Virus record (IMG/VR): IMGVR_UViG_3300032335_000589
Location: 1 to 49,087 of that record
Reading direction: 5' to 3' (one strand)
From: a virus
Taxonomy: Duplodnaviria > Caudoviricetes
DNA length: 49,087 bases
Below the pieces are notes generated by a model that worked only from the letters and a program-made list of their open reading frames with translations, made no database searches and was not told the DNA's origin. Below, in pieces: positions 1 to 49,087 of the stretch; within the stretch, counting starts at the first letter, position 1; each line of letters opens with the position of its first letter. The position numbers and the translations under genes were made by a program.

Positions 1-1
1 A

Positions 2-1516
2 CCTGAAAAAATTCTAATAATTGCCAACAAACTTGATACATCAATGGAGATGGCAAATAAGATTAGATCCTTTGTTGATCAATGGCCTGGTTGGGTTGGT
101 GCTGGATTTGCGGCAGAAAAAAACTCACAAAGACATTACAAATTAACTAATGGATCTGAGGTTAAGGCGGTTGCAACATCAAAAGATGCACTTCGTGGAT
201 TTACCCCTACAATTCTTGTATTTGATGAGGCGGCGTTTATCGAGGCCGATAGTGATTTCTGGGCGGCTTGTATGGCATCCCTATCTACGGGTGGTAAGGT
301 AATTGTAGTTTCTACACCAAACGGATACGATCAAATTTATTATGAAATATACGATCAGTCATTAAAAGGAATGAATAACTTTAAAATCTCTGAAATGTAT
401 TGGTATAGAGATCCAAGATACGCGAAAGATCTTTATTTGGTCCCAACTGACGATCTAATTCATTATTTACTTAATATCGATGATTTTGACACCTCAAAGA
501 ATATATCTTTTGCACATGTAGACCCATATAGTAGAGATTATCAAGAATTACAACATTTCTTTAATCAAGGATACAAACCATGTTCATCTTGGTATGAAAA
601 AATGGTTAAAAAACTTAAATATGATAAAAGAAAAATTAACCAAGAGTTAAATTGTGAATTTTTAGGTTCAGGTGACAACGTATTTGATAATAAACAATTA
701 GAAGATATTAAAAATAATTTTTTACAAGACCCACCATCTAAATTAATGGGTAATTCTCTTTGGATATGGAAAGAACCTATTGAGGGTCATAAATACATTA
801 TGGGTGTCGATGTTTCTCGTGGTGATAGTGAAGACTTTTCGTCAATTCAAATTATAGATTTTGATGAAAGAGAACAAGTATTGGAATATGTTGGAAAAAT
901 ACCACCCGATACTTTGGCGGAAGTTGCTTATAAGTGGGGGTTGATGTATAATGCGTTTGTTGTTGTCGATATAACTGGAGGTATGGGAATCACAACGGTT
1001 AGAAAAATGCAAGAACTTGGTTATAAAAGTTTATATGTTGATGGTGTTGATGCATTTAATCCGTGGGCAACAAACAAAAGTTCTGTAGAAAAAATACCAG
1101 GGTTAAACTTTAACAACAAAAGAGTTCAAATTATTGCGGCTTTTGAGGAGGCCGTTAGACACAAATTTAAATTAAAAAGTGTTCGTTTATATAACGAAAT
1201 GAATACTTTTGTATATATTAATGGAAGACCTGATCATCAAAAAGGACAACATGACGATTTGATTATGGGAATTTCTATGGCAATCTATATTGCCGAAGCA
1301 TCTTTTTCAAAGTTGGAAAAAGCAACCGAACAAGCGAAATCTATGATTGACTCTTGGGCTGTAGTTAATAACGAATCTGTGGGAAAAGAAGCACACTTTA
1401 ATCCTACAATTCCTAATGATAATATGTTAAGGGAAAGGGCAGGATTACAAAATAACGGTCCAACCAAAAATGATTATCAAACATATGGTTGGTTATTTGG
1501 AGGTTTAATGAGGTAA
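2..1516 (+). CDS. terL: Terminase large subunit (T4 gp17-like), 5'-truncated by the window
   Basis: The frame is open from base 2 (PEKILIIANKLDTSMEMANK...). Walker B ILVFDEAAF, coupling motif VSTPNG, RNase H-like nuclease motifs MGVDVSRG and HDDL. Lies upstream of the portal. Confidence 0.95.
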   Translation, partial: PEKILIIANKLDTSMEMANKIRSFVDQWPGWVGAGFAAEKNSQRHYKLTNGSEVKAVATSKDALRGFTPTILVFDEAAFIEADSDFWAACMASLSTGGKVIVVSTPNGYDQIYYEIYDQSLKGMNNFKISEMYWYRDPRYAKDLYLVPTDDLIHYLLNIDDFDTSKNISFAHVDPYSRDYQELQHFFNQGYKPCSSWYEKMVKKLKYDKRKINQELNCEFLGSGDNVFDNKQLEDIKNNFLQDPPSKLMGNSLWIWKEPIEGHKYIMGVDVSRGDSEDFSSIQIIDFDEREQVLEYVGKIPPDTLAEVAYKWGLMYNAFVVVDITGGMGITTVRKMQELGYKSLYVDGVDAFNPWATNKSSVEKIPGLNFNNKRVQIIAAFEEAVRHKFKLKSVRLYNEMNTFVYINGRPDHQKGQHDDLIMGISMAIYIAEASFSKLEKATEQAKSMIDSWAVVNNESVGKEAHFNPTIPNDNMLRERAGLQNNGPTKNDYQTYGWLFGGLMR

Positions 1517-1518
1517 AA

Positions 1519-2280
1519 ATGGGTTTAGATTTTAGAAAAAGGTCAGGAAGAATTGCAAATGGGTCAAGATTAATTGTCGATGGTCAGCCAACCACTGGAC
1601 AAAAAGTTTTTTCTCCGACATTCAAATATAAAGTTTCTGCACCAACAGATAATGAATTGTATGAGCAGATTTTACCATTTTTAACCCAAACTCCAACTCC
1701 AACACCAACTCCAAGTATTACCCCATCAAATACACCAACTAACACACCTACTCCGACTACAACACCAACTAATACACCTACACAAACACCAACTAATACA
1801 CCTACACAAACACCAACTAATACCCCAACTAATACCCCAACAAATACACCTACACCAACACCGAGCCCAAATTACGACGCTTATCTACCGGTTGAAGTTG
1901 CGGTTCAAGCCCCTCAAACATCCATGCAATGTGCTGTTTGGTATGCTTATCAAGTAGGTCCTTATAACCCAACTCAACCATTCCCATTAGGATTAACGTG
2001 GATCAAATTAGGAAATACTCAAACAATACAACAATGTAGCACTTATACATCTTTTGGTCAAATTGGTTTATTCACAGGACAATCTGTATATATACAAATT
2101 AGAAATTCAGGAAATTCTGTAGTATTCCAAAATACATCATTGTCAAACGGGTCTGATCCTTGTAGTGTGCCTGCAACACCATACTTTACATTCTCTTATT
2201 CTTATGGTGGGCCAGGACCTATAGTTTACCCAACTAAAATTAGAATTGACTATCCACTTGTCACCGCGCCTAAACCTTGA
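1519..2280 (+). CDS. Hypothetical virion-type protein with a Thr/Pro mucin-like linker
   Basis: ATG at 1519 is 2 nt after the terL stop (MGLDFRKRSG...). About 60 aa of TP/TNTP repeats, then a beta-rich C-terminal domain. Confidence 0.75.
   Translation: MGLDFRKRSGRIANGSRLIVDGQPTTGQKVFSPTFKYKVSAPTDNELYEQILPFLTQTPTPTPTPSITPSNTPTNTPTPTTTPTNTPTQTPTNTPTQTPTNTPTNTPTNTPTPTPSPNYDAYLPVEVAVQAPQTSMQCAVWYAYQVGPYNPTQPFPLGLTWIKLGNTQTIQQCSTYTSFGQIGLFTGQSVYIQIRNSGNSVVFQNTSLSNGSDPCSVPATPYFTFSYSYGGPGPIVYPTKIRIDYPLVTAPKP
1684..1869 (+). repeat. In-frame Thr/Pro low-complexity repeat, including 24-nt aacaccaactaatacacctacaca units
   Basis: Visible tandem ACACCAACTAAT units encoding TPTNTPTQ. Confidence 0.85.
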
Positions 2281-2300
2281 TATTAAAAAAACTATTGAAA

Positions 2301-2307
2301 TATTTAT
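2301..2307 (+). promoter_or_regulatory. TATTTAT putative late promoter motif (portal)
   Basis: 21 nt upstream of the ATG at 2329. The same motif precedes about 16 genes on their sense strand. Confidence 0.6.
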
Positions 2308-2328
2308 TTCTATAGTTAAATTATTAAT

Positions 2329-4128
2329 ATGGAAAATAATAATCAAAATCTGACGGTTTGGCAAAGGTTATCCAAGACATTTGGACCCGATTCAACATTA
2401 GGTCAAGGACAACCAGATTACAAGTTAGACAAAAAAGAACTTTTAAAAACTCAAGACAAGGCCGAATACGAAAGGGCCAAGTTACAAAATCAACAATCGT
2501 TATATCTTAGCACCAATTGGGCTAAAGTTGAGAATAATCTATATACACAAGCGGTTTATTATGAACCAACAAGATTAGCCGCGTTTTATGATTATGAATC
2601 TATGGAATATACTCCTGAGATCTCAACGGCTTTGGACATCTACGCTGAGGAATCAACAACTCCTGATGCCAATGGTTATATATTACAAGTTTATTCAGAG
2701 TCAAAAAGAATCAAAAGTATTTTAGTTGATTTATTTGTTAATGTATTAGATATTAACACCAACTTACCAATGTGGATTAGAAACATGTGTAAGTATGGTG
2801 ATAATTTTGTTTATTTAAAATTAGACCACGAAAAAGGAGTTACTGGTTGTTTACAACTACCAAATATTGAAATCGAAAGACTTGAAAGGGGTGTTGACTC
2901 TCGAACTTATAGTGCGACTATCAACATCAATAGAAAGGCTTTAAAGTTTGCATGGAAAGCAAGAGATGCTGAATTCAACACTTGGGAGGTTGCGCACTTT
3001 AGATTATTAGGTGACGATAGAAAACTTCCTTATGGAACATCAATGTTAGAAAAAGCTCGTCGTATTTGGAAACAATTAGTATTGGCAGAAGATGCGATGT
3101 TAATTTATAGAACATCAAGAGCTCCTGAAAGAAGGGTATTTAAAGTATTTGTTGGGAACATGGACGATAAAGATGTTGAAGCTTACGTTCAAAGAGTTGC
3201 CAACAAATTCAAAAGAGATCAAGTTGTTGATAGAAAAACAGGGAATGTTGATTTAAGATTTAATCAAATGGCCGTGGATCAAGATTACTTTATTCCTGTT
3301 CGTGATGCAACACAGGGGAGTCCTATTGATACTTTACCTGGTGGAACAAATTTATCTGAAATTGCAGACATTGAATATATTCAAAAGAAACTTGTTACAG
3401 CACTTCGTATTCCTAAAGCATATTTAGGATTTGAAGAACCTGTTGGTGATGGTAAAAACTTATCATTATTGGATATTCGTTTTGCAAGAACAATTAATAG
3501 AATTCAAAAATCAGCATTGGCTGAGTTAAATAAAATTGCAATTATTCACTTATTTTTAATGGGGTTTGAAGACGAGTTATCAAACTTTACTTTACAACTT
3601 ACAAATCCTTCTAAACAAGCAGATCTTTTAATGATTGATGTTTGGAAAGAAAAAGTGACTCTGTATAAAGATATGGTCGGTGAAATTGCCAAATCAATTC
3701 AACCAACGTCTGCGACATGGGCCAAAAAACATATCTTTGGTTTCTCAGATGATGAGATTAAACTAGAACTTCAACAAATCAGAATGGAAAGAGCAGTTTC
3801 TGCTGAGTTAGATAATACCGCAACAATTATTACAAGCACAGGAATATTTAACACCGTAGATAAGTTATATAAACCGGTATCAGGATCTACCGCAGGGGCA
3901 CCGGCAGAAGGAGGAGCACCGGCAGAAGGAGGAGCACCGCCACCTCCAGGACCTGAAGCGGGTGGAGCGCCACCAATTCCTGAATCTTCAGATAGAAAAG
4001 AAAAAAATAAATTAATATTAGAATCATTAAATGATGATTTTGACGAAGATGAATTTTTGGACTTTCAAAAAGTTAATGGATCTTTAGGGTTAATGGAAGA
4101 TGAGTTAAATAAACTTCTTGGTGACTAA
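2329..4128 (+). CDS. Portal protein (T4 gp20-like)
   Basis: PEISTALDIYAEE, PYGTSMLEKARRIWKQL, EDAMLIYRTSRAPERRVFKVFVGN, DYFIPVR, IDTLPGG and DIEYIQKKL are hallmark gp20 motifs. Confidence 0.96.
   Translation: MENNNQNLTVWQRLSKTFGPDSTLGQGQPDYKLDKKELLKTQDKAEYERAKLQNQQSLYLSTNWAKVENNLYTQAVYYEPTRLAAFYDYESMEYTPEISTALDIYAEESTTPDANGYILQVYSESKRIKSILVDLFVNVLDINTNLPMWIRNMCKYGDNFVYLKLDHEKGVTGCLQLPNIEIERLERGVDSRTYSATININRKALKFAWKARDAEFNTWEVAHFRLLGDDRKLPYGTSMLEKARRIWKQLVLAEDAMLIYRTSRAPERRVFKVFVGNMDDKDVEAYVQRVANKFKRDQVVDRKTGNVDLRFNQMAVDQDYFIPVRDATQGSPIDTLPGGTNLSEIADIEYIQKKLVTALRIPKAYLGFEEPVGDGKNLSLLDIRFARTINRIQKSALAELNKIAIIHLFLMGFEDELSNFTLQLTNPSKQADLLMIDVWKEKVTLYKDMVGEIAKSIQPTSATWAKKHIFGFSDDEIKLELQQIRMERAVSAELDNTATIITSTGIFNTVDKLYKPVSGSTAGAPAEGGAPAEGGAPPPPGPEAGGAPPIPESSDRKEKNKLILESLNDDFDEDEFLDFQKVNGSLGLMEDELNKLLGD
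3898..3939 (+). repeat. 18-nt tandem repeat (gcaccggcagaaggagga, about 2.3 copies) in the portal C-terminal tail
   Basis: Encodes APAEGG APAEGG AP. Confidence 0.8.
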
Positions 4129-4139
4129 TATTTATTAAC

Positions 4140-4586
4140 ATGAGTAAATTAGAAAAACTACCACAAAAAAATTTGAAGTTTATTCTAAAAAGAATGAATG
4201 AAGGTATAGATACTAGGGATTTGTTTTCACATACAAATCAAAGAGTAATAAAACAAATTTTTGATGATATTGGAATGAATATTAATGATAAAGATAAGGA
4301 ATTTGTTTTTGCACTTTATAAAGATAACCCAAATTATTTAACTGAAGAAATTAAAATACCTGAGTTACACGAATATGAAATAGTAACAAAAAGATATGCT
4401 ACAATTAGTGTTAGAGAATATTGGAAAAATACATATGAAAGTTATTTTAATGATGAAGACGATGTTTCAGATTTTCAATCATGGTTTGGTGGTGCTGATT
4501 GGTGGGATGGTGAAATGATTGACCGAGATGAATATAATGAAGAAACTGATGAAACGGAAATAGATGAAATAAACAAACTTAGTTGA
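4140..4586 (+). CDS. Hypothetical protein with an acidic C-terminus
   Basis: 148-aa ORF in the head module. TATTTAT at 4129-4135. Confidence 0.75.
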   Translation: MSKLEKLPQKNLKFILKRMNEGIDTRDLFSHTNQRVIKQIFDDIGMNINDKDKEFVFALYKDNPNYLTEEIKIPELHEYEIVTKRYATISVREYWKNTYESYFNDEDDVSDFQSWFGGADWWDGEMIDRDEYNEETDETEIDEINKLS

Positions 4587-4608
4587 TATTTATTATAAAA
4601 CAAAAAAA

Positions 4609-5325
4609 ATGAAAGTCGGAGAATTAAAATCAAAAATAGAAAATCAACTAGTTGAGTCATACAAAAAAAATTCATTTAAAGAAAATATTTTTATTTTTGA
4701 AGAATTGGTTTTGAAAAATAAAAATATCTCAAAACTTTTTTTCTTATATGATGAGTTGTCAAATAAAAAAGGACTTTCAGAAAATGTTGCAAACGAATTC
4801 ATACATGAGTCAATCATGGCTTACGAAAATTTGATCAACAAAGTTAACCCATTACATTTAAGAGAATTAAATGCTTGGGCTGGTCATCAAAAATGTGAAA
4901 ATAATTATGAAAAAATTGATAATTTATTTTCCACAAGTGTCTTGACTCTTGAAAACAAAATTAAAAGTAAAAAAATGATTTTAGAGGGATTAACTCAAAA
5001 AGAAAATAAAACTGATGAGGTGATAAAAGTTCCATTAAAATCTATGGTTTCTGTGGCAAACAAAACAATATCTAAATTTATTTCTTCTCTAACAGAATCT
5101 GAAAGAAAAGAATTAAAAGTAATTTTAAATACCCCAAAAGAAACTTTGGTTGAGAACTATAACTCTCAAAAAGAAGACGTTATTTCAAAATTGGAAGATC
5201 AAAAAAATAACGAAACCGATTCTGAAACAATCTCAACTATAAATCAAGTGTTAACAAGATTGCAAACAGAATCATTTTCAGAACTGAATTATTATAAGTT
5301 AAAACAACTTAACGAAGGACTTTAA
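4609..5325 (+). CDS. Hypothetical head-module protein (helical)
   Basis: 238-aa ORF with an A-rich start context. TATTTAT at 4587-4593. Confidence 0.8.
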   Translation: MKVGELKSKIENQLVESYKKNSFKENIFIFEELVLKNKNISKLFFLYDELSNKKGLSENVANEFIHESIMAYENLINKVNPLHLRELNAWAGHQKCENNYEKIDNLFSTSVLTLENKIKSKKMILEGLTQKENKTDEVIKVPLKSMVSVANKTISKFISSLTESERKELKVILNTPKETLVENYNSQKEDVISKLEDQKNNETDSETISTINQVLTRLQTESFSELNYYKLKQLNEGL

Positions 5326-5510
5326 TTCTTTTTGGATTTTACTTTTTGAACGTAAGCCGCCTTTTTGTTTTCTTCTCTTTTTATTACTGAAGGTTTAACA
5401 AATTCTTTTCTTTGAAACAAAACACTATTTTGTTTTGTTTTAATAACTTTTCCTTTAAGGTCTTTTAACGCCTTTTCAATATTACCTTTTTTTACTTCTA
5501 CAATTAACAT
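5322..5510 (-). CDS. rpsU: Phage-encoded ribosomal protein bS21
   Basis: 62 aa, basic: MLIVEVKKGNIEKALKDLK...RKEFVKPSVIKR...KAAYVQ matches the bS21 pattern (IExAL, FxKPS) with a Bacteroidota-like AAY C-terminus. Confidence 0.9.
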   Translation of the reverse strand: MLIVEVKKGNIEKALKDLKGKVIKTKQNSVLFQRKEFVKPSVIKREENKKAAYVQKVKSKKN

Positions 5511-5531
5511 AAGTTTTTTTAGTTTGTTGAT

Positions 5532-5538
5532 ATAAATA
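5532..5538 (-). promoter_or_regulatory. TATTTAT putative late promoter motif (bS21)
   Basis: ataaata on the + strand, 21 nt upstream of the bS21 start at 5510. Confidence 0.55.
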
Positions 5539-5592
5539 TAATAATTTATTACAATTGTTTAAAAATAAACATTTCGAGTATGAAAAAAATCT

Positions 5593-6060
5593 ATGAAAAA
5601 AGGAAAAACTATCAAATTGAGCGGTTACAGAACGTTCAAATCACACTATGGAACAATTGATTCCACTAATCTAAAATCAATTTTTATAAACATTCAAAGT
5701 TGGGTTGAACCAAAAGAAGACGTTGAAAATTGGAATCGAGTTGTTTTAAATATGACAAGATCAATAAAACACACAATTTTAGAAAACATAAACAAAGAAG
5801 TTTTTGACACAAAATTTATCGTAGATTTAGACTTAAGAACAAGTGGAATACAACTTCAAAAAAAATCCTTTATGAATTTAGAAATAAATTTATTCGTTTT
5901 AGAACCGATGGATTTTAAATCACCAAAATTAAAAAAATACGTCAAGTCCCTAATTAAAGAAGTATATGGTGACGTAATGAATAAAAACAAATACTTCAAA
6001 TTCTACCTTACAAAAAAAGGAAATATCAAACCCGTCAAAAAAGAAACCGAAACTAATTAG
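5593..6060 (+). CDS. Hypothetical protein
   Basis: 155-aa ORF between bS21 and the protease. Confidence 0.75.
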   Translation: MKKGKTIKLSGYRTFKSHYGTIDSTNLKSIFINIQSWVEPKEDVENWNRVVLNMTRSIKHTILENINKEVFDTKFIVDLDLRTSGIQLQKKSFMNLEINLFVLEPMDFKSPKLKKYVKSLIKEVYGDVMNKNKYFKFYLTKKGNIKPVKKETETN

Positions 6061-6081
6061 TATTTATAAAGAAAATATTAA

Positions 6082-6810
6082 ATGGACAATTTAAAAATAT
6101 TAGGACCAAGAGATTCAGGTCGTGGAATTCTTGTTGAGTATGATGCGGGTTATATCGATCCGAATGAAAGAAGAAACTTATCTATGATAAGGGAGAATCG
6201 TGATATGTTAGATCATTCAAAACCTTTTGAGTTTTATGCCGTATTACAAAAATATAACACCCCAAATAGAAACGGAAGAATCTACCCTGAAAAGATTTTA
6301 AAAAGAGAAGCCGAGAATTATAAAAAGATGATTCAAAAAGGAACCGCTCTTTCAGAACTAAACCACCCTGAGTCTTCTCTAATAGACTTAGATAGAGTAT
6401 CACACGCCATTACTGATATATGGTGGGAAGGTCCTGTATTATTGGGTAAATTAAAATTACTTACAAGTCCAGGTTTTCACGAAAGAGGTATTGTATCGAC
6501 AAAAGGAGATTTAGCAGCAAACTATCTTCGTCAGGGAGTTACTTTGGGTATTTCTTCTCGTGGTGTAGGGTCTCTTAAAAAAGTTGGTGAACAAAACGAA
6601 GTTCAGGATGATTTTGAATTAATTTGTTTTGACCTTGTGTCATCTCCATCTACACCAGGAGCTTATTTGTTTAGTGAACCTGATCAAAGATTTCAGTTTG
6701 AAGAAAATCTTGAGGAGGAGAAAAAAATAAATGCTGAACGACATGTTGGTGAATCTGGTTATAAATCACTTGACTTAATGAAAAGATTATCCGATTATTT
6801 GGATAAATAA
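6082..6810 (+). CDS. Prohead core protease (T4 gp21-like)
   Basis: NRNGRIYP, ELNHP (catalytic His), GISSRGVGS (catalytic Ser), FDLVSSPSTPGA. TATTTAT at 6061-6067. Confidence 0.95.
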   Translation: MDNLKILGPRDSGRGILVEYDAGYIDPNERRNLSMIRENRDMLDHSKPFEFYAVLQKYNTPNRNGRIYPEKILKREAENYKKMIQKGTALSELNHPESSLIDLDRVSHAITDIWWEGPVLLGKLKLLTSPGFHERGIVSTKGDLAANYLRQGVTLGISSRGVGSLKKVGEQNEVQDDFELICFDLVSSPSTPGAYLFSEPDQRFQFEENLEEEKKINAERHVGESGYKSLDLMKRLSDYLDK

Positions 6811-6817
6811 CAAAATT

Positions 6818-7030
6818 ATGGATGAGAAGTATTTTATAGCAAGAATCACAACTGATATGGTTGATGAGAACACAGGAAAAGTGAAAAAAATGAAAGAAGA
6901 GAAATTGGTAAAAGGTTATTCACCTACCGATGTTGAGGCGAAAGTAACAAAAGTTTACGAAAATTATTCTATGGATTGGAGAATTACGGCTATCGTTGAA
7001 TCTAAAATCGATGAGGTAATCGAAGGATAA
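6818..7030 (+). CDS. Small protein resembling DUF4494 (Bacteroidota family)
   Basis: YFIARI...GKVKKMKEEKLVKGYSPTDVEAKV resembles the DUF4494 pattern GxxKKVTExYLVDALSFTEAEARI, recalled from memory. Confidence 0.55.
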   Translation: MDEKYFIARITTDMVDENTGKVKKMKEEKLVKGYSPTDVEAKVTKVYENYSMDWRITAIVESKIDEVIEG

Positions 7031-7051
7031 AACTTCTAAGAATAAAATTTT

Positions 7052-7086
7052 AAAAGGGGAAAGACAATAGTTTTTCCCTTTTTTTT
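7052..7086 (+). terminator. Intrinsic terminator
   Basis: aaaaggggaaagac-aata-gtttttcccttttttt hairpin followed by a T-tract. Confidence 0.75.
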
Positions 7087-7159
7087 GTGCCATAATATCT
7101 AAAAAATGAATTTTTTTTATTTGTTGTGATATTTATTAGAAAAATATTTTATAAAAAGT

Positions 7160-8725
7160 ATGGCAAATAACAAAAATGTAGTAGAAGATGCTCTTTTTCA
7201 AATTAGAAATTTGGAAGAAACTCTACAAGAAAATGCAAAAGGAATACTTCAGTCTACAATGACAGAAGAAATCAGACAATTAGTAAAAGAATCTCTGAAA
7301 GAACAAGAAGATGAGGTTGAGAATGATGAAGTCGATGTTGACGATCAAGACATGATGGCGGATGATCAAATGGCTATGGATGATGATGATGACGCAGCAG
7401 TAGCTGATGATGATTTCGCAGATGATGATTTTTCTGATGAAGATGATTCTGACGATGACGAAACAATCGACATGACAGGTGCTTCAGATGAAGAAGTTTT
7501 AAAGGTATTTAAAGCTATGGGTGATGATGATGGAATTATCGTTAAAAAAGAGGGAGGAAATATCCACCTTCAAGATGGTGACGACGAATACATGATCCAA
7601 TTAGGAGAATCTGAAGAAAAAGAAGGAACAATTTACGAAATCGAAATGGACGTACAAGAAGAAGATGGAATTTCTGAATTCAATTGGGGTGGTGCCGCAA
7701 TGGGTGCTATCAAAGGTGGTTTTGGTCTTGACGAAGAAGAAACTGTCTACGAAATTGAATTAGATGAGATGGGTGACATGATGGGAATGGGATCTAAAAA
7801 AGATAATTTTTATGAAGAATTTGATTCTATGGAAGAAGGTATGGACATGTATACTGATTCTATGGAAGAAGGTATGGACATGTATACTGATTCTATGGAA
7901 GAAGGTATGGACATGTATACTGATTCTATGGAAGAAGGTATGGACATGTATACTGATTCTTTAGAAGAAGACCTTTATGAATCAATTAAAAAATCAAGGA
8001 AAAAATCAAGGAAACCAAAAGGTGTTGGAATGGGTAAAGGTCCTAGATTTAGTTACGATAAAAAACCTAACATGGGTGGAGGTTTCAATGAAAAAAGAAA
8101 AGAAGCTTTTGGAAAAGGAACTAAAGCAATGGGAACAGGTAAAGCAAGATTCGAATACAAAGAAGGTGAAAACATGAAAGGGCAAATGTCTAAAGTTAAA
8201 AAAGCTGAAACAAAAGAAGCTTCAAGAACTTTGGGTAATGGATCTAAAGATGGAAGTAGAGGTCTAAGAAAGGCGAGAACAAACAATAGAAATATGAGTT
8301 TCAACCCTTTCAAACTTCACGAAACTGAATCTAATGGAGAAATAAACTTATTAAGAGAAAAAAATGAAGAATACAGAAAAGCTCTTGATGTGTTTAGAAC
8401 AAAATTAAATGAAGTCGCAGTTTTTAATTCCAATTTAGCATACGCTACTCGTTTATTCACTGAACATTCGACAACAAAACAAGAAAAAATAAATATTCTT
8501 AAAAGATTTGATAATGTTGAATCTTTAAAAGAATCAAAAAATCTATACAGAACAATTAAAAATGAATTGAATTCGGGTTCTGCATCAGAAACTAAACTTA
8601 ATGAATCAATTGAAAGAACTGTAAATAGAACTGTTGAAACAGGTTCATCAGTTAACTTGATTGAATCGAAAACTTACGAAAATCCACAATTCTTAAGAAT
8701 GAAGGATTTGATGAGTAAAATATAA
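7160..8725 (+). CDS. Prohead core scaffolding protein (gp22-like)
   Basis: Sits between the protease and MCP. Highly acidic, with a coiled-coil C-terminus and many LxE/IxE sites. TATTTAT at 7130-7136. Confidence 0.8.
   Translation: MANNKNVVEDALFQIRNLEETLQENAKGILQSTMTEEIRQLVKESLKEQEDEVENDEVDVDDQDMMADDQMAMDDDDDAAVADDDFADDDFSDEDDSDDDETIDMTGASDEEVLKVFKAMGDDDGIIVKKEGGNIHLQDGDDEYMIQLGESEEKEGTIYEIEMDVQEEDGISEFNWGGAAMGAIKGGFGLDEEETVYEIELDEMGDMMGMGSKKDNFYEEFDSMEEGMDMYTDSMEEGMDMYTDSMEEGMDMYTDSMEEGMDMYTDSLEEDLYESIKKSRKKSRKPKGVGMGKGPRFSYDKKPNMGGGFNEKRKEAFGKGTKAMGTGKARFEYKEGENMKGQMSKVKKAETKEASRTLGNGSKDGSRGLRKARTNNRNMSFNPFKLHETESNGEINLLREKNEEYRKALDVFRTKLNEVAVFNSNLAYATRLFTEHSTTKQEKINILKRFDNVESLKESKNLYRTIKNELNSGSASETKLNESIERTVNRTVETGSSVNLIESKTYENPQFLRMKDLMSKI
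7823..7960 (+). repeat. Perfect 33-nt tandem repeat x4 (gattctatggaagaaggtatggacatgtatact; DSMEEGMDMYT)
   Basis: Copies start at 7823, 7856, 7889 and 7922, followed by a partial gattct. Confidence 0.95.
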
Positions 8726-8761
8726 ATAAACAATAAACATAAATAATAAAAACCAAAAAAA

Positions 8762-10648
8762 ATGGGAGCATTATTAGAATCAGGTCTTGTTGGTAACATC
8801 GGTTTGAAACACCTTAAAGTTATCAAAGAAGACACAATTAACAAATGGGACAAATTAGGCTTTTTGGATGGTCTAAGAGGTCACTTAAAAGAAAACGTAG
8901 CACAGTTATATGAAAACCAAGCTTCTTTCTTGATCAACGAAGCAACTGCTGATGGAACTTCTAACGGAGCATTCGAAACAGTTGTTTTCCCAATCGTAAG
9001 AAGAGTTTTCTCTAAATTGTTGGCTAACGACATCGTATCAGTACAAGCTATGAACTTACCAATCGGTAAATTGTTCTACTTCGTGCCAAGAATCCAAGGT
9101 TATTCAAACTCAGGATCAGTTGCTAACTTCCCTAACAACCCAACAGGTGGTGATCATTACGCACCTATCGGTTCTCCTGAAGCTGTTAATTCAGGAAATG
9201 ATAATCCTAACCAAGGTTATCCAGGTGGACCAGGTTATCCTTATAGAAAAGATCTTTACGATTTATTCTATGAAGGAAATGAAGCAAGTTTAGATCCTCC
9301 AGGATTATTTGACTACTCTAAAGGTAGATGGACTGCTGTTACTGCAACTACAACAACACAAGTATGGTCCGCAGGAACTTTAGTTGATGCTAATGTTCCA
9401 GCAGGTAACACAAGAAAAGTTATTATCAAACTTTGTGGTTTTGCTAACGCAGGTGCTGGTAAACTTATCGGTCCTGATGGTAATGAAATGGATACTGAAT
9501 CATTCCTTTCAGATCTTAAAATCTACGGTGGTGCTGGTTTATCGGCATCTACTACACCATGTGATGTAATTCAAAATGCATCAGGTCAATACTTACCATT
9601 GTTATTTAGAGTTGTAACTCAAATATATGGTAAAGGTATCGTTCAATACGGTTCAAACGCTTCAACTACTTTCGGTAGCACATTCCCAGCAAATGGAACA
9701 AACACTGGTAACGGTGGTAACTACAATGACATTTGTGATGAGAATGGATGTATCTACTTAGAGGTTGATTTATCTTGTCCTGTATGTGCTGACTGTAACT
9801 CAACATCTTTAGATGGTTACACAGGAACAACTGTTTTCACAGGAATTTCTACAACTTCATTCACCGCATGGTATAGAAGATATGCTAACCTTGAGTTTGA
9901 AGATCAAATTGGTGAGGTTTCTTTCGATTTAGAATCTGTAACAGTTTCTGTAACTGAAAGAAAACTAAGAGCACAATGGTCTCCTGAATTAGCTCAAGAC
10001 GTTGCTGCATTCCACAACATCGATGCTGAAGCTGAATTGACAGCATTATTGTCAGAGCAAGTTGCAGCTGAGATCGACCGTGAAATTTTACGTGACTTAC
10101 GTAAAGGTGCAGCTTGGAACTTACGTTGGGACTACAACGGATGGAGAAGAATTAACGCTACTACATCTTACACTCAAAAAGACTGGAACCAAACTTTGAT
10201 TACAGCAATCAACCAATTGTCGGCACAAATCCACAAATCTACTTTGAGAGGTGGTGCTAACTGGATCGTTGTATCTTCTGAGGTTTCTGCAATCTTTGAT
10301 GACTTAGAATACTTCCACGTATCTAACGCAGCTCCAGATCAAGATCAATACAACATGGGTATTGAAAGAGTTGGAACATTATCAGGTCGTTACCAAGTTT
10401 ATCGTGATCCTTACTTCCCACCAAACCAAGTTTTGATTGGACACAAAGGAACTTCATTGTTAGACACAGGTTACATTTACGCACCGTATGTTCCTCTACA
10501 ATTAACACCTACAATGTATAACCCATTCAACTTTACGCCAATCAAAGGTATTATGACCAGATACGCGAAGAAGATGGTGAATAACAGATTTTACGGAAGA
10601 ATTACCGTAGATGGTGTTAGAACATTCGACTTAAGAGAATTGAGATAA
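8762..10648 (+). CDS. Major capsid protein (T4 gp23-like)
   Basis: PIVRRVF, IVSVQAMNLPIGKLFY, RKLRAQWSPELAQDVAAFHNIDAEAELTALLSEQVAAEIDREI, YAPYVPL, FTPIKGIMTRYA. Strongly biased codon usage. Confidence 0.97.
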   Translation: MGALLESGLVGNIGLKHLKVIKEDTINKWDKLGFLDGLRGHLKENVAQLYENQASFLINEATADGTSNGAFETVVFPIVRRVFSKLLANDIVSVQAMNLPIGKLFYFVPRIQGYSNSGSVANFPNNPTGGDHYAPIGSPEAVNSGNDNPNQGYPGGPGYPYRKDLYDLFYEGNEASLDPPGLFDYSKGRWTAVTATTTTQVWSAGTLVDANVPAGNTRKVIIKLCGFANAGAGKLIGPDGNEMDTESFLSDLKIYGGAGLSASTTPCDVIQNASGQYLPLLFRVVTQIYGKGIVQYGSNASTTFGSTFPANGTNTGNGGNYNDICDENGCIYLEVDLSCPVCADCNSTSLDGYTGTTVFTGISTTSFTAWYRRYANLEFEDQIGEVSFDLESVTVSVTERKLRAQWSPELAQDVAAFHNIDAEAELTALLSEQVAAEIDREILRDLRKGAAWNLRWDYNGWRRINATTSYTQKDWNQTLITAINQLSAQIHKSTLRGGANWIVVSSEVSAIFDDLEYFHVSNAAPDQDQYNMGIERVGTLSGRYQVYRDPYFPPNQVLIGHKGTSLLDTGYIYAPYVPLQLTPTMYNPFNFTPIKGIMTRYAKKMVNNRFYGRITVDGVRTFDLRELR

Positions 10649-10670
10649 TCAAAATCTTAAAAATAACATT

Positions 10671-10698
10671 AAAGGGACAAGAAATTGTCCCTTTTTTT
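10671..10698 (+). terminator. Intrinsic terminator after MCP (possibly bidirectional)
   Basis: aaagggacaa-gaaa-ttgtcccttt followed by a T-tract. Confidence 0.9.
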
Positions 10699-10900
10699 AT
10701 TTAAGTAAAGTTCTAATTGCTTTTGAAATGATTTCAGTTTCACCGATTGTAAAAGATCCTTTTCTATGTGCGGACTTCACAGATTCAACTAAATAATATA
10801 AGGCGTGTTCATTATCCATAGTGGACAATATAAGTTCTAAATGTTCTTCAGATAATAAATCTATTGTCCCAAAAAGATTTCCGTATTTTTCTTGTTCCAT
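10697..10900 (-). CDS. Hypothetical protein
   Basis: 67-aa ORF filling the intergenic space and converging on the terminator. Confidence 0.6.
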   Translation of the reverse strand: MEQEKYGNLFGTIDLLSEEHLELILSTMDNEHALYYLVESVKSAHRKGSFTIGETEIISKAIRTLLK

Positions 10901-10934
10901 AACAGAAATATAAGATATTTATAATTATAATCAA

Positions 10935-11879
10935 ATGAATAAGTTAGATCAAATAATTAAAAAAGTAATAAAGGAAGCAACTGGTGATAGTAGTGGTGGT
11001 AGAGGAAGTTACTCACCACCGATGCAACCTGGTCTTAGATATTGGGAAGATCCATCTTTGGGTCCTTTTACTGATGCGGTGTCAGACTTTAAAAGTCCTT
11101 TAGTTCAGTATGATAGTTATGATGAAAAATTCGATCTTAGAAGAAACCAAATTATTAAATTAGAAAAAAACGCAGCTAAAATACAAGATTTTATCAAACA
11201 TCACCCCTACTCAACATTTTCAGATGATGATGGTAATCCTGTAAATCCATACATGCAAGATGGATTTAACCCAAATGTAAAAGAAAAATTATCACCATTC
11301 ACACAAAAAGTCCCATTTAATGAGTGGATAGAATTGTCTGATGATAATTTATTAAATGAGACTAGCACTACAGTTACCGCAGGTTTATACAACGCACCTT
11401 TAGAAATTGGTATTTATAAATGGAAAAATGAATTAGACCCTTTTACCGATTCTGTTGATTCATTTTATAATAGAACAATTAAAAAAAACACTCTTAAAAA
11501 TAATATAAAAAGAACAGTTGGTGTTTGGGAAAAAGATAAAAATGGATCGTATAAAAGAGATATAGATTACCCTAATACAATTAATGAAGATTTGGCAGTG
11601 TGGTTTGGGACAAAGAAGAAGCCTAAAGGATCTTCTCAACCAAAAGGACCGTGGGTAAACATTTGTCGTAAAGTCGACGGAAAACACCCCCCTTGTGGTA
11701 GAACGGATACAAGTAAAGGTGCTTATCCAAAATGTCGAGCGGCTGGTGTGGCATCTAAAATGAGTGATTCACAAAAAAGATCTGCTTGTCAACAAAAAAG
11801 AAGAGCCGAAAAGAAAGATACTCAAACAGGTAAAGGTCAAAAACCCATTATGACTTCATACAAACCAAGAAAAAAATAA
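10935..11879 (+). CDS. Putative internal head (poly)protein
   Basis: N-terminal IIKKVIKE, an internally duplicated module, and a basic Cys-containing C-terminal domain (WVNICRK..KHPPCGR..YPKC). TATTTAT at 10916-10922. Confidence 0.7.
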   Translation: MNKLDQIIKKVIKEATGDSSGGRGSYSPPMQPGLRYWEDPSLGPFTDAVSDFKSPLVQYDSYDEKFDLRRNQIIKLEKNAAKIQDFIKHHPYSTFSDDDGNPVNPYMQDGFNPNVKEKLSPFTQKVPFNEWIELSDDNLLNETSTTVTAGLYNAPLEIGIYKWKNELDPFTDSVDSFYNRTIKKNTLKNNIKRTVGVWEKDKNGSYKRDIDYPNTINEDLAVWFGTKKKPKGSSQPKGPWVNICRKVDGKHPPCGRTDTSKGAYPKCRAAGVASKMSDSQKRSACQQKRRAEKKDTQTGKGQKPIMTSYKPRKK

Positions 11880-12308
11880 TTACTTATTATTTTCGATGTG
11901 TTGATTTATCTTAGATAACAAAGTATCCAATGAATTTTTGATATTTGATTTAACCATTACTTCGGTATTTGTTCGTCTTTTTTCGGTTTCCGTGTCGTAT
12001 AAATAAATAACTCTTTCATGATCTCTTTTTGACAAAACAACATCATAATGAAATACATGATTTGTAATTTCAACTTTATTCCAATTAATAATGATAAAGA
12101 GATTGAGATCTTCATTGATTACATATCTTTTATCAGATAGGGGTGCGATCATGAAATCTGAAGTTGGGTGTGATATGACTTTAACACAGATTTTAAATGC
12201 GGTTTTTTCGTGTAAATCTACTTCTTCATGAGTAACCATATTGTTTCTCATTCTTTTAGCCATTTTAACCTTAAATCTTTTGTAGAATCTTTTAAATAAT
12301 TTATTCAT
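11880..12308 (-). CDS. Hypothetical protein
   Basis: 142-aa ORF preceded by a Bacteroidota-type promoter. Confidence 0.75.
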   Translation of the reverse strand: MNKLFKRFYKRFKVKMAKRMRNNMVTHEEVDLHEKTAFKICVKVISHPTSDFMIAPLSDKRYVINEDLNLFIIINWNKVEITNHVFHYDVVLSKRDHERVIYLYDTETEKRRTNTEVMVKSNIKNSLDTLLSKINQHIENNK

Positions 12309-12330
12309 GGGTTTATTTATTATTGTTCTA

Positions 12331-12362
12331 CAAACATAGTAAATAAATTTCCTTAAAACAAA
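12331..12362 (-). promoter_or_regulatory. Bacteroidota housekeeping-type promoter TTTG-N20-TATGTTTG
   Basis: + strand caaacata (12331-12338) and caaa (12359-12362) with a 20-nt spacer, 22 nt upstream of the ATG at 12308. Confidence 0.65.
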
Positions 12363-12377
12363 TATGAAATTAAAAAA

Positions 12378-12821
12378 TTAACAATAAGGTGGGGAACATT
12401 TTTTCTTCCCGTCTAATCCTTTGATTTTACCTTTACATACTTGGACAGCGTGGCCATTACTATAAGCTGAGGGATACACGTCATATTTTGCCTTAGCAGA
12501 TGCCTTACCTCTAGCACAAAGTTTTGTTCCTGTTTTTTTTCTACCTTCCATCATCATGTCATCAGAATGGTCTTCACCCTCCACTTCATTCATTATAAAA
12601 TCAAAAACTTGATCCATATTGTTTTTTGCTTCACTAATATGATCTTGAGCCCAATCATGTCCATTTTCTAATATTTCTTCAATCATTGATTGATCCATAT
12701 CTAATAATAAATCACATTGTCTTTTCATTTGTTCTAAATTTGAAAAAAACATATATCTTGAAGATTTTTCTTCGTGAGTTTCTCTAATAACTTTTCTAAT
12801 GATTAAGTTTAAATTTTTCAT
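12378..12821 (-). CDS. Putative internal head protein
   Basis: N-terminal IIRKVIRE. Basic C-terminal module KAKYDVYPSAYSNGHAVQVCK of a type seen in T4-like phages. Confidence 0.7.
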   Translation of the reverse strand: MKNLNLIIRKVIRETHEEKSSRYMFFSNLEQMKRQCDLLLDMDQSMIEEILENGHDWAQDHISEAKNNMDQVFDFIMNEVEGEDHSDDMMMEGRKKTGTKLCARGKASAKAKYDVYPSAYSNGHAVQVCKGKIKGLDGKKKCSPPYC

Positions 12822-12824
12822 ATA

Positions 12825-13202
12825 TTAATTGTTTAAACCATTTGGTCCTCCTAATTGAACCGCATTTAATTGTGTCACAGCATTTCCATTATTGTTTGTC
12901 CAAACAGGGTGTGGGAATTGTAATTCAATAGGGTCTCCGTCACAATTTCTTGTGCAAAGAGTATATGCAGTATTTGCAGATAAAGGAATAAACTCATTAC
13001 AGTCATAACAAGAATCAAATAAAGTTCCTATATTATATACTGGTCCAGGAAGTAATGGGGATCCACCAACGAATGTTGCACAATATGTAGTTCCTGTTAA
13101 ACTTACAGAATAAGTTTCACCTGTTGTTGGTGTTAATGCTCCGGTATCTACTTTAATGTAAACCCCAGACTGAAAACACAATTCAAATTTTTCTAGTGCC
13201 AT
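12825..13202 (-). CDS. Small Cys-containing putative virion protein
   Basis: 125 aa with TGET, TGTT and SANT motifs. TATTTAT on its strand at 13216-13222. Confidence 0.7.
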   Translation of the reverse strand: MALEKFELCFQSGVYIKVDTGALTPTTGETYSVSLTGTTYCATFVGGSPLLPGPVYNIGTLFDSCYDCNEFIPLSANTAYTLCTRNCDGDPIELQFPHPVWTNNNGNAVTQLNAVQLGGPNGLNN

Positions 13203-13227
13203 AATATTTTATTTTATAAATATCTCT

Positions 13228-14697
13228 TTATTCTGATTTAACATTTACAATAAAGAAATTAATTTGTTGTTTATAAACATTTATTTGACCTGATGTTGTT
13301 ACTTTAATATCCACAAAGTATTCATTTGGTATTTTATCTCTTGTATCAAACATGAAATAATATTCATTTGGAGTTCTATTCAAAGTAGTCCAATCTTGAA
13401 CAACAACCTCAGTTGTCCCCTCTTTAACATACACTCTATACTGACCATCCACATTCGGAAGTTGTTTATTAGTAGTATATGCTTGTTTAATAATAACCCC
13501 AACTTTTCTAATATCTGTATTTAATATTCTTTCATTTTGTTTTAACCCATAGTAAGAAAACCCGTATTGTGATGGATCGTTTGTGTTTGTTCCAATTTGA
13601 ATTGATTTTTTAAATGGATATAATACAAATTCATTAACTTGATTTGGTAAATTAAATCCATTTAATTCAATATTGGACCAAGTATCTGTAAATGTGCAAG
13701 GTGTTTGATAACCGATTAATGGGGGTAATGTAACCTCATAAACTCCTCTTGTTCTTAAACATGTTGTAAGATTTTGAAGTCCTTGAATTGGATTTCCTTG
13801 TGAGTCAGAAATTGAAACTAAAGGATTTTGATCTAAATTAATAAAATCACCATCTTCATAAACATATAGATATAGTTTATTTGATCTCCCCATCGAAAAA
13901 TTATTTCTATCATCTTCGATTAAATCATTGTATGTTGTTAGAAGATATGGTTCATAGAATGTTTGAGTATGTCTAGTGAAAAACCCAACCGAATATGTTC
14001 CTGTTGTTCCTGATAAATTTTCAACTTGAGGTAAATAAGCGATTCCCCATCCTCTTGGGTTTTGAATAGCACCACTTAAAACATCGTTAATTTCTGAAGT
14101 CATATCAAACTCAATATCTTCATTACCAAATTCAAAGTGTTGTATATCAACAATTGTGATAGATGAAAATGGAACTAATCCACCATTTGTATTATCATAT
14201 ATTCCGGCTTGTTGCCAATCATTAATGGTTGTTCTTTCAAACCAATTTGATGGTCTATCAGAATATGCCCTGTTCGGACCTAATGTTTCAGGTATATCAT
14301 AAAAATCATACCCAACTCCTTCGTCCCAAGTTTGAGGAAGTGCCGGATCAAAATTAACAGGAGGTATTCTAAAAAGTATTAAATCAAATGAAGTTGCTCT
14401 CATACTACCGTCAGGCATTGAGGTATTTAATAGTTCATTATTAAATGATGAGGTATTTGTCATCTTTAATGTATGAGTCATTTCACTATTTAAACAATTT
14501 GTGGAAATTATACCTTGAGCAATTTTTTCTCTTAATGAAGTTAAATCTAAATCAAAGATAAAACGTGAATAACCAACAGGGTTTACTAAACCACCGTCGC
14601 CATAGTAAAGTTGCATAACAGGATTTCTTCCTGTGTTAACATAACTATTATATACTATCGTGTTGTTTCTACTAAAGTAGGAGTTATGAATTGACAT
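13228..14697 (-). CDS. Putative structural (baseplate/tail) protein
   Basis: 489 aa, beta-rich, next to the spike gene. TATTTAT at 14711-14717. Confidence 0.65.
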   Translation of the reverse strand: MSIHNSYFSRNNTIVYNSYVNTGRNPVMQLYYGDGGLVNPVGYSRFIFDLDLTSLREKIAQGIISTNCLNSEMTHTLKMTNTSSFNNELLNTSMPDGSMRATSFDLILFRIPPVNFDPALPQTWDEGVGYDFYDIPETLGPNRAYSDRPSNWFERTTINDWQQAGIYDNTNGGLVPFSSITIVDIQHFEFGNEDIEFDMTSEINDVLSGAIQNPRGWGIAYLPQVENLSGTTGTYSVGFFTRHTQTFYEPYLLTTYNDLIEDDRNNFSMGRSNKLYLYVYEDGDFINLDQNPLVSISDSQGNPIQGLQNLTTCLRTRGVYEVTLPPLIGYQTPCTFTDTWSNIELNGFNLPNQVNEFVLYPFKKSIQIGTNTNDPSQYGFSYYGLKQNERILNTDIRKVGVIIKQAYTTNKQLPNVDGQYRVYVKEGTTEVVVQDWTTLNRTPNEYYFMFDTRDKIPNEYFVDIKVTTSGQINVYKQQINFFIVNVKSE

Positions 14698-14717
14698 TTA
14701 GTTTTTCTTTATAAATA

Positions 14718-16271
14718 TCAATTAATTCGAATATTTTGATTTAATATTGAATTATCTGCGTCTTGTAGAATTTTGTTAATTTCATCTAACTTGGTTCCGT
14801 CAGTTCCTATTGGAATTGGGGCTTCGTTTATATTGTGAACATGTGATCCTAAAAATTTAACAATTAACGTAAGAAGTTTCATAAGTTCGTCACCTCTAAC
14901 CATAGGATCTGTATTGGGTAATATCTGATCCGTAAAATATGGTTGGTCAATTCCGTATAAAGTTTCTTTAGGTTGAAGATTGATTTTGTTTCTTGCTGGA
15001 ATATCGGTTTTGTGTGATAATAAATAAACAAAATCTCCACCCAAAGTCCCATAAGAAACAGGATCTGGAGTATAAGATGATTGACGTAAAGTTTCGTTTT
15101 GTAATGTTAATTGTTGACCAACAACGTTTTTTGCCCAAACTAATACACTACCAAATTGTTTATCTGATGGTAATAATTTAATTTTGGTGAAGAAACTATT
15201 AACCATATTATATGCGGAATTAGAACTTGATGCGTGTTTGTCAATATTATCTTTTGTGGGTCTGAAATAAAAAGGAAATTGTTTTTCTAATCTTTGGTCA
15301 TTAGCTTCGGGAAATTGTGGATATCCATCGACATTAATTTTACCTTGATTAACCCCATTGATAAATTGGTTAACAATTTTGATACCTTGATCTAAAGTTT
15401 TACCTGTAAAATCTAAAACATATTCAGGACCACTTTTAAATGATTCTAAAGGTGTGGTCATATCGATTTCGGTAGTTTTAGTTTCATCTTTAGGTAATAG
15501 TGAATACAATTTAATACTACCATTATATACTGTGGTTGCGGTAACACCTCCTCCACTTGTAAAACCAGTTAAATTAAATTCATCAGTAACTTCCCACTCA
15601 ACCAATTTTTTAACTAATTGAGGTAAATTAGAGAAAAATCTTCTTTTAATTGGGTCTAATTCTTTTTTCTGTAAGTCAAATAATGAAACTTGTAAAAATC
15701 CTCTGTTTTGTCTTGGTGTTGGTAAATTAAAACCTGAAGTTTGTGGTTGAATGTTTTTACCTGATCTAACCAATACAGTATCTCTTTTAACCACAACATC
15801 TGATGTACCTCTACCAATTAAAGCGTTATCACCTGGTTGAGGGTATATCCCATATGTTTCGGCTTTATTTTCGAACGGAAATAGAGGGTCTTTTATATTG
15901 TTGGCTTCTTTTAAAAAAGTCCCACTTGCCAACATTGACTCTGAATTTCTCCAATATTCAAAACTATTATTTTGTGGTCTTGTAATTGGTCCTTGAATAT
16001 AAAATTTTGAATTATCAATTACTTGAGAACTGTTATAATAAAAAATGTGAATATATTCATCAACTTTTGGAACTTGACTTATATAGTAAGGTAAAAGAGG
16101 TAGATAAATTAAAGGGTCTCTTTCTGTCCATATATCCTTTTCTTCGTTCCAATCAATAGGTAATAAAGCAGATTCCAATTCCTCAATTGGAATTGCACGA
16201 ATTCTCCCTAACATCAGTGGATCTTGATTGTTTATAACATACCCTTGTTGTATTAATCTTTCGTCATTCAT
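14718..16271 (-). CDS. Baseplate hub / central spike protein (gp5/gpV-like)
   Basis: The N-terminal GYVINNQDPLMLGRIRA...LPLLP...VPKVDEYIHIF matches the gp5/VgrG OB-fold signature. C-terminal SHVH (HxH) spike-tip motif. Confidence 0.75.
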   Translation of the reverse strand: MNDERLIQQGYVINNQDPLMLGRIRAIPIEELESALLPIDWNEEKDIWTERDPLIYLPLLPYYISQVPKVDEYIHIFYYNSSQVIDNSKFYIQGPITRPQNNSFEYWRNSESMLASGTFLKEANNIKDPLFPFENKAETYGIYPQPGDNALIGRGTSDVVVKRDTVLVRSGKNIQPQTSGFNLPTPRQNRGFLQVSLFDLQKKELDPIKRRFFSNLPQLVKKLVEWEVTDEFNLTGFTSGGGVTATTVYNGSIKLYSLLPKDETKTTEIDMTTPLESFKSGPEYVLDFTGKTLDQGIKIVNQFINGVNQGKINVDGYPQFPEANDQRLEKQFPFYFRPTKDNIDKHASSSNSAYNMVNSFFTKIKLLPSDKQFGSVLVWAKNVVGQQLTLQNETLRQSSYTPDPVSYGTLGGDFVYLLSHKTDIPARNKINLQPKETLYGIDQPYFTDQILPNTDPMVRGDELMKLLTLIVKFLGSHVHNINEAPIPIGTDGTKLDEINKILQDADNSILNQNIRIN

Positions 16272-16510
16272 CTTGTTTGAGTTCTTTCAGAATATTCTTT
16301 GTATAATAAATTATAAGTGTTTTCTAATTTATCTAAATGATGTGTTAATTTTAATATAGAGTCTTTTGTTATTTTAAAATCTTCTTGAATAAAGTCCATT
16401 GCCAATTGTAGATCTTTATTTGAACTATCCTTGTGATTTTTAATAATCTCAAGAATTTCTTGAGATTTAATTTTCTTATCGGTTATGTTAAATGAATTTT
16501 CCATATGCAT
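16268..16510 (-). CDS. Hypothetical coiled-coil protein
   Basis: 80-aa ORF overlapping both neighbours. Confidence 0.65.
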   Translation of the reverse strand: MHMENSFNITDKKIKSQEILEIIKNHKDSSNKDLQLAMDFIQEDFKITKDSILKLTHHLDKLENTYNLLYKEYSERTQTR

Positions 16511-18413
16511 CTGTTGGTATTGTTATTCCTGCTGGAGTTATGGTTATTGGCCCAATCCCAATTGCGACTTTTCCATTTTCGTCCATTTCTTGTGCATTAC
16601 CATCAATCATTGCTTTTATTGATGCCAAAAATTTATTTGGGCTACCATCCGGCATAGGTCCCGTTGGGACTCCAATCTCTTCTAAATTTTCAATTGTATT
16701 TAAAAAAGACCTTGTTGGTGAATATCCGTCTAATAATTTGGCGGATAATAAAAGTGGAAGTGGTAACTCCCCACCACTTTCTGCCAATTTATCTAATCTT
16801 TTTTTAACGCCAATATTCAATAATTGTAGTAGTTCATCTAAAACGCTTTTACACTCTCTAAAATCTTTTACAATTTGTGTTAAGACAGGAATTATGGCAA
16901 CTATTGATAAGATCATTCTGTATTTCTTTTTTGTTTTTTCATCCGCAATATCCTTTAAAAGTAATGCAACTAAAATTTTAATTTCCTTTTTTAACTCTTC
17001 AAACACCGCTTTGGTAAAGATTGCAGCAACTTTAGTTAAAAGTTCGTTGAAAAAGTTTTTAAATCTTTTTAAAAAATCTTCTAAATTAGATATTTGATCA
17101 AATATTGGTTGATTTACCATACCGGCAACTACCATTATGGGTAACACAGTTTTAGGTGACAATACAGTATTTACAATTGCTTTAATAAATTGTTGAAAAA
17201 ACCCTGAATCTAAAGATAGTTTGAAGGCCGGATCTTCATCAATGACAGGATATATAATACCTAAAGCGTCATTTATTTCATTAACATCAGAAGTATCTTC
17301 ATTAAATTGTAAATTGTCTAAAGCGGTTAAAACGGCATCTAAATTCATTTGGATTTTTACATTATCACATTCCTCAAATTCAATTACACCTAATTTAATG
17401 TCTGAAGTAATTTGATCAATTATTCTTAAATCAACATCGTTAAATTCATAAAACGATTCATCAACATTATCAACTTCAGAAACTTTTGATGTCCCTCCGA
17501 CATTTATTTCTTTATTAGAATCCGAACATAGACCTAATATTCTTTGCATTATTATTAAAGATTTTTGAATTGATGAAAGTTTTAATTTACCATCACCTCT
17601 ACCGAAAGAAATTGCTCCTGTAACAAAATTAACTAAATTGGTAAAAAATGTTTTATAATCTAATATGTCAATAGTGCTATAATAGTCGTTCAAAAACTCA
17701 TCTACCAATGGAATATTTTGTCTAGGTTTCAAGTCTATTTTAAAGAAATTACCTTGAATTGTTTGGTTATTTATATCAACATAACTCTCAACATAAGATA
17801 TATCAAATAAATTTTGTGACGATGTGCCTAAGTAATCGTTTCCCGCAATAGAGGAGTAAGTTTGATTCAAATTTTGAGTTCGGTCATAAAGCTCCCTATT
17901 CATCGAATAGGGAAATTGGTTAAAAGTGGTTGCGCTAACTTCATAATAAAGTTTACCAATTCTATCTATAGGTGACGATTCAAAAATTCCAAAAAGATCC
18001 ACAGATTTTACAGGTATATAATAAGTTGTGTTAAATTGATATCCTTGTAAATTACTACATGCAAGAGATTTTTGAACCTCTTCTATTATAAGATTTTTTA
18101 TTTCAGGTTTTGATTTTTTTAAAGAATTTACAAAAATTCTTTTTATTACGGTGTCAGTTTCTAAACCTGACCCCTTTAGCTCTTTAAGTTGTTTAATTAA
18201 CTCATCTAAAAAAGTTTTGGCAACAACCGTATGTTTTTTTCTAAATTTAACAAAATCATCAAGTTGATTTGATAAAAATTTGTTTGAGGTTTCTTGTGAA
18301 TTTCCAGCCTTTTTCTTAAGATTTTCATAATCTTTTTTATATTCTTTATATTTTTTATAAACTTTGGTTTTATTTGCCGCCTTTTTTAAATCTTCATTGA
18401 TATCAACTGCCAT
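16488..18413 (-). CDS. Hypothetical large helical protein (putative virion)
   Basis: 641-aa ORF in the same operon as the spike gene. Confidence 0.75.
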   Translation of the reverse strand: MAVDINEDLKKAANKTKVYKKYKEYKKDYENLKKKAGNSQETSNKFLSNQLDDFVKFRKKHTVVAKTFLDELIKQLKELKGSGLETDTVIKRIFVNSLKKSKPEIKNLIIEEVQKSLACSNLQGYQFNTTYYIPVKSVDLFGIFESSPIDRIGKLYYEVSATTFNQFPYSMNRELYDRTQNLNQTYSSIAGNDYLGTSSQNLFDISYVESYVDINNQTIQGNFFKIDLKPRQNIPLVDEFLNDYYSTIDILDYKTFFTNLVNFVTGAISFGRGDGKLKLSSIQKSLIIMQRILGLCSDSNKEINVGGTSKVSEVDNVDESFYEFNDVDLRIIDQITSDIKLGVIEFEECDNVKIQMNLDAVLTALDNLQFNEDTSDVNEINDALGIIYPVIDEDPAFKLSLDSGFFQQFIKAIVNTVLSPKTVLPIMVVAGMVNQPIFDQISNLEDFLKRFKNFFNELLTKVAAIFTKAVFEELKKEIKILVALLLKDIADEKTKKKYRMILSIVAIIPVLTQIVKDFRECKSVLDELLQLLNIGVKKRLDKLAESGGELPLPLLLSAKLLDGYSPTRSFLNTIENLEEIGVPTGPMPDGSPNKFLASIKAMIDGNAQEMDENGKVAIGIGPITITPAGITIPTDAYGKFI

Positions 18414-18419
18414 AATATA

Positions 18420-18791
18420 TTATTTTTTCATTTTATATGAACCATCACTACTAATGTCTTTTTTTAATAAATTTTGAAATGTTTCGTCATCTAAATCCAA
18501 GTCTGAAAGTGTGAAATCTTCTTCTTTTTCTGTATTTTTTTGCCACATAGTGGATTGTAGTTTAGATAATGTTAATTTTTTCTCAACACAATCGTTAATA
18601 ATTTTTTGTTGCTTTTCAATGACAGGACCAATAAGAGTCATATCTTCAGGTTCTTTCATCATCGTCAACATTTTATTTTGGATTCTAATTGCCGTATTTC
18701 TTTGTTCAACAAGTTCGTTATAGATTTCTTGCATCAAAGACAACATGGATTCTTTGGATAAGTTAATTTCTTTTTTTGGTGGTCTTGGCAT
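18420..18791 (-). CDS. Hypothetical protein
   Basis: 123-aa helical ORF. TATTTAT at 18797-18803. Confidence 0.75.
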   Translation of the reverse strand: MPRPPKKEINLSKESMLSLMQEIYNELVEQRNTAIRIQNKMLTMMKEPEDMTLIGPVIEKQQKIINDCVEKKLTLSKLQSTMWQKNTEKEEDFTLSDLDLDDETFQNLLKKDISSDGSYKMKK

Positions 18792-18803
18792 AATATATAA
18801 ATA

Positions 18804-19547
18804 TTAGTTTTTAAGTAATTCTTGAACTAACTCAAAATACAACTTTTTATATTTTTTAATTGAATTTCTTATTTCTTTAGTTGATAAATTAGTCATCTCC
18901 CTAAGTTCAAATAAAATAATATTTTTGTTAAATTTGTTATTATTTGTGTCAGGAAATATAGTTCCATAATTCTCAAACAAATCACATATTGCAGATCCTA
19001 ATTTATGTTCTTGTTCATTACATTCACTATCATCAAGATCTTGTTTTAGTTTTTCTAAAAACTTTTTAATCACATATTCAGAACTCAAATCGTCATTATC
19101 AATTACGTATGACATTTCAGTTCTATTAGTAAGATCTGAAGAAATATCTTCATAAGAAATCTTTCTGTTCATTTCCTTTTGGTCTTTCATAATCTGACCC
19201 ATAAGGTAATTTTTACAAATAGTCCCTAAGTATGAATACGCTTTCTTTTCTTTTGAAGGTTTAAATTTTTCAATCTTCGTCATCAAAAACGAATGAGTGT
19301 CGATATGTATTTCTTCATAATCCATATCTTTTCTATATAATTTATATCTTCTAATGATAGAAGATATCATCTTATCTAAAGGATCTTTTAAAAACTCATT
19401 ATATATTTTGTTACGTTCTTCAAAAGTTTCGGCCGTAAGAAAGTTTCTCACGGCCTCTTCTTCTCTTACATCAAAATAATTGTTAGTTGTTGGTTTACGT
19501 CCTTTCTTTTTCTTTTCTACTGATATTTCGTTACCATTTACTAACAT
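18804..19547 (-). CDS. Phage sigma factor, gp55-like (late transcription)
   Basis: NNYFD... and KIEKFKPSKEKKAYSYLGTICKNYL resemble sigma region 2 of gp55-family proteins (NFDPxKxKNPxAYxTxI). C-terminal HTH-like ELREMTNLSTKEIR. Confidence 0.7.
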   Translation of the reverse strand: MLVNGNEISVEKKKKGRKPTTNNYFDVREEEAVRNFLTAETFEERNKIYNEFLKDPLDKMISSIIRRYKLYRKDMDYEEIHIDTHSFLMTKIEKFKPSKEKKAYSYLGTICKNYLMGQIMKDQKEMNRKISYEDISSDLTNRTEMSYVIDNDDLSSEYVIKKFLEKLKQDLDDSECNEQEHKLGSAICDLFENYGTIFPDTNNNKFNKNIILFELREMTNLSTKEIRNSIKKYKKLYFELVQELLKN

Positions 19548-20353
19548 TAAATTTCTTGGGGTTCGTAATTTATATCCCTTTCATTTGTGAAGAAATATTC
19601 TTTTTTCGCCGAGTCAATCCAAAATTTCGCTTCATCTTGTGTGATTCTATTGTCACCATTTTTGTAATTCCAAAAAATAGATCCTTCTCTCAAATTCATA
19701 TGTTTGTATCCAATTCTAGGAATGGTCATAATTCTTGCTGAGTTGTGGGTCAAACGTAAAAACAATTCATATCCAAAAGTAAGTTTTAAATTAGATTTGA
19801 ATCCTCCTACTTCTAAAAATTTTTCTTTTTTGAAAACCATACCTGATGTTTGGAAGTTTTGAAAGGTTTGTAAAGTTTCATTTGTTAAAATACCCATTTC
19901 ACTTGAAATATTCTGTGCAAATGTTGCTTCATTTGTAAATCCTGCAAATACTAATTTATCATCAATGTCAACAACAATTGGAAGAAATGCATCAACATTT
20001 TTATACAAGTCCATATATTTAACCGCATTTTTAAACCAAACATTTGAATACTCATCATCAAATTCTAAAATTGAACACCAATTAGAGTTTGCGATTGATA
20101 CCCCGTGATTAACTTGTTTTCCAAAATTTGGTTCTTCAGACCAACTTTCTAAAACTACATTTAAATCACCAAAGTCATATGAAGTTAAATGTGATGTTAA
20201 ATAATCTTCAGATCCATGAACAATGATTAACTCACTAACATAATCTTTTTGATTTTTAACTGATTGAATAGCCTTGTCAAAAAAATCCACAAAACTAATT
20301 GCTTTTCCTGATTTGATTGGTAATATTACCGATACTTTATTTTCTGTGTTCAT
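19547..20353 (-). CDS. Glycosyltransferase, GT-A / family 2-like
   Basis: VSVILPI, ELIIV, NHGVSIANSNWCSILEFDD, FLEVGGF, YELFLRL. Confidence 0.8.
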   Translation of the reverse strand: MNTENKVSVILPIKSGKAISFVDFFDKAIQSVKNQKDYVSELIIVHGSEDYLTSHLTSYDFGDLNVVLESWSEEPNFGKQVNHGVSIANSNWCSILEFDDEYSNVWFKNAVKYMDLYKNVDAFLPIVVDIDDKLVFAGFTNEATFAQNISSEMGILTNETLQTFQNFQTSGMVFKKEKFLEVGGFKSNLKLTFGYELFLRLTHNSARIMTIPRIGYKHMNLREGSIFWNYKNGDNRITQDEAKFWIDSAKKEYFFTNERDINYEPQEI

Positions 20354-20355
20354 AA

Positions 20356-21414
20356 TTAAATTGTTTCAAATTTTGATAGTTGATCTTCAAATGAAGTGAT
20401 TCTTTTTTCAAAAATGTCACCAAATAAACTTAAAGTTTCATTTTCAAATTTTTCTTTGTTACTGATAGATTCAATGGTTACATCCATTCTTTCGAACAAT
20501 TCGGGATTTAAATTATCCTCTAACCAATTTTGGATAAAGTCAGACAAAACATCTACAATGATTGTTTTGTTGTTAACCCAAAGTCCATTATCTTCATTCA
20601 TCCAAGAAGGAACGATATCAGGAACTAAACCTAATACAGGAATTCCCATTTTCATCGATTCTAATGGGAAAGTCCCAAATGAACTTGTTTGGTCAATCCA
20701 AACAGAAATAAAACTATCTTTCATCGCTTCGGCAAATTCATTTTCACTTAAACCTCTAAGGTCTCTAAATGTAATCCATCTATATTGTGGAAACTTCACA
20801 TAAAAACTTTTAATAAGGTTTGCGGTGTCTCTTTGATCTCTTGTATGGATATTGATAATAGTTTTTGGTGGGTATTCATTCTTTTTAAAAACATCAGAGA
20901 TATAAGGGGCTACAACATCTACAGTAACGTTTCTCATTACAGATTGTATCAATTCTTTTTGTTTTTCAGAAGTTGTAATACATTTGTAGAATCCTAATTG
21001 TGTCCAAGATTGGCCAGGTTGTAAAGTTTCAAATACATGATCAAAAGCTTGACTTAAAACAATTTTACCACATGGTAATTTAGTGATTTGATCCATAACA
21101 AATCCGTAAATTTCAGGAATAATAATTAAATCATCAGGTGAAATTTCTAAACTTGTTCCTTCGATTGCACGATGGTCTAACTCAGTCATATATTCTTCAC
21201 CTAACCATGATGATACTCCAAAGTATTCAGGTTTTTCATGTAAAATAATGGCGTTATATCCATTTCTTTTTAATGTTAATGCCATTTGGTAAATGTATCT
21301 AACAGATGCCTTGGCGTTTCCTTTTGTGTCTTGAACCATAAAATAAATTCTTGAAAGTTTTTCTTTCATTCTATTTATGGACAGTTCTAATTTTTCGTGA
21401 TTGTCGTTGTTCAT
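20356..21414 (-). CDS. Glycosyltransferase, GT-B-like
   Basis: IYQMALTLKRNGY, IIIPEI, and a C-terminal SSFGTFPLESMKMGIPV similar to the GT4 ExFG..LEAMxxGxPV motif. Confidence 0.75.
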   Translation of the reverse strand: MNNDNHEKLELSINRMKEKLSRIYFMVQDTKGNAKASVRYIYQMALTLKRNGYNAIILHEKPEYFGVSSWLGEEYMTELDHRAIEGTSLEISPDDLIIIPEIYGFVMDQITKLPCGKIVLSQAFDHVFETLQPGQSWTQLGFYKCITTSEKQKELIQSVMRNVTVDVVAPYISDVFKKNEYPPKTIINIHTRDQRDTANLIKSFYVKFPQYRWITFRDLRGLSENEFAEAMKDSFISVWIDQTSSFGTFPLESMKMGIPVLGLVPDIVPSWMNEDNGLWVNNKTIIVDVLSDFIQNWLEDNLNPELFERMDVTIESISNKEKFENETLSLFGDIFEKRITSFEDQLSKFETI

Positions 21415-21420
21415 ATCTTA

Positions 21421-21678
21421 TTATATTTTGTTTATTATGTTTTTTACTCTTAAACTATTAAAAGAAATTTTAAATGGTATTGTTAGTTCACTATTATTAG
21501 GTCCTAACTTTTCATCAACGGGTTCAATTTCAGTTAAGATGGTATCAACCATCATTTTAACCATTTCATACTTAACTAAATGGATTTGAGATTCTCCTGA
21601 AGAACTTGTCATTTCCACTTCTTTTTCAACTTTATCCAAATCGATGTAGTAATTTTCACCAAAAAGACTAAACAGCAT
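21421..21678 (-). CDS. Hypothetical protein
   Basis: 85-aa ORF within the operon. Confidence 0.7.
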   Translation of the reverse strand: MLFSLFGENYYIDLDKVEKEVEMTSSSGESQIHLVKYEMVKMMVDTILTEIEPVDEKLGPNNSELTIPFKISFNSLRVKNIINKI

Positions 21679-22330
21679 TATGTTTTAAATTTTTAATTAT
21701 TTCTTGAAACTCAGAAAGTGAAGATATTTCGAGTTCTGAAGAAATATGTTTATTGTATGTGGTATTATATTTTACAACAATTTTATCCACAGGTTTATTT
21801 AATAATAAGTCAGGGTTTGCAGTAAGTAAAATGTCTATTTGATCCCACATGTTATTTTTGGTGATTTCACTAAAAAAAACAACCTTTTCTAAAAGACAAC
21901 CAAATTTTGATAAAAAGAAAAGTGATGAAGGTTTGGATTTTCCAATTTCATTGGATACGATAACAAGTTCGTTTTCTTCTCTTAACTCAAAATATAGATC
22001 GTTTAATATGTTAAAAGTTGTCATTTCTGTTGATGGTGCATGACCAAATAACTCCATTGCATATTCTTCATACATAAAACTAAAAAGTTCTTCAGTATTT
22101 TTAAATGAAAAATGTTTTGTTAGATCAAGACTAGATACATCAGATATTTTTTTATATTCAAAAGATTCGTCAGTTGATTCAATCATTTCGGTATTTCCTG
22201 ACATATCAAGTTCGTATGTCTGACCTAAAAAATCCTCTTCACTTTTTTCAATTAAATGTTTTTCATAAAGTTGTTCAAATTTTCCAATAGTGTCTCTTAA
22301 AACACCATTAATATCAAGCCCTATTCTCAT
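21668..22330 (-). CDS. HAD-superfamily 5'(3')-nucleotidase-like protein with a degenerate motif I
   Basis: Likely start MRIGLDINGVLRD at 22330. C-terminal TTYNKH resembles NT5C-type proteins. Confidence 0.6.
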   Translation of the reverse strand: MRIGLDINGVLRDTIGKFEQLYEKHLIEKSEEDFLGQTYELDMSGNTEMIESTDESFEYKKISDVSSLDLTKHFSFKNTEELFSFMYEEYAMELFGHAPSTEMTTFNILNDLYFELREENELVIVSNEIGKSKPSSLFFLSKFGCLLEKVVFFSEITKNNMWDQIDILLTANPDLLLNKPVDKIVVKYNTTYNKHISSELEISSLSEFQEIIKNLKHNAV

Positions 22331-23045
22331 CGTATTTTTGTAAAATTTTAGAAATAAGTGGATTTCTAACCACGTCTTTATCATTGAACTCGAAAGTTCC
22401 TATATCATTAATAAAGTTAAACCTTGTTATTGCATCGTAAAGACCTGATTGTTTTTTATCCTTATACCTATCAGTTTGTTCTAAATCTCCCGATATGAAA
22501 AATTTTGAACTAGATCCAATTCTTGTTAAAAGAAGTTTCATTTGATTTGGGGTTGAGTTCTGTGCTTCCTCAAAAATTAAAATTGAGTTGTCGATGTTCA
22601 TTCCTCTCATATACGCCAAAGCAAAAACCTCAATAATTTCAGCATCTTTTAATTTTTCTTTTGCGTCTTTACCAATTAATTTGTTTAGTAAGTAATAAGA
22701 TGGGAAAATATACGGATCTAATTTTTCTTCTAAATTTCCTGGTAATGATCCTAATTTTTCTTCAGCCTCAACTGCTGGTCTAACAATGATAATTTTTTCA
22801 TAACCATTTTCAGGTTCCATTAAAAGATCTACAGCCGCTTTCATTGCTATATAACTTTTACCAACACCAGCAGGTCCTGAACATATTGTGATTTGGTTTG
22901 ATACTAAAATGTTGTAGTATTCTTTTTGATTTTCAGTTAAAAACTTGCTTCTTTGTTTTTTCTTTATTACTGTGTTTATGAAATCTTTTTTTGATTGTGG
23001 AGCGATTACCGACTCCTCTGTTTGTTGCGGTTTTCTTCTTGTCAT
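22314..23045 (-). CDS. phoH: PhoH-like ATPase
   Basis: GPAGVGKS, RPAVEAEEKLGSLPG, LAYMRG, EEAQN, LLTRIG, GDLEQTD, VVRNPLI. Confidence 0.95.
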   Translation of the reverse strand: MTRRKPQQTEESVIAPQSKKDFINTVIKKKQRSKFLTENQKEYYNILVSNQITICSGPAGVGKSYIAMKAAVDLLMEPENGYEKIIIVRPAVEAEEKLGSLPGNLEEKLDPYIFPSYYLLNKLIGKDAKEKLKDAEIIEVFALAYMRGMNIDNSILIFEEAQNSTPNQMKLLLTRIGSSSKFFISGDLEQTDRYKDKKQSGLYDAITRFNFINDIGTFEFNDKDVVRNPLISKILQKYDENRA

Positions 23046-23048
23046 AAA

Positions 23049-23495
23049 TTATTTTACAAATTTTTTATTGGATTCTTCTTCGTAAATCCTTTTTCTTAAA
23101 CTACTTGTTGAAAAGTCGTGATCTCTTTTGTTATAAACAAAACTTATATTTCTTTTCATACAAATGTCTTTAGCGGTGAAGTTTTTATCTTTGTATTCCT
23201 CACCTATAATTCTAACATCTAAATCCAAAGAAGAGAAAATGGTTTTTAGTTCTTCTTCAGTATTATATGGGATTATTTTGTCAACATACTTTACCGCATC
23301 TAATTGAATATACCTTTCTACTAAAGATTGGATTGGTTTATTTTTTTCTGATCTATCCACAGATGGGTCTACTTGAAGTGCGCATATTAAATAATCACAA
23401 TATTTTTTACACTCTTCTAACATAGTTATATGACCAGCATGTAATAAATCAAATGTAGAGCAAGTTATTCCTATAATTCTATTTTGTTTGTCCAT
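23049..23495 (-). CDS. Glycerol-3-phosphate-type cytidylyltransferase (TagD-like)
   Basis: TFDLLHAGH (HxGH), ERYIQLDAVKYVD, RDHDFSTSSLR. Confidence 0.88.
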   Translation of the reverse strand: MDKQNRIIGITCSTFDLLHAGHITMLEECKKYCDYLICALQVDPSVDRSEKNKPIQSLVERYIQLDAVKYVDKIIPYNTEEELKTIFSSLDLDVRIIGEEYKDKNFTAKDICMKRNISFVYNKRDHDFSTSSLRKRIYEEESNKKFVK

Positions 23496-23527
23496 AATAT
23501 TCTAACTAATAATTTATTGTTTTAATT

Positions 23528-24286
23528 TTAATTATAAATTTTTGTAAAAACCTTTATTTTTTCTTCTAAATTATCACATGGTAATAATTCATATGTTATA
23601 ATATTCTCATAACCTAATGATTTAATTTTTTCTGAAAATTTTTTGTGAAACTCTAAATCAGATAACGGCAAAAGTTTGTTTTCTGAAATATGTATATGGT
23701 AAATGTGATTATAATATTTCTCAATGATCTCGATAGGATCTTCATTTTCTAATAGTAAATTATGAGTATCGATCATGGTTTTTATGTTACTGAAATTATT
23801 TAAGTTTAAAAAATTTATAATTTCAGTAATTGTGTTAAAATATTCACCATTATAAATTTTACTATTAGGTTCAATACACATTATAATACCATTTTCTGAT
23901 AGTAATTTGTTAACATCGGTAAGAACGTCAACAATAGTGTTAAAATCAAAATTGTTTCGTAAATTTGGGGACCCAAAAACTAAAACATCAAACCCCAATA
24001 TTTTAGAAAACTCAATCAATTTATTGATGTGCTGGATGAACTTATTTTTATCGTTTAACGAATCGATATCTACATCGTAAAATATAGATTGTATTGACGG
24101 AATTTTAACACCAAATGATTCTAAAACATTTTTAAAATCTATCAATTGGGTATTATCAATTTTGTCCCATTTATTTATTTTACTTAAAACCCCCTCAACA
24201 TTTTTAATGTTATACTTCTCTAACATATTTAAAGTAACATCAAGATCTTTGTGGTCCCATGCTAAATTACTTACAGATAAATTCAT
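23528..24286 (-). CDS. Sugar-phosphate isomerase/epimerase (xylose isomerase-like TIM barrel)
   Basis: VSNLAW, LVFGSP, CIEPN, IDTHN, HIHISE and ITYE metal-binding motifs. Confidence 0.85.
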   Translation of the reverse strand: MNLSVSNLAWDHKDLDVTLNMLEKYNIKNVEGVLSKINKWDKIDNTQLIDFKNVLESFGVKIPSIQSIFYDVDIDSLNDKNKFIQHINKLIEFSKILGFDVLVFGSPNLRNNFDFNTIVDVLTDVNKLLSENGIIMCIEPNSKIYNGEYFNTITEIINFLNLNNFSNIKTMIDTHNLLLENEDPIEIIEKYYNHIYHIHISENKLLPLSDLEFHKKFSEKIKSLGYENIITYELLPCDNLEEKIKVFTKIYN

Positions 24287-24509
24287 TTTATATTTTATTT
24301 ATAATATAATCAATGATAGATAAATCATTTTCATCATAAAGTAATAAATGTTTTATTTTATTAATATTCTCTATTTTAATATCAATACCAGATAATTCTA
24401 ATTTTAATTTATTTTCATAAAATCAAAAACCAAACTAAATTATTTAATCAGATAAATTATTTTAGTGATGAATACTCACCTATTGTAAATGCGTTACAAA
24501 AAATAAAAT

Positions 24510-25268
24510 TTAATTAACGATTTTGTTTATCAAATTTTTAATTTCAGTCAAAATTATTTCTTTTGTTTTTATGTATCCTGTTGAGGAATATTTAGTTTTA
24601 TAATCGTATTTTATTCTATTGTCTAAATAACTTACTTTTTCTTTATGTTCAGGAAATAGATTAATAATTTCTTCACTATCTAATGGTTCTGTAAATAAAT
24701 TAATTATAATATCATTAGGGTATTTTTCTTCATAGAAATTTATATCATTTACCAAATCATTTAAATTGTACCATTGAAATGATGAGTTTTTGTTAATCAT
24801 GTGTACGTTATTATTGTTTAGTAAATCATATAAAATATTTTTTTTAATGTTTTTACTAAACAAAGATGGTAACCTAAAGATTTTTACATTTTCATAATTC
24901 AAATGTTTAATGACCATTTTCTCAAAAAGATACCTATTGGAACCGTAAGAGAAATTTTTAAACACTGGATCAAATTCTTCATCCGAACCTATTGGTGAAT
25001 TTTCATACACATCAATAGTTGATATTAAATATATATTTTTATATGTTACATTACCAATTGATTTAATAATATCAATAACTGTCTCAATATCCGTTTTTGT
25101 GTCCTTATTAATCATCCATTTAGTTGAAGGTAAACAAGATAAATACAAATCACATCCATCAGGAGGTGAGTAATTACGGATTGTTTTTGAATTGTACTCA
25201 AAATCAAAATTTATTTTTTCTTTTAAAGTTTGACCCACTAAACCTGTATTTCCTACTAATATTTTCAT
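24510..25268 (-). CDS. NAD(P)-dependent epimerase/dehydratase-like protein
   Basis: LVGNTGLVG Rossmann motif, LISTIDVY, YGSNRYLFE, RLPSLF. Confidence 0.8.
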   Translation of the reverse strand: MKILVGNTGLVGQTLKEKINFDFEYNSKTIRNYSPPDGCDLYLSCLPSTKWMINKDTKTDIETVIDIIKSIGNVTYKNIYLISTIDVYENSPIGSDEEFDPVFKNFSYGSNRYLFEKMVIKHLNYENVKIFRLPSLFSKNIKKNILYDLLNNNNVHMINKNSSFQWYNLNDLVNDINFYEEKYPNDIIINLFTEPLDSEEIINLFPEHKEKVSYLDNRIKYDYKTKYSSTGYIKTKEIILTEIKNLINKIVN

Positions 25269-26311
25269 CTTACTAATTTTAATTTAATACTTTCTGATCT
25301 GACTAACATATAATTTTTTAAATGGACTTGTAATAATCTTTCGGGGTATGAACAATAATAATAGTATAATGAATCTACATGACCGTCATATCCATTTAAA
25401 ATATAATTATTACCATCATAAAAAATGTTCTCAGGGACCTTTTCAAATTGTTTTACATTCTCATCAAAAAAAGTATCATTTAATTTATCATAATGATTAT
25501 ATAAATCACAATATGATTTCATGGACACCATACTCCCATATGCAAACATATCACATATTACATTTGTATGTTCAAACACATGGACTCTACTCCTGTTAAG
25601 TCTGTAATATAAATTATCACACGCCCAACACGATGTTGCATAGTCTAAATGTGTGTGACTATTATCATTATTTGGTGTAAAAATTATATGATCACTTTTG
25701 ATATCTGTAATTGTTTTTTTATTTAATTGAAATGAAAACATATCACAATCAAACCTTGCCTTCAAAACTACATCATACTTAATATTATATTCCTTAGAAT
25801 ATTCTTCCATCAATTTGTATGATTTGTTAATTGAGTATAATTGAGATTTGATAAAAATTTCAGGGGATGAAAAATTAAAGTAATTATTTTTTATTTCTTG
25901 AGACTCAATCCAAGTTTTATTATTTTCAATATCATATTTTTTGAGGTTGGAATATTTTTCTATTTCAGATATGACTGTTGATTTGACAGTTGCGTCATTT
26001 AATGACGTTTCATTACCTTTCAACCCCAAATTATCCCATGTGTGTATAAAAATATGGTAATTCGAATTATTACAAAATTCCTTTATACCATCCAGTATTG
26101 AATTTTTTCTAATGTGTCCACTTAATAAAATTGCAATCTTTATTTGTTTTGGGTCCGCATCATTCTTTAATAAATTTAAATATTCTATACAATTTAATAT
26201 TTCGTTTTCTAATTCTTGTACTGTTTTTCCCCCGTGAATTGTTAATTCTTCAGATGTGTAATCTCGTCTTAAATAAGTTTTAAATAGATGTGTTAATTCT
26301 TCATTTGTCAT
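25265..26311 (-). CDS. Putative glycosyltransferase-like protein
   Basis: KIAILLSGHIR, FIHTWD, QLYSI, YDVVLKARFD, DMFAYG and PERLL form a pattern typical of glycan-locus proteins. Confidence 0.6.
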   Translation of the reverse strand: MTNEELTHLFKTYLRRDYTSEELTIHGGKTVQELENEILNCIEYLNLLKNDADPKQIKIAILLSGHIRKNSILDGIKEFCNNSNYHIFIHTWDNLGLKGNETSLNDATVKSTVISEIEKYSNLKKYDIENNKTWIESQEIKNNYFNFSSPEIFIKSQLYSINKSYKLMEEYSKEYNIKYDVVLKARFDCDMFSFQLNKKTITDIKSDHIIFTPNNDNSHTHLDYATSCWACDNLYYRLNRSRVHVFEHTNVICDMFAYGSMVSMKSYCDLYNHYDKLNDTFFDENVKQFEKVPENIFYDGNNYILNGYDGHVDSLYYYYCSYPERLLQVHLKNYMLVRSESIKLKLVR

Positions 26312-27290
26312 TATTAATCATATTTAAAATGTAATCCTCTATAATATATATTCCTTGTATCTTTCCCGTAAAACAAGAAACAATGTTATTTTTTTGTTTT
26401 ATCACCGGATATCTACTATCCGATTCATCTTTTATTTTACTTTTTATTGATAAAAAATATGAGTCATATTCAAAATAATCCTTGAACTTTGGCATAAATA
26501 CTCTCACTCGGTCCTCAAACTCATTCACTTTTTTCAAAATAAAATCATTATTTATAATTTTTTTATAATCATCAATTTCATTGACCGTTGAAAATTTTCT
26601 TAGTGGTGTTAATTTAACGTCAGTTAATGTGAATTTATTATCTTTATAAGGATAAATAGAAAATAATTCACCATCAACAAAAGTTAGGGAATCAAAATTG
26701 GTTTTTTTAATTTTTTCATAAATTAATGTTAATGTTAATTCATAAAAAGAATCAGTATTTATTAACCCCATGAAATTATTTGTTGCATCAATAACTAAAT
26801 CGGAGTTTTTAGATATTTGATTTAATTTTTCCCCATCAACGTCTTCATATTTTATTAACCCACCTAACTCCTCTTCAAAAAAAGTTCTAATTTTTTCAAA
26901 ATTAATGTGTTTTTCATTTGTTAAAATACACCCTTCAGTGTTTTCGAAATTATGGTCCGTTAATTCTGAAGGGTAATCATCAAAAATTTTTAAGTAAGTA
27001 TTTAAATCAATTAAAGATAATTTTTTCGGTACACAATATAAGTTGTTTTCAATGTGGGTAACACAAAAACCATAATCATTTATAAATCTATCAAAAGTTG
27101 TCCTACACAAATTTCTTGTTTCATAATTTCTAGCATAATGATATCCATAGTGTAATCTGTTTTGATTATTAAATGATGTACCATTAAAAATCCTATCTTT
27201 TCTTTCGTACAATGTTATATTATGTCGGTCTTTCAAAACAGTTGCCAAATGACAACCAACCCAACCTGTGCCAATGATGGATATATTCAT
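26301..27290 (-). CDS. FAD-dependent oxidoreductase
   Basis: IIGTGWVGCH Rossmann motif, GTSFNNQNRLHYGYHYAR, GKI near the C-terminus. Confidence 0.85.
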   Translation of the reverse strand: MNISIIGTGWVGCHLATVLKDRHNITLYERKDRIFNGTSFNNQNRLHYGYHYARNYETRNLCRTTFDRFINDYGFCVTHIENNLYCVPKKLSLIDLNTYLKIFDDYPSELTDHNFENTEGCILTNEKHINFEKIRTFFEEELGGLIKYEDVDGEKLNQISKNSDLVIDATNNFMGLINTDSFYELTLTLIYEKIKKTNFDSLTFVDGELFSIYPYKDNKFTLTDVKLTPLRKFSTVNEIDDYKKIINNDFILKKVNEFEDRVRVFMPKFKDYFEYDSYFLSIKSKIKDESDSRYPVIKQKNNIVSCFTGKIQGIYIIEDYILNMINNDK

Positions 27291-27291
27291 T

Positions 27292-27852
27292 TTAATTATG
27301 TACTGTTAATATTTTATTTAATTTTTTAATTCTTATATTGGGGTATTTGATGGCTTGTTCTACAAACATACCATCACACCATTCATGTTCAGGTTGATTA
27401 ATTCCTACTTTTTTAGCGATTTCACTTCTTAAAACAAACGACCCCCAATCTATTCTTCCTACCGTAGGCATCGTAATTAGTACATTATGTTGAAAATGAT
27501 TATGAATACAATCAAACATAACCATATCGCAATCTCTTAACTCCAATAATAAATCGTCCACAGTATTAGGGGTGTAATAATCTTGAATAGAAGTTTGTAT
27601 TATAAATTCGGTCTTAACCAAATCCAAACTATTTATTCTATTATAGTGACCCCAATAACCAGTTGCGGTCTCGTTTTGAATTATTTTTATTTTATCTGTT
27701 TTAAAAAACTTAACACATTCCTCGATGTAATCATTTTTTTCATCACAATAAATAATACACTCCCAATTAGGGTTTTTTTGTAAAATTAAAGAACTTATAA
27801 ATTGATATGAGTCTATCGTTTCTTTATATGCTGTGGCGATGAAAGTTATCAT
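27292..27852 (-). CDS. Glycosyltransferase family 2-like
   Basis: Likely start MITFIATAY at 27852. SLILQKNPNWECIIYCD, WGHYNR, DYY, DGMFVE. Confidence 0.75.
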   Translation of the reverse strand: MITFIATAYKETIDSYQFISSLILQKNPNWECIIYCDEKNDYIEECVKFFKTDKIKIIQNETATGYWGHYNRINSLDLVKTEFIIQTSIQDYYTPNTVDDLLLELRDCDMVMFDCIHNHFQHNVLITMPTVGRIDWGSFVLRSEIAKKVGINQPEHEWCDGMFVEQAIKYPNIRIKKLNKILTVHN

Positions 27853-27856
27853 TATT

Positions 27857-29356
27857 TTATTTGTTAAATATCTTATTATAATTTTTTTCAATAAAAGGAA
27901 TTAAAGTTTGTGTGTAATCATCATATTCCCCCTTTTGATTTTGTTGAGATTTTGTTCTCGTTTTACTTTCGTAGTGGTAAGCAACTAAAGATCCGTCATA
28001 ATAATTATTAAAACCATTTAATCTTACTGTTATATTTAATTCAACATCTTCAAAACAAGTTGTATAATTTTCATTATATCCACCTACTTTATCAAATACT
28101 TTTTTTCTAATCATCATTAAAGCCGCTGTATTTCCCATAACTTCTTTTACTATCGTAGTGTATGTATAATAACACCCTAATGATGCGTGAGTTAAATTAA
28201 CTTTATCATTATTGGGATTTTTTACAAAAACTACCCCGTCATGTTGAATTGTGTTGTCTTCAAAATGTAATCTACAACCTACGGTTCCTGCTTTTGGTTT
28301 TTCTTTGAATATCTTTAACATTCCATAAATAATGTTATTTAAAATCTTAATATCGTTATTACAAAATAGTAAAAACTCATGATTATCTGTGACATGGTTT
28401 TTTACAACATCATTATTAATTTTGGCAAAATTATAATAGTCGTATTCAATAAAGTTAATAAAACCTAAATTTAGTATGTTATTTTGAATCCACTCTTTTT
28501 CGGCATCTGTTGAACCTGTGTCGGCAATGAAAATTTCAAAATAGTCTTGATTACAATGATCGTAAAAAGATTTTACACATTCATACAACATATTAACGTT
28601 ACCTTTTGTTGGGATAATTACCGCGACTTTACCCATGTTTTTAAGTGGTTTTTCTTCAATTTCATTATAATCCACTTTAAAGGGTTTTAAATCTAATGGT
28701 AATTTAGATCCCCATTTTTCAACGAACTTTTCTTTACTCTCCCAAAATTCTTGATTTGGTTGACCTACCGATTCGTGAGTAATTTCAAATGATGTGGTAA
28801 CACCTAATTTAACACCATCTAAATAATTTGGTAAACAAAATCCATGATCGTAAAAATGAAACTTGCCAATTGTCTCATCAAAGTGGTGTTTAATTTTTGT
28901 CTTATCAAAAGAAATAAATAACCCATCAATTGTTACAACAGGAATTAAATATGGTAATTTAACTGAATATCTATTAATCCATTTTTTTTGACCTTCAGGA
29001 TGATGATAAACTTGACCAACCATTGTTTGGTGCATTTTTTCCCAATATACTCCTGACTTAGGAAAGTAACAAGAACCCGCCTTTCCAATTACACCAAACT
29101 CGGGGTTATTAGAAAAATCTTCTAAAAGTTTTTTACCCCAATTTTTTTCTAATTTTATATCGTTATGACAACAAACAACAATATCATAAATTGATTCTGT
29201 AATTCCGCTATTATAAACTTGTGCCAAAGAATATTGATTGTGATTCACATATTCTAATATTTGAATATCTTTTACACCAACATTTTGTAATAAATGTTGT
29301 TTGAATTTATTATTATATTCTTGATCTTTATGTGTTGAGTATATTATTGTTATCAT
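27857..29356 (-). CDS. Two-domain glycosyltransferase (GT-A + GT2)
   Basis: Domain 1: YNSGI, CCHNDI, IDGLF, FHFYD. Domain 2: VIIPT, IADTGSTD, NNDI, VGGYNE, EDVEL, HYESKTR. Confidence 0.88.
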   Translation of the reverse strand: MITIIYSTHKDQEYNNKFKQHLLQNVGVKDIQILEYVNHNQYSLAQVYNSGITESIYDIVVCCHNDIKLEKNWGKKLLEDFSNNPEFGVIGKAGSCYFPKSGVYWEKMHQTMVGQVYHHPEGQKKWINRYSVKLPYLIPVVTIDGLFISFDKTKIKHHFDETIGKFHFYDHGFCLPNYLDGVKLGVTTSFEITHESVGQPNQEFWESKEKFVEKWGSKLPLDLKPFKVDYNEIEEKPLKNMGKVAVIIPTKGNVNMLYECVKSFYDHCNQDYFEIFIADTGSTDAEKEWIQNNILNLGFINFIEYDYYNFAKINNDVVKNHVTDNHEFLLFCNNDIKILNNIIYGMLKIFKEKPKAGTVGCRLHFEDNTIQHDGVVFVKNPNNDKVNLTHASLGCYYTYTTIVKEVMGNTAALMMIRKKVFDKVGGYNENYTTCFEDVELNITVRLNGFNNYYDGSLVAYHYESKTRTKSQQNQKGEYDDYTQTLIPFIEKNYNKIFNK

Positions 29357-30921
29357 AAGTTATGTTTGTTAAAATAATCTTTTGCTCTTTGTTCGTCTTC
29401 ATCATACATTGATCTATTATTCATTGCTGAATGACCATGACCAACTTCTGAAAAATAAGCATGAGTTGAAGATTTATAAATGTTGTAGTTTTTATATTTG
29501 TAACCTTTATCAACCATTTGTCTAAACCATAAATCCCCTATATCAAGTCCATAATAACCACCAAAAGGAACTACATCACCATTTGGAATCGCTTCTTTTT
29601 TATAATCATCAATATTAATTAATGCACACCATTCATTGACTCTACATTCCGGCATTGGAAATGGTTTTTCTTTATTGATAAATGGTTTACCAATAGTTGA
29701 GGTTCTAGTTGTTGGGTATTTATCAATTAAATTAATAATTTCATTATAAGGTAATTGTTTTTCACAATTTGATTCTAATAAATGTGAGTCACAAATATTT
29801 TCGAACTTTAAAGGACAATTCCAGCATTGACCAATATTCCCAATGGTAAAACTATCACCAATCTCGGATAACAATTCAGATACAATATCACCAGTAAATA
29901 ACACATCGTTATGAATAATAAGAAGATGTTTTTTGTCAGTGTTTTCTAAACCATACTGATATCTTAAAGATAATCTATAATCTTGATCGACAATAGATCT
30001 ATGGGTGTCACTTTTATTAGTAAAAAGGTAATGTTGGGGAATAAATTTAATTATTTTATTATATTTTAAATTTTCCTCGATGATTTTATAATCATAATCA
30101 ATTGGTTGTTCCCGTTCTTCGATAAAATAAATTTTATCAATCAAATGACCCGAATGATTAAGTAATGTTTTTAAGGTAATTAAAGTTTGATAAGGTTTAC
30201 CAAAAACATTTATACATACATCAATTTTTGTTATAAAATCGTTTTTAATTAATTTATATTCCGTTAAATTAAATTTTAAATTATACTTTTCCATTAAAAA
30301 GTTTAATTCTTCTTGTGGTTCCTTACTAAACCTATTTTTATAATTAGAACCAACTGGTTTTGTGTGTTCAATCTCAACATCATCAATAATTGCAATTTTA
30401 TCTTCAGGATAATTTAAAATTTTTGGCCACAACAAATCTAAACCCCAACCTGATTCGGAATAATCAAAAGTATTGAGTAAAGACAATAAACAATCTTTAC
30501 TCATCATTGGGCACATAATTTCAACAAAATTTGTATATCTTAAAATATTATCACTTTTTTTGTTTGTAATACTATGAGATGTATGACCATATACTGATGG
30601 TTGAGATAAATATAAACTATACTTCTTGTGTAAATCAAAAAGTTTATTTATTGATTGTGAATCTATATTTAGATCATCATCAGGAAACCAAAATAGGTCG
30701 TAATTCTTTAAAAATTCACGATTATCATTTAAAAAAGTTTTTATTATTTTCCATTTTTCACCTATGACTTTAAAAGAATTAAACCCTTTGTTTTTTAGTT
30801 CAACATGGAAATCGTTATCTTCATAACACAAAAATATAATGTCAAAATTATCATTTGGTCCTAACCAATTAAAATATAATGATTCTTTACCTGTTGGAGT
30901 TATAATTAAATTTTTTTTCAT
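29353..30921 (-). CDS. DUF707-like domain fused to a GT-A-like domain
   Basis: WFPDDDL, LSQPS, TNFVEIMCPM, SGWGLD, IID.V.IEHTKPV. Second domain has IIHNDVLF. Confidence 0.7.
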   Translation of the reverse strand: MKKNLIITPTGKESLYFNWLGPNDNFDIIFLCYEDNDFHVELKNKGFNSFKVIGEKWKIIKTFLNDNREFLKNYDLFWFPDDDLNIDSQSINKLFDLHKKYSLYLSQPSVYGHTSHSITNKKSDNILRYTNFVEIMCPMMSKDCLLSLLNTFDYSESGWGLDLLWPKILNYPEDKIAIIDDVEIEHTKPVGSNYKNRFSKEPQEELNFLMEKYNLKFNLTEYKLIKNDFITKIDVCINVFGKPYQTLITLKTLLNHSGHLIDKIYFIEEREQPIDYDYKIIEENLKYNKIIKFIPQHYLFTNKSDTHRSIVDQDYRLSLRYQYGLENTDKKHLLIIHNDVLFTGDIVSELLSEIGDSFTIGNIGQCWNCPLKFENICDSHLLESNCEKQLPYNEIINLIDKYPTTRTSTIGKPFINKEKPFPMPECRVNEWCALINIDDYKKEAIPNGDVVPFGGYYGLDIGDLWFRQMVDKGYKYKNYNIYKSSTHAYFSEVGHGHSAMNNRSMYDEDEQRAKDYFNKHNL

Positions 30922-30923
30922 TT

Positions 30924-31526
30924 TTAAATACCTGTTGATCCAAACCCATTATCGTTTCTATCTTTATTTCCCAAATCACTTTTTTCAGTTAATTTGACCC
31001 ACTTTCCTGAAACAACAGGACAAAGAACTGCTTGTGCAATTTTTTGACCTTTTTCTATTTTTACTTTTTCTCTTGTGGTATTAAATAAAATAATTTTTAT
31101 TTCACCTAAATAACCTTGATCTACTGTGCCAGGTGAGTTTAATACCATAAGACCTTGTTTTAAAGCTAAACCACTTTTTGATCTTACTTGAATTTCATAA
31201 CCTTCTGGTATATCAAAATGTAATCCTGTTGACACTAATTGTCTATCAAGGGAATGTATCCATACGTCTTCAGTTGAATATAGATCAAACCCTGAATCAC
31301 TAATATATGCGTATTTTGGATCTATTGCATTTTCTTTTGTTTTCTTATATGAAAGATCAATAGTTGGTATATATTCTTGAATCTCTTTTTCTAATTCAGG
31401 TATATCTAACCCTAATGTTTCCATAATGACATTATAATCAACATCATTATTTTCATCATCTAATGAATCCAAAAATTTTAACATGTCTTGCATTTCTTTT
31501 TCAGAAACATCATTAAAATTACTCAT
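30924..31526 (-). CDS. dut: dUTPase (trimeric type) with an acidic N-terminal extension
   Basis: SGFDL, RSKSGLA, NSPGTVDQGYLGEI, KIAQ, RNDNGFGSTG. Confidence 0.95.
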   Translation of the reverse strand: MSNFNDVSEKEMQDMLKFLDSLDDENNDVDYNVIMETLGLDIPELEKEIQEYIPTIDLSYKKTKENAIDPKYAYISDSGFDLYSTEDVWIHSLDRQLVSTGLHFDIPEGYEIQVRSKSGLALKQGLMVLNSPGTVDQGYLGEIKIILFNTTREKVKIEKGQKIAQAVLCPVVSGKWVKLTEKSDLGNKDRNDNGFGSTGI

Positions 31527-32251
31527 TACTTTAAACTTTTTAATTTCATTATTGCATCTATCAACACATTCACATCTTTTTCACAGTAATCTGATATTTC
31601 TTTTAATCTATTGTGATTCCAATATGCTTCGTGAACCATTCCACCATTAACTTCACCATCTTTTGGTGTTGGAATATCTAAACACGCACACATCAAATCT
31701 AAAGAACCAATTGCGGTATATGCTCCGTATTGCCAAATTTCTTTTGTGTCAATTGCTTTAACTTCCCAAGGTTTCGTATCGTATGATGGTAAGAGTTTAG
31801 ATGGCATAATACCATTAATAATCATTCGTTTTGCTAACATCGGGATGTCAAAGTTTTTTAGATTATGACCACAAAGATAAAAATCTAATTTGTGACATCT
31901 ATTTAAAAGATCTCTAACCTCTGTTAGTAACTTGGTTTCATCATCTCCCGAGAATGTTTGCATTTTTGTTTGTCCGTTGTCTAAAACAAAGGCCATGGAT
32001 ACACAAATAATCTTGGCAAACTCAGGAACAAGTGCCGCTCTTTTTCTAAACACTATGTCCATATGTTCTTCAGTTGTTCTATCTTCACCCCACTCTTTAT
32101 CTTCGGGGAATCTTTTTAAAAACCAATCAAAATATTTGTCAAATTGTTCGGCAACTCTTGGGTTAGTTTTAATACATGATTGATAGTCGGCACATCCCCC
32201 AACAGTTTCAATGTCTAAAAATAAAATTTTTGTAAGTGGTATATTAATCAT
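31526..32251 (-). CDS. 3'-5' exonuclease (PolB/DnaQ-like DEDD)
   Basis: FLDIETV, GHNLKNFDIP, YCEKDV. Confidence 0.88.
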   Translation of the reverse strand: MINIPLTKILFLDIETVGGCADYQSCIKTNPRVAEQFDKYFDWFLKRFPEDKEWGEDRTTEEHMDIVFRKRAALVPEFAKIICVSMAFVLDNGQTKMQTFSGDDETKLLTEVRDLLNRCHKLDFYLCGHNLKNFDIPMLAKRMIINGIMPSKLLPSYDTKPWEVKAIDTKEIWQYGAYTAIGSLDLMCACLDIPTPKDGEVNGGMVHEAYWNHNRLKEISDYCEKDVNVLIDAIMKLKSLK

Positions 32252-32254
32252 TTC

Positions 32255-33466
32255 TTATTTAATTAAAGATTTGTAAAATTCAGCTCTTGTTTTAGTAACA
32301 ATATTCAGATCATAAGTTTTAGATACGGTTTCATACAATCTTTCACCAAGATCTGTAATTAAATTAGGATTATCAACTAATTTTTTAACATGTTTTGCCC
32401 AATCACTATGGTTGTTTGATTCATTCACCAATAATGCATTTCCGTCGGTAAATTTACCTTGATGTAATGCATGTTTTAAATCAATTGTATATGGACCAAT
32501 ATTTGATGCGATCAATGCTTTTTTATAAAAACCTGCCTCAATAACTTTTAATTGAGATTTCATTCGATTGAAGATGTGATTTTTAATTGGTGCCAAAGAA
32601 ATATCAAACTTTGAGTAGTTTCTCGCATATGAATCAACAGGTCTAGTCCATACACGAACATAATTTTCTTTTTCAATTGCGGGGTATTCACCTTCTTCGA
32701 ATTTGTCTAAAAATAATCTGTATTCGGGTGTAATAATTTTATAGTTGTTTGTAAAAATTTCCTCATATCTAACCCAAACCGTTTCTTGTGGTTTAATTGG
32801 TCTTTGTGTTTGTTGTCCTGTTTCTTTATTAATTTCAGTGACAGTTCCACGAATATCAAACCCACAAACGTAGTATTGTAACTTATCTTGAATTGGTGAT
32901 AATTTAGAAACCATACCATCTAACAATTTCAAATCATGTAAATGTGATGATCCCCCTAACCACCCAACTCTAATTTTATCAGAAGGTAGTGTTGGTTCAT
33001 TAAACTGTGGTTCTTTGGGGTCAATTGCATTTGGTAAAACCAAAACATTTTTATTGAACTTTCTAATCTCGTTGGCGAACAATTCAGTTGTTGTTGTAAC
33101 ATAATCGGCGGCTTTAAGGTTCTCAACAATTTTTGTATGGATTTTATTTTCCATAATTAATTGATGAATAGGGTGTTCTTTTGTTGGTAACCAATAATCA
33201 TCAATATCGGCAATTACAATAATCCCCAAACTTTGAAGGCTTTTGATTAACATCGGGCAATTTTCAATTGGTCCTACGCTTCTATGAAAATGAACAATTT
33301 GATATTTTTTCCAAAAGTTTAAATCATTAATTCTTGGTTGATATTCAATATCAACATGAAAATCATTTGAGTATAAATTTTGGAGTTTGATGTGTGGATC
33401 CACACTTCTGAATCTACCTACTCCTGACGTATCGCTAGGTAAAACTAAAACATTAATTTTTGACAT
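32255..33466 (-). CDS. Glycosyltransferase, GT-B-like
   Basis: GVGRFRS, DIDD, VLPNAID, VGWLGGSSHLHDL, DISLAPI, FNRMKSQLKVIEAG, IASNIGPY. Confidence 0.82.
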   Translation of the reverse strand: MSKINVLVLPSDTSGVGRFRSVDPHIKLQNLYSNDFHVDIEYQPRINDLNFWKKYQIVHFHRSVGPIENCPMLIKSLQSLGIIVIADIDDYWLPTKEHPIHQLIMENKIHTKIVENLKAADYVTTTTELFANEIRKFNKNVLVLPNAIDPKEPQFNEPTLPSDKIRVGWLGGSSHLHDLKLLDGMVSKLSPIQDKLQYYVCGFDIRGTVTEINKETGQQTQRPIKPQETVWVRYEEIFTNNYKIITPEYRLFLDKFEEGEYPAIEKENYVRVWTRPVDSYARNYSKFDISLAPIKNHIFNRMKSQLKVIEAGFYKKALIASNIGPYTIDLKHALHQGKFTDGNALLVNESNNHSDWAKHVKKLVDNPNLITDLGERLYETVSKTYDLNIVTKTRAEFYKSLIK

Positions 33467-33485
33467 GTATTTTTATTTTAGATAA

Positions 33486-33514
33486 AATATAATCAAAAAT
33501 ATGACTATAATCAA
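33486..33514 (-). promoter_or_regulatory. Putative host-RNAP promoter for the glycosyltransferase/metabolic block
   Basis: The minus strand reads TTGATT-N17-TATATT and also contains TATTTTTG (TAnnTTTG). It lies between a terminator and the ATG at 33466. Confidence 0.45.
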
Positions 33515-33515
33515 T

Positions 33516-33544
33516 AAAAAAACCCACCTTAATAGATGGGTTTT
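33516..33544 (-). terminator. Intrinsic terminator
   Basis: Minus strand aaaacccatct-atta-aggtgggttttttt. Confidence 0.8.
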
Positions 33545-33564
33545 AAAAATTCATAAACTAAAAA

Positions 33565-34188
33565 TTATTTGGCGATTTTTTTAATCTTAACAACTTTACC
33601 CTCAAATAAATGTTGTCCTACTCTAAATTTGAACATTTCGTTACTTTTTGATTCTGACTCAACTAGCAATCCATTTTCGTGTAAAACTTCTTCCATAGTT
33701 TCTCTAACTATACTTCTTATGTCATCGGCACTTAAAGAATTTTGTGTTTGTTGTGTTTGTTGTGTTGGTGCTTGTTGTCTTTTATTTTCACTAATTGGTT
33801 GTTGATTAGATTTTTTGTTCATTAATCTTGACGCCTTCTCAACTAATTCATCACTTAATACCGCTCCTGAAGCCATACCCATAGTTGGTTGTTGAATTGG
33901 GTGCTCCATCATTAATCTTTTTATTTCATCCGGTAATTTTGAATTGGCTATTCTATCACCAATTGGTACATTTGAGTTTGATTGAGTAACAGGTCTTTGG
34001 GTTTCTTGCATAAATTCTTGTGGAATGTTATATTGAGCAGGAATTGCATCATAATTTTCCACCATAGGTGAAGAATAGCCATCGTTAGATGATATGTTTC
34101 TTGCATTACCTCGACCAATGTCGTTATGTCTATCCATGATCTTTTTTGAGACCATCAATTTTTGTAGTAAATCTTGTTCTGAATTCAT
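33565..34188 (-). CDS. Hypothetical protein (putative head-associated)
   Basis: 207 aa with SKLPDEIKRLMMEHPI and IRSIVRETMEE. Confidence 0.75.
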   Translation of the reverse strand: MNSEQDLLQKLMVSKKIMDRHNDIGRGNARNISSNDGYSSPMVENYDAIPAQYNIPQEFMQETQRPVTQSNSNVPIGDRIANSKLPDEIKRLMMEHPIQQPTMGMASGAVLSDELVEKASRLMNKKSNQQPISENKRQQAPTQQTQQTQNSLSADDIRSIVRETMEEVLHENGLLVESESKSNEMFKFRVGQHLFEGKVVKIKKIAK

Positions 34189-34201
34189 ATATTATTAATA
34201 T

Positions 34202-34582
34202 TTAAAAAACTGCATTTATAAACATCCTTTCCATACTTCTATCACCATTAGGGTTATAGTTAGGTCTTGGTGTGTCAAACGTTTCTTGAGTTGGTCTTAT
34301 AAAGTTAATTTTATCAACTCTAAAAAATCTCCAACTCGGTAATGGTTTTTTTCCTAAATAAGCCCTATGTGAAGCTCCTTCTCTATCCCACGCTCTTAAA
34401 ACAGCATTACCTTTTTTACTCAAACCAAAAGCAACGGGTTCAATAACTCTTAATCCTCTACCACCTGGTTCATCACCTTCGTAATAAATAACACAAACCC
34501 TTCTATCTCTAATAGCGTTAAAAATTTGGTCTCTAGACGCTACTTCCAATATAAGTTGATTGAACGTGTTGTAAAGTTTCAT
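34202..34582 (-). CDS. Stand-alone WYL-domain protein
   Basis: AIRDRRVCVIYY, RVIEPVAFG, LRAW and WRFFRVDKI are the WYL fold signature. Confidence 0.82.
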   Translation of the reverse strand: MKLYNTFNQLILEVASRDQIFNAIRDRRVCVIYYEGDEPGGRGLRVIEPVAFGLSKKGNAVLRAWDREGASHRAYLGKKPLPSWRFFRVDKINFIRPTQETFDTPRPNYNPNGDRSMERMFINAVF

Positions 34583-34866
34583 TATGCTGAAGGTGTTGTA
34601 TAAGGTTTGTTAGGTTGATATTCGTTAATTTTAATTTCGTTTTTTCTTTCTATAACATCCGTGGATGATCCCCCATTGATAGTATCTAAAAATATACCTG
34701 TTCCTTTACCAAATTCGTCACCATCAGCAATAGCATCTGGATTTGTTTGTGAATATGGATTCACAGTTTTGTAGTCATTTTTAACTATTAAACTTTTTCT
34801 TTGTAAGTCAGCAATTGCCGTCAAGTCATTGTTGGGCTGACTAAAATCTAATCTTTCTGTTTGCAT
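34582..34866 (-). CDS. Hypothetical protein
   Basis: 94-aa ORF translationally coupled to the WYL gene. Confidence 0.7.
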   Translation of the reverse strand: MQTERLDFSQPNNDLTAIADLQRKSLIVKNDYKTVNPYSQTNPDAIADGDEFGKGTGIFLDTINGGSSTDVIERKNEIKINEYQPNKPYTTPSA

Positions 34867-34868
34867 GA

Positions 34869-35339
34869 TTAAATTATTTTTTTAATTAAATCGTTTATTC
34901 TGTTTAGATCTTCTCTAATTCTAACATCTTGTGTAAAGGTGCTATGATCCTCTGAAGGTCTAACCATATCTGCGTATGGACCTAAATCGTTAACCAATTT
35001 AGAATCGATTGGGTCCGGCATATATTCATATTCCATCTCTTTCGAGAATGAATCGTTATTTCTTAATTGTTGGATTGTAGATTCAACCCAATTTTTCATA
35101 TAGTCAGCACCATTTAAAATAAAAGGGGCGTCCGTTCCATCACCTTCATAATTATCAAACCAATTTTTTATTCTACCTAATTGTTGGTATGTAACATATC
35201 CACTATTTCTTAACTCTTCATTTCGTTTGTGACCTTCAATGGAAGAATCTGAATTGGGAATATATTCAAAACAAGTTTGAAGGTATTCGACCATTTCTTT
35301 TGGTAATGGAATTGTTTTATTATATAAATTACTATTCAC
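34869..35339 (-). CDS. Hypothetical protein
   Basis: 156-aa ORF in the operon. Confidence 0.75.
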   Translation of the reverse strand: MNSNLYNKTIPLPKEMVEYLQTCFEYIPNSDSSIEGHKRNEELRNSGYVTYQQLGRIKNWFDNYEGDGTDAPFILNGADYMKNWVESTIQQLRNNDSFSKEMEYEYMPDPIDSKLVNDLGPYADMVRPSEDHSTFTQDVRIREDLNRINDLIKKII

Positions 35340-36219
35340 CTTGTTTTAAATGTTTTACTAACTTATCAATGCTTATATTTTCTTTATCCGCTAATCTTTT
35401 GATTGCCTCTATATTTCTCATTAATATTTTTGACATAACATCGTTATCATCTTTTTCTTCTTTTCTTTTTTTAACAACTTCTTTGTCCTTTGATTTTTTT
35501 GATAATAATATTTCATCAATCATGTTTTCCATCTTTTCTTTTTCCAATTCAGACAGTCTTCTTTTTGTAAAACAATTTTTACATTTTCCTCGTCTCTTTT
35601 GATTTTTTAAATCTTTATCTAACTTTCTATCAAAACCAAATCTTTTGAGTCTTTCATTCCGTTCAATTGGATCCGTAACCTTCAGTTTATTTTTTAATAT
35701 TTTATTTGCCACGTTATAAGTTGGTGCAAATTCAGTTTCCTCAAAACCAAATGATTCAGATTGATCAACTTCAGATATTGTTTTTTCACTTTCTTCACCT
35801 TCACCATAATAAACACGAATAAATGGCCATTGTTGTGCTCTACTCATACGAACCGTTTGGTCCATAGTTTTCTTTGCCAAGTTCCTTTGGTTCAAAATTG
35901 GAATGCTTGATCCCATTAAAGATCCGTCAGGATTAACCAATTCGCCAATCTCACCATCAGGTTTTTGTTTTGATTTAGATTTTTTATCTAAAAGTTTATG
36001 AACATATTCTTTTGATAATTTTTTCCCAGATTTAATTATGTTTGAAATTATTTTTTGAATATCCTCAAAAACATCTTTGTCAACAACAATTACCTCGTCA
36101 TTTTCTCTTGATTCGGTTATTGTGTTTGATACTGAATAATATATTGCAATTTTATCACCCTTATCTTTTAAATAAAAATAATAAGGAGAGTTAAAATATT
36201 CTGTGTTAAGTTTAATCAT
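35332..36219 (-). CDS. Hypothetical protein
   Basis: 295-aa ORF. TATTTAT on its strand at 36235-36241. Confidence 0.75.
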   Translation of the reverse strand: MIKLNTEYFNSPYYFYLKDKGDKIAIYYSVSNTITESRENDEVIVVDKDVFEDIQKIISNIIKSGKKLSKEYVHKLLDKKSKSKQKPDGEIGELVNPDGSLMGSSIPILNQRNLAKKTMDQTVRMSRAQQWPFIRVYYGEGEESEKTISEVDQSESFGFEETEFAPTYNVANKILKNKLKVTDPIERNERLKRFGFDRKLDKDLKNQKRRGKCKNCFTKRRLSELEKEKMENMIDEILLSKKSKDKEVVKKRKEEKDDNDVMSKILMRNIEAIKRLADKENISIDKLVKHLKQGE

Positions 36220-36232
36220 GATTTAACTTTCT

Positions 36233-36263
36233 TAATAAATACTTTGATCTGTGGTATTTATTA
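36233..36263. promoter_or_regulatory. Back-to-back divergent TATTTAT motifs (10-bp inverted repeat TAATAAATAC-N11-GTATTTATTA)
   Basis: Lies in the 53-nt gap between the divergent genes starting at 36219 (-) and 36273 (+). Confidence 0.7.
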
Positions 36264-36272
36264 TAAAAACAA

Positions 36273-38642
36273 ATGGCTTACCAAAATATAAATCAATATA
36301 ATTATCAAAAGTTAAAAATGCAAGTCATTTATGACGGGCAAGATATGTCATTGGCTTCTGATGAGGTTGATTTTAACCAAGAAGTTGTGTTCTCACCCTT
36401 TTTAATCGCAATTGATAATGGAAAAAAACTTCCAATTTCGTTGAATCTTAATAGTCCATTAACGACACAAAACTTGAATTTAACGTATGGGATTTATAAT
36501 CCAAACAACGTTATTGTTTCTGAAAACTTTTATCAACCCGATGATTTAAACTTAAATTGTTTTAGTGCAAATTCAACATGTGATATTGGATTGACAGGTA
36601 TTGATAATGGATTGGTCACAAAAATAAAGGGTGATGATTTATATTATACCAATGGTTTATTTAACGACGCAGAAAAATTTGATAGATTATATTATGACAG
36701 ACGAATGAAGTTTATTCAAACAACGACAAACGTTCCTAATAATAATAAATTCTCTGGTATAACTGATTACACATATTATCAAATGGTTTCAAAGGTAAGT
36801 CCCATATTTGGTAGATACGTTGAGTTATATGGTGGATTTTATCAAGGGTTTTATAAGTTGTTTGGTTATGACTATGACATATTACCTGAAAGAATGAATA
36901 AAGGTTGGTCGGTTGAAATGTTATTAAAACCAAGATTTTCGAATGAATACGCTCCACCACCAGGTTATACAACTTTGAATCAAATTTATCCCAACAATAA
37001 AAATACATTTTTTTATATGGGGGCAAGAGCCGAAAACAAATTTTATCATTATGCTGATGGTTCCCCAAAATGTGATCCTGAATATGTTAGAATTACATCA
37101 GGTTTAACAAAAGAAGAAACTTGTGCTTGTTGTAATTACGAAATTAAAAATAGTAGATGTATATACGTTTATCCACCAAGACCAAAAGGTGGTGTGTATG
37201 ATCCACACGTAAATTATGGTTGTAATTTATGTAAAGGTGATGATAATCAAAAAATTACTTGCGGATGTAAATGTTATGAATCTCCTTGTGAGACTTGTGG
37301 TTGGATGTGTTTTGATCATAAGTGTGGGTCTATAATTGTCCCAACACCAACACCCACACCAACTCCGTCACCAACGGTTCCTTGTGATACTTATCCTCAA
37401 ATAATTCAATGCACCGTAACTCCTTCATGTTGCACATCTTGTCAATCTTGTGGTTGTGATGTGTGTGGATGTCCTCCGAAATCGGCGTCAACAACTTTTT
37501 CATCTGTGGAAGATACTTGTGAAAAAGATCCCAAGTTTGATGCGTTGTCTAATAACATATCTTTTAGATTGTGTGGTGATCCACAAAATCCTGGTATTGG
37601 TGTTCGAGCGATTAAAATCACGGGTGATTGTATTACAACAGGAGAATGTATTACAGGTCAAACTTATGTGACTGGTTATACAATAGTTGATATTTGCACT
37701 CCACCGATATACCCTTATTGTTTAGAGGTTAATCCAGATTGGTTAGACGTAGAACATTGGTTTTTATTAAATGCGGTTTGGGAAAGATATACTTATTGGG
37801 ATTATTGTGATTTAAGATGGTTCGGAGGTTTAGATGATATAACAAGAGTCGAATACCTTCAAAGTTTAGCAAACAATGCCGTGTCTTTAATTGGTCCACC
37901 ATATACTAATGGTTATGAAGTTCCAGGTCAAATAGAAATTGTCCAATTAAATCAAATATGGTTAGATGATACCAAGTTTAGAATGGGTCGATTAAAAATT
38001 TATATAAATGGTCGAATATTTTATACAATAGAAGATTTTGAAGAAGTAATACCTCGAGCGTTAGACACCGACAAAGAAAAACAAGTTGCAGTTCCTTTTA
38101 ACATGTCATGGGGAGGTGGAACTCAAGGTCTTCATGAAAATCTAACACTAAACTTTTGTAATATATGGAACTACTCGGCAGGTAGTGTGACCACTGATAT
38201 ATTATATGTTGATTGTAATGGAGATCCTGCATCACTTACAGGTCTTACAAATGTTAATGGAAGTATAATTGTTGATAAAAACAACACACCAACAATAACA
38301 GTTCCTGATACTAATAACTCAGTTAGTTTTAGTGGTAATTACCATTTAAAGAGTGATGACTATAATCAAGATCCTGAATGTTTCCCTGAAAATATTTTAA
38401 GTGCGACAACATTAAATAAATTAAAGACACACATACTATTAGAACAAAACTTTGCAGGAACATTTGATGGTGCGATTTCACAATTTAGATTTTATACCGA
38501 ACCATTATCAGCACCTGAAGTGAAACATAATTTTAAATTATTAAGAAACACATTTTACATGTTTGATCCCGATTGTCCGAATTGTGATTTGGCGTCATGT
38601 CTTCCAAATGATTTTACATACAACATAATAAATAACGAATAG
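36273..38642 (+). CDS. Cys-rich virion protein with a split LamG/ConA-like domain
   Basis: GWSVEMLLKP, LKIYING and FDGAISQFRFYTEPLSAPEVKHNF suggest LamG. Cys-rich and PT-repeat insert. Confidence 0.65.
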   Translation: MAYQNINQYNYQKLKMQVIYDGQDMSLASDEVDFNQEVVFSPFLIAIDNGKKLPISLNLNSPLTTQNLNLTYGIYNPNNVIVSENFYQPDDLNLNCFSANSTCDIGLTGIDNGLVTKIKGDDLYYTNGLFNDAEKFDRLYYDRRMKFIQTTTNVPNNNKFSGITDYTYYQMVSKVSPIFGRYVELYGGFYQGFYKLFGYDYDILPERMNKGWSVEMLLKPRFSNEYAPPPGYTTLNQIYPNNKNTFFYMGARAENKFYHYADGSPKCDPEYVRITSGLTKEETCACCNYEIKNSRCIYVYPPRPKGGVYDPHVNYGCNLCKGDDNQKITCGCKCYESPCETCGWMCFDHKCGSIIVPTPTPTPTPSPTVPCDTYPQIIQCTVTPSCCTSCQSCGCDVCGCPPKSASTTFSSVEDTCEKDPKFDALSNNISFRLCGDPQNPGIGVRAIKITGDCITTGECITGQTYVTGYTIVDICTPPIYPYCLEVNPDWLDVEHWFLLNAVWERYTYWDYCDLRWFGGLDDITRVEYLQSLANNAVSLIGPPYTNGYEVPGQIEIVQLNQIWLDDTKFRMGRLKIYINGRIFYTIEDFEEVIPRALDTDKEKQVAVPFNMSWGGGTQGLHENLTLNFCNIWNYSAGSVTTDILYVDCNGDPASLTGLTNVNGSIIVDKNNTPTITVPDTNNSVSFSGNYHLKSDDYNQDPECFPENILSATTLNKLKTHILLEQNFAGTFDGAISQFRFYTEPLSAPEVKHNFKLLRNTFYMFDPDCPNCDLASCLPNDFTYNIINNE

Positions 38643-40241
38643 ATGAGTCAGAGTATTGTAATACAAAGTGTTTTTTATGATGGTGAATTAGCAGAAGTGT
38701 TATTTAAACCAGACAACGATGATGTTGTTTTAAATTTTGATCAAATTACTTTACCGTTCTTATTTGAACCTTATTTGTTGTATCCACCAAGAGAAATCTA
38801 CGGAACATATACAATAAAACCGGTTTCATCAAGTTGTCCATATTTTTTAAACGTCCCTAGACCAACTCCGACACCGACACCAACTGTAACACCAACTAAA
38901 ACTCCGACACCGACACCAACTGTAACTCCGACACCGACACCAACTTTTGATCCTTGTAGTTTACCAACACCAACTCCGACATCGACACAGACTCCTACAC
39001 CTACTCCAACAATAAGTTTAACCCCTACACCTACCGCAACTTGGAATCCGTGTATTACACCAATACCTAATGTAATAGTTACAATTATGGTAGAATTAAT
39101 ACCAGGTTCTGTAATTGTTAAATCCACCGTAAATATTCATAGAGTTTTAACTGAAGATACTATTGTCACTTTTGATTGTGTTTTAACAACCAAATTAAAT
39201 AAAAAAATTGTAATACCAAAAGAAGTTTGCATACCTAAAGGTTCAATGGAGGGAATTGTTACGGTTACATTAGATATGGATTTTAATGACATTGAAGAAG
39301 TTATATTTGTAGAAGAACCAAAAATTGATAACCAAAATGTGACTTCATTATTTAATATACATAAACCAGTAAAAAATATACCAACACCAACCAACATACC
39401 AACTAACACCCCAACACCAACTAATACTTCAACACCAACTAATACTTCAACTAATACACTTACACCAACTAATACTTCAACTAATACACCTACACCAACT
39501 AATACTTCAACTAATACACCTACACCAACTAACACTTCAACTAATACACCTACACCAACTAACACTTCAACTAATACACCTACCCCAACTAATACACCTA
39601 CACCAACAGTGACCCCAAGTATTGGTGCTTCACAAACCCCAACTCCGACAAATACCCCAACACCTACAACCACACCAACAAATACCCCAACTAACACTCC
39701 AACTCCTACTATTACACCTACCTCAACACCAACAAATACCCCAACTAACACTCCAAGTAATACACCTACAAACACACCAACAAACACCCCAACCCCTACA
39801 AACACCCCAACAAATACCCCAACAACAACACCTACAAATACGCCAACAAATACTCCTACACAAACAACAACACCAACTCCGACAGTAACACCAACAACAA
39901 CTCCTGTTATTATACCAATAATTTATTATGGTAAATCATCAAAAGTTAATTTTGATAATGGTGATGAAATCAATTTGAACTCGATTCAAACAAATCAAAC
40001 CACAAATCAATATTTAAATATTGTATCAGGAAGTGGATACGTTTATATTTTAATTCCGAAATTCACAAATCAACCGTCAATCTTTAGAAATAGTAATTGG
40101 GGTTGTAATGGAAATGTCATTCCAATAATCACAAAACCTGATGTCAATATAATTGACAATTTAGGAAATACCACTATTTATTCTGTATATAGGTCATACG
40201 TCTCGACTTCAGCTGGTGTAGATGTATGGTTATGTGAATAA
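38643..40241 (+). CDS. Mucin-like Thr/Pro-repeat virion protein
   Basis: Two PT/TNTP tracts of about 60 and 175 aa separate three globular segments. Confidence 0.8.
39432..39581 (+). repeat. 30-nt tandem repeat x5 (acaccaactaaYacttcaactaatacacYt; [10 protein letters not shown])
   Basis: Near-perfect copies visible at 30-nt period. Confidence 0.9.
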
Positions 40242-40266
40242 TATTATATGTATATTGATTTTTTAA

Positions 40267-41052
40267 ATGACCGATTTTAGTAAAGTTGGTGGAGTGGGAA
40301 TTATGGGTTTCATTTCACCAATGGACACCCTTGATACCTATGCAGTAATTGATCCCTTATATGGTATTGATGGACTACGTAATGTAGATAATGAAGACGA
40401 TTTAAATTCAATACCTTACGATCGAAGACGACCTGGTATGATCGTAGGAATCGAAGGTGGTCAACGATTTTTTAAACTTAAAAACGATTTTTGGTCTTTT
40501 AGCCCTCTAGATTGGGACGAAATATTTTTTTTAACGTCTCCACAATTAGAAGTATTAAATAATTTACCAAATAAATTAGTAGTCCCTGGCGTTAACTCAT
40601 CAACATTTATTGATCGTGAATTAATTTCGGGATCTATCGATAGTCTAAATAGAGAATTCCAACTTCGTTTTACGCCAGAATTAAATTCAGAACACATTTA
40701 TTATAACGGACTCTTACAAGATAAAGGAAACGACAAAGATTATATTATTAGTGGAAAAACGATAGTATTTAATAATCCACCAAAAATTAACAGCAAACTT
40801 CTTTGTTCCTATAGAACTTATAGTGAAATTAATTTCATCGATCATGAATATCCTGTTGGTGAAATTAATGGGATAAATAAATCATTCGAGTTGTCAATTT
40901 TTCCTAAAACAGGAAGTGAACACATTTATTTGAATGGTTTATTACAAGATTTTGGAAATGATAATGACTATACGATTTCAGGTAAAACTATAACTTTCAA
41001 AATCGCACCTCCTAGTTGGAGTAAAATAACTTGTTCTTATCGCTATAATTAA
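40267..41052 (+). CDS. Virion protein with two copies of a YxNGLLQ...DY.ISG.TI.F beta domain
   Basis: Internal duplication: SEHIYYNGLLQDKGNDKDYIISGKTIVF versus SEHIYLNGLLQDFGNDNDYTISGKTITF. Confidence 0.75.
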   Translation: MTDFSKVGGVGIMGFISPMDTLDTYAVIDPLYGIDGLRNVDNEDDLNSIPYDRRRPGMIVGIEGGQRFFKLKNDFWSFSPLDWDEIFFLTSPQLEVLNNLPNKLVVPGVNSSTFIDRELISGSIDSLNREFQLRFTPELNSEHIYYNGLLQDKGNDKDYIISGKTIVFNNPPKINSKLLCSYRTYSEINFIDHEYPVGEINGINKSFELSIFPKTGSEHIYLNGLLQDFGNDNDYTISGKTITFKIAPPSWSKITCSYRYN

Positions 41053-41120
41053 AAATTATTTAACAAATAACGGTAAAAACTAAACATATTAACATATTTA
41101 TTAAAAGAAAAAGAAAAAAA

Positions 41121-41354
41121 ATGGAAGACGAAGAAAAATACACAACAAGTGACTTATATTTGGGAGCTTACTTGAAATTGAAAGGATACAAAATGTCAGT
41201 TGAAAAAAACAGGAATAAAGCAGTTTTTGTTTTTGAAAAAAACGACGAACTTCAAAAAGAAGTTAATAATTATTTAAACGAAGAAGGGTCTTGTGAACCA
41301 TTGTTATATACGAATTCAATTAAAAATTTAAAAAATTTGTTATATAACTTGTAA
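41121..41354 (+). CDS. DUF5659-like small protein
   Basis: YTTSDLYLGAYL...KAVFVFE pattern. TATTTAT at 41095-41101. Confidence 0.6.
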   Translation: MEDEEKYTTSDLYLGAYLKLKGYKMSVEKNRNKAVFVFEKNDELQKEVNNYLNEEGSCEPLLYTNSIKNLKNLLYNL

Positions 41355-41584
41355 AATTTTCGAACTTTACAAAAAAACAAGATATTTATATGTATATCAA
41401 AGTCGACACTTCGACAATTATTAATATTTTTTATTAATCTTTTCTATTTAAATTAATCAACATATTAAGAAGGTAGTTTCTAAAAATTACCTTGTTTGAT
41501 ATTTCTATGCGTCAGCCAACCTGATTCAATAGTTGATTTCAGGGTGTAAAGAACACTTTTAATAAATAAAAAATAATTTTTTTT

Positions 41585-44002
41585 ATGGCTACTACTAAAA
41601 TAGTTTTAGACTTACAATCGGACTTGGTATTAACTAGTCCTCAAATTACCAGCCCAACTGGTCTTGTTAAAGCTGACATCTCTGGCTTAGTTACTGATTT
41701 AGCATCGATTAACACTGCCGCATCTGTAGAAGAGTCTGCTCGTATTGCAGGTGACAATTCTGTTGCATCTAACTTGTCAAGCGAAGTTGTTAACCGCACT
41801 GCTGCCGTTTCTACTGAAGTAGCCGCTCGTATCGCTGGTGACAACTCTGTTGCATCTAACTTAGCTCAAGAAGTTCTTGACAGAATAGCTGATGTAGACG
41901 CCGAGGAAACTCGTGCTGAAGCGGCTGAATTGTCTTTAACTAACTCAGTTACTGCTGAAGCATCTCGTGCACTTGCCGCTGAAACTTCTGTTGCTAATGA
42001 CTTAGCTGCTGAAATCACTGCTCGTATCGCTGATGTTAACGCTGAAGAATCTCGTGCTACTGCCGCTGAAGGTTTATTGGCTGCTAACTTGACTGCTGAA
42101 GCTTCAACTCGTCTTGCTGCTGATACATCTTTGAACACAAAGATTGATTATGTGATTTCTAACACGGACGCAGCTGCTCTTGATTCATTAACTGAAATCG
42201 TTTCTGCTTTCCAATCTGCTGATGGTAACATCAACAACACTATCACAACTTTAGCAACTAACGCTTCTATCGCAACATCTACTGAAGTATCTCGTGCTAC
42301 TTCTGTTGAAGCAACTATCGCAGCTAACCTTTCTTCTGAAATCGTTAACCGCGGTCTTGATGTAGACGCTGAAGAGGCAAGAGCAGAATCTGTTGAGGCT
42401 GAATTGTCTGAAGAGATTTCTACTGAGGTAGTTAACCGTTTAGCTGCGGTATCTACTGAAAAAGTTGCTCGTGAGGCTGCTGACACTTCTTTGTCATCTC
42501 GTGTGAATACTGAAGAGAATGCTCGTGCTGCTGCTGACGCTTCATTGGCTACTTTAATCTCTACTGAGATTTCTACGGAGCACGCTCACCATGTATCTGC
42601 TGAAGGTTCAATCAACACTCGTTTGACTGCCGAAGAATCTGCAAGACTTGCTGGTGACAACTCTTTGGAGTCTTATGTTAATGCTGAAATCATTGCCGCT
42701 AACGCTTCTATCGATACTCGTGTATCTAACGAAGAGGTTACTCGTGCAAATGCTGACAGCTCTTTAGCAACCGCTCTTTCTAACGAAGCGACAACTCGTG
42801 GTAATGCTGACAATTCAATCGCTCTTAACCTATCATCTGAAATCTCTAACCGAGTTGCTGATGTTAACGCTGAAGAATCTCGTGCTACTGCAGCTGAAGG
42901 TTCATTGGCTACTGCGTTGAGCTCTACTGCATTAAACTTAACTAATTTAATTAGCTCTGAGGAAGTTGCTAGAGAAAATGCTGATGAGTCTTTAGATGCT
43001 AAATTGTCTACTGCAATTTCTACAGAGCATGAACACCATGTATCTGCTGAAGCTTCTTTAGATTCTAAAATTAATGAGGCTAAGACTTCAATCAACTCTA
43101 GAGTATCTTCTGAAGAAAGCAACCGTCTTGCCGCTGACACATCTTTAGCTAATGCTATCGAAGACGAAAAAGACCGTATCGATGCAATCCTTGATGGTTC
43201 TACAGTTAATTTAGACCAATTTGCTGAAATCGTTTCTTTTGTTAACGGAATTGACCTTGAGAATGATAACGCATTGTTATCAGCTGTAACTTCTATCGGT
43301 GGTCGTATCGATGACGAAGAAGAAGCTCGTGAATCTGCAGATTCATCATTGGCATCTGTAATTGCAACAAACAGAACTGACGCTAACACAGCAATGTCTA
43401 CTGAAATTTCTAACAGACAATCTGCTGATACTTCATTGGCTACTGCTCTTGGGTCTACTGAGTTGTTCCTTAACGGTAAAATCAACACTGAGACCTCTAA
43501 CAGAGTAGCTGCTGATGGTTCATTAGAAACTGCTCTTGCAACTGCTAAGACTAGCATCAACTCTGCAATCTCTCAAGAAGTTTCTGACCGTGAGCAAGCT
43601 ATCGATGCTTTAATCTTAGACTTAAACTCTGAGATTTCTAGAGCTGAGGCTGCTGAAGATTCATTAGAGGCTGCTTTATCCGCTGAGGTTGCTAACTTGT
43701 TAGCTAACACTGACCTTACTGCAATCGACTCTTTCCAAGAAGTAGTAAACGAACTTGAGGACATTACAAATGATTTTGAGAACACTTACTTCAAGAAGGT
43801 TGTAGTATCTGGTTTAGTTAACGGTACTAACAAAGACTTCACCCTTGCTGCCGCAGTACGTACTAACTCTGAAGCAATCTACTATAACGGTCTTCTTCAA
43901 GAAGCTGGTGTAGATTACAACATGAGCGGTACAACTGTATCTTTCACTTACACTCCTAAAATGGGTGGAAAGATTACCGCTTACGGTGTTTACAACGCAT
44001 AA
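41585..44002 (+). CDS. Long coiled-coil fibre protein
   Basis: Repeats E-x-x-R-x-A-A/G-D-x-S-L, three LDSLTEI-type motifs (LDSLTEIV, LDQFAEIV, IDSFQEVV), and a C-terminal YYNGLLQ domain. High-expression codon usage. Confidence 0.82.
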   Translation: MATTKIVLDLQSDLVLTSPQITSPTGLVKADISGLVTDLASINTAASVEESARIAGDNSVASNLSSEVVNRTAAVSTEVAARIAGDNSVASNLAQEVLDRIADVDAEETRAEAAELSLTNSVTAEASRALAAETSVANDLAAEITARIADVNAEESRATAAEGLLAANLTAEASTRLAADTSLNTKIDYVISNTDAAALDSLTEIVSAFQSADGNINNTITTLATNASIATSTEVSRATSVEATIAANLSSEIVNRGLDVDAEEARAESVEAELSEEISTEVVNRLAAVSTEKVAREAADTSLSSRVNTEENARAAADASLATLISTEISTEHAHHVSAEGSINTRLTAEESARLAGDNSLESYVNAEIIAANASIDTRVSNEEVTRANADSSLATALSNEATTRGNADNSIALNLSSEISNRVADVNAEESRATAAEGSLATALSSTALNLTNLISSEEVARENADESLDAKLSTAISTEHEHHVSAEASLDSKINEAKTSINSRVSSEESNRLAADTSLANAIEDEKDRIDAILDGSTVNLDQFAEIVSFVNGIDLENDNALLSAVTSIGGRIDDEEEARESADSSLASVIATNRTDANTAMSTEISNRQSADTSLATALGSTELFLNGKINTETSNRVAADGSLETALATAKTSINSAISQEVSDREQAIDALILDLNSEISRAEAAEDSLEAALSAEVANLLANTDLTAIDSFQEVVNELEDITNDFENTYFKKVVVSGLVNGTNKDFTLAAAVRTNSEAIYYNGLLQEAGVDYNMSGTTVSFTYTPKMGGKITAYGVYNA

Positions 44003-44025
44003 TCATTAACTCGTTAATGAAAAAG

Positions 44026-44053
44026 AAAAGGGACTCTTCGGAGTCCCTTTTTT
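44026..44053. terminator. Bidirectional intrinsic terminator with a cUUCGg tetraloop
   Basis: aaaagggactc-ttcg-gagtcccttttt between convergent genes. Confidence 0.93.
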
Positions 44054-44072
44054 ATTTAGTTTTAAATTAAAT

Positions 44073-45275
44073 CTATAAATTATCGTATCTATTTGTATTT
44101 GGGTTATAAATTAAATCTTTATTACCTCCATTAAAAAGATTATAAATCAATTTGTCATAAGTTTCAATAAGCTCTTGATTATCGGCATAATATCTTTCTA
44201 ACACTTTATTATTTTTTTCATGATACTCCGTAATATTTTTATCGTGTTCTGTTAAAATATAATTTAACATTTCGGCCCCTTGTTTTGTATCACCATTTTC
44301 ATAATAATAACCCAAGTCTTTACAAAGTGTCGCATTATGTAATACAGGATAACCTAAATACGCAGCATCCAAATACAGATAATTTAATGGATTTAGAATC
44401 TGATGTGATATTAGAACATCAAAATATTGAGTTAAAACAAATGCCGTTTGATAACGAGACTCTGCGGTTATTTTACCGTCTTTATAAAGATCAAAAGTTT
44501 TAATAATAGACAAAAACTCGTGATTAGTTTTTAATTTTTCACCATTTGTAATCATTAACTTATCAATATGGTTTTTTCCAATTTCAGTTCTAAAAGATTC
44601 TTCAGCGATCATAGTTGGAATCAAACCATATTTGACAATATTAATATTTGGTTCCATAATACCTATCACTTTTTTTTCTTTAGTGGGATCATATTTATAA
44701 CCTTTTTTATATTTTTCATTTTTGAAACCTTGTTCAATACCAATAACAGCCTCTTTTAAAAATTTATCATGCCAAATAAAAGGAACTATAAAAGCATTTG
44801 TCCTATATAATGTTGAAAAGAATCCTTTGTTAGTTTCGTCTTGTTGTGGGATATACCATAATTCGTCAAACGTTGTTTCATACTCAAAATATTTTTTGGT
44901 ATTTTCTTTAAACATTACGTTTTCCATGTGTATAACATAATTATTTCCACATTTATAACCGATGAATCTTTTATTCTTATCTTCTTTAAATTTCTTAATG
45001 TCTTCATCATAAACTTGAGCTCCCATCATAACAATAAGATCCATGTCCATAAATTTTTCTTTAAAGTTATAGACATCAATACCATCCAAATAAGAAGGTC
45101 TTTTTTCTGAAAAATCTACATCAAATGTGTTTAATATAAAAACTTCATAATTGTTTTTGGATTGTTTTAATAAATGAACAAACATTAAAACATTTTGTTT
45201 CATTCCGTTTGTCCATATTGATTCTGTGTTTGATTGTAAACCTAATGTAATTCCAATTTTTAAATTTTTCATCAC
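44073..45275 (-). CDS. DUF2827-family putative glycosyltransferase
   Basis: KIGIT...SIWTNGMKQN, VPFIW, MEPNINIVK, SHQILNPLNYLYLD, GYPVLHN, LGYYY. Confidence 0.72.
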   Translation of the reverse strand: MMKNLKIGITLGLQSNTESIWTNGMKQNVLMFVHLLKQSKNNYEVFILNTFDVDFSEKRPSYLDGIDVYNFKEKFMDMDLIVMMGAQVYDEDIKKFKEDKNKRFIGYKCGNNYVIHMENVMFKENTKKYFEYETTFDELWYIPQQDETNKGFFSTLYRTNAFIVPFIWHDKFLKEAVIGIEQGFKNEKYKKGYKYDPTKEKKVIGIMEPNINIVKYGLIPTMIAEESFRTEIGKNHIDKLMITNGEKLKTNHEFLSIIKTFDLYKDGKITAESRYQTAFVLTQYFDVLISHQILNPLNYLYLDAAYLGYPVLHNATLCKDLGYYYENGDTKQGAEMLNYILTEHDKNITEYHEKNNKVLERYYADNQELIETYDKLIYNLFNGGNKDLIYNPNTNRYDNL

Positions 45276-45829
45276 TGTTGATTTGTTTGGTTTATAAATT
45301 GTTTTATTATTTCGTCTTTTTGTTCTTGAGTCTCAGAATGGACCCATAACCATAAAAAAGACCCTGATACCGATTGTAATTCTTTTTTCTTTTCTTCTAT
45401 TGTTTTTTGTAATAATATAGACTCATCTCCACTAAAATCCATTTCGATGTTAATTTTTTTTCCTATTTTATATAAGGTTAGAAGATCATTTTTTTCATAA
45501 GCAATTTGTGCCTCTTCATACCATTTAACACGAACTGAGTTTTTTGTTTTATCTGGATGACATTCTTTGGCAATATTTCTAAAAATTGTCTTGATAATTT
45601 TTTTTTCTTTTTCTGAAACTTGATAAGGACAAATTTTTTTACTTGTTTTATCGTTGTTTGTTTCACCAGAAATTATAGGGTTTACAAATCCCTGTTTAAT
45701 AGCTTCTTCCATAAACAATGGTTTGTGATATGTTGTAAACTCATCAACATATTCTTTTTCTAAATCTAAAAGATTTAATTCTTTTAAATATAGATTCATT
45801 TTCATGTTTGTTAATTTTTTCTTTGACAT
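45272..45829 (-). CDS. J-domain (DnaJ-like) co-chaperone
   Basis: IKTIFRNIAKECHPDKT...EAQIAYE, with an intact HPD motif. TATTTAT at 45835-45841. Confidence 0.8.
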   Translation of the reverse strand: MSKKKLTNMKMNLYLKELNLLDLEKEYVDEFTTYHKPLFMEEAIKQGFVNPIISGETNNDKTSKKICPYQVSEKEKKIIKTIFRNIAKECHPDKTKNSVRVKWYEEAQIAYEKNDLLTLYKIGKKINIEMDFSGDESILLQKTIEEKKKELQSVSGSFLWLWVHSETQEQKDEIIKQFINQTNQQ

Positions 45830-45917
45830 ATATTATAAATAGATTGAAATCTCTTTGAGTTTATATTTATAGATGTTATTGATCATTATTTCATATAACA
45901 GAAATATTTAAAATAAG

Positions 45918-48900
45918 ATGCCAGTATATAATAGATTAACAGACCGTCAAAAAGTTTCAGCCGTAACTTTAAACGATATATTTCACGTAGTAGTTACGGG
46001 AGACACAACACAGAGCCCTCAAGGATCATCTTATTATGCACCTTTGAGTGACCTACAAGCACTTTTAAGTGGTTCTACAGGTCCTGCGGGAACTTCAGGG
46101 ACTAGTGGAACTAATGGTTCAAGCGGAACAAGAGGGACAAGCGGAACCAATGGAACATCAGGAACAAATGGAAGTTCGGGAACAAACGGTTCAAGCGGAA
46201 CCAATGGAACATCAGGGACTGGAGGTTCTTCAGGAACTGGAGGTTCTTCAGGAACTTCAGGCTCGAGTGGAACTTCAGGTTCAAGCGGAAGTTCGGGAAC
46301 TAATGGGACAAGTGGAACTAATGGTAGTTCAGGAACAAATGGATCTTCAGGGACTAATGGAACATCAGGGGTTAATGGAACTAGCGGAACAAACGGGACT
46401 AATGGAACTAGCGGATCTTCAGGAACATCAGGAACTAACGGTAGTTCAGGAACATCAGGAACTAACGGAACTAGCGGTAGTTCAGGAACAAATGGTTCTA
46501 GCGGTAGTTCAGGAACAAATGGTTCTAGCGGTAGTTCAGGAACAAATGGAACAAATGGTTCTAGCGGAACTTCAGGGACTAATGGGACTAATGGAACAAG
46601 TGGCACAAATGGAAGTAGTGGAACATCAGGAACTAATGGCACATCAGGCACAAATGGAACCAATGGCACATCAGGCACAAATGGAACTTCAGGAACTAAC
46701 GGAACTAACGGAACAAGTGGAACTAACGGAACATCAGGGACTGATGGTTCAAGTGGCACAAACGGAACATCCGGATCTAGTGGCACAAACGGAACATCCG
46801 GCACAAATGGGACAAGTGGTTCTTCAGGCACAAATGGGACTAATGGGACGAGCGGAACTAATGGAACTTCAGGAACTGATGGTTCAAGCGGCACGAATGG
46901 GACTTCAGGCACGAATGGGACTTCAGGGACTAACGGATCTAGTGGTTCTTCAGGAACTAACGGAACAGACGGCTCAAGTGGGACTAATGGAACTTCAGGG
47001 ACAAATGGCACATCCGGCACGAATGGAACATCAGGCACAAATGGTTCTTCGGGAACAAATGGGACTTCAGGCACTAACGGATCTAGTGGTTCTTCAGGAA
47101 CTAACGGAACTTCCGGCACTAATGGCACAAGTGGAACTAATGGCACCGATGGTTCAAGTGGGACTAACGGAACTAATGGAACTAGTGGTTCTTCAGGAAC
47201 AAATGGAACTAGTGGTTCTTCAGGAACAAATGGGACAAGTGGAACTAATGGAACATCTGGCACAAATGGAACTAGTGGTTCTTCAGGAACAAATGGGACA
47301 TCAGGATCTAGCGGAACAAGTGGTTCTTCAGGAACTGACGGAACAAGTGGAACTGGGTTTTCTGCGGTAACAAATCCTGCCCTTACAAGAATATTAACTT
47401 CTGACAGCACTCCAAATGGAGCAATTGCCCAATCAGGTTTAACGTTTAGTTCAAATACTTTATCATTAAACATTGGAAATATTTCGGGAGTAACCCTAAT
47501 TGATTTTTATACAGGGTCAACAAATCCATCTTCGGTTGGTGGAAGACTTTTCTTTGATAACTCAACAAATGCTTTATCTTATTATGATGTTTTAGGAAGT
47601 AATGTTCCAATTGCTATGGGACAACAATTATACACAAGAGTTTATAACAATACTGGAGTTCAAATCGACAAAGGTAAACTTGTGATGATTACAGGAACAA
47701 CTAATGGTTTGCCAAGTATTGCATTAGCGACTAATAACGATATTATTGGTTCTCCAAGACCAGTTGGTTTGGCAGCAGAAAACATTTTAAATAATGGTCA
47801 AGGATTAGTGTTAAACAACGGTATATTAAGTGGATTAACAATAAACACTTTTAATAATGGTGATACCTTATATCAATCACCAACATCACCAGGTGATTAT
47901 ACAAACTCAACCGCATCATTTCCATTTTCAGCGAGAACAAATGAAATTGGTTATGTTCTTGAAACAGGAACAACATCCGGTAAAATATACGTTAATATAA
48001 ATAATGAAGATACAAATCTTTCATTAACAGACATTGAAAGAAATATTTTAGAGGGAAATGTTATTTCGACAGGTGTATATGAATTTACAGGTATCACGGT
48101 AGCATCACCAACAACAATTAATATTGCCCAAGCAAAAGGATGGATAGTTAAAAACACATACTCATTTGCAACACTACCTGATGTAATTAATATATTTTAT
48201 ACGGGACAAACAGGTGTTACCGTGACAAATATTTCAGGTTATGATGCGACATATATTTTATTAAACAGCGGTGGAACAATAGACCAACAAGGAACTTTCC
48301 CAACACCTCAAGAAAGAAGAGAAAAAATATTTTTGGGTAAAGTCGTCCACCCAAATAGGACATCAATTTTAAATGTAAACAATACAGTAGACTATGATGT
48401 ATCACCTATATCGTCTCTTCGCGATTTGTGGACACCGATAAGATTAATTAATCAGGGTATTACACCATCCCCAAATGGTAGTAATCTATCATTTAACACA
48501 AGTGCTGGATTTTTATGGGGTAATGGTATTAATTGGGCGTCTAACCAATTAGACCCAAATCAAGTATCAATATCGGCAAAAACCCCGGCATCTTTCTTTT
48601 ATAGAACCCAAACAGGTGGAACAAGTGGGTCTGTTACGGTTATTGACCCAACCAAATATGATAATGGTGGGGTAATAACTTCTGTGGGCACTGCAGGTAG
48701 TAATGATGCAACTAATCAAAGAATATTTTTATACCCTACAGGTGTTTTAAATGTGTTATATGGGCAAACGGTTTATGCGACATTAGCTGAGGCCATTTCA
48801 AACATAAACTCAGAAACTTTTGTAACATACCCTAATGCCGCAACCACAGGAATATTAATTGGGATTTTGTCGGTAAGAAATGATATTGTGGCTGATGGAC

Positions 48901-49087
48901 AATACTTAACAAATCCAAGTTATGCTAAATTCACTGCAGTATCAAAATTTGGTGAAAGTTTTGGCGAAACAGGAGGGATTTCAACAACAACTTTACAACA
49001 AGCTTACGACAATTCGACAAACCCTGAAATATTAACCAACTCTACTTTAGGTGCGGTTTCATTTAAACAAGGTAGTGGTTCTAATGC
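45918..49087 (+). CDS. Collagen-like (Gly-Thr/Ser) fibre protein, 3'-truncated by the window; not in the supplied ORF track
   Basis: ATG at 45918 (MPVYNRLTDRQKVSAVTLND...). The frame stays open to the window end. G-X-Y repeat followed by beta-rich domains (YTRVYNNTGVQIDKGKLVMITG, PVGLAAENI). Confidence 0.9.
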   Translation, partial: MPVYNRLTDRQKVSAVTLNDIFHVVVTGDTTQSPQGSSYYAPLSDLQALLSGSTGPAGTSGTSGTNGSSGTRGTSGTNGTSGTNGSSGTNGSSGTNGTSGTGGSSGTGGSSGTSGSSGTSGSSGSSGTNGTSGTNGSSGTNGSSGTNGTSGVNGTSGTNGTNGTSGSSGTSGTNGSSGTSGTNGTSGSSGTNGSSGSSGTNGSSGSSGTNGTNGSSGTSGTNGTNGTSGTNGSSGTSGTNGTSGTNGTNGTSGTNGTSGTNGTNGTSGTNGTSGTDGSSGTNGTSGSSGTNGTSGTNGTSGSSGTNGTNGTSGTNGTSGTDGSSGTNGTSGTNGTSGTNGSSGSSGTNGTDGSSGTNGTSGTNGTSGTNGTSGTNGSSGTNGTSGTNGSSGSSGTNGTSGTNGTSGTNGTDGSSGTNGTNGTSGSSGTNGTSGSSGTNGTSGTNGTSGTNGTSGSSGTNGTSGSSGTSGSSGTDGTSGTGFSAVTNPALTRILTSDSTPNGAIAQSGLTFSSNTLSLNIGNISGVTLIDFYTGSTNPSSVGGRLFFDNSTNALSYYDVLGSNVPIAMGQQLYTRVYNNTGVQIDKGKLVMITGTTNGLPSIALATNNDIIGSPRPVGLAAENILNNGQGLVLNNGILSGLTINTFNNGDTLYQSPTSPGDYTNSTASFPFSARTNEIGYVLETGTTSGKIYVNINNEDTNLSLTDIERNILEGNVISTGVYEFTGITVASPTTINIAQAKGWIVKNTYSFATLPDVINIFYTGQTGVTVTNISGYDATYILLNSGGTIDQQGTFPTPQERREKIFLGKVVHPNRTSILNVNNTVDYDVSPISSLRDLWTPIRLINQGITPSPNGSNLSFNTSAGFLWGNGINWASNQLDPNQVSISAKTPASFFYRTQTGGTSGSVTVIDPTKYDNGGVITSVGTAGSNDATNQRIFLYPTGVLNVLYGQTVYATLAEAISNINSETFVTYPNAATTGILIGILSVRNDIVADGQYLTNPSYAKFTAVSKFGESFGETGGISTTTLQQAYDNSTNPEILTNSTLGAVSFKQGSGSN
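46071..47357 (+). repeat. About 143 consecutive G-X-Y triplets (mostly GTS/GTN/GSS)
   Basis: A ggN codon every 9 nt. The antisense ORF shows Pro every third residue throughout. Confidence 0.92.

Follow-up and report, generated by a model that had tools for sequence, protein, structure and literature searches.

Why does the same short run of residues recur in unrelated proteins of one phage? In the preliminary description of the window analysed here (the whole stretch of 49,087 nucleotides, positions 1 to 49,087 of IMG/VR record IMGVR_UViG_3300032335_000589), a [ST]-[GA]-x-T motif, usually preceded by a hydrophobic residue, was noticed in structural proteins, judged rare in the enzymes and proposed as the recognition site of a phage O-glycosyltransferase. 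All the peptides quoted there are found in the genes named. When 51 window proteins were compared with 1,000 per-protein shuffles, the bare motif occurred 51 times (29.0 expected) and the strict form, preceded by V, I, L, F, Y, W or M, 38 times (7.3 expected), a count reached in 0 of the 1,000 shuffles. The role given to the hydrophobic residue is thus borne out, and so is the scarcity in enzymes, since the 18 enzyme and regulator genes of the window hold 2 strict sites (0.8 expected). After low-complexity masking, the strict form ranks first among 16,384 four-position patterns (36 against 4.8, log10 p -19.2), the bare form ranks first among 6,000 three-position patterns, and the claimed spread over non-homologous proteins holds, with 13 proteins contributing. 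Shuffling within blocks of 20-50 residues gives 4.9-5.6 expected strict sites and a maximum of 16 in 500 shuffles. Chance or a post-hoc choice of pattern is ruled out by the ranking, the local shuffles and the out-of-sample relatives described below, while masking and block shuffles rule out an artefact of composition or low complexity, except for the bare motif in the gene at 45918. A DNA repeat as the source is also ruled out, the site codons being mixed (TCN and AGY). The source is an uncultured jumbo phage, and the excess in its outer-type proteins is genuine, at about 7 times chance in unrelated, predicted outer-particle proteins of the phage and its relatives.

The following putative virion genes of the window carry the motif:

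2329..4128, plus strand, portal (PF07230), with a single VSGST in the C-terminal tail
8762..10648, plus strand, T4-like major capsid protein (Gp23, PF07068; T4 gp23 matches)
12825..13202, minus strand, small Cys-rich putative virion protein of no known family (LTGTT, LSANT and, without the hydrophobic residue, TTGET)
13228..14697, minus strand, conserved 489-aa putative virion protein of no known family (LSGTT)
14718..16271, minus strand, putative gp5-like spike (three sites, at 234, 243 and 288)
16488..18413, minus strand, 641-aa protein (VSATT)
36273..38642, plus strand, 789-aa Cys-rich protein (five strict sites and a Thr-Pro tract)
40267..41052, plus strand, small module-repeat virion protein (PHROG virion/tail-fibre matches; two ISGKT sites)
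41585..44002, plus strand, coiled-coil fibre-like protein (LSAVT, MSGTT)
45918..49087, plus strand, collagen-like fibre protein cut by the window end (PF01391 and tail-fibre PHROGs)

The five sites of the major capsid protein (residues 190, 193, 202, 260 and 353; DNA 9329-9832) all lie within an inserted region, 110-375. Across 65 homologues, 225 of 229 sites fall inside this insert (16.9 expected there), spread over 26 alignment columns, and 4 in the core (7.9 expected). Similarly, the three sites of the protein at 14718, which we take to be a spike from its gp5-like features although it has neither a family match nor a significant match in a PDB sequence search, all fall in an insertion some 215 residues long; a profile built from 25 short homologues aligns with residues 4-196 and 412-517 only. 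The small Cys-rich protein has 2 strict sites (0.15 expected), and its homologues have 90 (7.2 expected), with a site in 38 of 39. The lone window site of the 489-aa protein is not significant by itself; its homologues hold 103 sites against 11.9, with a site in all 50. Both of these proteins probably belong to the virion. The 789-aa protein carries 5 strict sites (0.28 expected), and its homologues in five relatives (G002, G005, G031, G043 and G044) carry 3-9 each. In the collagen-like protein every strict site (12, 2.8 expected) stands outside the Gly-X-Y repeat, and the bare motif is not enriched (17 against 14.6). The module-repeat protein has 2 sites (0.06 expected), whose ISGKT context looks like an ordinary beta-hairpin; that some sites, this one and MSGTT among them, resemble plain hairpins speaks against the O-glycan reading.

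Among the carriers named in the preliminary description, those with sites at chance level are the portal (homologues 12 against 7.1, not clearly enriched, with a site in the same column in 8 of 37 distinct homologues; the lone window site is not significant), the 641-aa protein (homologues 7 against 8.8) and the coiled-coil protein (2 against 0.87). The label of structural proteins given there is at once too wide, as capsid, sheath and spike families together hold 32 sites against 5.6 whereas eight inner virion families hold 3 against 3.7, and too narrow, as two non-virion genes carry the motif in about half of the relatives. The tail tube has 0 sites in the relatives tested, and copies reach 17 per protein. 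Judged from sequence, hydrophobic-[S/T]-[G/A]-x-T is a short linear motif that runs through the whole lineage and clusters in the insertions of capsid, sheath, spike and fibre-like proteins.

The excess recurs in six large relatives (observed/expected 159/35.1, 89/26.3, 133/35.3, 91/34.7, 104/35.5 and 23/10.2). The last is the 94-kb genome G043, a twin of the relative L329, which by itself shows 1/1.8; another relative, L040, shows 0/1.2, and the 41-kb G027 shows 3/3.0. A motif-less subclade made up of L329 and L040 had been considered and is gone for L329, since its twin shows the excess. No motif excess was found in the structural regions of T4, the cyanophage S-SCSM1 or ESCO13 (9/8.4 in ESCO13). 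Outside the lineage, Immutovirus (44/26.2) and XacN1 (61/43.6, 11 of the sites in one protein) show a weak excess, which speaks against the O-glycan reading. Two cultured phages with glycosyltransferase clusters, Immutovirus and Mel-JY01, are instead rich in a sister motif, hydrophobic-[ST]-[GA]-S (92/25.2 and 64/21.6). The last hydroxyl moves from a Thr at +3 to a Ser at +2 in related phages, in all proteins together. The motif idea is testable because the cultured Immutovirus carries the sister form.

Pooled over five related genomes, the observed/expected counts at +3 are 508/136 for Thr, 164/138 for Ser and 119/106 for Val, and those at the first position are 244/66 for Ser, 264/70 for Thr and 60/51 for Asp, while x is almost free (Ala 24/3.7, Gly 44/6.7, Leu 41/6.6). 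The grammar is strict, with Thr and not Ser at +3, and suits a linear recognition signal more than a fold. Ser and Thr replace each other freely in the first position but not in the last; for this reason we favour the first Ser/Thr as the accepting hydroxyl and regard the +3 Thr as serving recognition.

Which enzyme could read such a signal? At least five glycosyltransferase family matches occur in the window, among them four candidates:

19547..20353, minus strand, GT2 glycosyltransferase, lineage core, candidate enzyme (PF00535)
20356..21414, minus strand, divergent GT-B (GT4-like) glycosyltransferase, lineage core, candidate initiating enzyme (weak PF00534; Atlas neighbours with PF00534)
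27857..29356, minus strand, two-domain GT2-type glycosyltransferase, at least its first domain core (PF13712 and PF00535)
32255..33466, minus strand, GT4-type glycosyltransferase, lineage core, candidate enzyme (weak PF13692, phrog_7162)

These four families are present in all six large relatives (G001, G002, G018, G031, G043 and G044), with partial-length matches for 27857 in G031, where its second domain is GT4, and in G044, and with only a 122-aa piece matched for 32255 in G018. They fall within the 64 families common to four complete or near-complete relatives; several of these 64 have no Pfam match, and core families of this kind could include another modifying enzyme, a point against the O-glycan reading. 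The sugar genes near the glycosyltransferases differ between genomes. The 20356 product has no match among 50,697 phage records. For 32255, a PDB sequence search gave nothing significant, and distant homologues occur in the motif-less Phapecoctavirus; the family is also present in ESCO13, which shows no excess, a point against the O-glycan reading. No lineage member without the four enzymes was found, and because of this the co-occurrence of motif and enzymes reflects shared descent, not an independent correlation. A profile comparison of the lineage and Immutovirus enzymes found no orthologue past a generic GT2 match. A protein common to the lineage, Immutovirus and Mel-JY01 was considered and set aside; it resembles a membrane coiled coil and also occurs in XacN1.

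Two carriers are non-virion genes beside the glycosyltransferase pair:

18804..19547, minus strand, sigma-like protein (LTAET in the window; Sigma70_r2 at E 6e-4 in the G031 homologue)
21668..22384, minus strand, NT5C-like protein (Atlas neighbour clusters with PF06941; MSGNT)

The sigma-like homologues carry a site in 25 of 45 cases, in many relatives within the N-terminal tail, and the NT5C-like MSGNT sits in a clade-specific insertion about 20 residues long, with a site in 23 of 48 homologues. Enzymes and regulators show a mild excess as well (18/9.3 over 33 families), which counts against the O-glycan reading. In 49 rows, tail and insertion sites are mutually exclusive (19 tail, 23 insertion, 0 both, 7 neither or missing), a pattern backed by no more than two or three independent contrasts.

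We consider the strict motif more likely than not to be an acceptor sequon for O-glycosylation run by the phage. The location of the sites in insertions and their turnover fit the recognition signal put forward in the preliminary description; sugar and enzyme remain the conjectural part of that proposal. Rather than being modified, the motif could be a build of beta-hairpins or strand starts that the lineage favours in beta-rich domains. The carriers are indeed beta-rich, turn-like Gly-[NSTDGK]-Thr sites are in excess in the window (12/1.1), a hydrophobic residue often follows the motif, and a poor model of the capsid protein (pLDDT 53, pTM 0.34) puts sites on a strand, on a hairpin and where loops meet strands, with two overlapping sites on a strand. 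However, subsets that do not suit a turn are equally enriched (Ala at +1 14/2.1; Gly with hydrophobic x 7/0.9), the [DN]-G-x-T control is not (2/2.6), and an FN3-like continuation follows in just 3 of 41 Gly-Leu sites. Sites also occur in a variable N-terminal tail, T4, S-SCSM1 and ESCO13 show no excess, and a fold would not dictate that all proteins jointly exchange the +3 Thr for a +2 Ser, which makes this structural explanation distinctly improbable. Somewhat less improbable, but still unlikely, is a signal that serves something other than a sugar. Its reader would then be a core protein of the phage that carries no annotation: a different modifying enzyme, or a small binder (chaperone or decoration protein) that adds the motif as a beta-strand. 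All of our statistics back a linear signal and none names its reader, there are core families without a Pfam match, no shared glycosyltransferase ties the motif to its sister, and the exclusivity of the sigma-like and NT5C-like sites looks as if one docking site were needed. Against this, that exclusivity has few independent contrasts behind it, the two hydroxyl positions, at which Val and Cys do not substitute, suit a hydroxyl-directed enzyme, the many copies per protein suit a coat, and the flavin transferase ApbE, one such modifying enzyme, is encoded in 0 of 4 relatives searched. Two of these are at least 90% complete, and the host may carry a copy.

Could a host enzyme, then, be the reader? 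In favour, the nearest cultured capsid proteins include one from a Flavobacterium phage (41%). In the review PMC12871550, the Bacteroidota general O-glycosylation motif D-[S/T]-[A/L/V/I/M/T] is called the only known motif-directed bacterial O-glycosylation, such modification being rarely motif-based, a point against the O-glycan reading. It shares with our motif a short, Ser/Thr-centred form; it differs in having Asp before the hydroxyl and non-cytoplasmic substrates, whereas our motif has a hydrophobic residue in front, favours Gly next and needs a second Thr. Neither Asp before Ser/Thr (18 against 23) nor D[ST][AILMVT] (32 against 44.4) is enriched. The ApbE flavinylation motif [S/T]GA[S/T], as given in the consulted part of PMC8238504, has the Ser/Thr-Gly-x-Thr spacing and is a subset of ours; here, the third residue is free, Ala may replace Gly and the last place takes Thr only. 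The enrichment of Ala at x does not exceed that of Gly or Leu, and the window has 0 [ST]-G-A-[ST] sites. Moreover, as far as these two sources go (PMC12871550, PMC8238504), both systems act outside the cytoplasm, and a host reader is very improbable. Even less credible as the reader is PF11397, a polypeptide GlcNAc transferase of the mucin type, whose family O-glycosylates proteins on Thr (PMC3769586). It sits among motif-rich genes in G002 and is encoded by 18 of 26 near relatives, the nearest to the window among them. It is missing from the complete G031 and G044, which keep the motif, and a profile of ours likewise found none in G043 and G044; it is present in XacN1, where the excess is weak; and its presence coincides with that of Thr-Pro tracts in 8 of the 8 genomes that are complete or nearly so. 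As judged from these distributions, PF11397 is largely refuted as the reader. A PDB sequence search with it gave nothing significant.

Phage-run O-glycosylation has a precedent in mycobacteriophages, whose own glycosyltransferases attach O-glycans to the virion (Freeman et al. 2023, as cited in PMC12619734 and PMC10877033). According to those citing passages, they too are tailed phages that encode glycosyltransferases and have Ser/Thr sites in the capsid, and their glycans are reported to sit at the C-terminal ends of the capsid and tail-tube proteins. In contrast, the present signal, known from sequence alone, spans five residues over many unrelated proteins and lies in internal insertions; capsid sites stand at 190-357 of 628, and the tail tube has none. 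The autotransporter heptosyltransferases TibC/AAH, soluble enzymes that glycosylate beta-rich surface proteins at many sites, offer a further parallel; as the available part of PMC4358343 has it, their sites are set by the surface pattern of a beta-helix within a single substrate family, whereas ours are isolated sites in unrelated folds and tails. The N-x-[S/T] sequon of the HMW1C/NGT type is not enriched in the masked window (136 against 151), from which a collagen-like repeat holding many NGT/NGS was excluded.

In the O-glycan reading, the carriers would face outward, the hydroxyl would be modified with a sugar, and one of the four core glycosyltransferases (19547, 20356, 27857 or 32255) would read the sequon in the host cytoplasm, where phage capsids assemble, and start the O-glycan; variable sugar genes of the same cluster may then extend it into a strain-specific coat. 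More broadly, we give about even chances to a large aquatic T4-like jumbo phage group with its own cytoplasmic, sequon-directed O-glycosylation code coating the whole particle. In sister lineages the sequon would be shifted (+3 Thr here, +2 Ser in Immutovirus and in Mel-JY01) and served by different enzymes, a second system, of mucin type and acting on Thr-Pro tracts, would be gained and lost independently, and the sigma-like protein would also bear the tag. If motif-directed O-glycosylation by soluble phage enzymes is true, the bacterial world would have a second example guided by a sequon, and site-specific glyco-engineering would gain a compact tool. Moreover, an abundant group of water phages would have glycan-covered particles, with effects on adsorption, stability and proteomic detection. 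Our comparison narrows the candidate enzyme to four window genes, and a cultured phage with the sister motif permits a direct test.

This group recalls the moraphages, aquatic phages of 200-307 kb with T4-like head genes, PolB, ClpA, PhoH, dUTPase and four core glycosyltransferase groups (PMC12619734), for which the accessible text of that source describes no sequon. By gene labels only, G002 and the window together match about 19 of the 26 groups listed there by name; the lineage studied here has four core glycosyltransferases.

The 49-kb stretch of this AT-rich virus record encodes terminase, portal, protease and Gp23 in a T4-like head module, as well as fibre-like genes; at least five glycosyltransferase family matches fall in a minus-strand block, alongside other sugar genes. 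It had been suggested in the preliminary description that [ST]-[GA]-x-T, usually after a hydrophobic residue, recurs in the unrelated structural proteins of this window, and every peptide quoted is present. With 1,000 shuffles per protein, the bare motif was observed 51 times against 29.0 expected and the strict form (V, I, L, F, Y, W or M in front) 38 times against 7.3, so the enrichment holds overall, but not in three of the named carriers, the portal, the 641-aa protein at 16488 and the coiled-coil fibre-like protein at 41585, which are at chance. The preceding hydrophobic residue is indeed part of the signal, because dropping it leaves the collagen-like fibre at 45918 at chance level (17 vs 14.6). 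Since the pattern had been chosen by eye, we corrected for this choice by ranking 16,384 patterns of four positions in masked proteins, where the strict motif came first (36 vs 4.8, log10 p -19.2, 13 proteins); without masking, Thr-Pro repeats dominate the ranking. Block shuffles preserving local composition gave about 5 sites, with a maximum of 16 in 500 shuffles, and codon usage at the sites is mixed. The fibre at 45918-49087 also carries, at residues ~55-480, a Pro-free collagen-like repeat (Gly-Thr-Asn/Gly-Thr-Ser/Gly-Ser-Ser) with dozens of N-G-[TS] triplets.

The motif is also abundant in related phages, whose complete genomes measure 296-363 kb. Across 80 capsid-centred loci, capsid homologues hold 272 sites vs 27.9 expected, and proteins without a window homologue hold up to nine. 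In whole or long relatives the observed/expected counts were 159/35.1 (G002), 89/26.3 (G001), 133/35.3 (G018), 91/34.7 (G031), 104/35.5 (G044) and 23/10.2 (G043). In G002, a 145-kb stretch that lacks morphogenesis genes contains 5 sites vs 9.3 expected and the remainder 154 vs 25.8, with a boundary set after the counts were seen. The 41-kb relative G027 (L437, L438, L040), which is too short to show its glycosyltransferase genes, has no excess (3 vs 3.0) and a siteless capsid protein. Neither is there an excess in 41-50 kb of each control phage: T4 5/7.1, S-SCSM1 7/5.5, ESCO13 9/8.4 and LR756508 1/2.8. Whole-genome counts outside the lineage show a weak excess that is not explained away (XacN1 61/43.6, Immutovirus 44/26.2). 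In XacN1 (AP018399.1), where the genome-wide excess is small, an ORF near 272,200 encodes a 2,800-aa protein that combines Thr-Pro tracts with 11 strict sites, where 3.6 would be expected.

Within 65 distinct capsid proteins, residues 110-375 hold 225 sites vs 16.9 expected from local composition, and the core 4 vs 7.9. The sites spread over 26 alignment columns, part of them alignment jitter, and lineage-specific insertions hold new ones. The parts flanking the 110-375 insertion match T4 gp23, and, as in T4, the insertion would lie on the capsid exterior. In a capsid model that is poor overall (pLDDT 53), the sites fall on one strand, on one hairpin and at loop junctions. The three sites of the putative gp5-like spike all lie within an insertion missing from 25 short homologues. 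In four genomes, with protein classes assigned by family labels and not blind, capsid, sheath and spike together have 32/5.6, eight inner or assembly families show no excess (3/3.7), and 33 enzyme or regulator families have 18/9.3. In relatives two non-virion proteins have the motif too, the sigma-like 18804 within its variable N-terminal tail and the NT5C-like 21668 within an insertion, so the signal is not limited to the virion. Among 49 rows (loci L123-L202) the tail carries it in 19, the insertion in 23 and both in none, representing only two or three independent contrasts. These two genes (18804-19547 and 21668-22384) flank the core glycosyltransferase pair.

It is unlikely, at roughly one chance in eight, that the motif is a structural preference: enrichment is as strong in subsets ill-suited to a tight turn as in turn-like ones, and the control pattern [DN]-G-x-T shows no excess in the window. 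Counts pooled from five related genomes, hence not independent, favour Ser (244/66) and Thr (264/70) over Asp (60/51) and Cys (5/9.9) in first place, Gly (343/86) and Ala (165/50) over Ser (106/101) in second, and Thr (508/136) over Ser (164/138) and Val (119/106) at +3; x is almost unconstrained, Thr excess is smaller at +2 (238 vs 136) and +4 (192 vs 136), and a preceding Asp shows none (18/23). Together, the grammar, the turn controls and the tail and insertion sites point to a linear signal. We consider it reasonably probable that a phage glycosyltransferase would read this signal in the cytoplasm and start an O-glycan there, which variable enzymes would lengthen. Four of the 64 families common to G031, G001, G002 and G018 are glycosyltransferases, all found in the window (19547, GT2; 20356, divergent GT-B; 27857, two-domain GT2-type, partly; 32255, GT4-type), while accessory sugar genes vary from genome to genome. 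The GT-B protein (20356-21414) is conserved in every large relative examined and has no match among 50,697 annotated phage records. A non-sugar reader is a less probable candidate, perhaps one chance in five. A Pfam scan of 13 unannotated core proteins found no other protein-modifying enzyme (11 had no match at all), and ApbE was found in none of four relatives. No enzyme beyond a generic GT2 match is common with Immutovirus. Reading by a host enzyme seems very improbable.

Relatives also encode an enzyme that falls in PF11397, a family labelled as polypeptide GlcNAc transferase and corresponding to CAZy GT60; XacN1 has it, as do 18 of 26 near relatives. That it reads the motif is hardly credible, as it is missing from the complete genomes G031 and G044, which both keep the motif. 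It follows the distribution of Thr-Pro tracts instead, with agreement in 8 of 8 genomes that are complete or nearly so (about three independent contrasts):

Occurrence of the PF11397 enzyme among these eight genomes
Present: G001, G002, G018, XacN1
Absent: G031, G044, Immutovirus, Mel-JY01

Because the enzyme tracks these tracts and is absent from two genomes that keep the motif, two separate acceptor systems probably exist. The enzyme is present in the closest relative, G005, which makes it likely that the phage of the window encodes it as well. Long Thr-Pro tracts lie in the window at 1489-2280, 38643-40241 and in part of 36273-38642. According to PMC3769586, the T. cruzi polypeptide GlcNAc transferase modifies Thr-rich peptides.

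The closest cultured capsid proteins (41-44% identity) are those of Flavobacterium phage immuto and Microcystis phage Mel-JY01. A sister motif, hydrophobic-[ST]-[GA]-Ser, is found at 92/25.2 in Immutovirus (MW353175.1; L081, L082) and 64/21.6 in Mel-JY01 (PP395634.1; L235, L241, L242), its carriers being sheath, baseplate and fibre proteins; the two also have a GT4-GT4-GT2 gene block in common. Going by gene labels, the content of the window is similar to that of the moraphages (PMC12619734), for which four core glycosyltransferase groups are likewise reported. Our literature search, largely of open-access papers, found no paper describing the motif, and the accessible parts of PMC12014285 and PMC7824862 do not mention it. 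Bacterial O-glycosylation is reported to be generally motif-free, Bacteroidota excepted (PMC12871550).

Other features of the window include a probable scaffold protein (7160-8725) with four near-identical copies of an acidic, Met-rich 11-residue unit, and a basic 62-aa protein (5322-5510, minus strand) that resembles ribosomal protein S21 in its sequence pattern; S21 is annotated in the head module of Mel-JY01. Among the fibre genes, a DUF2827 protein (44073-45275, minus strand) is found in G001 and G002 and absent in G018, G031, G043 and G044.
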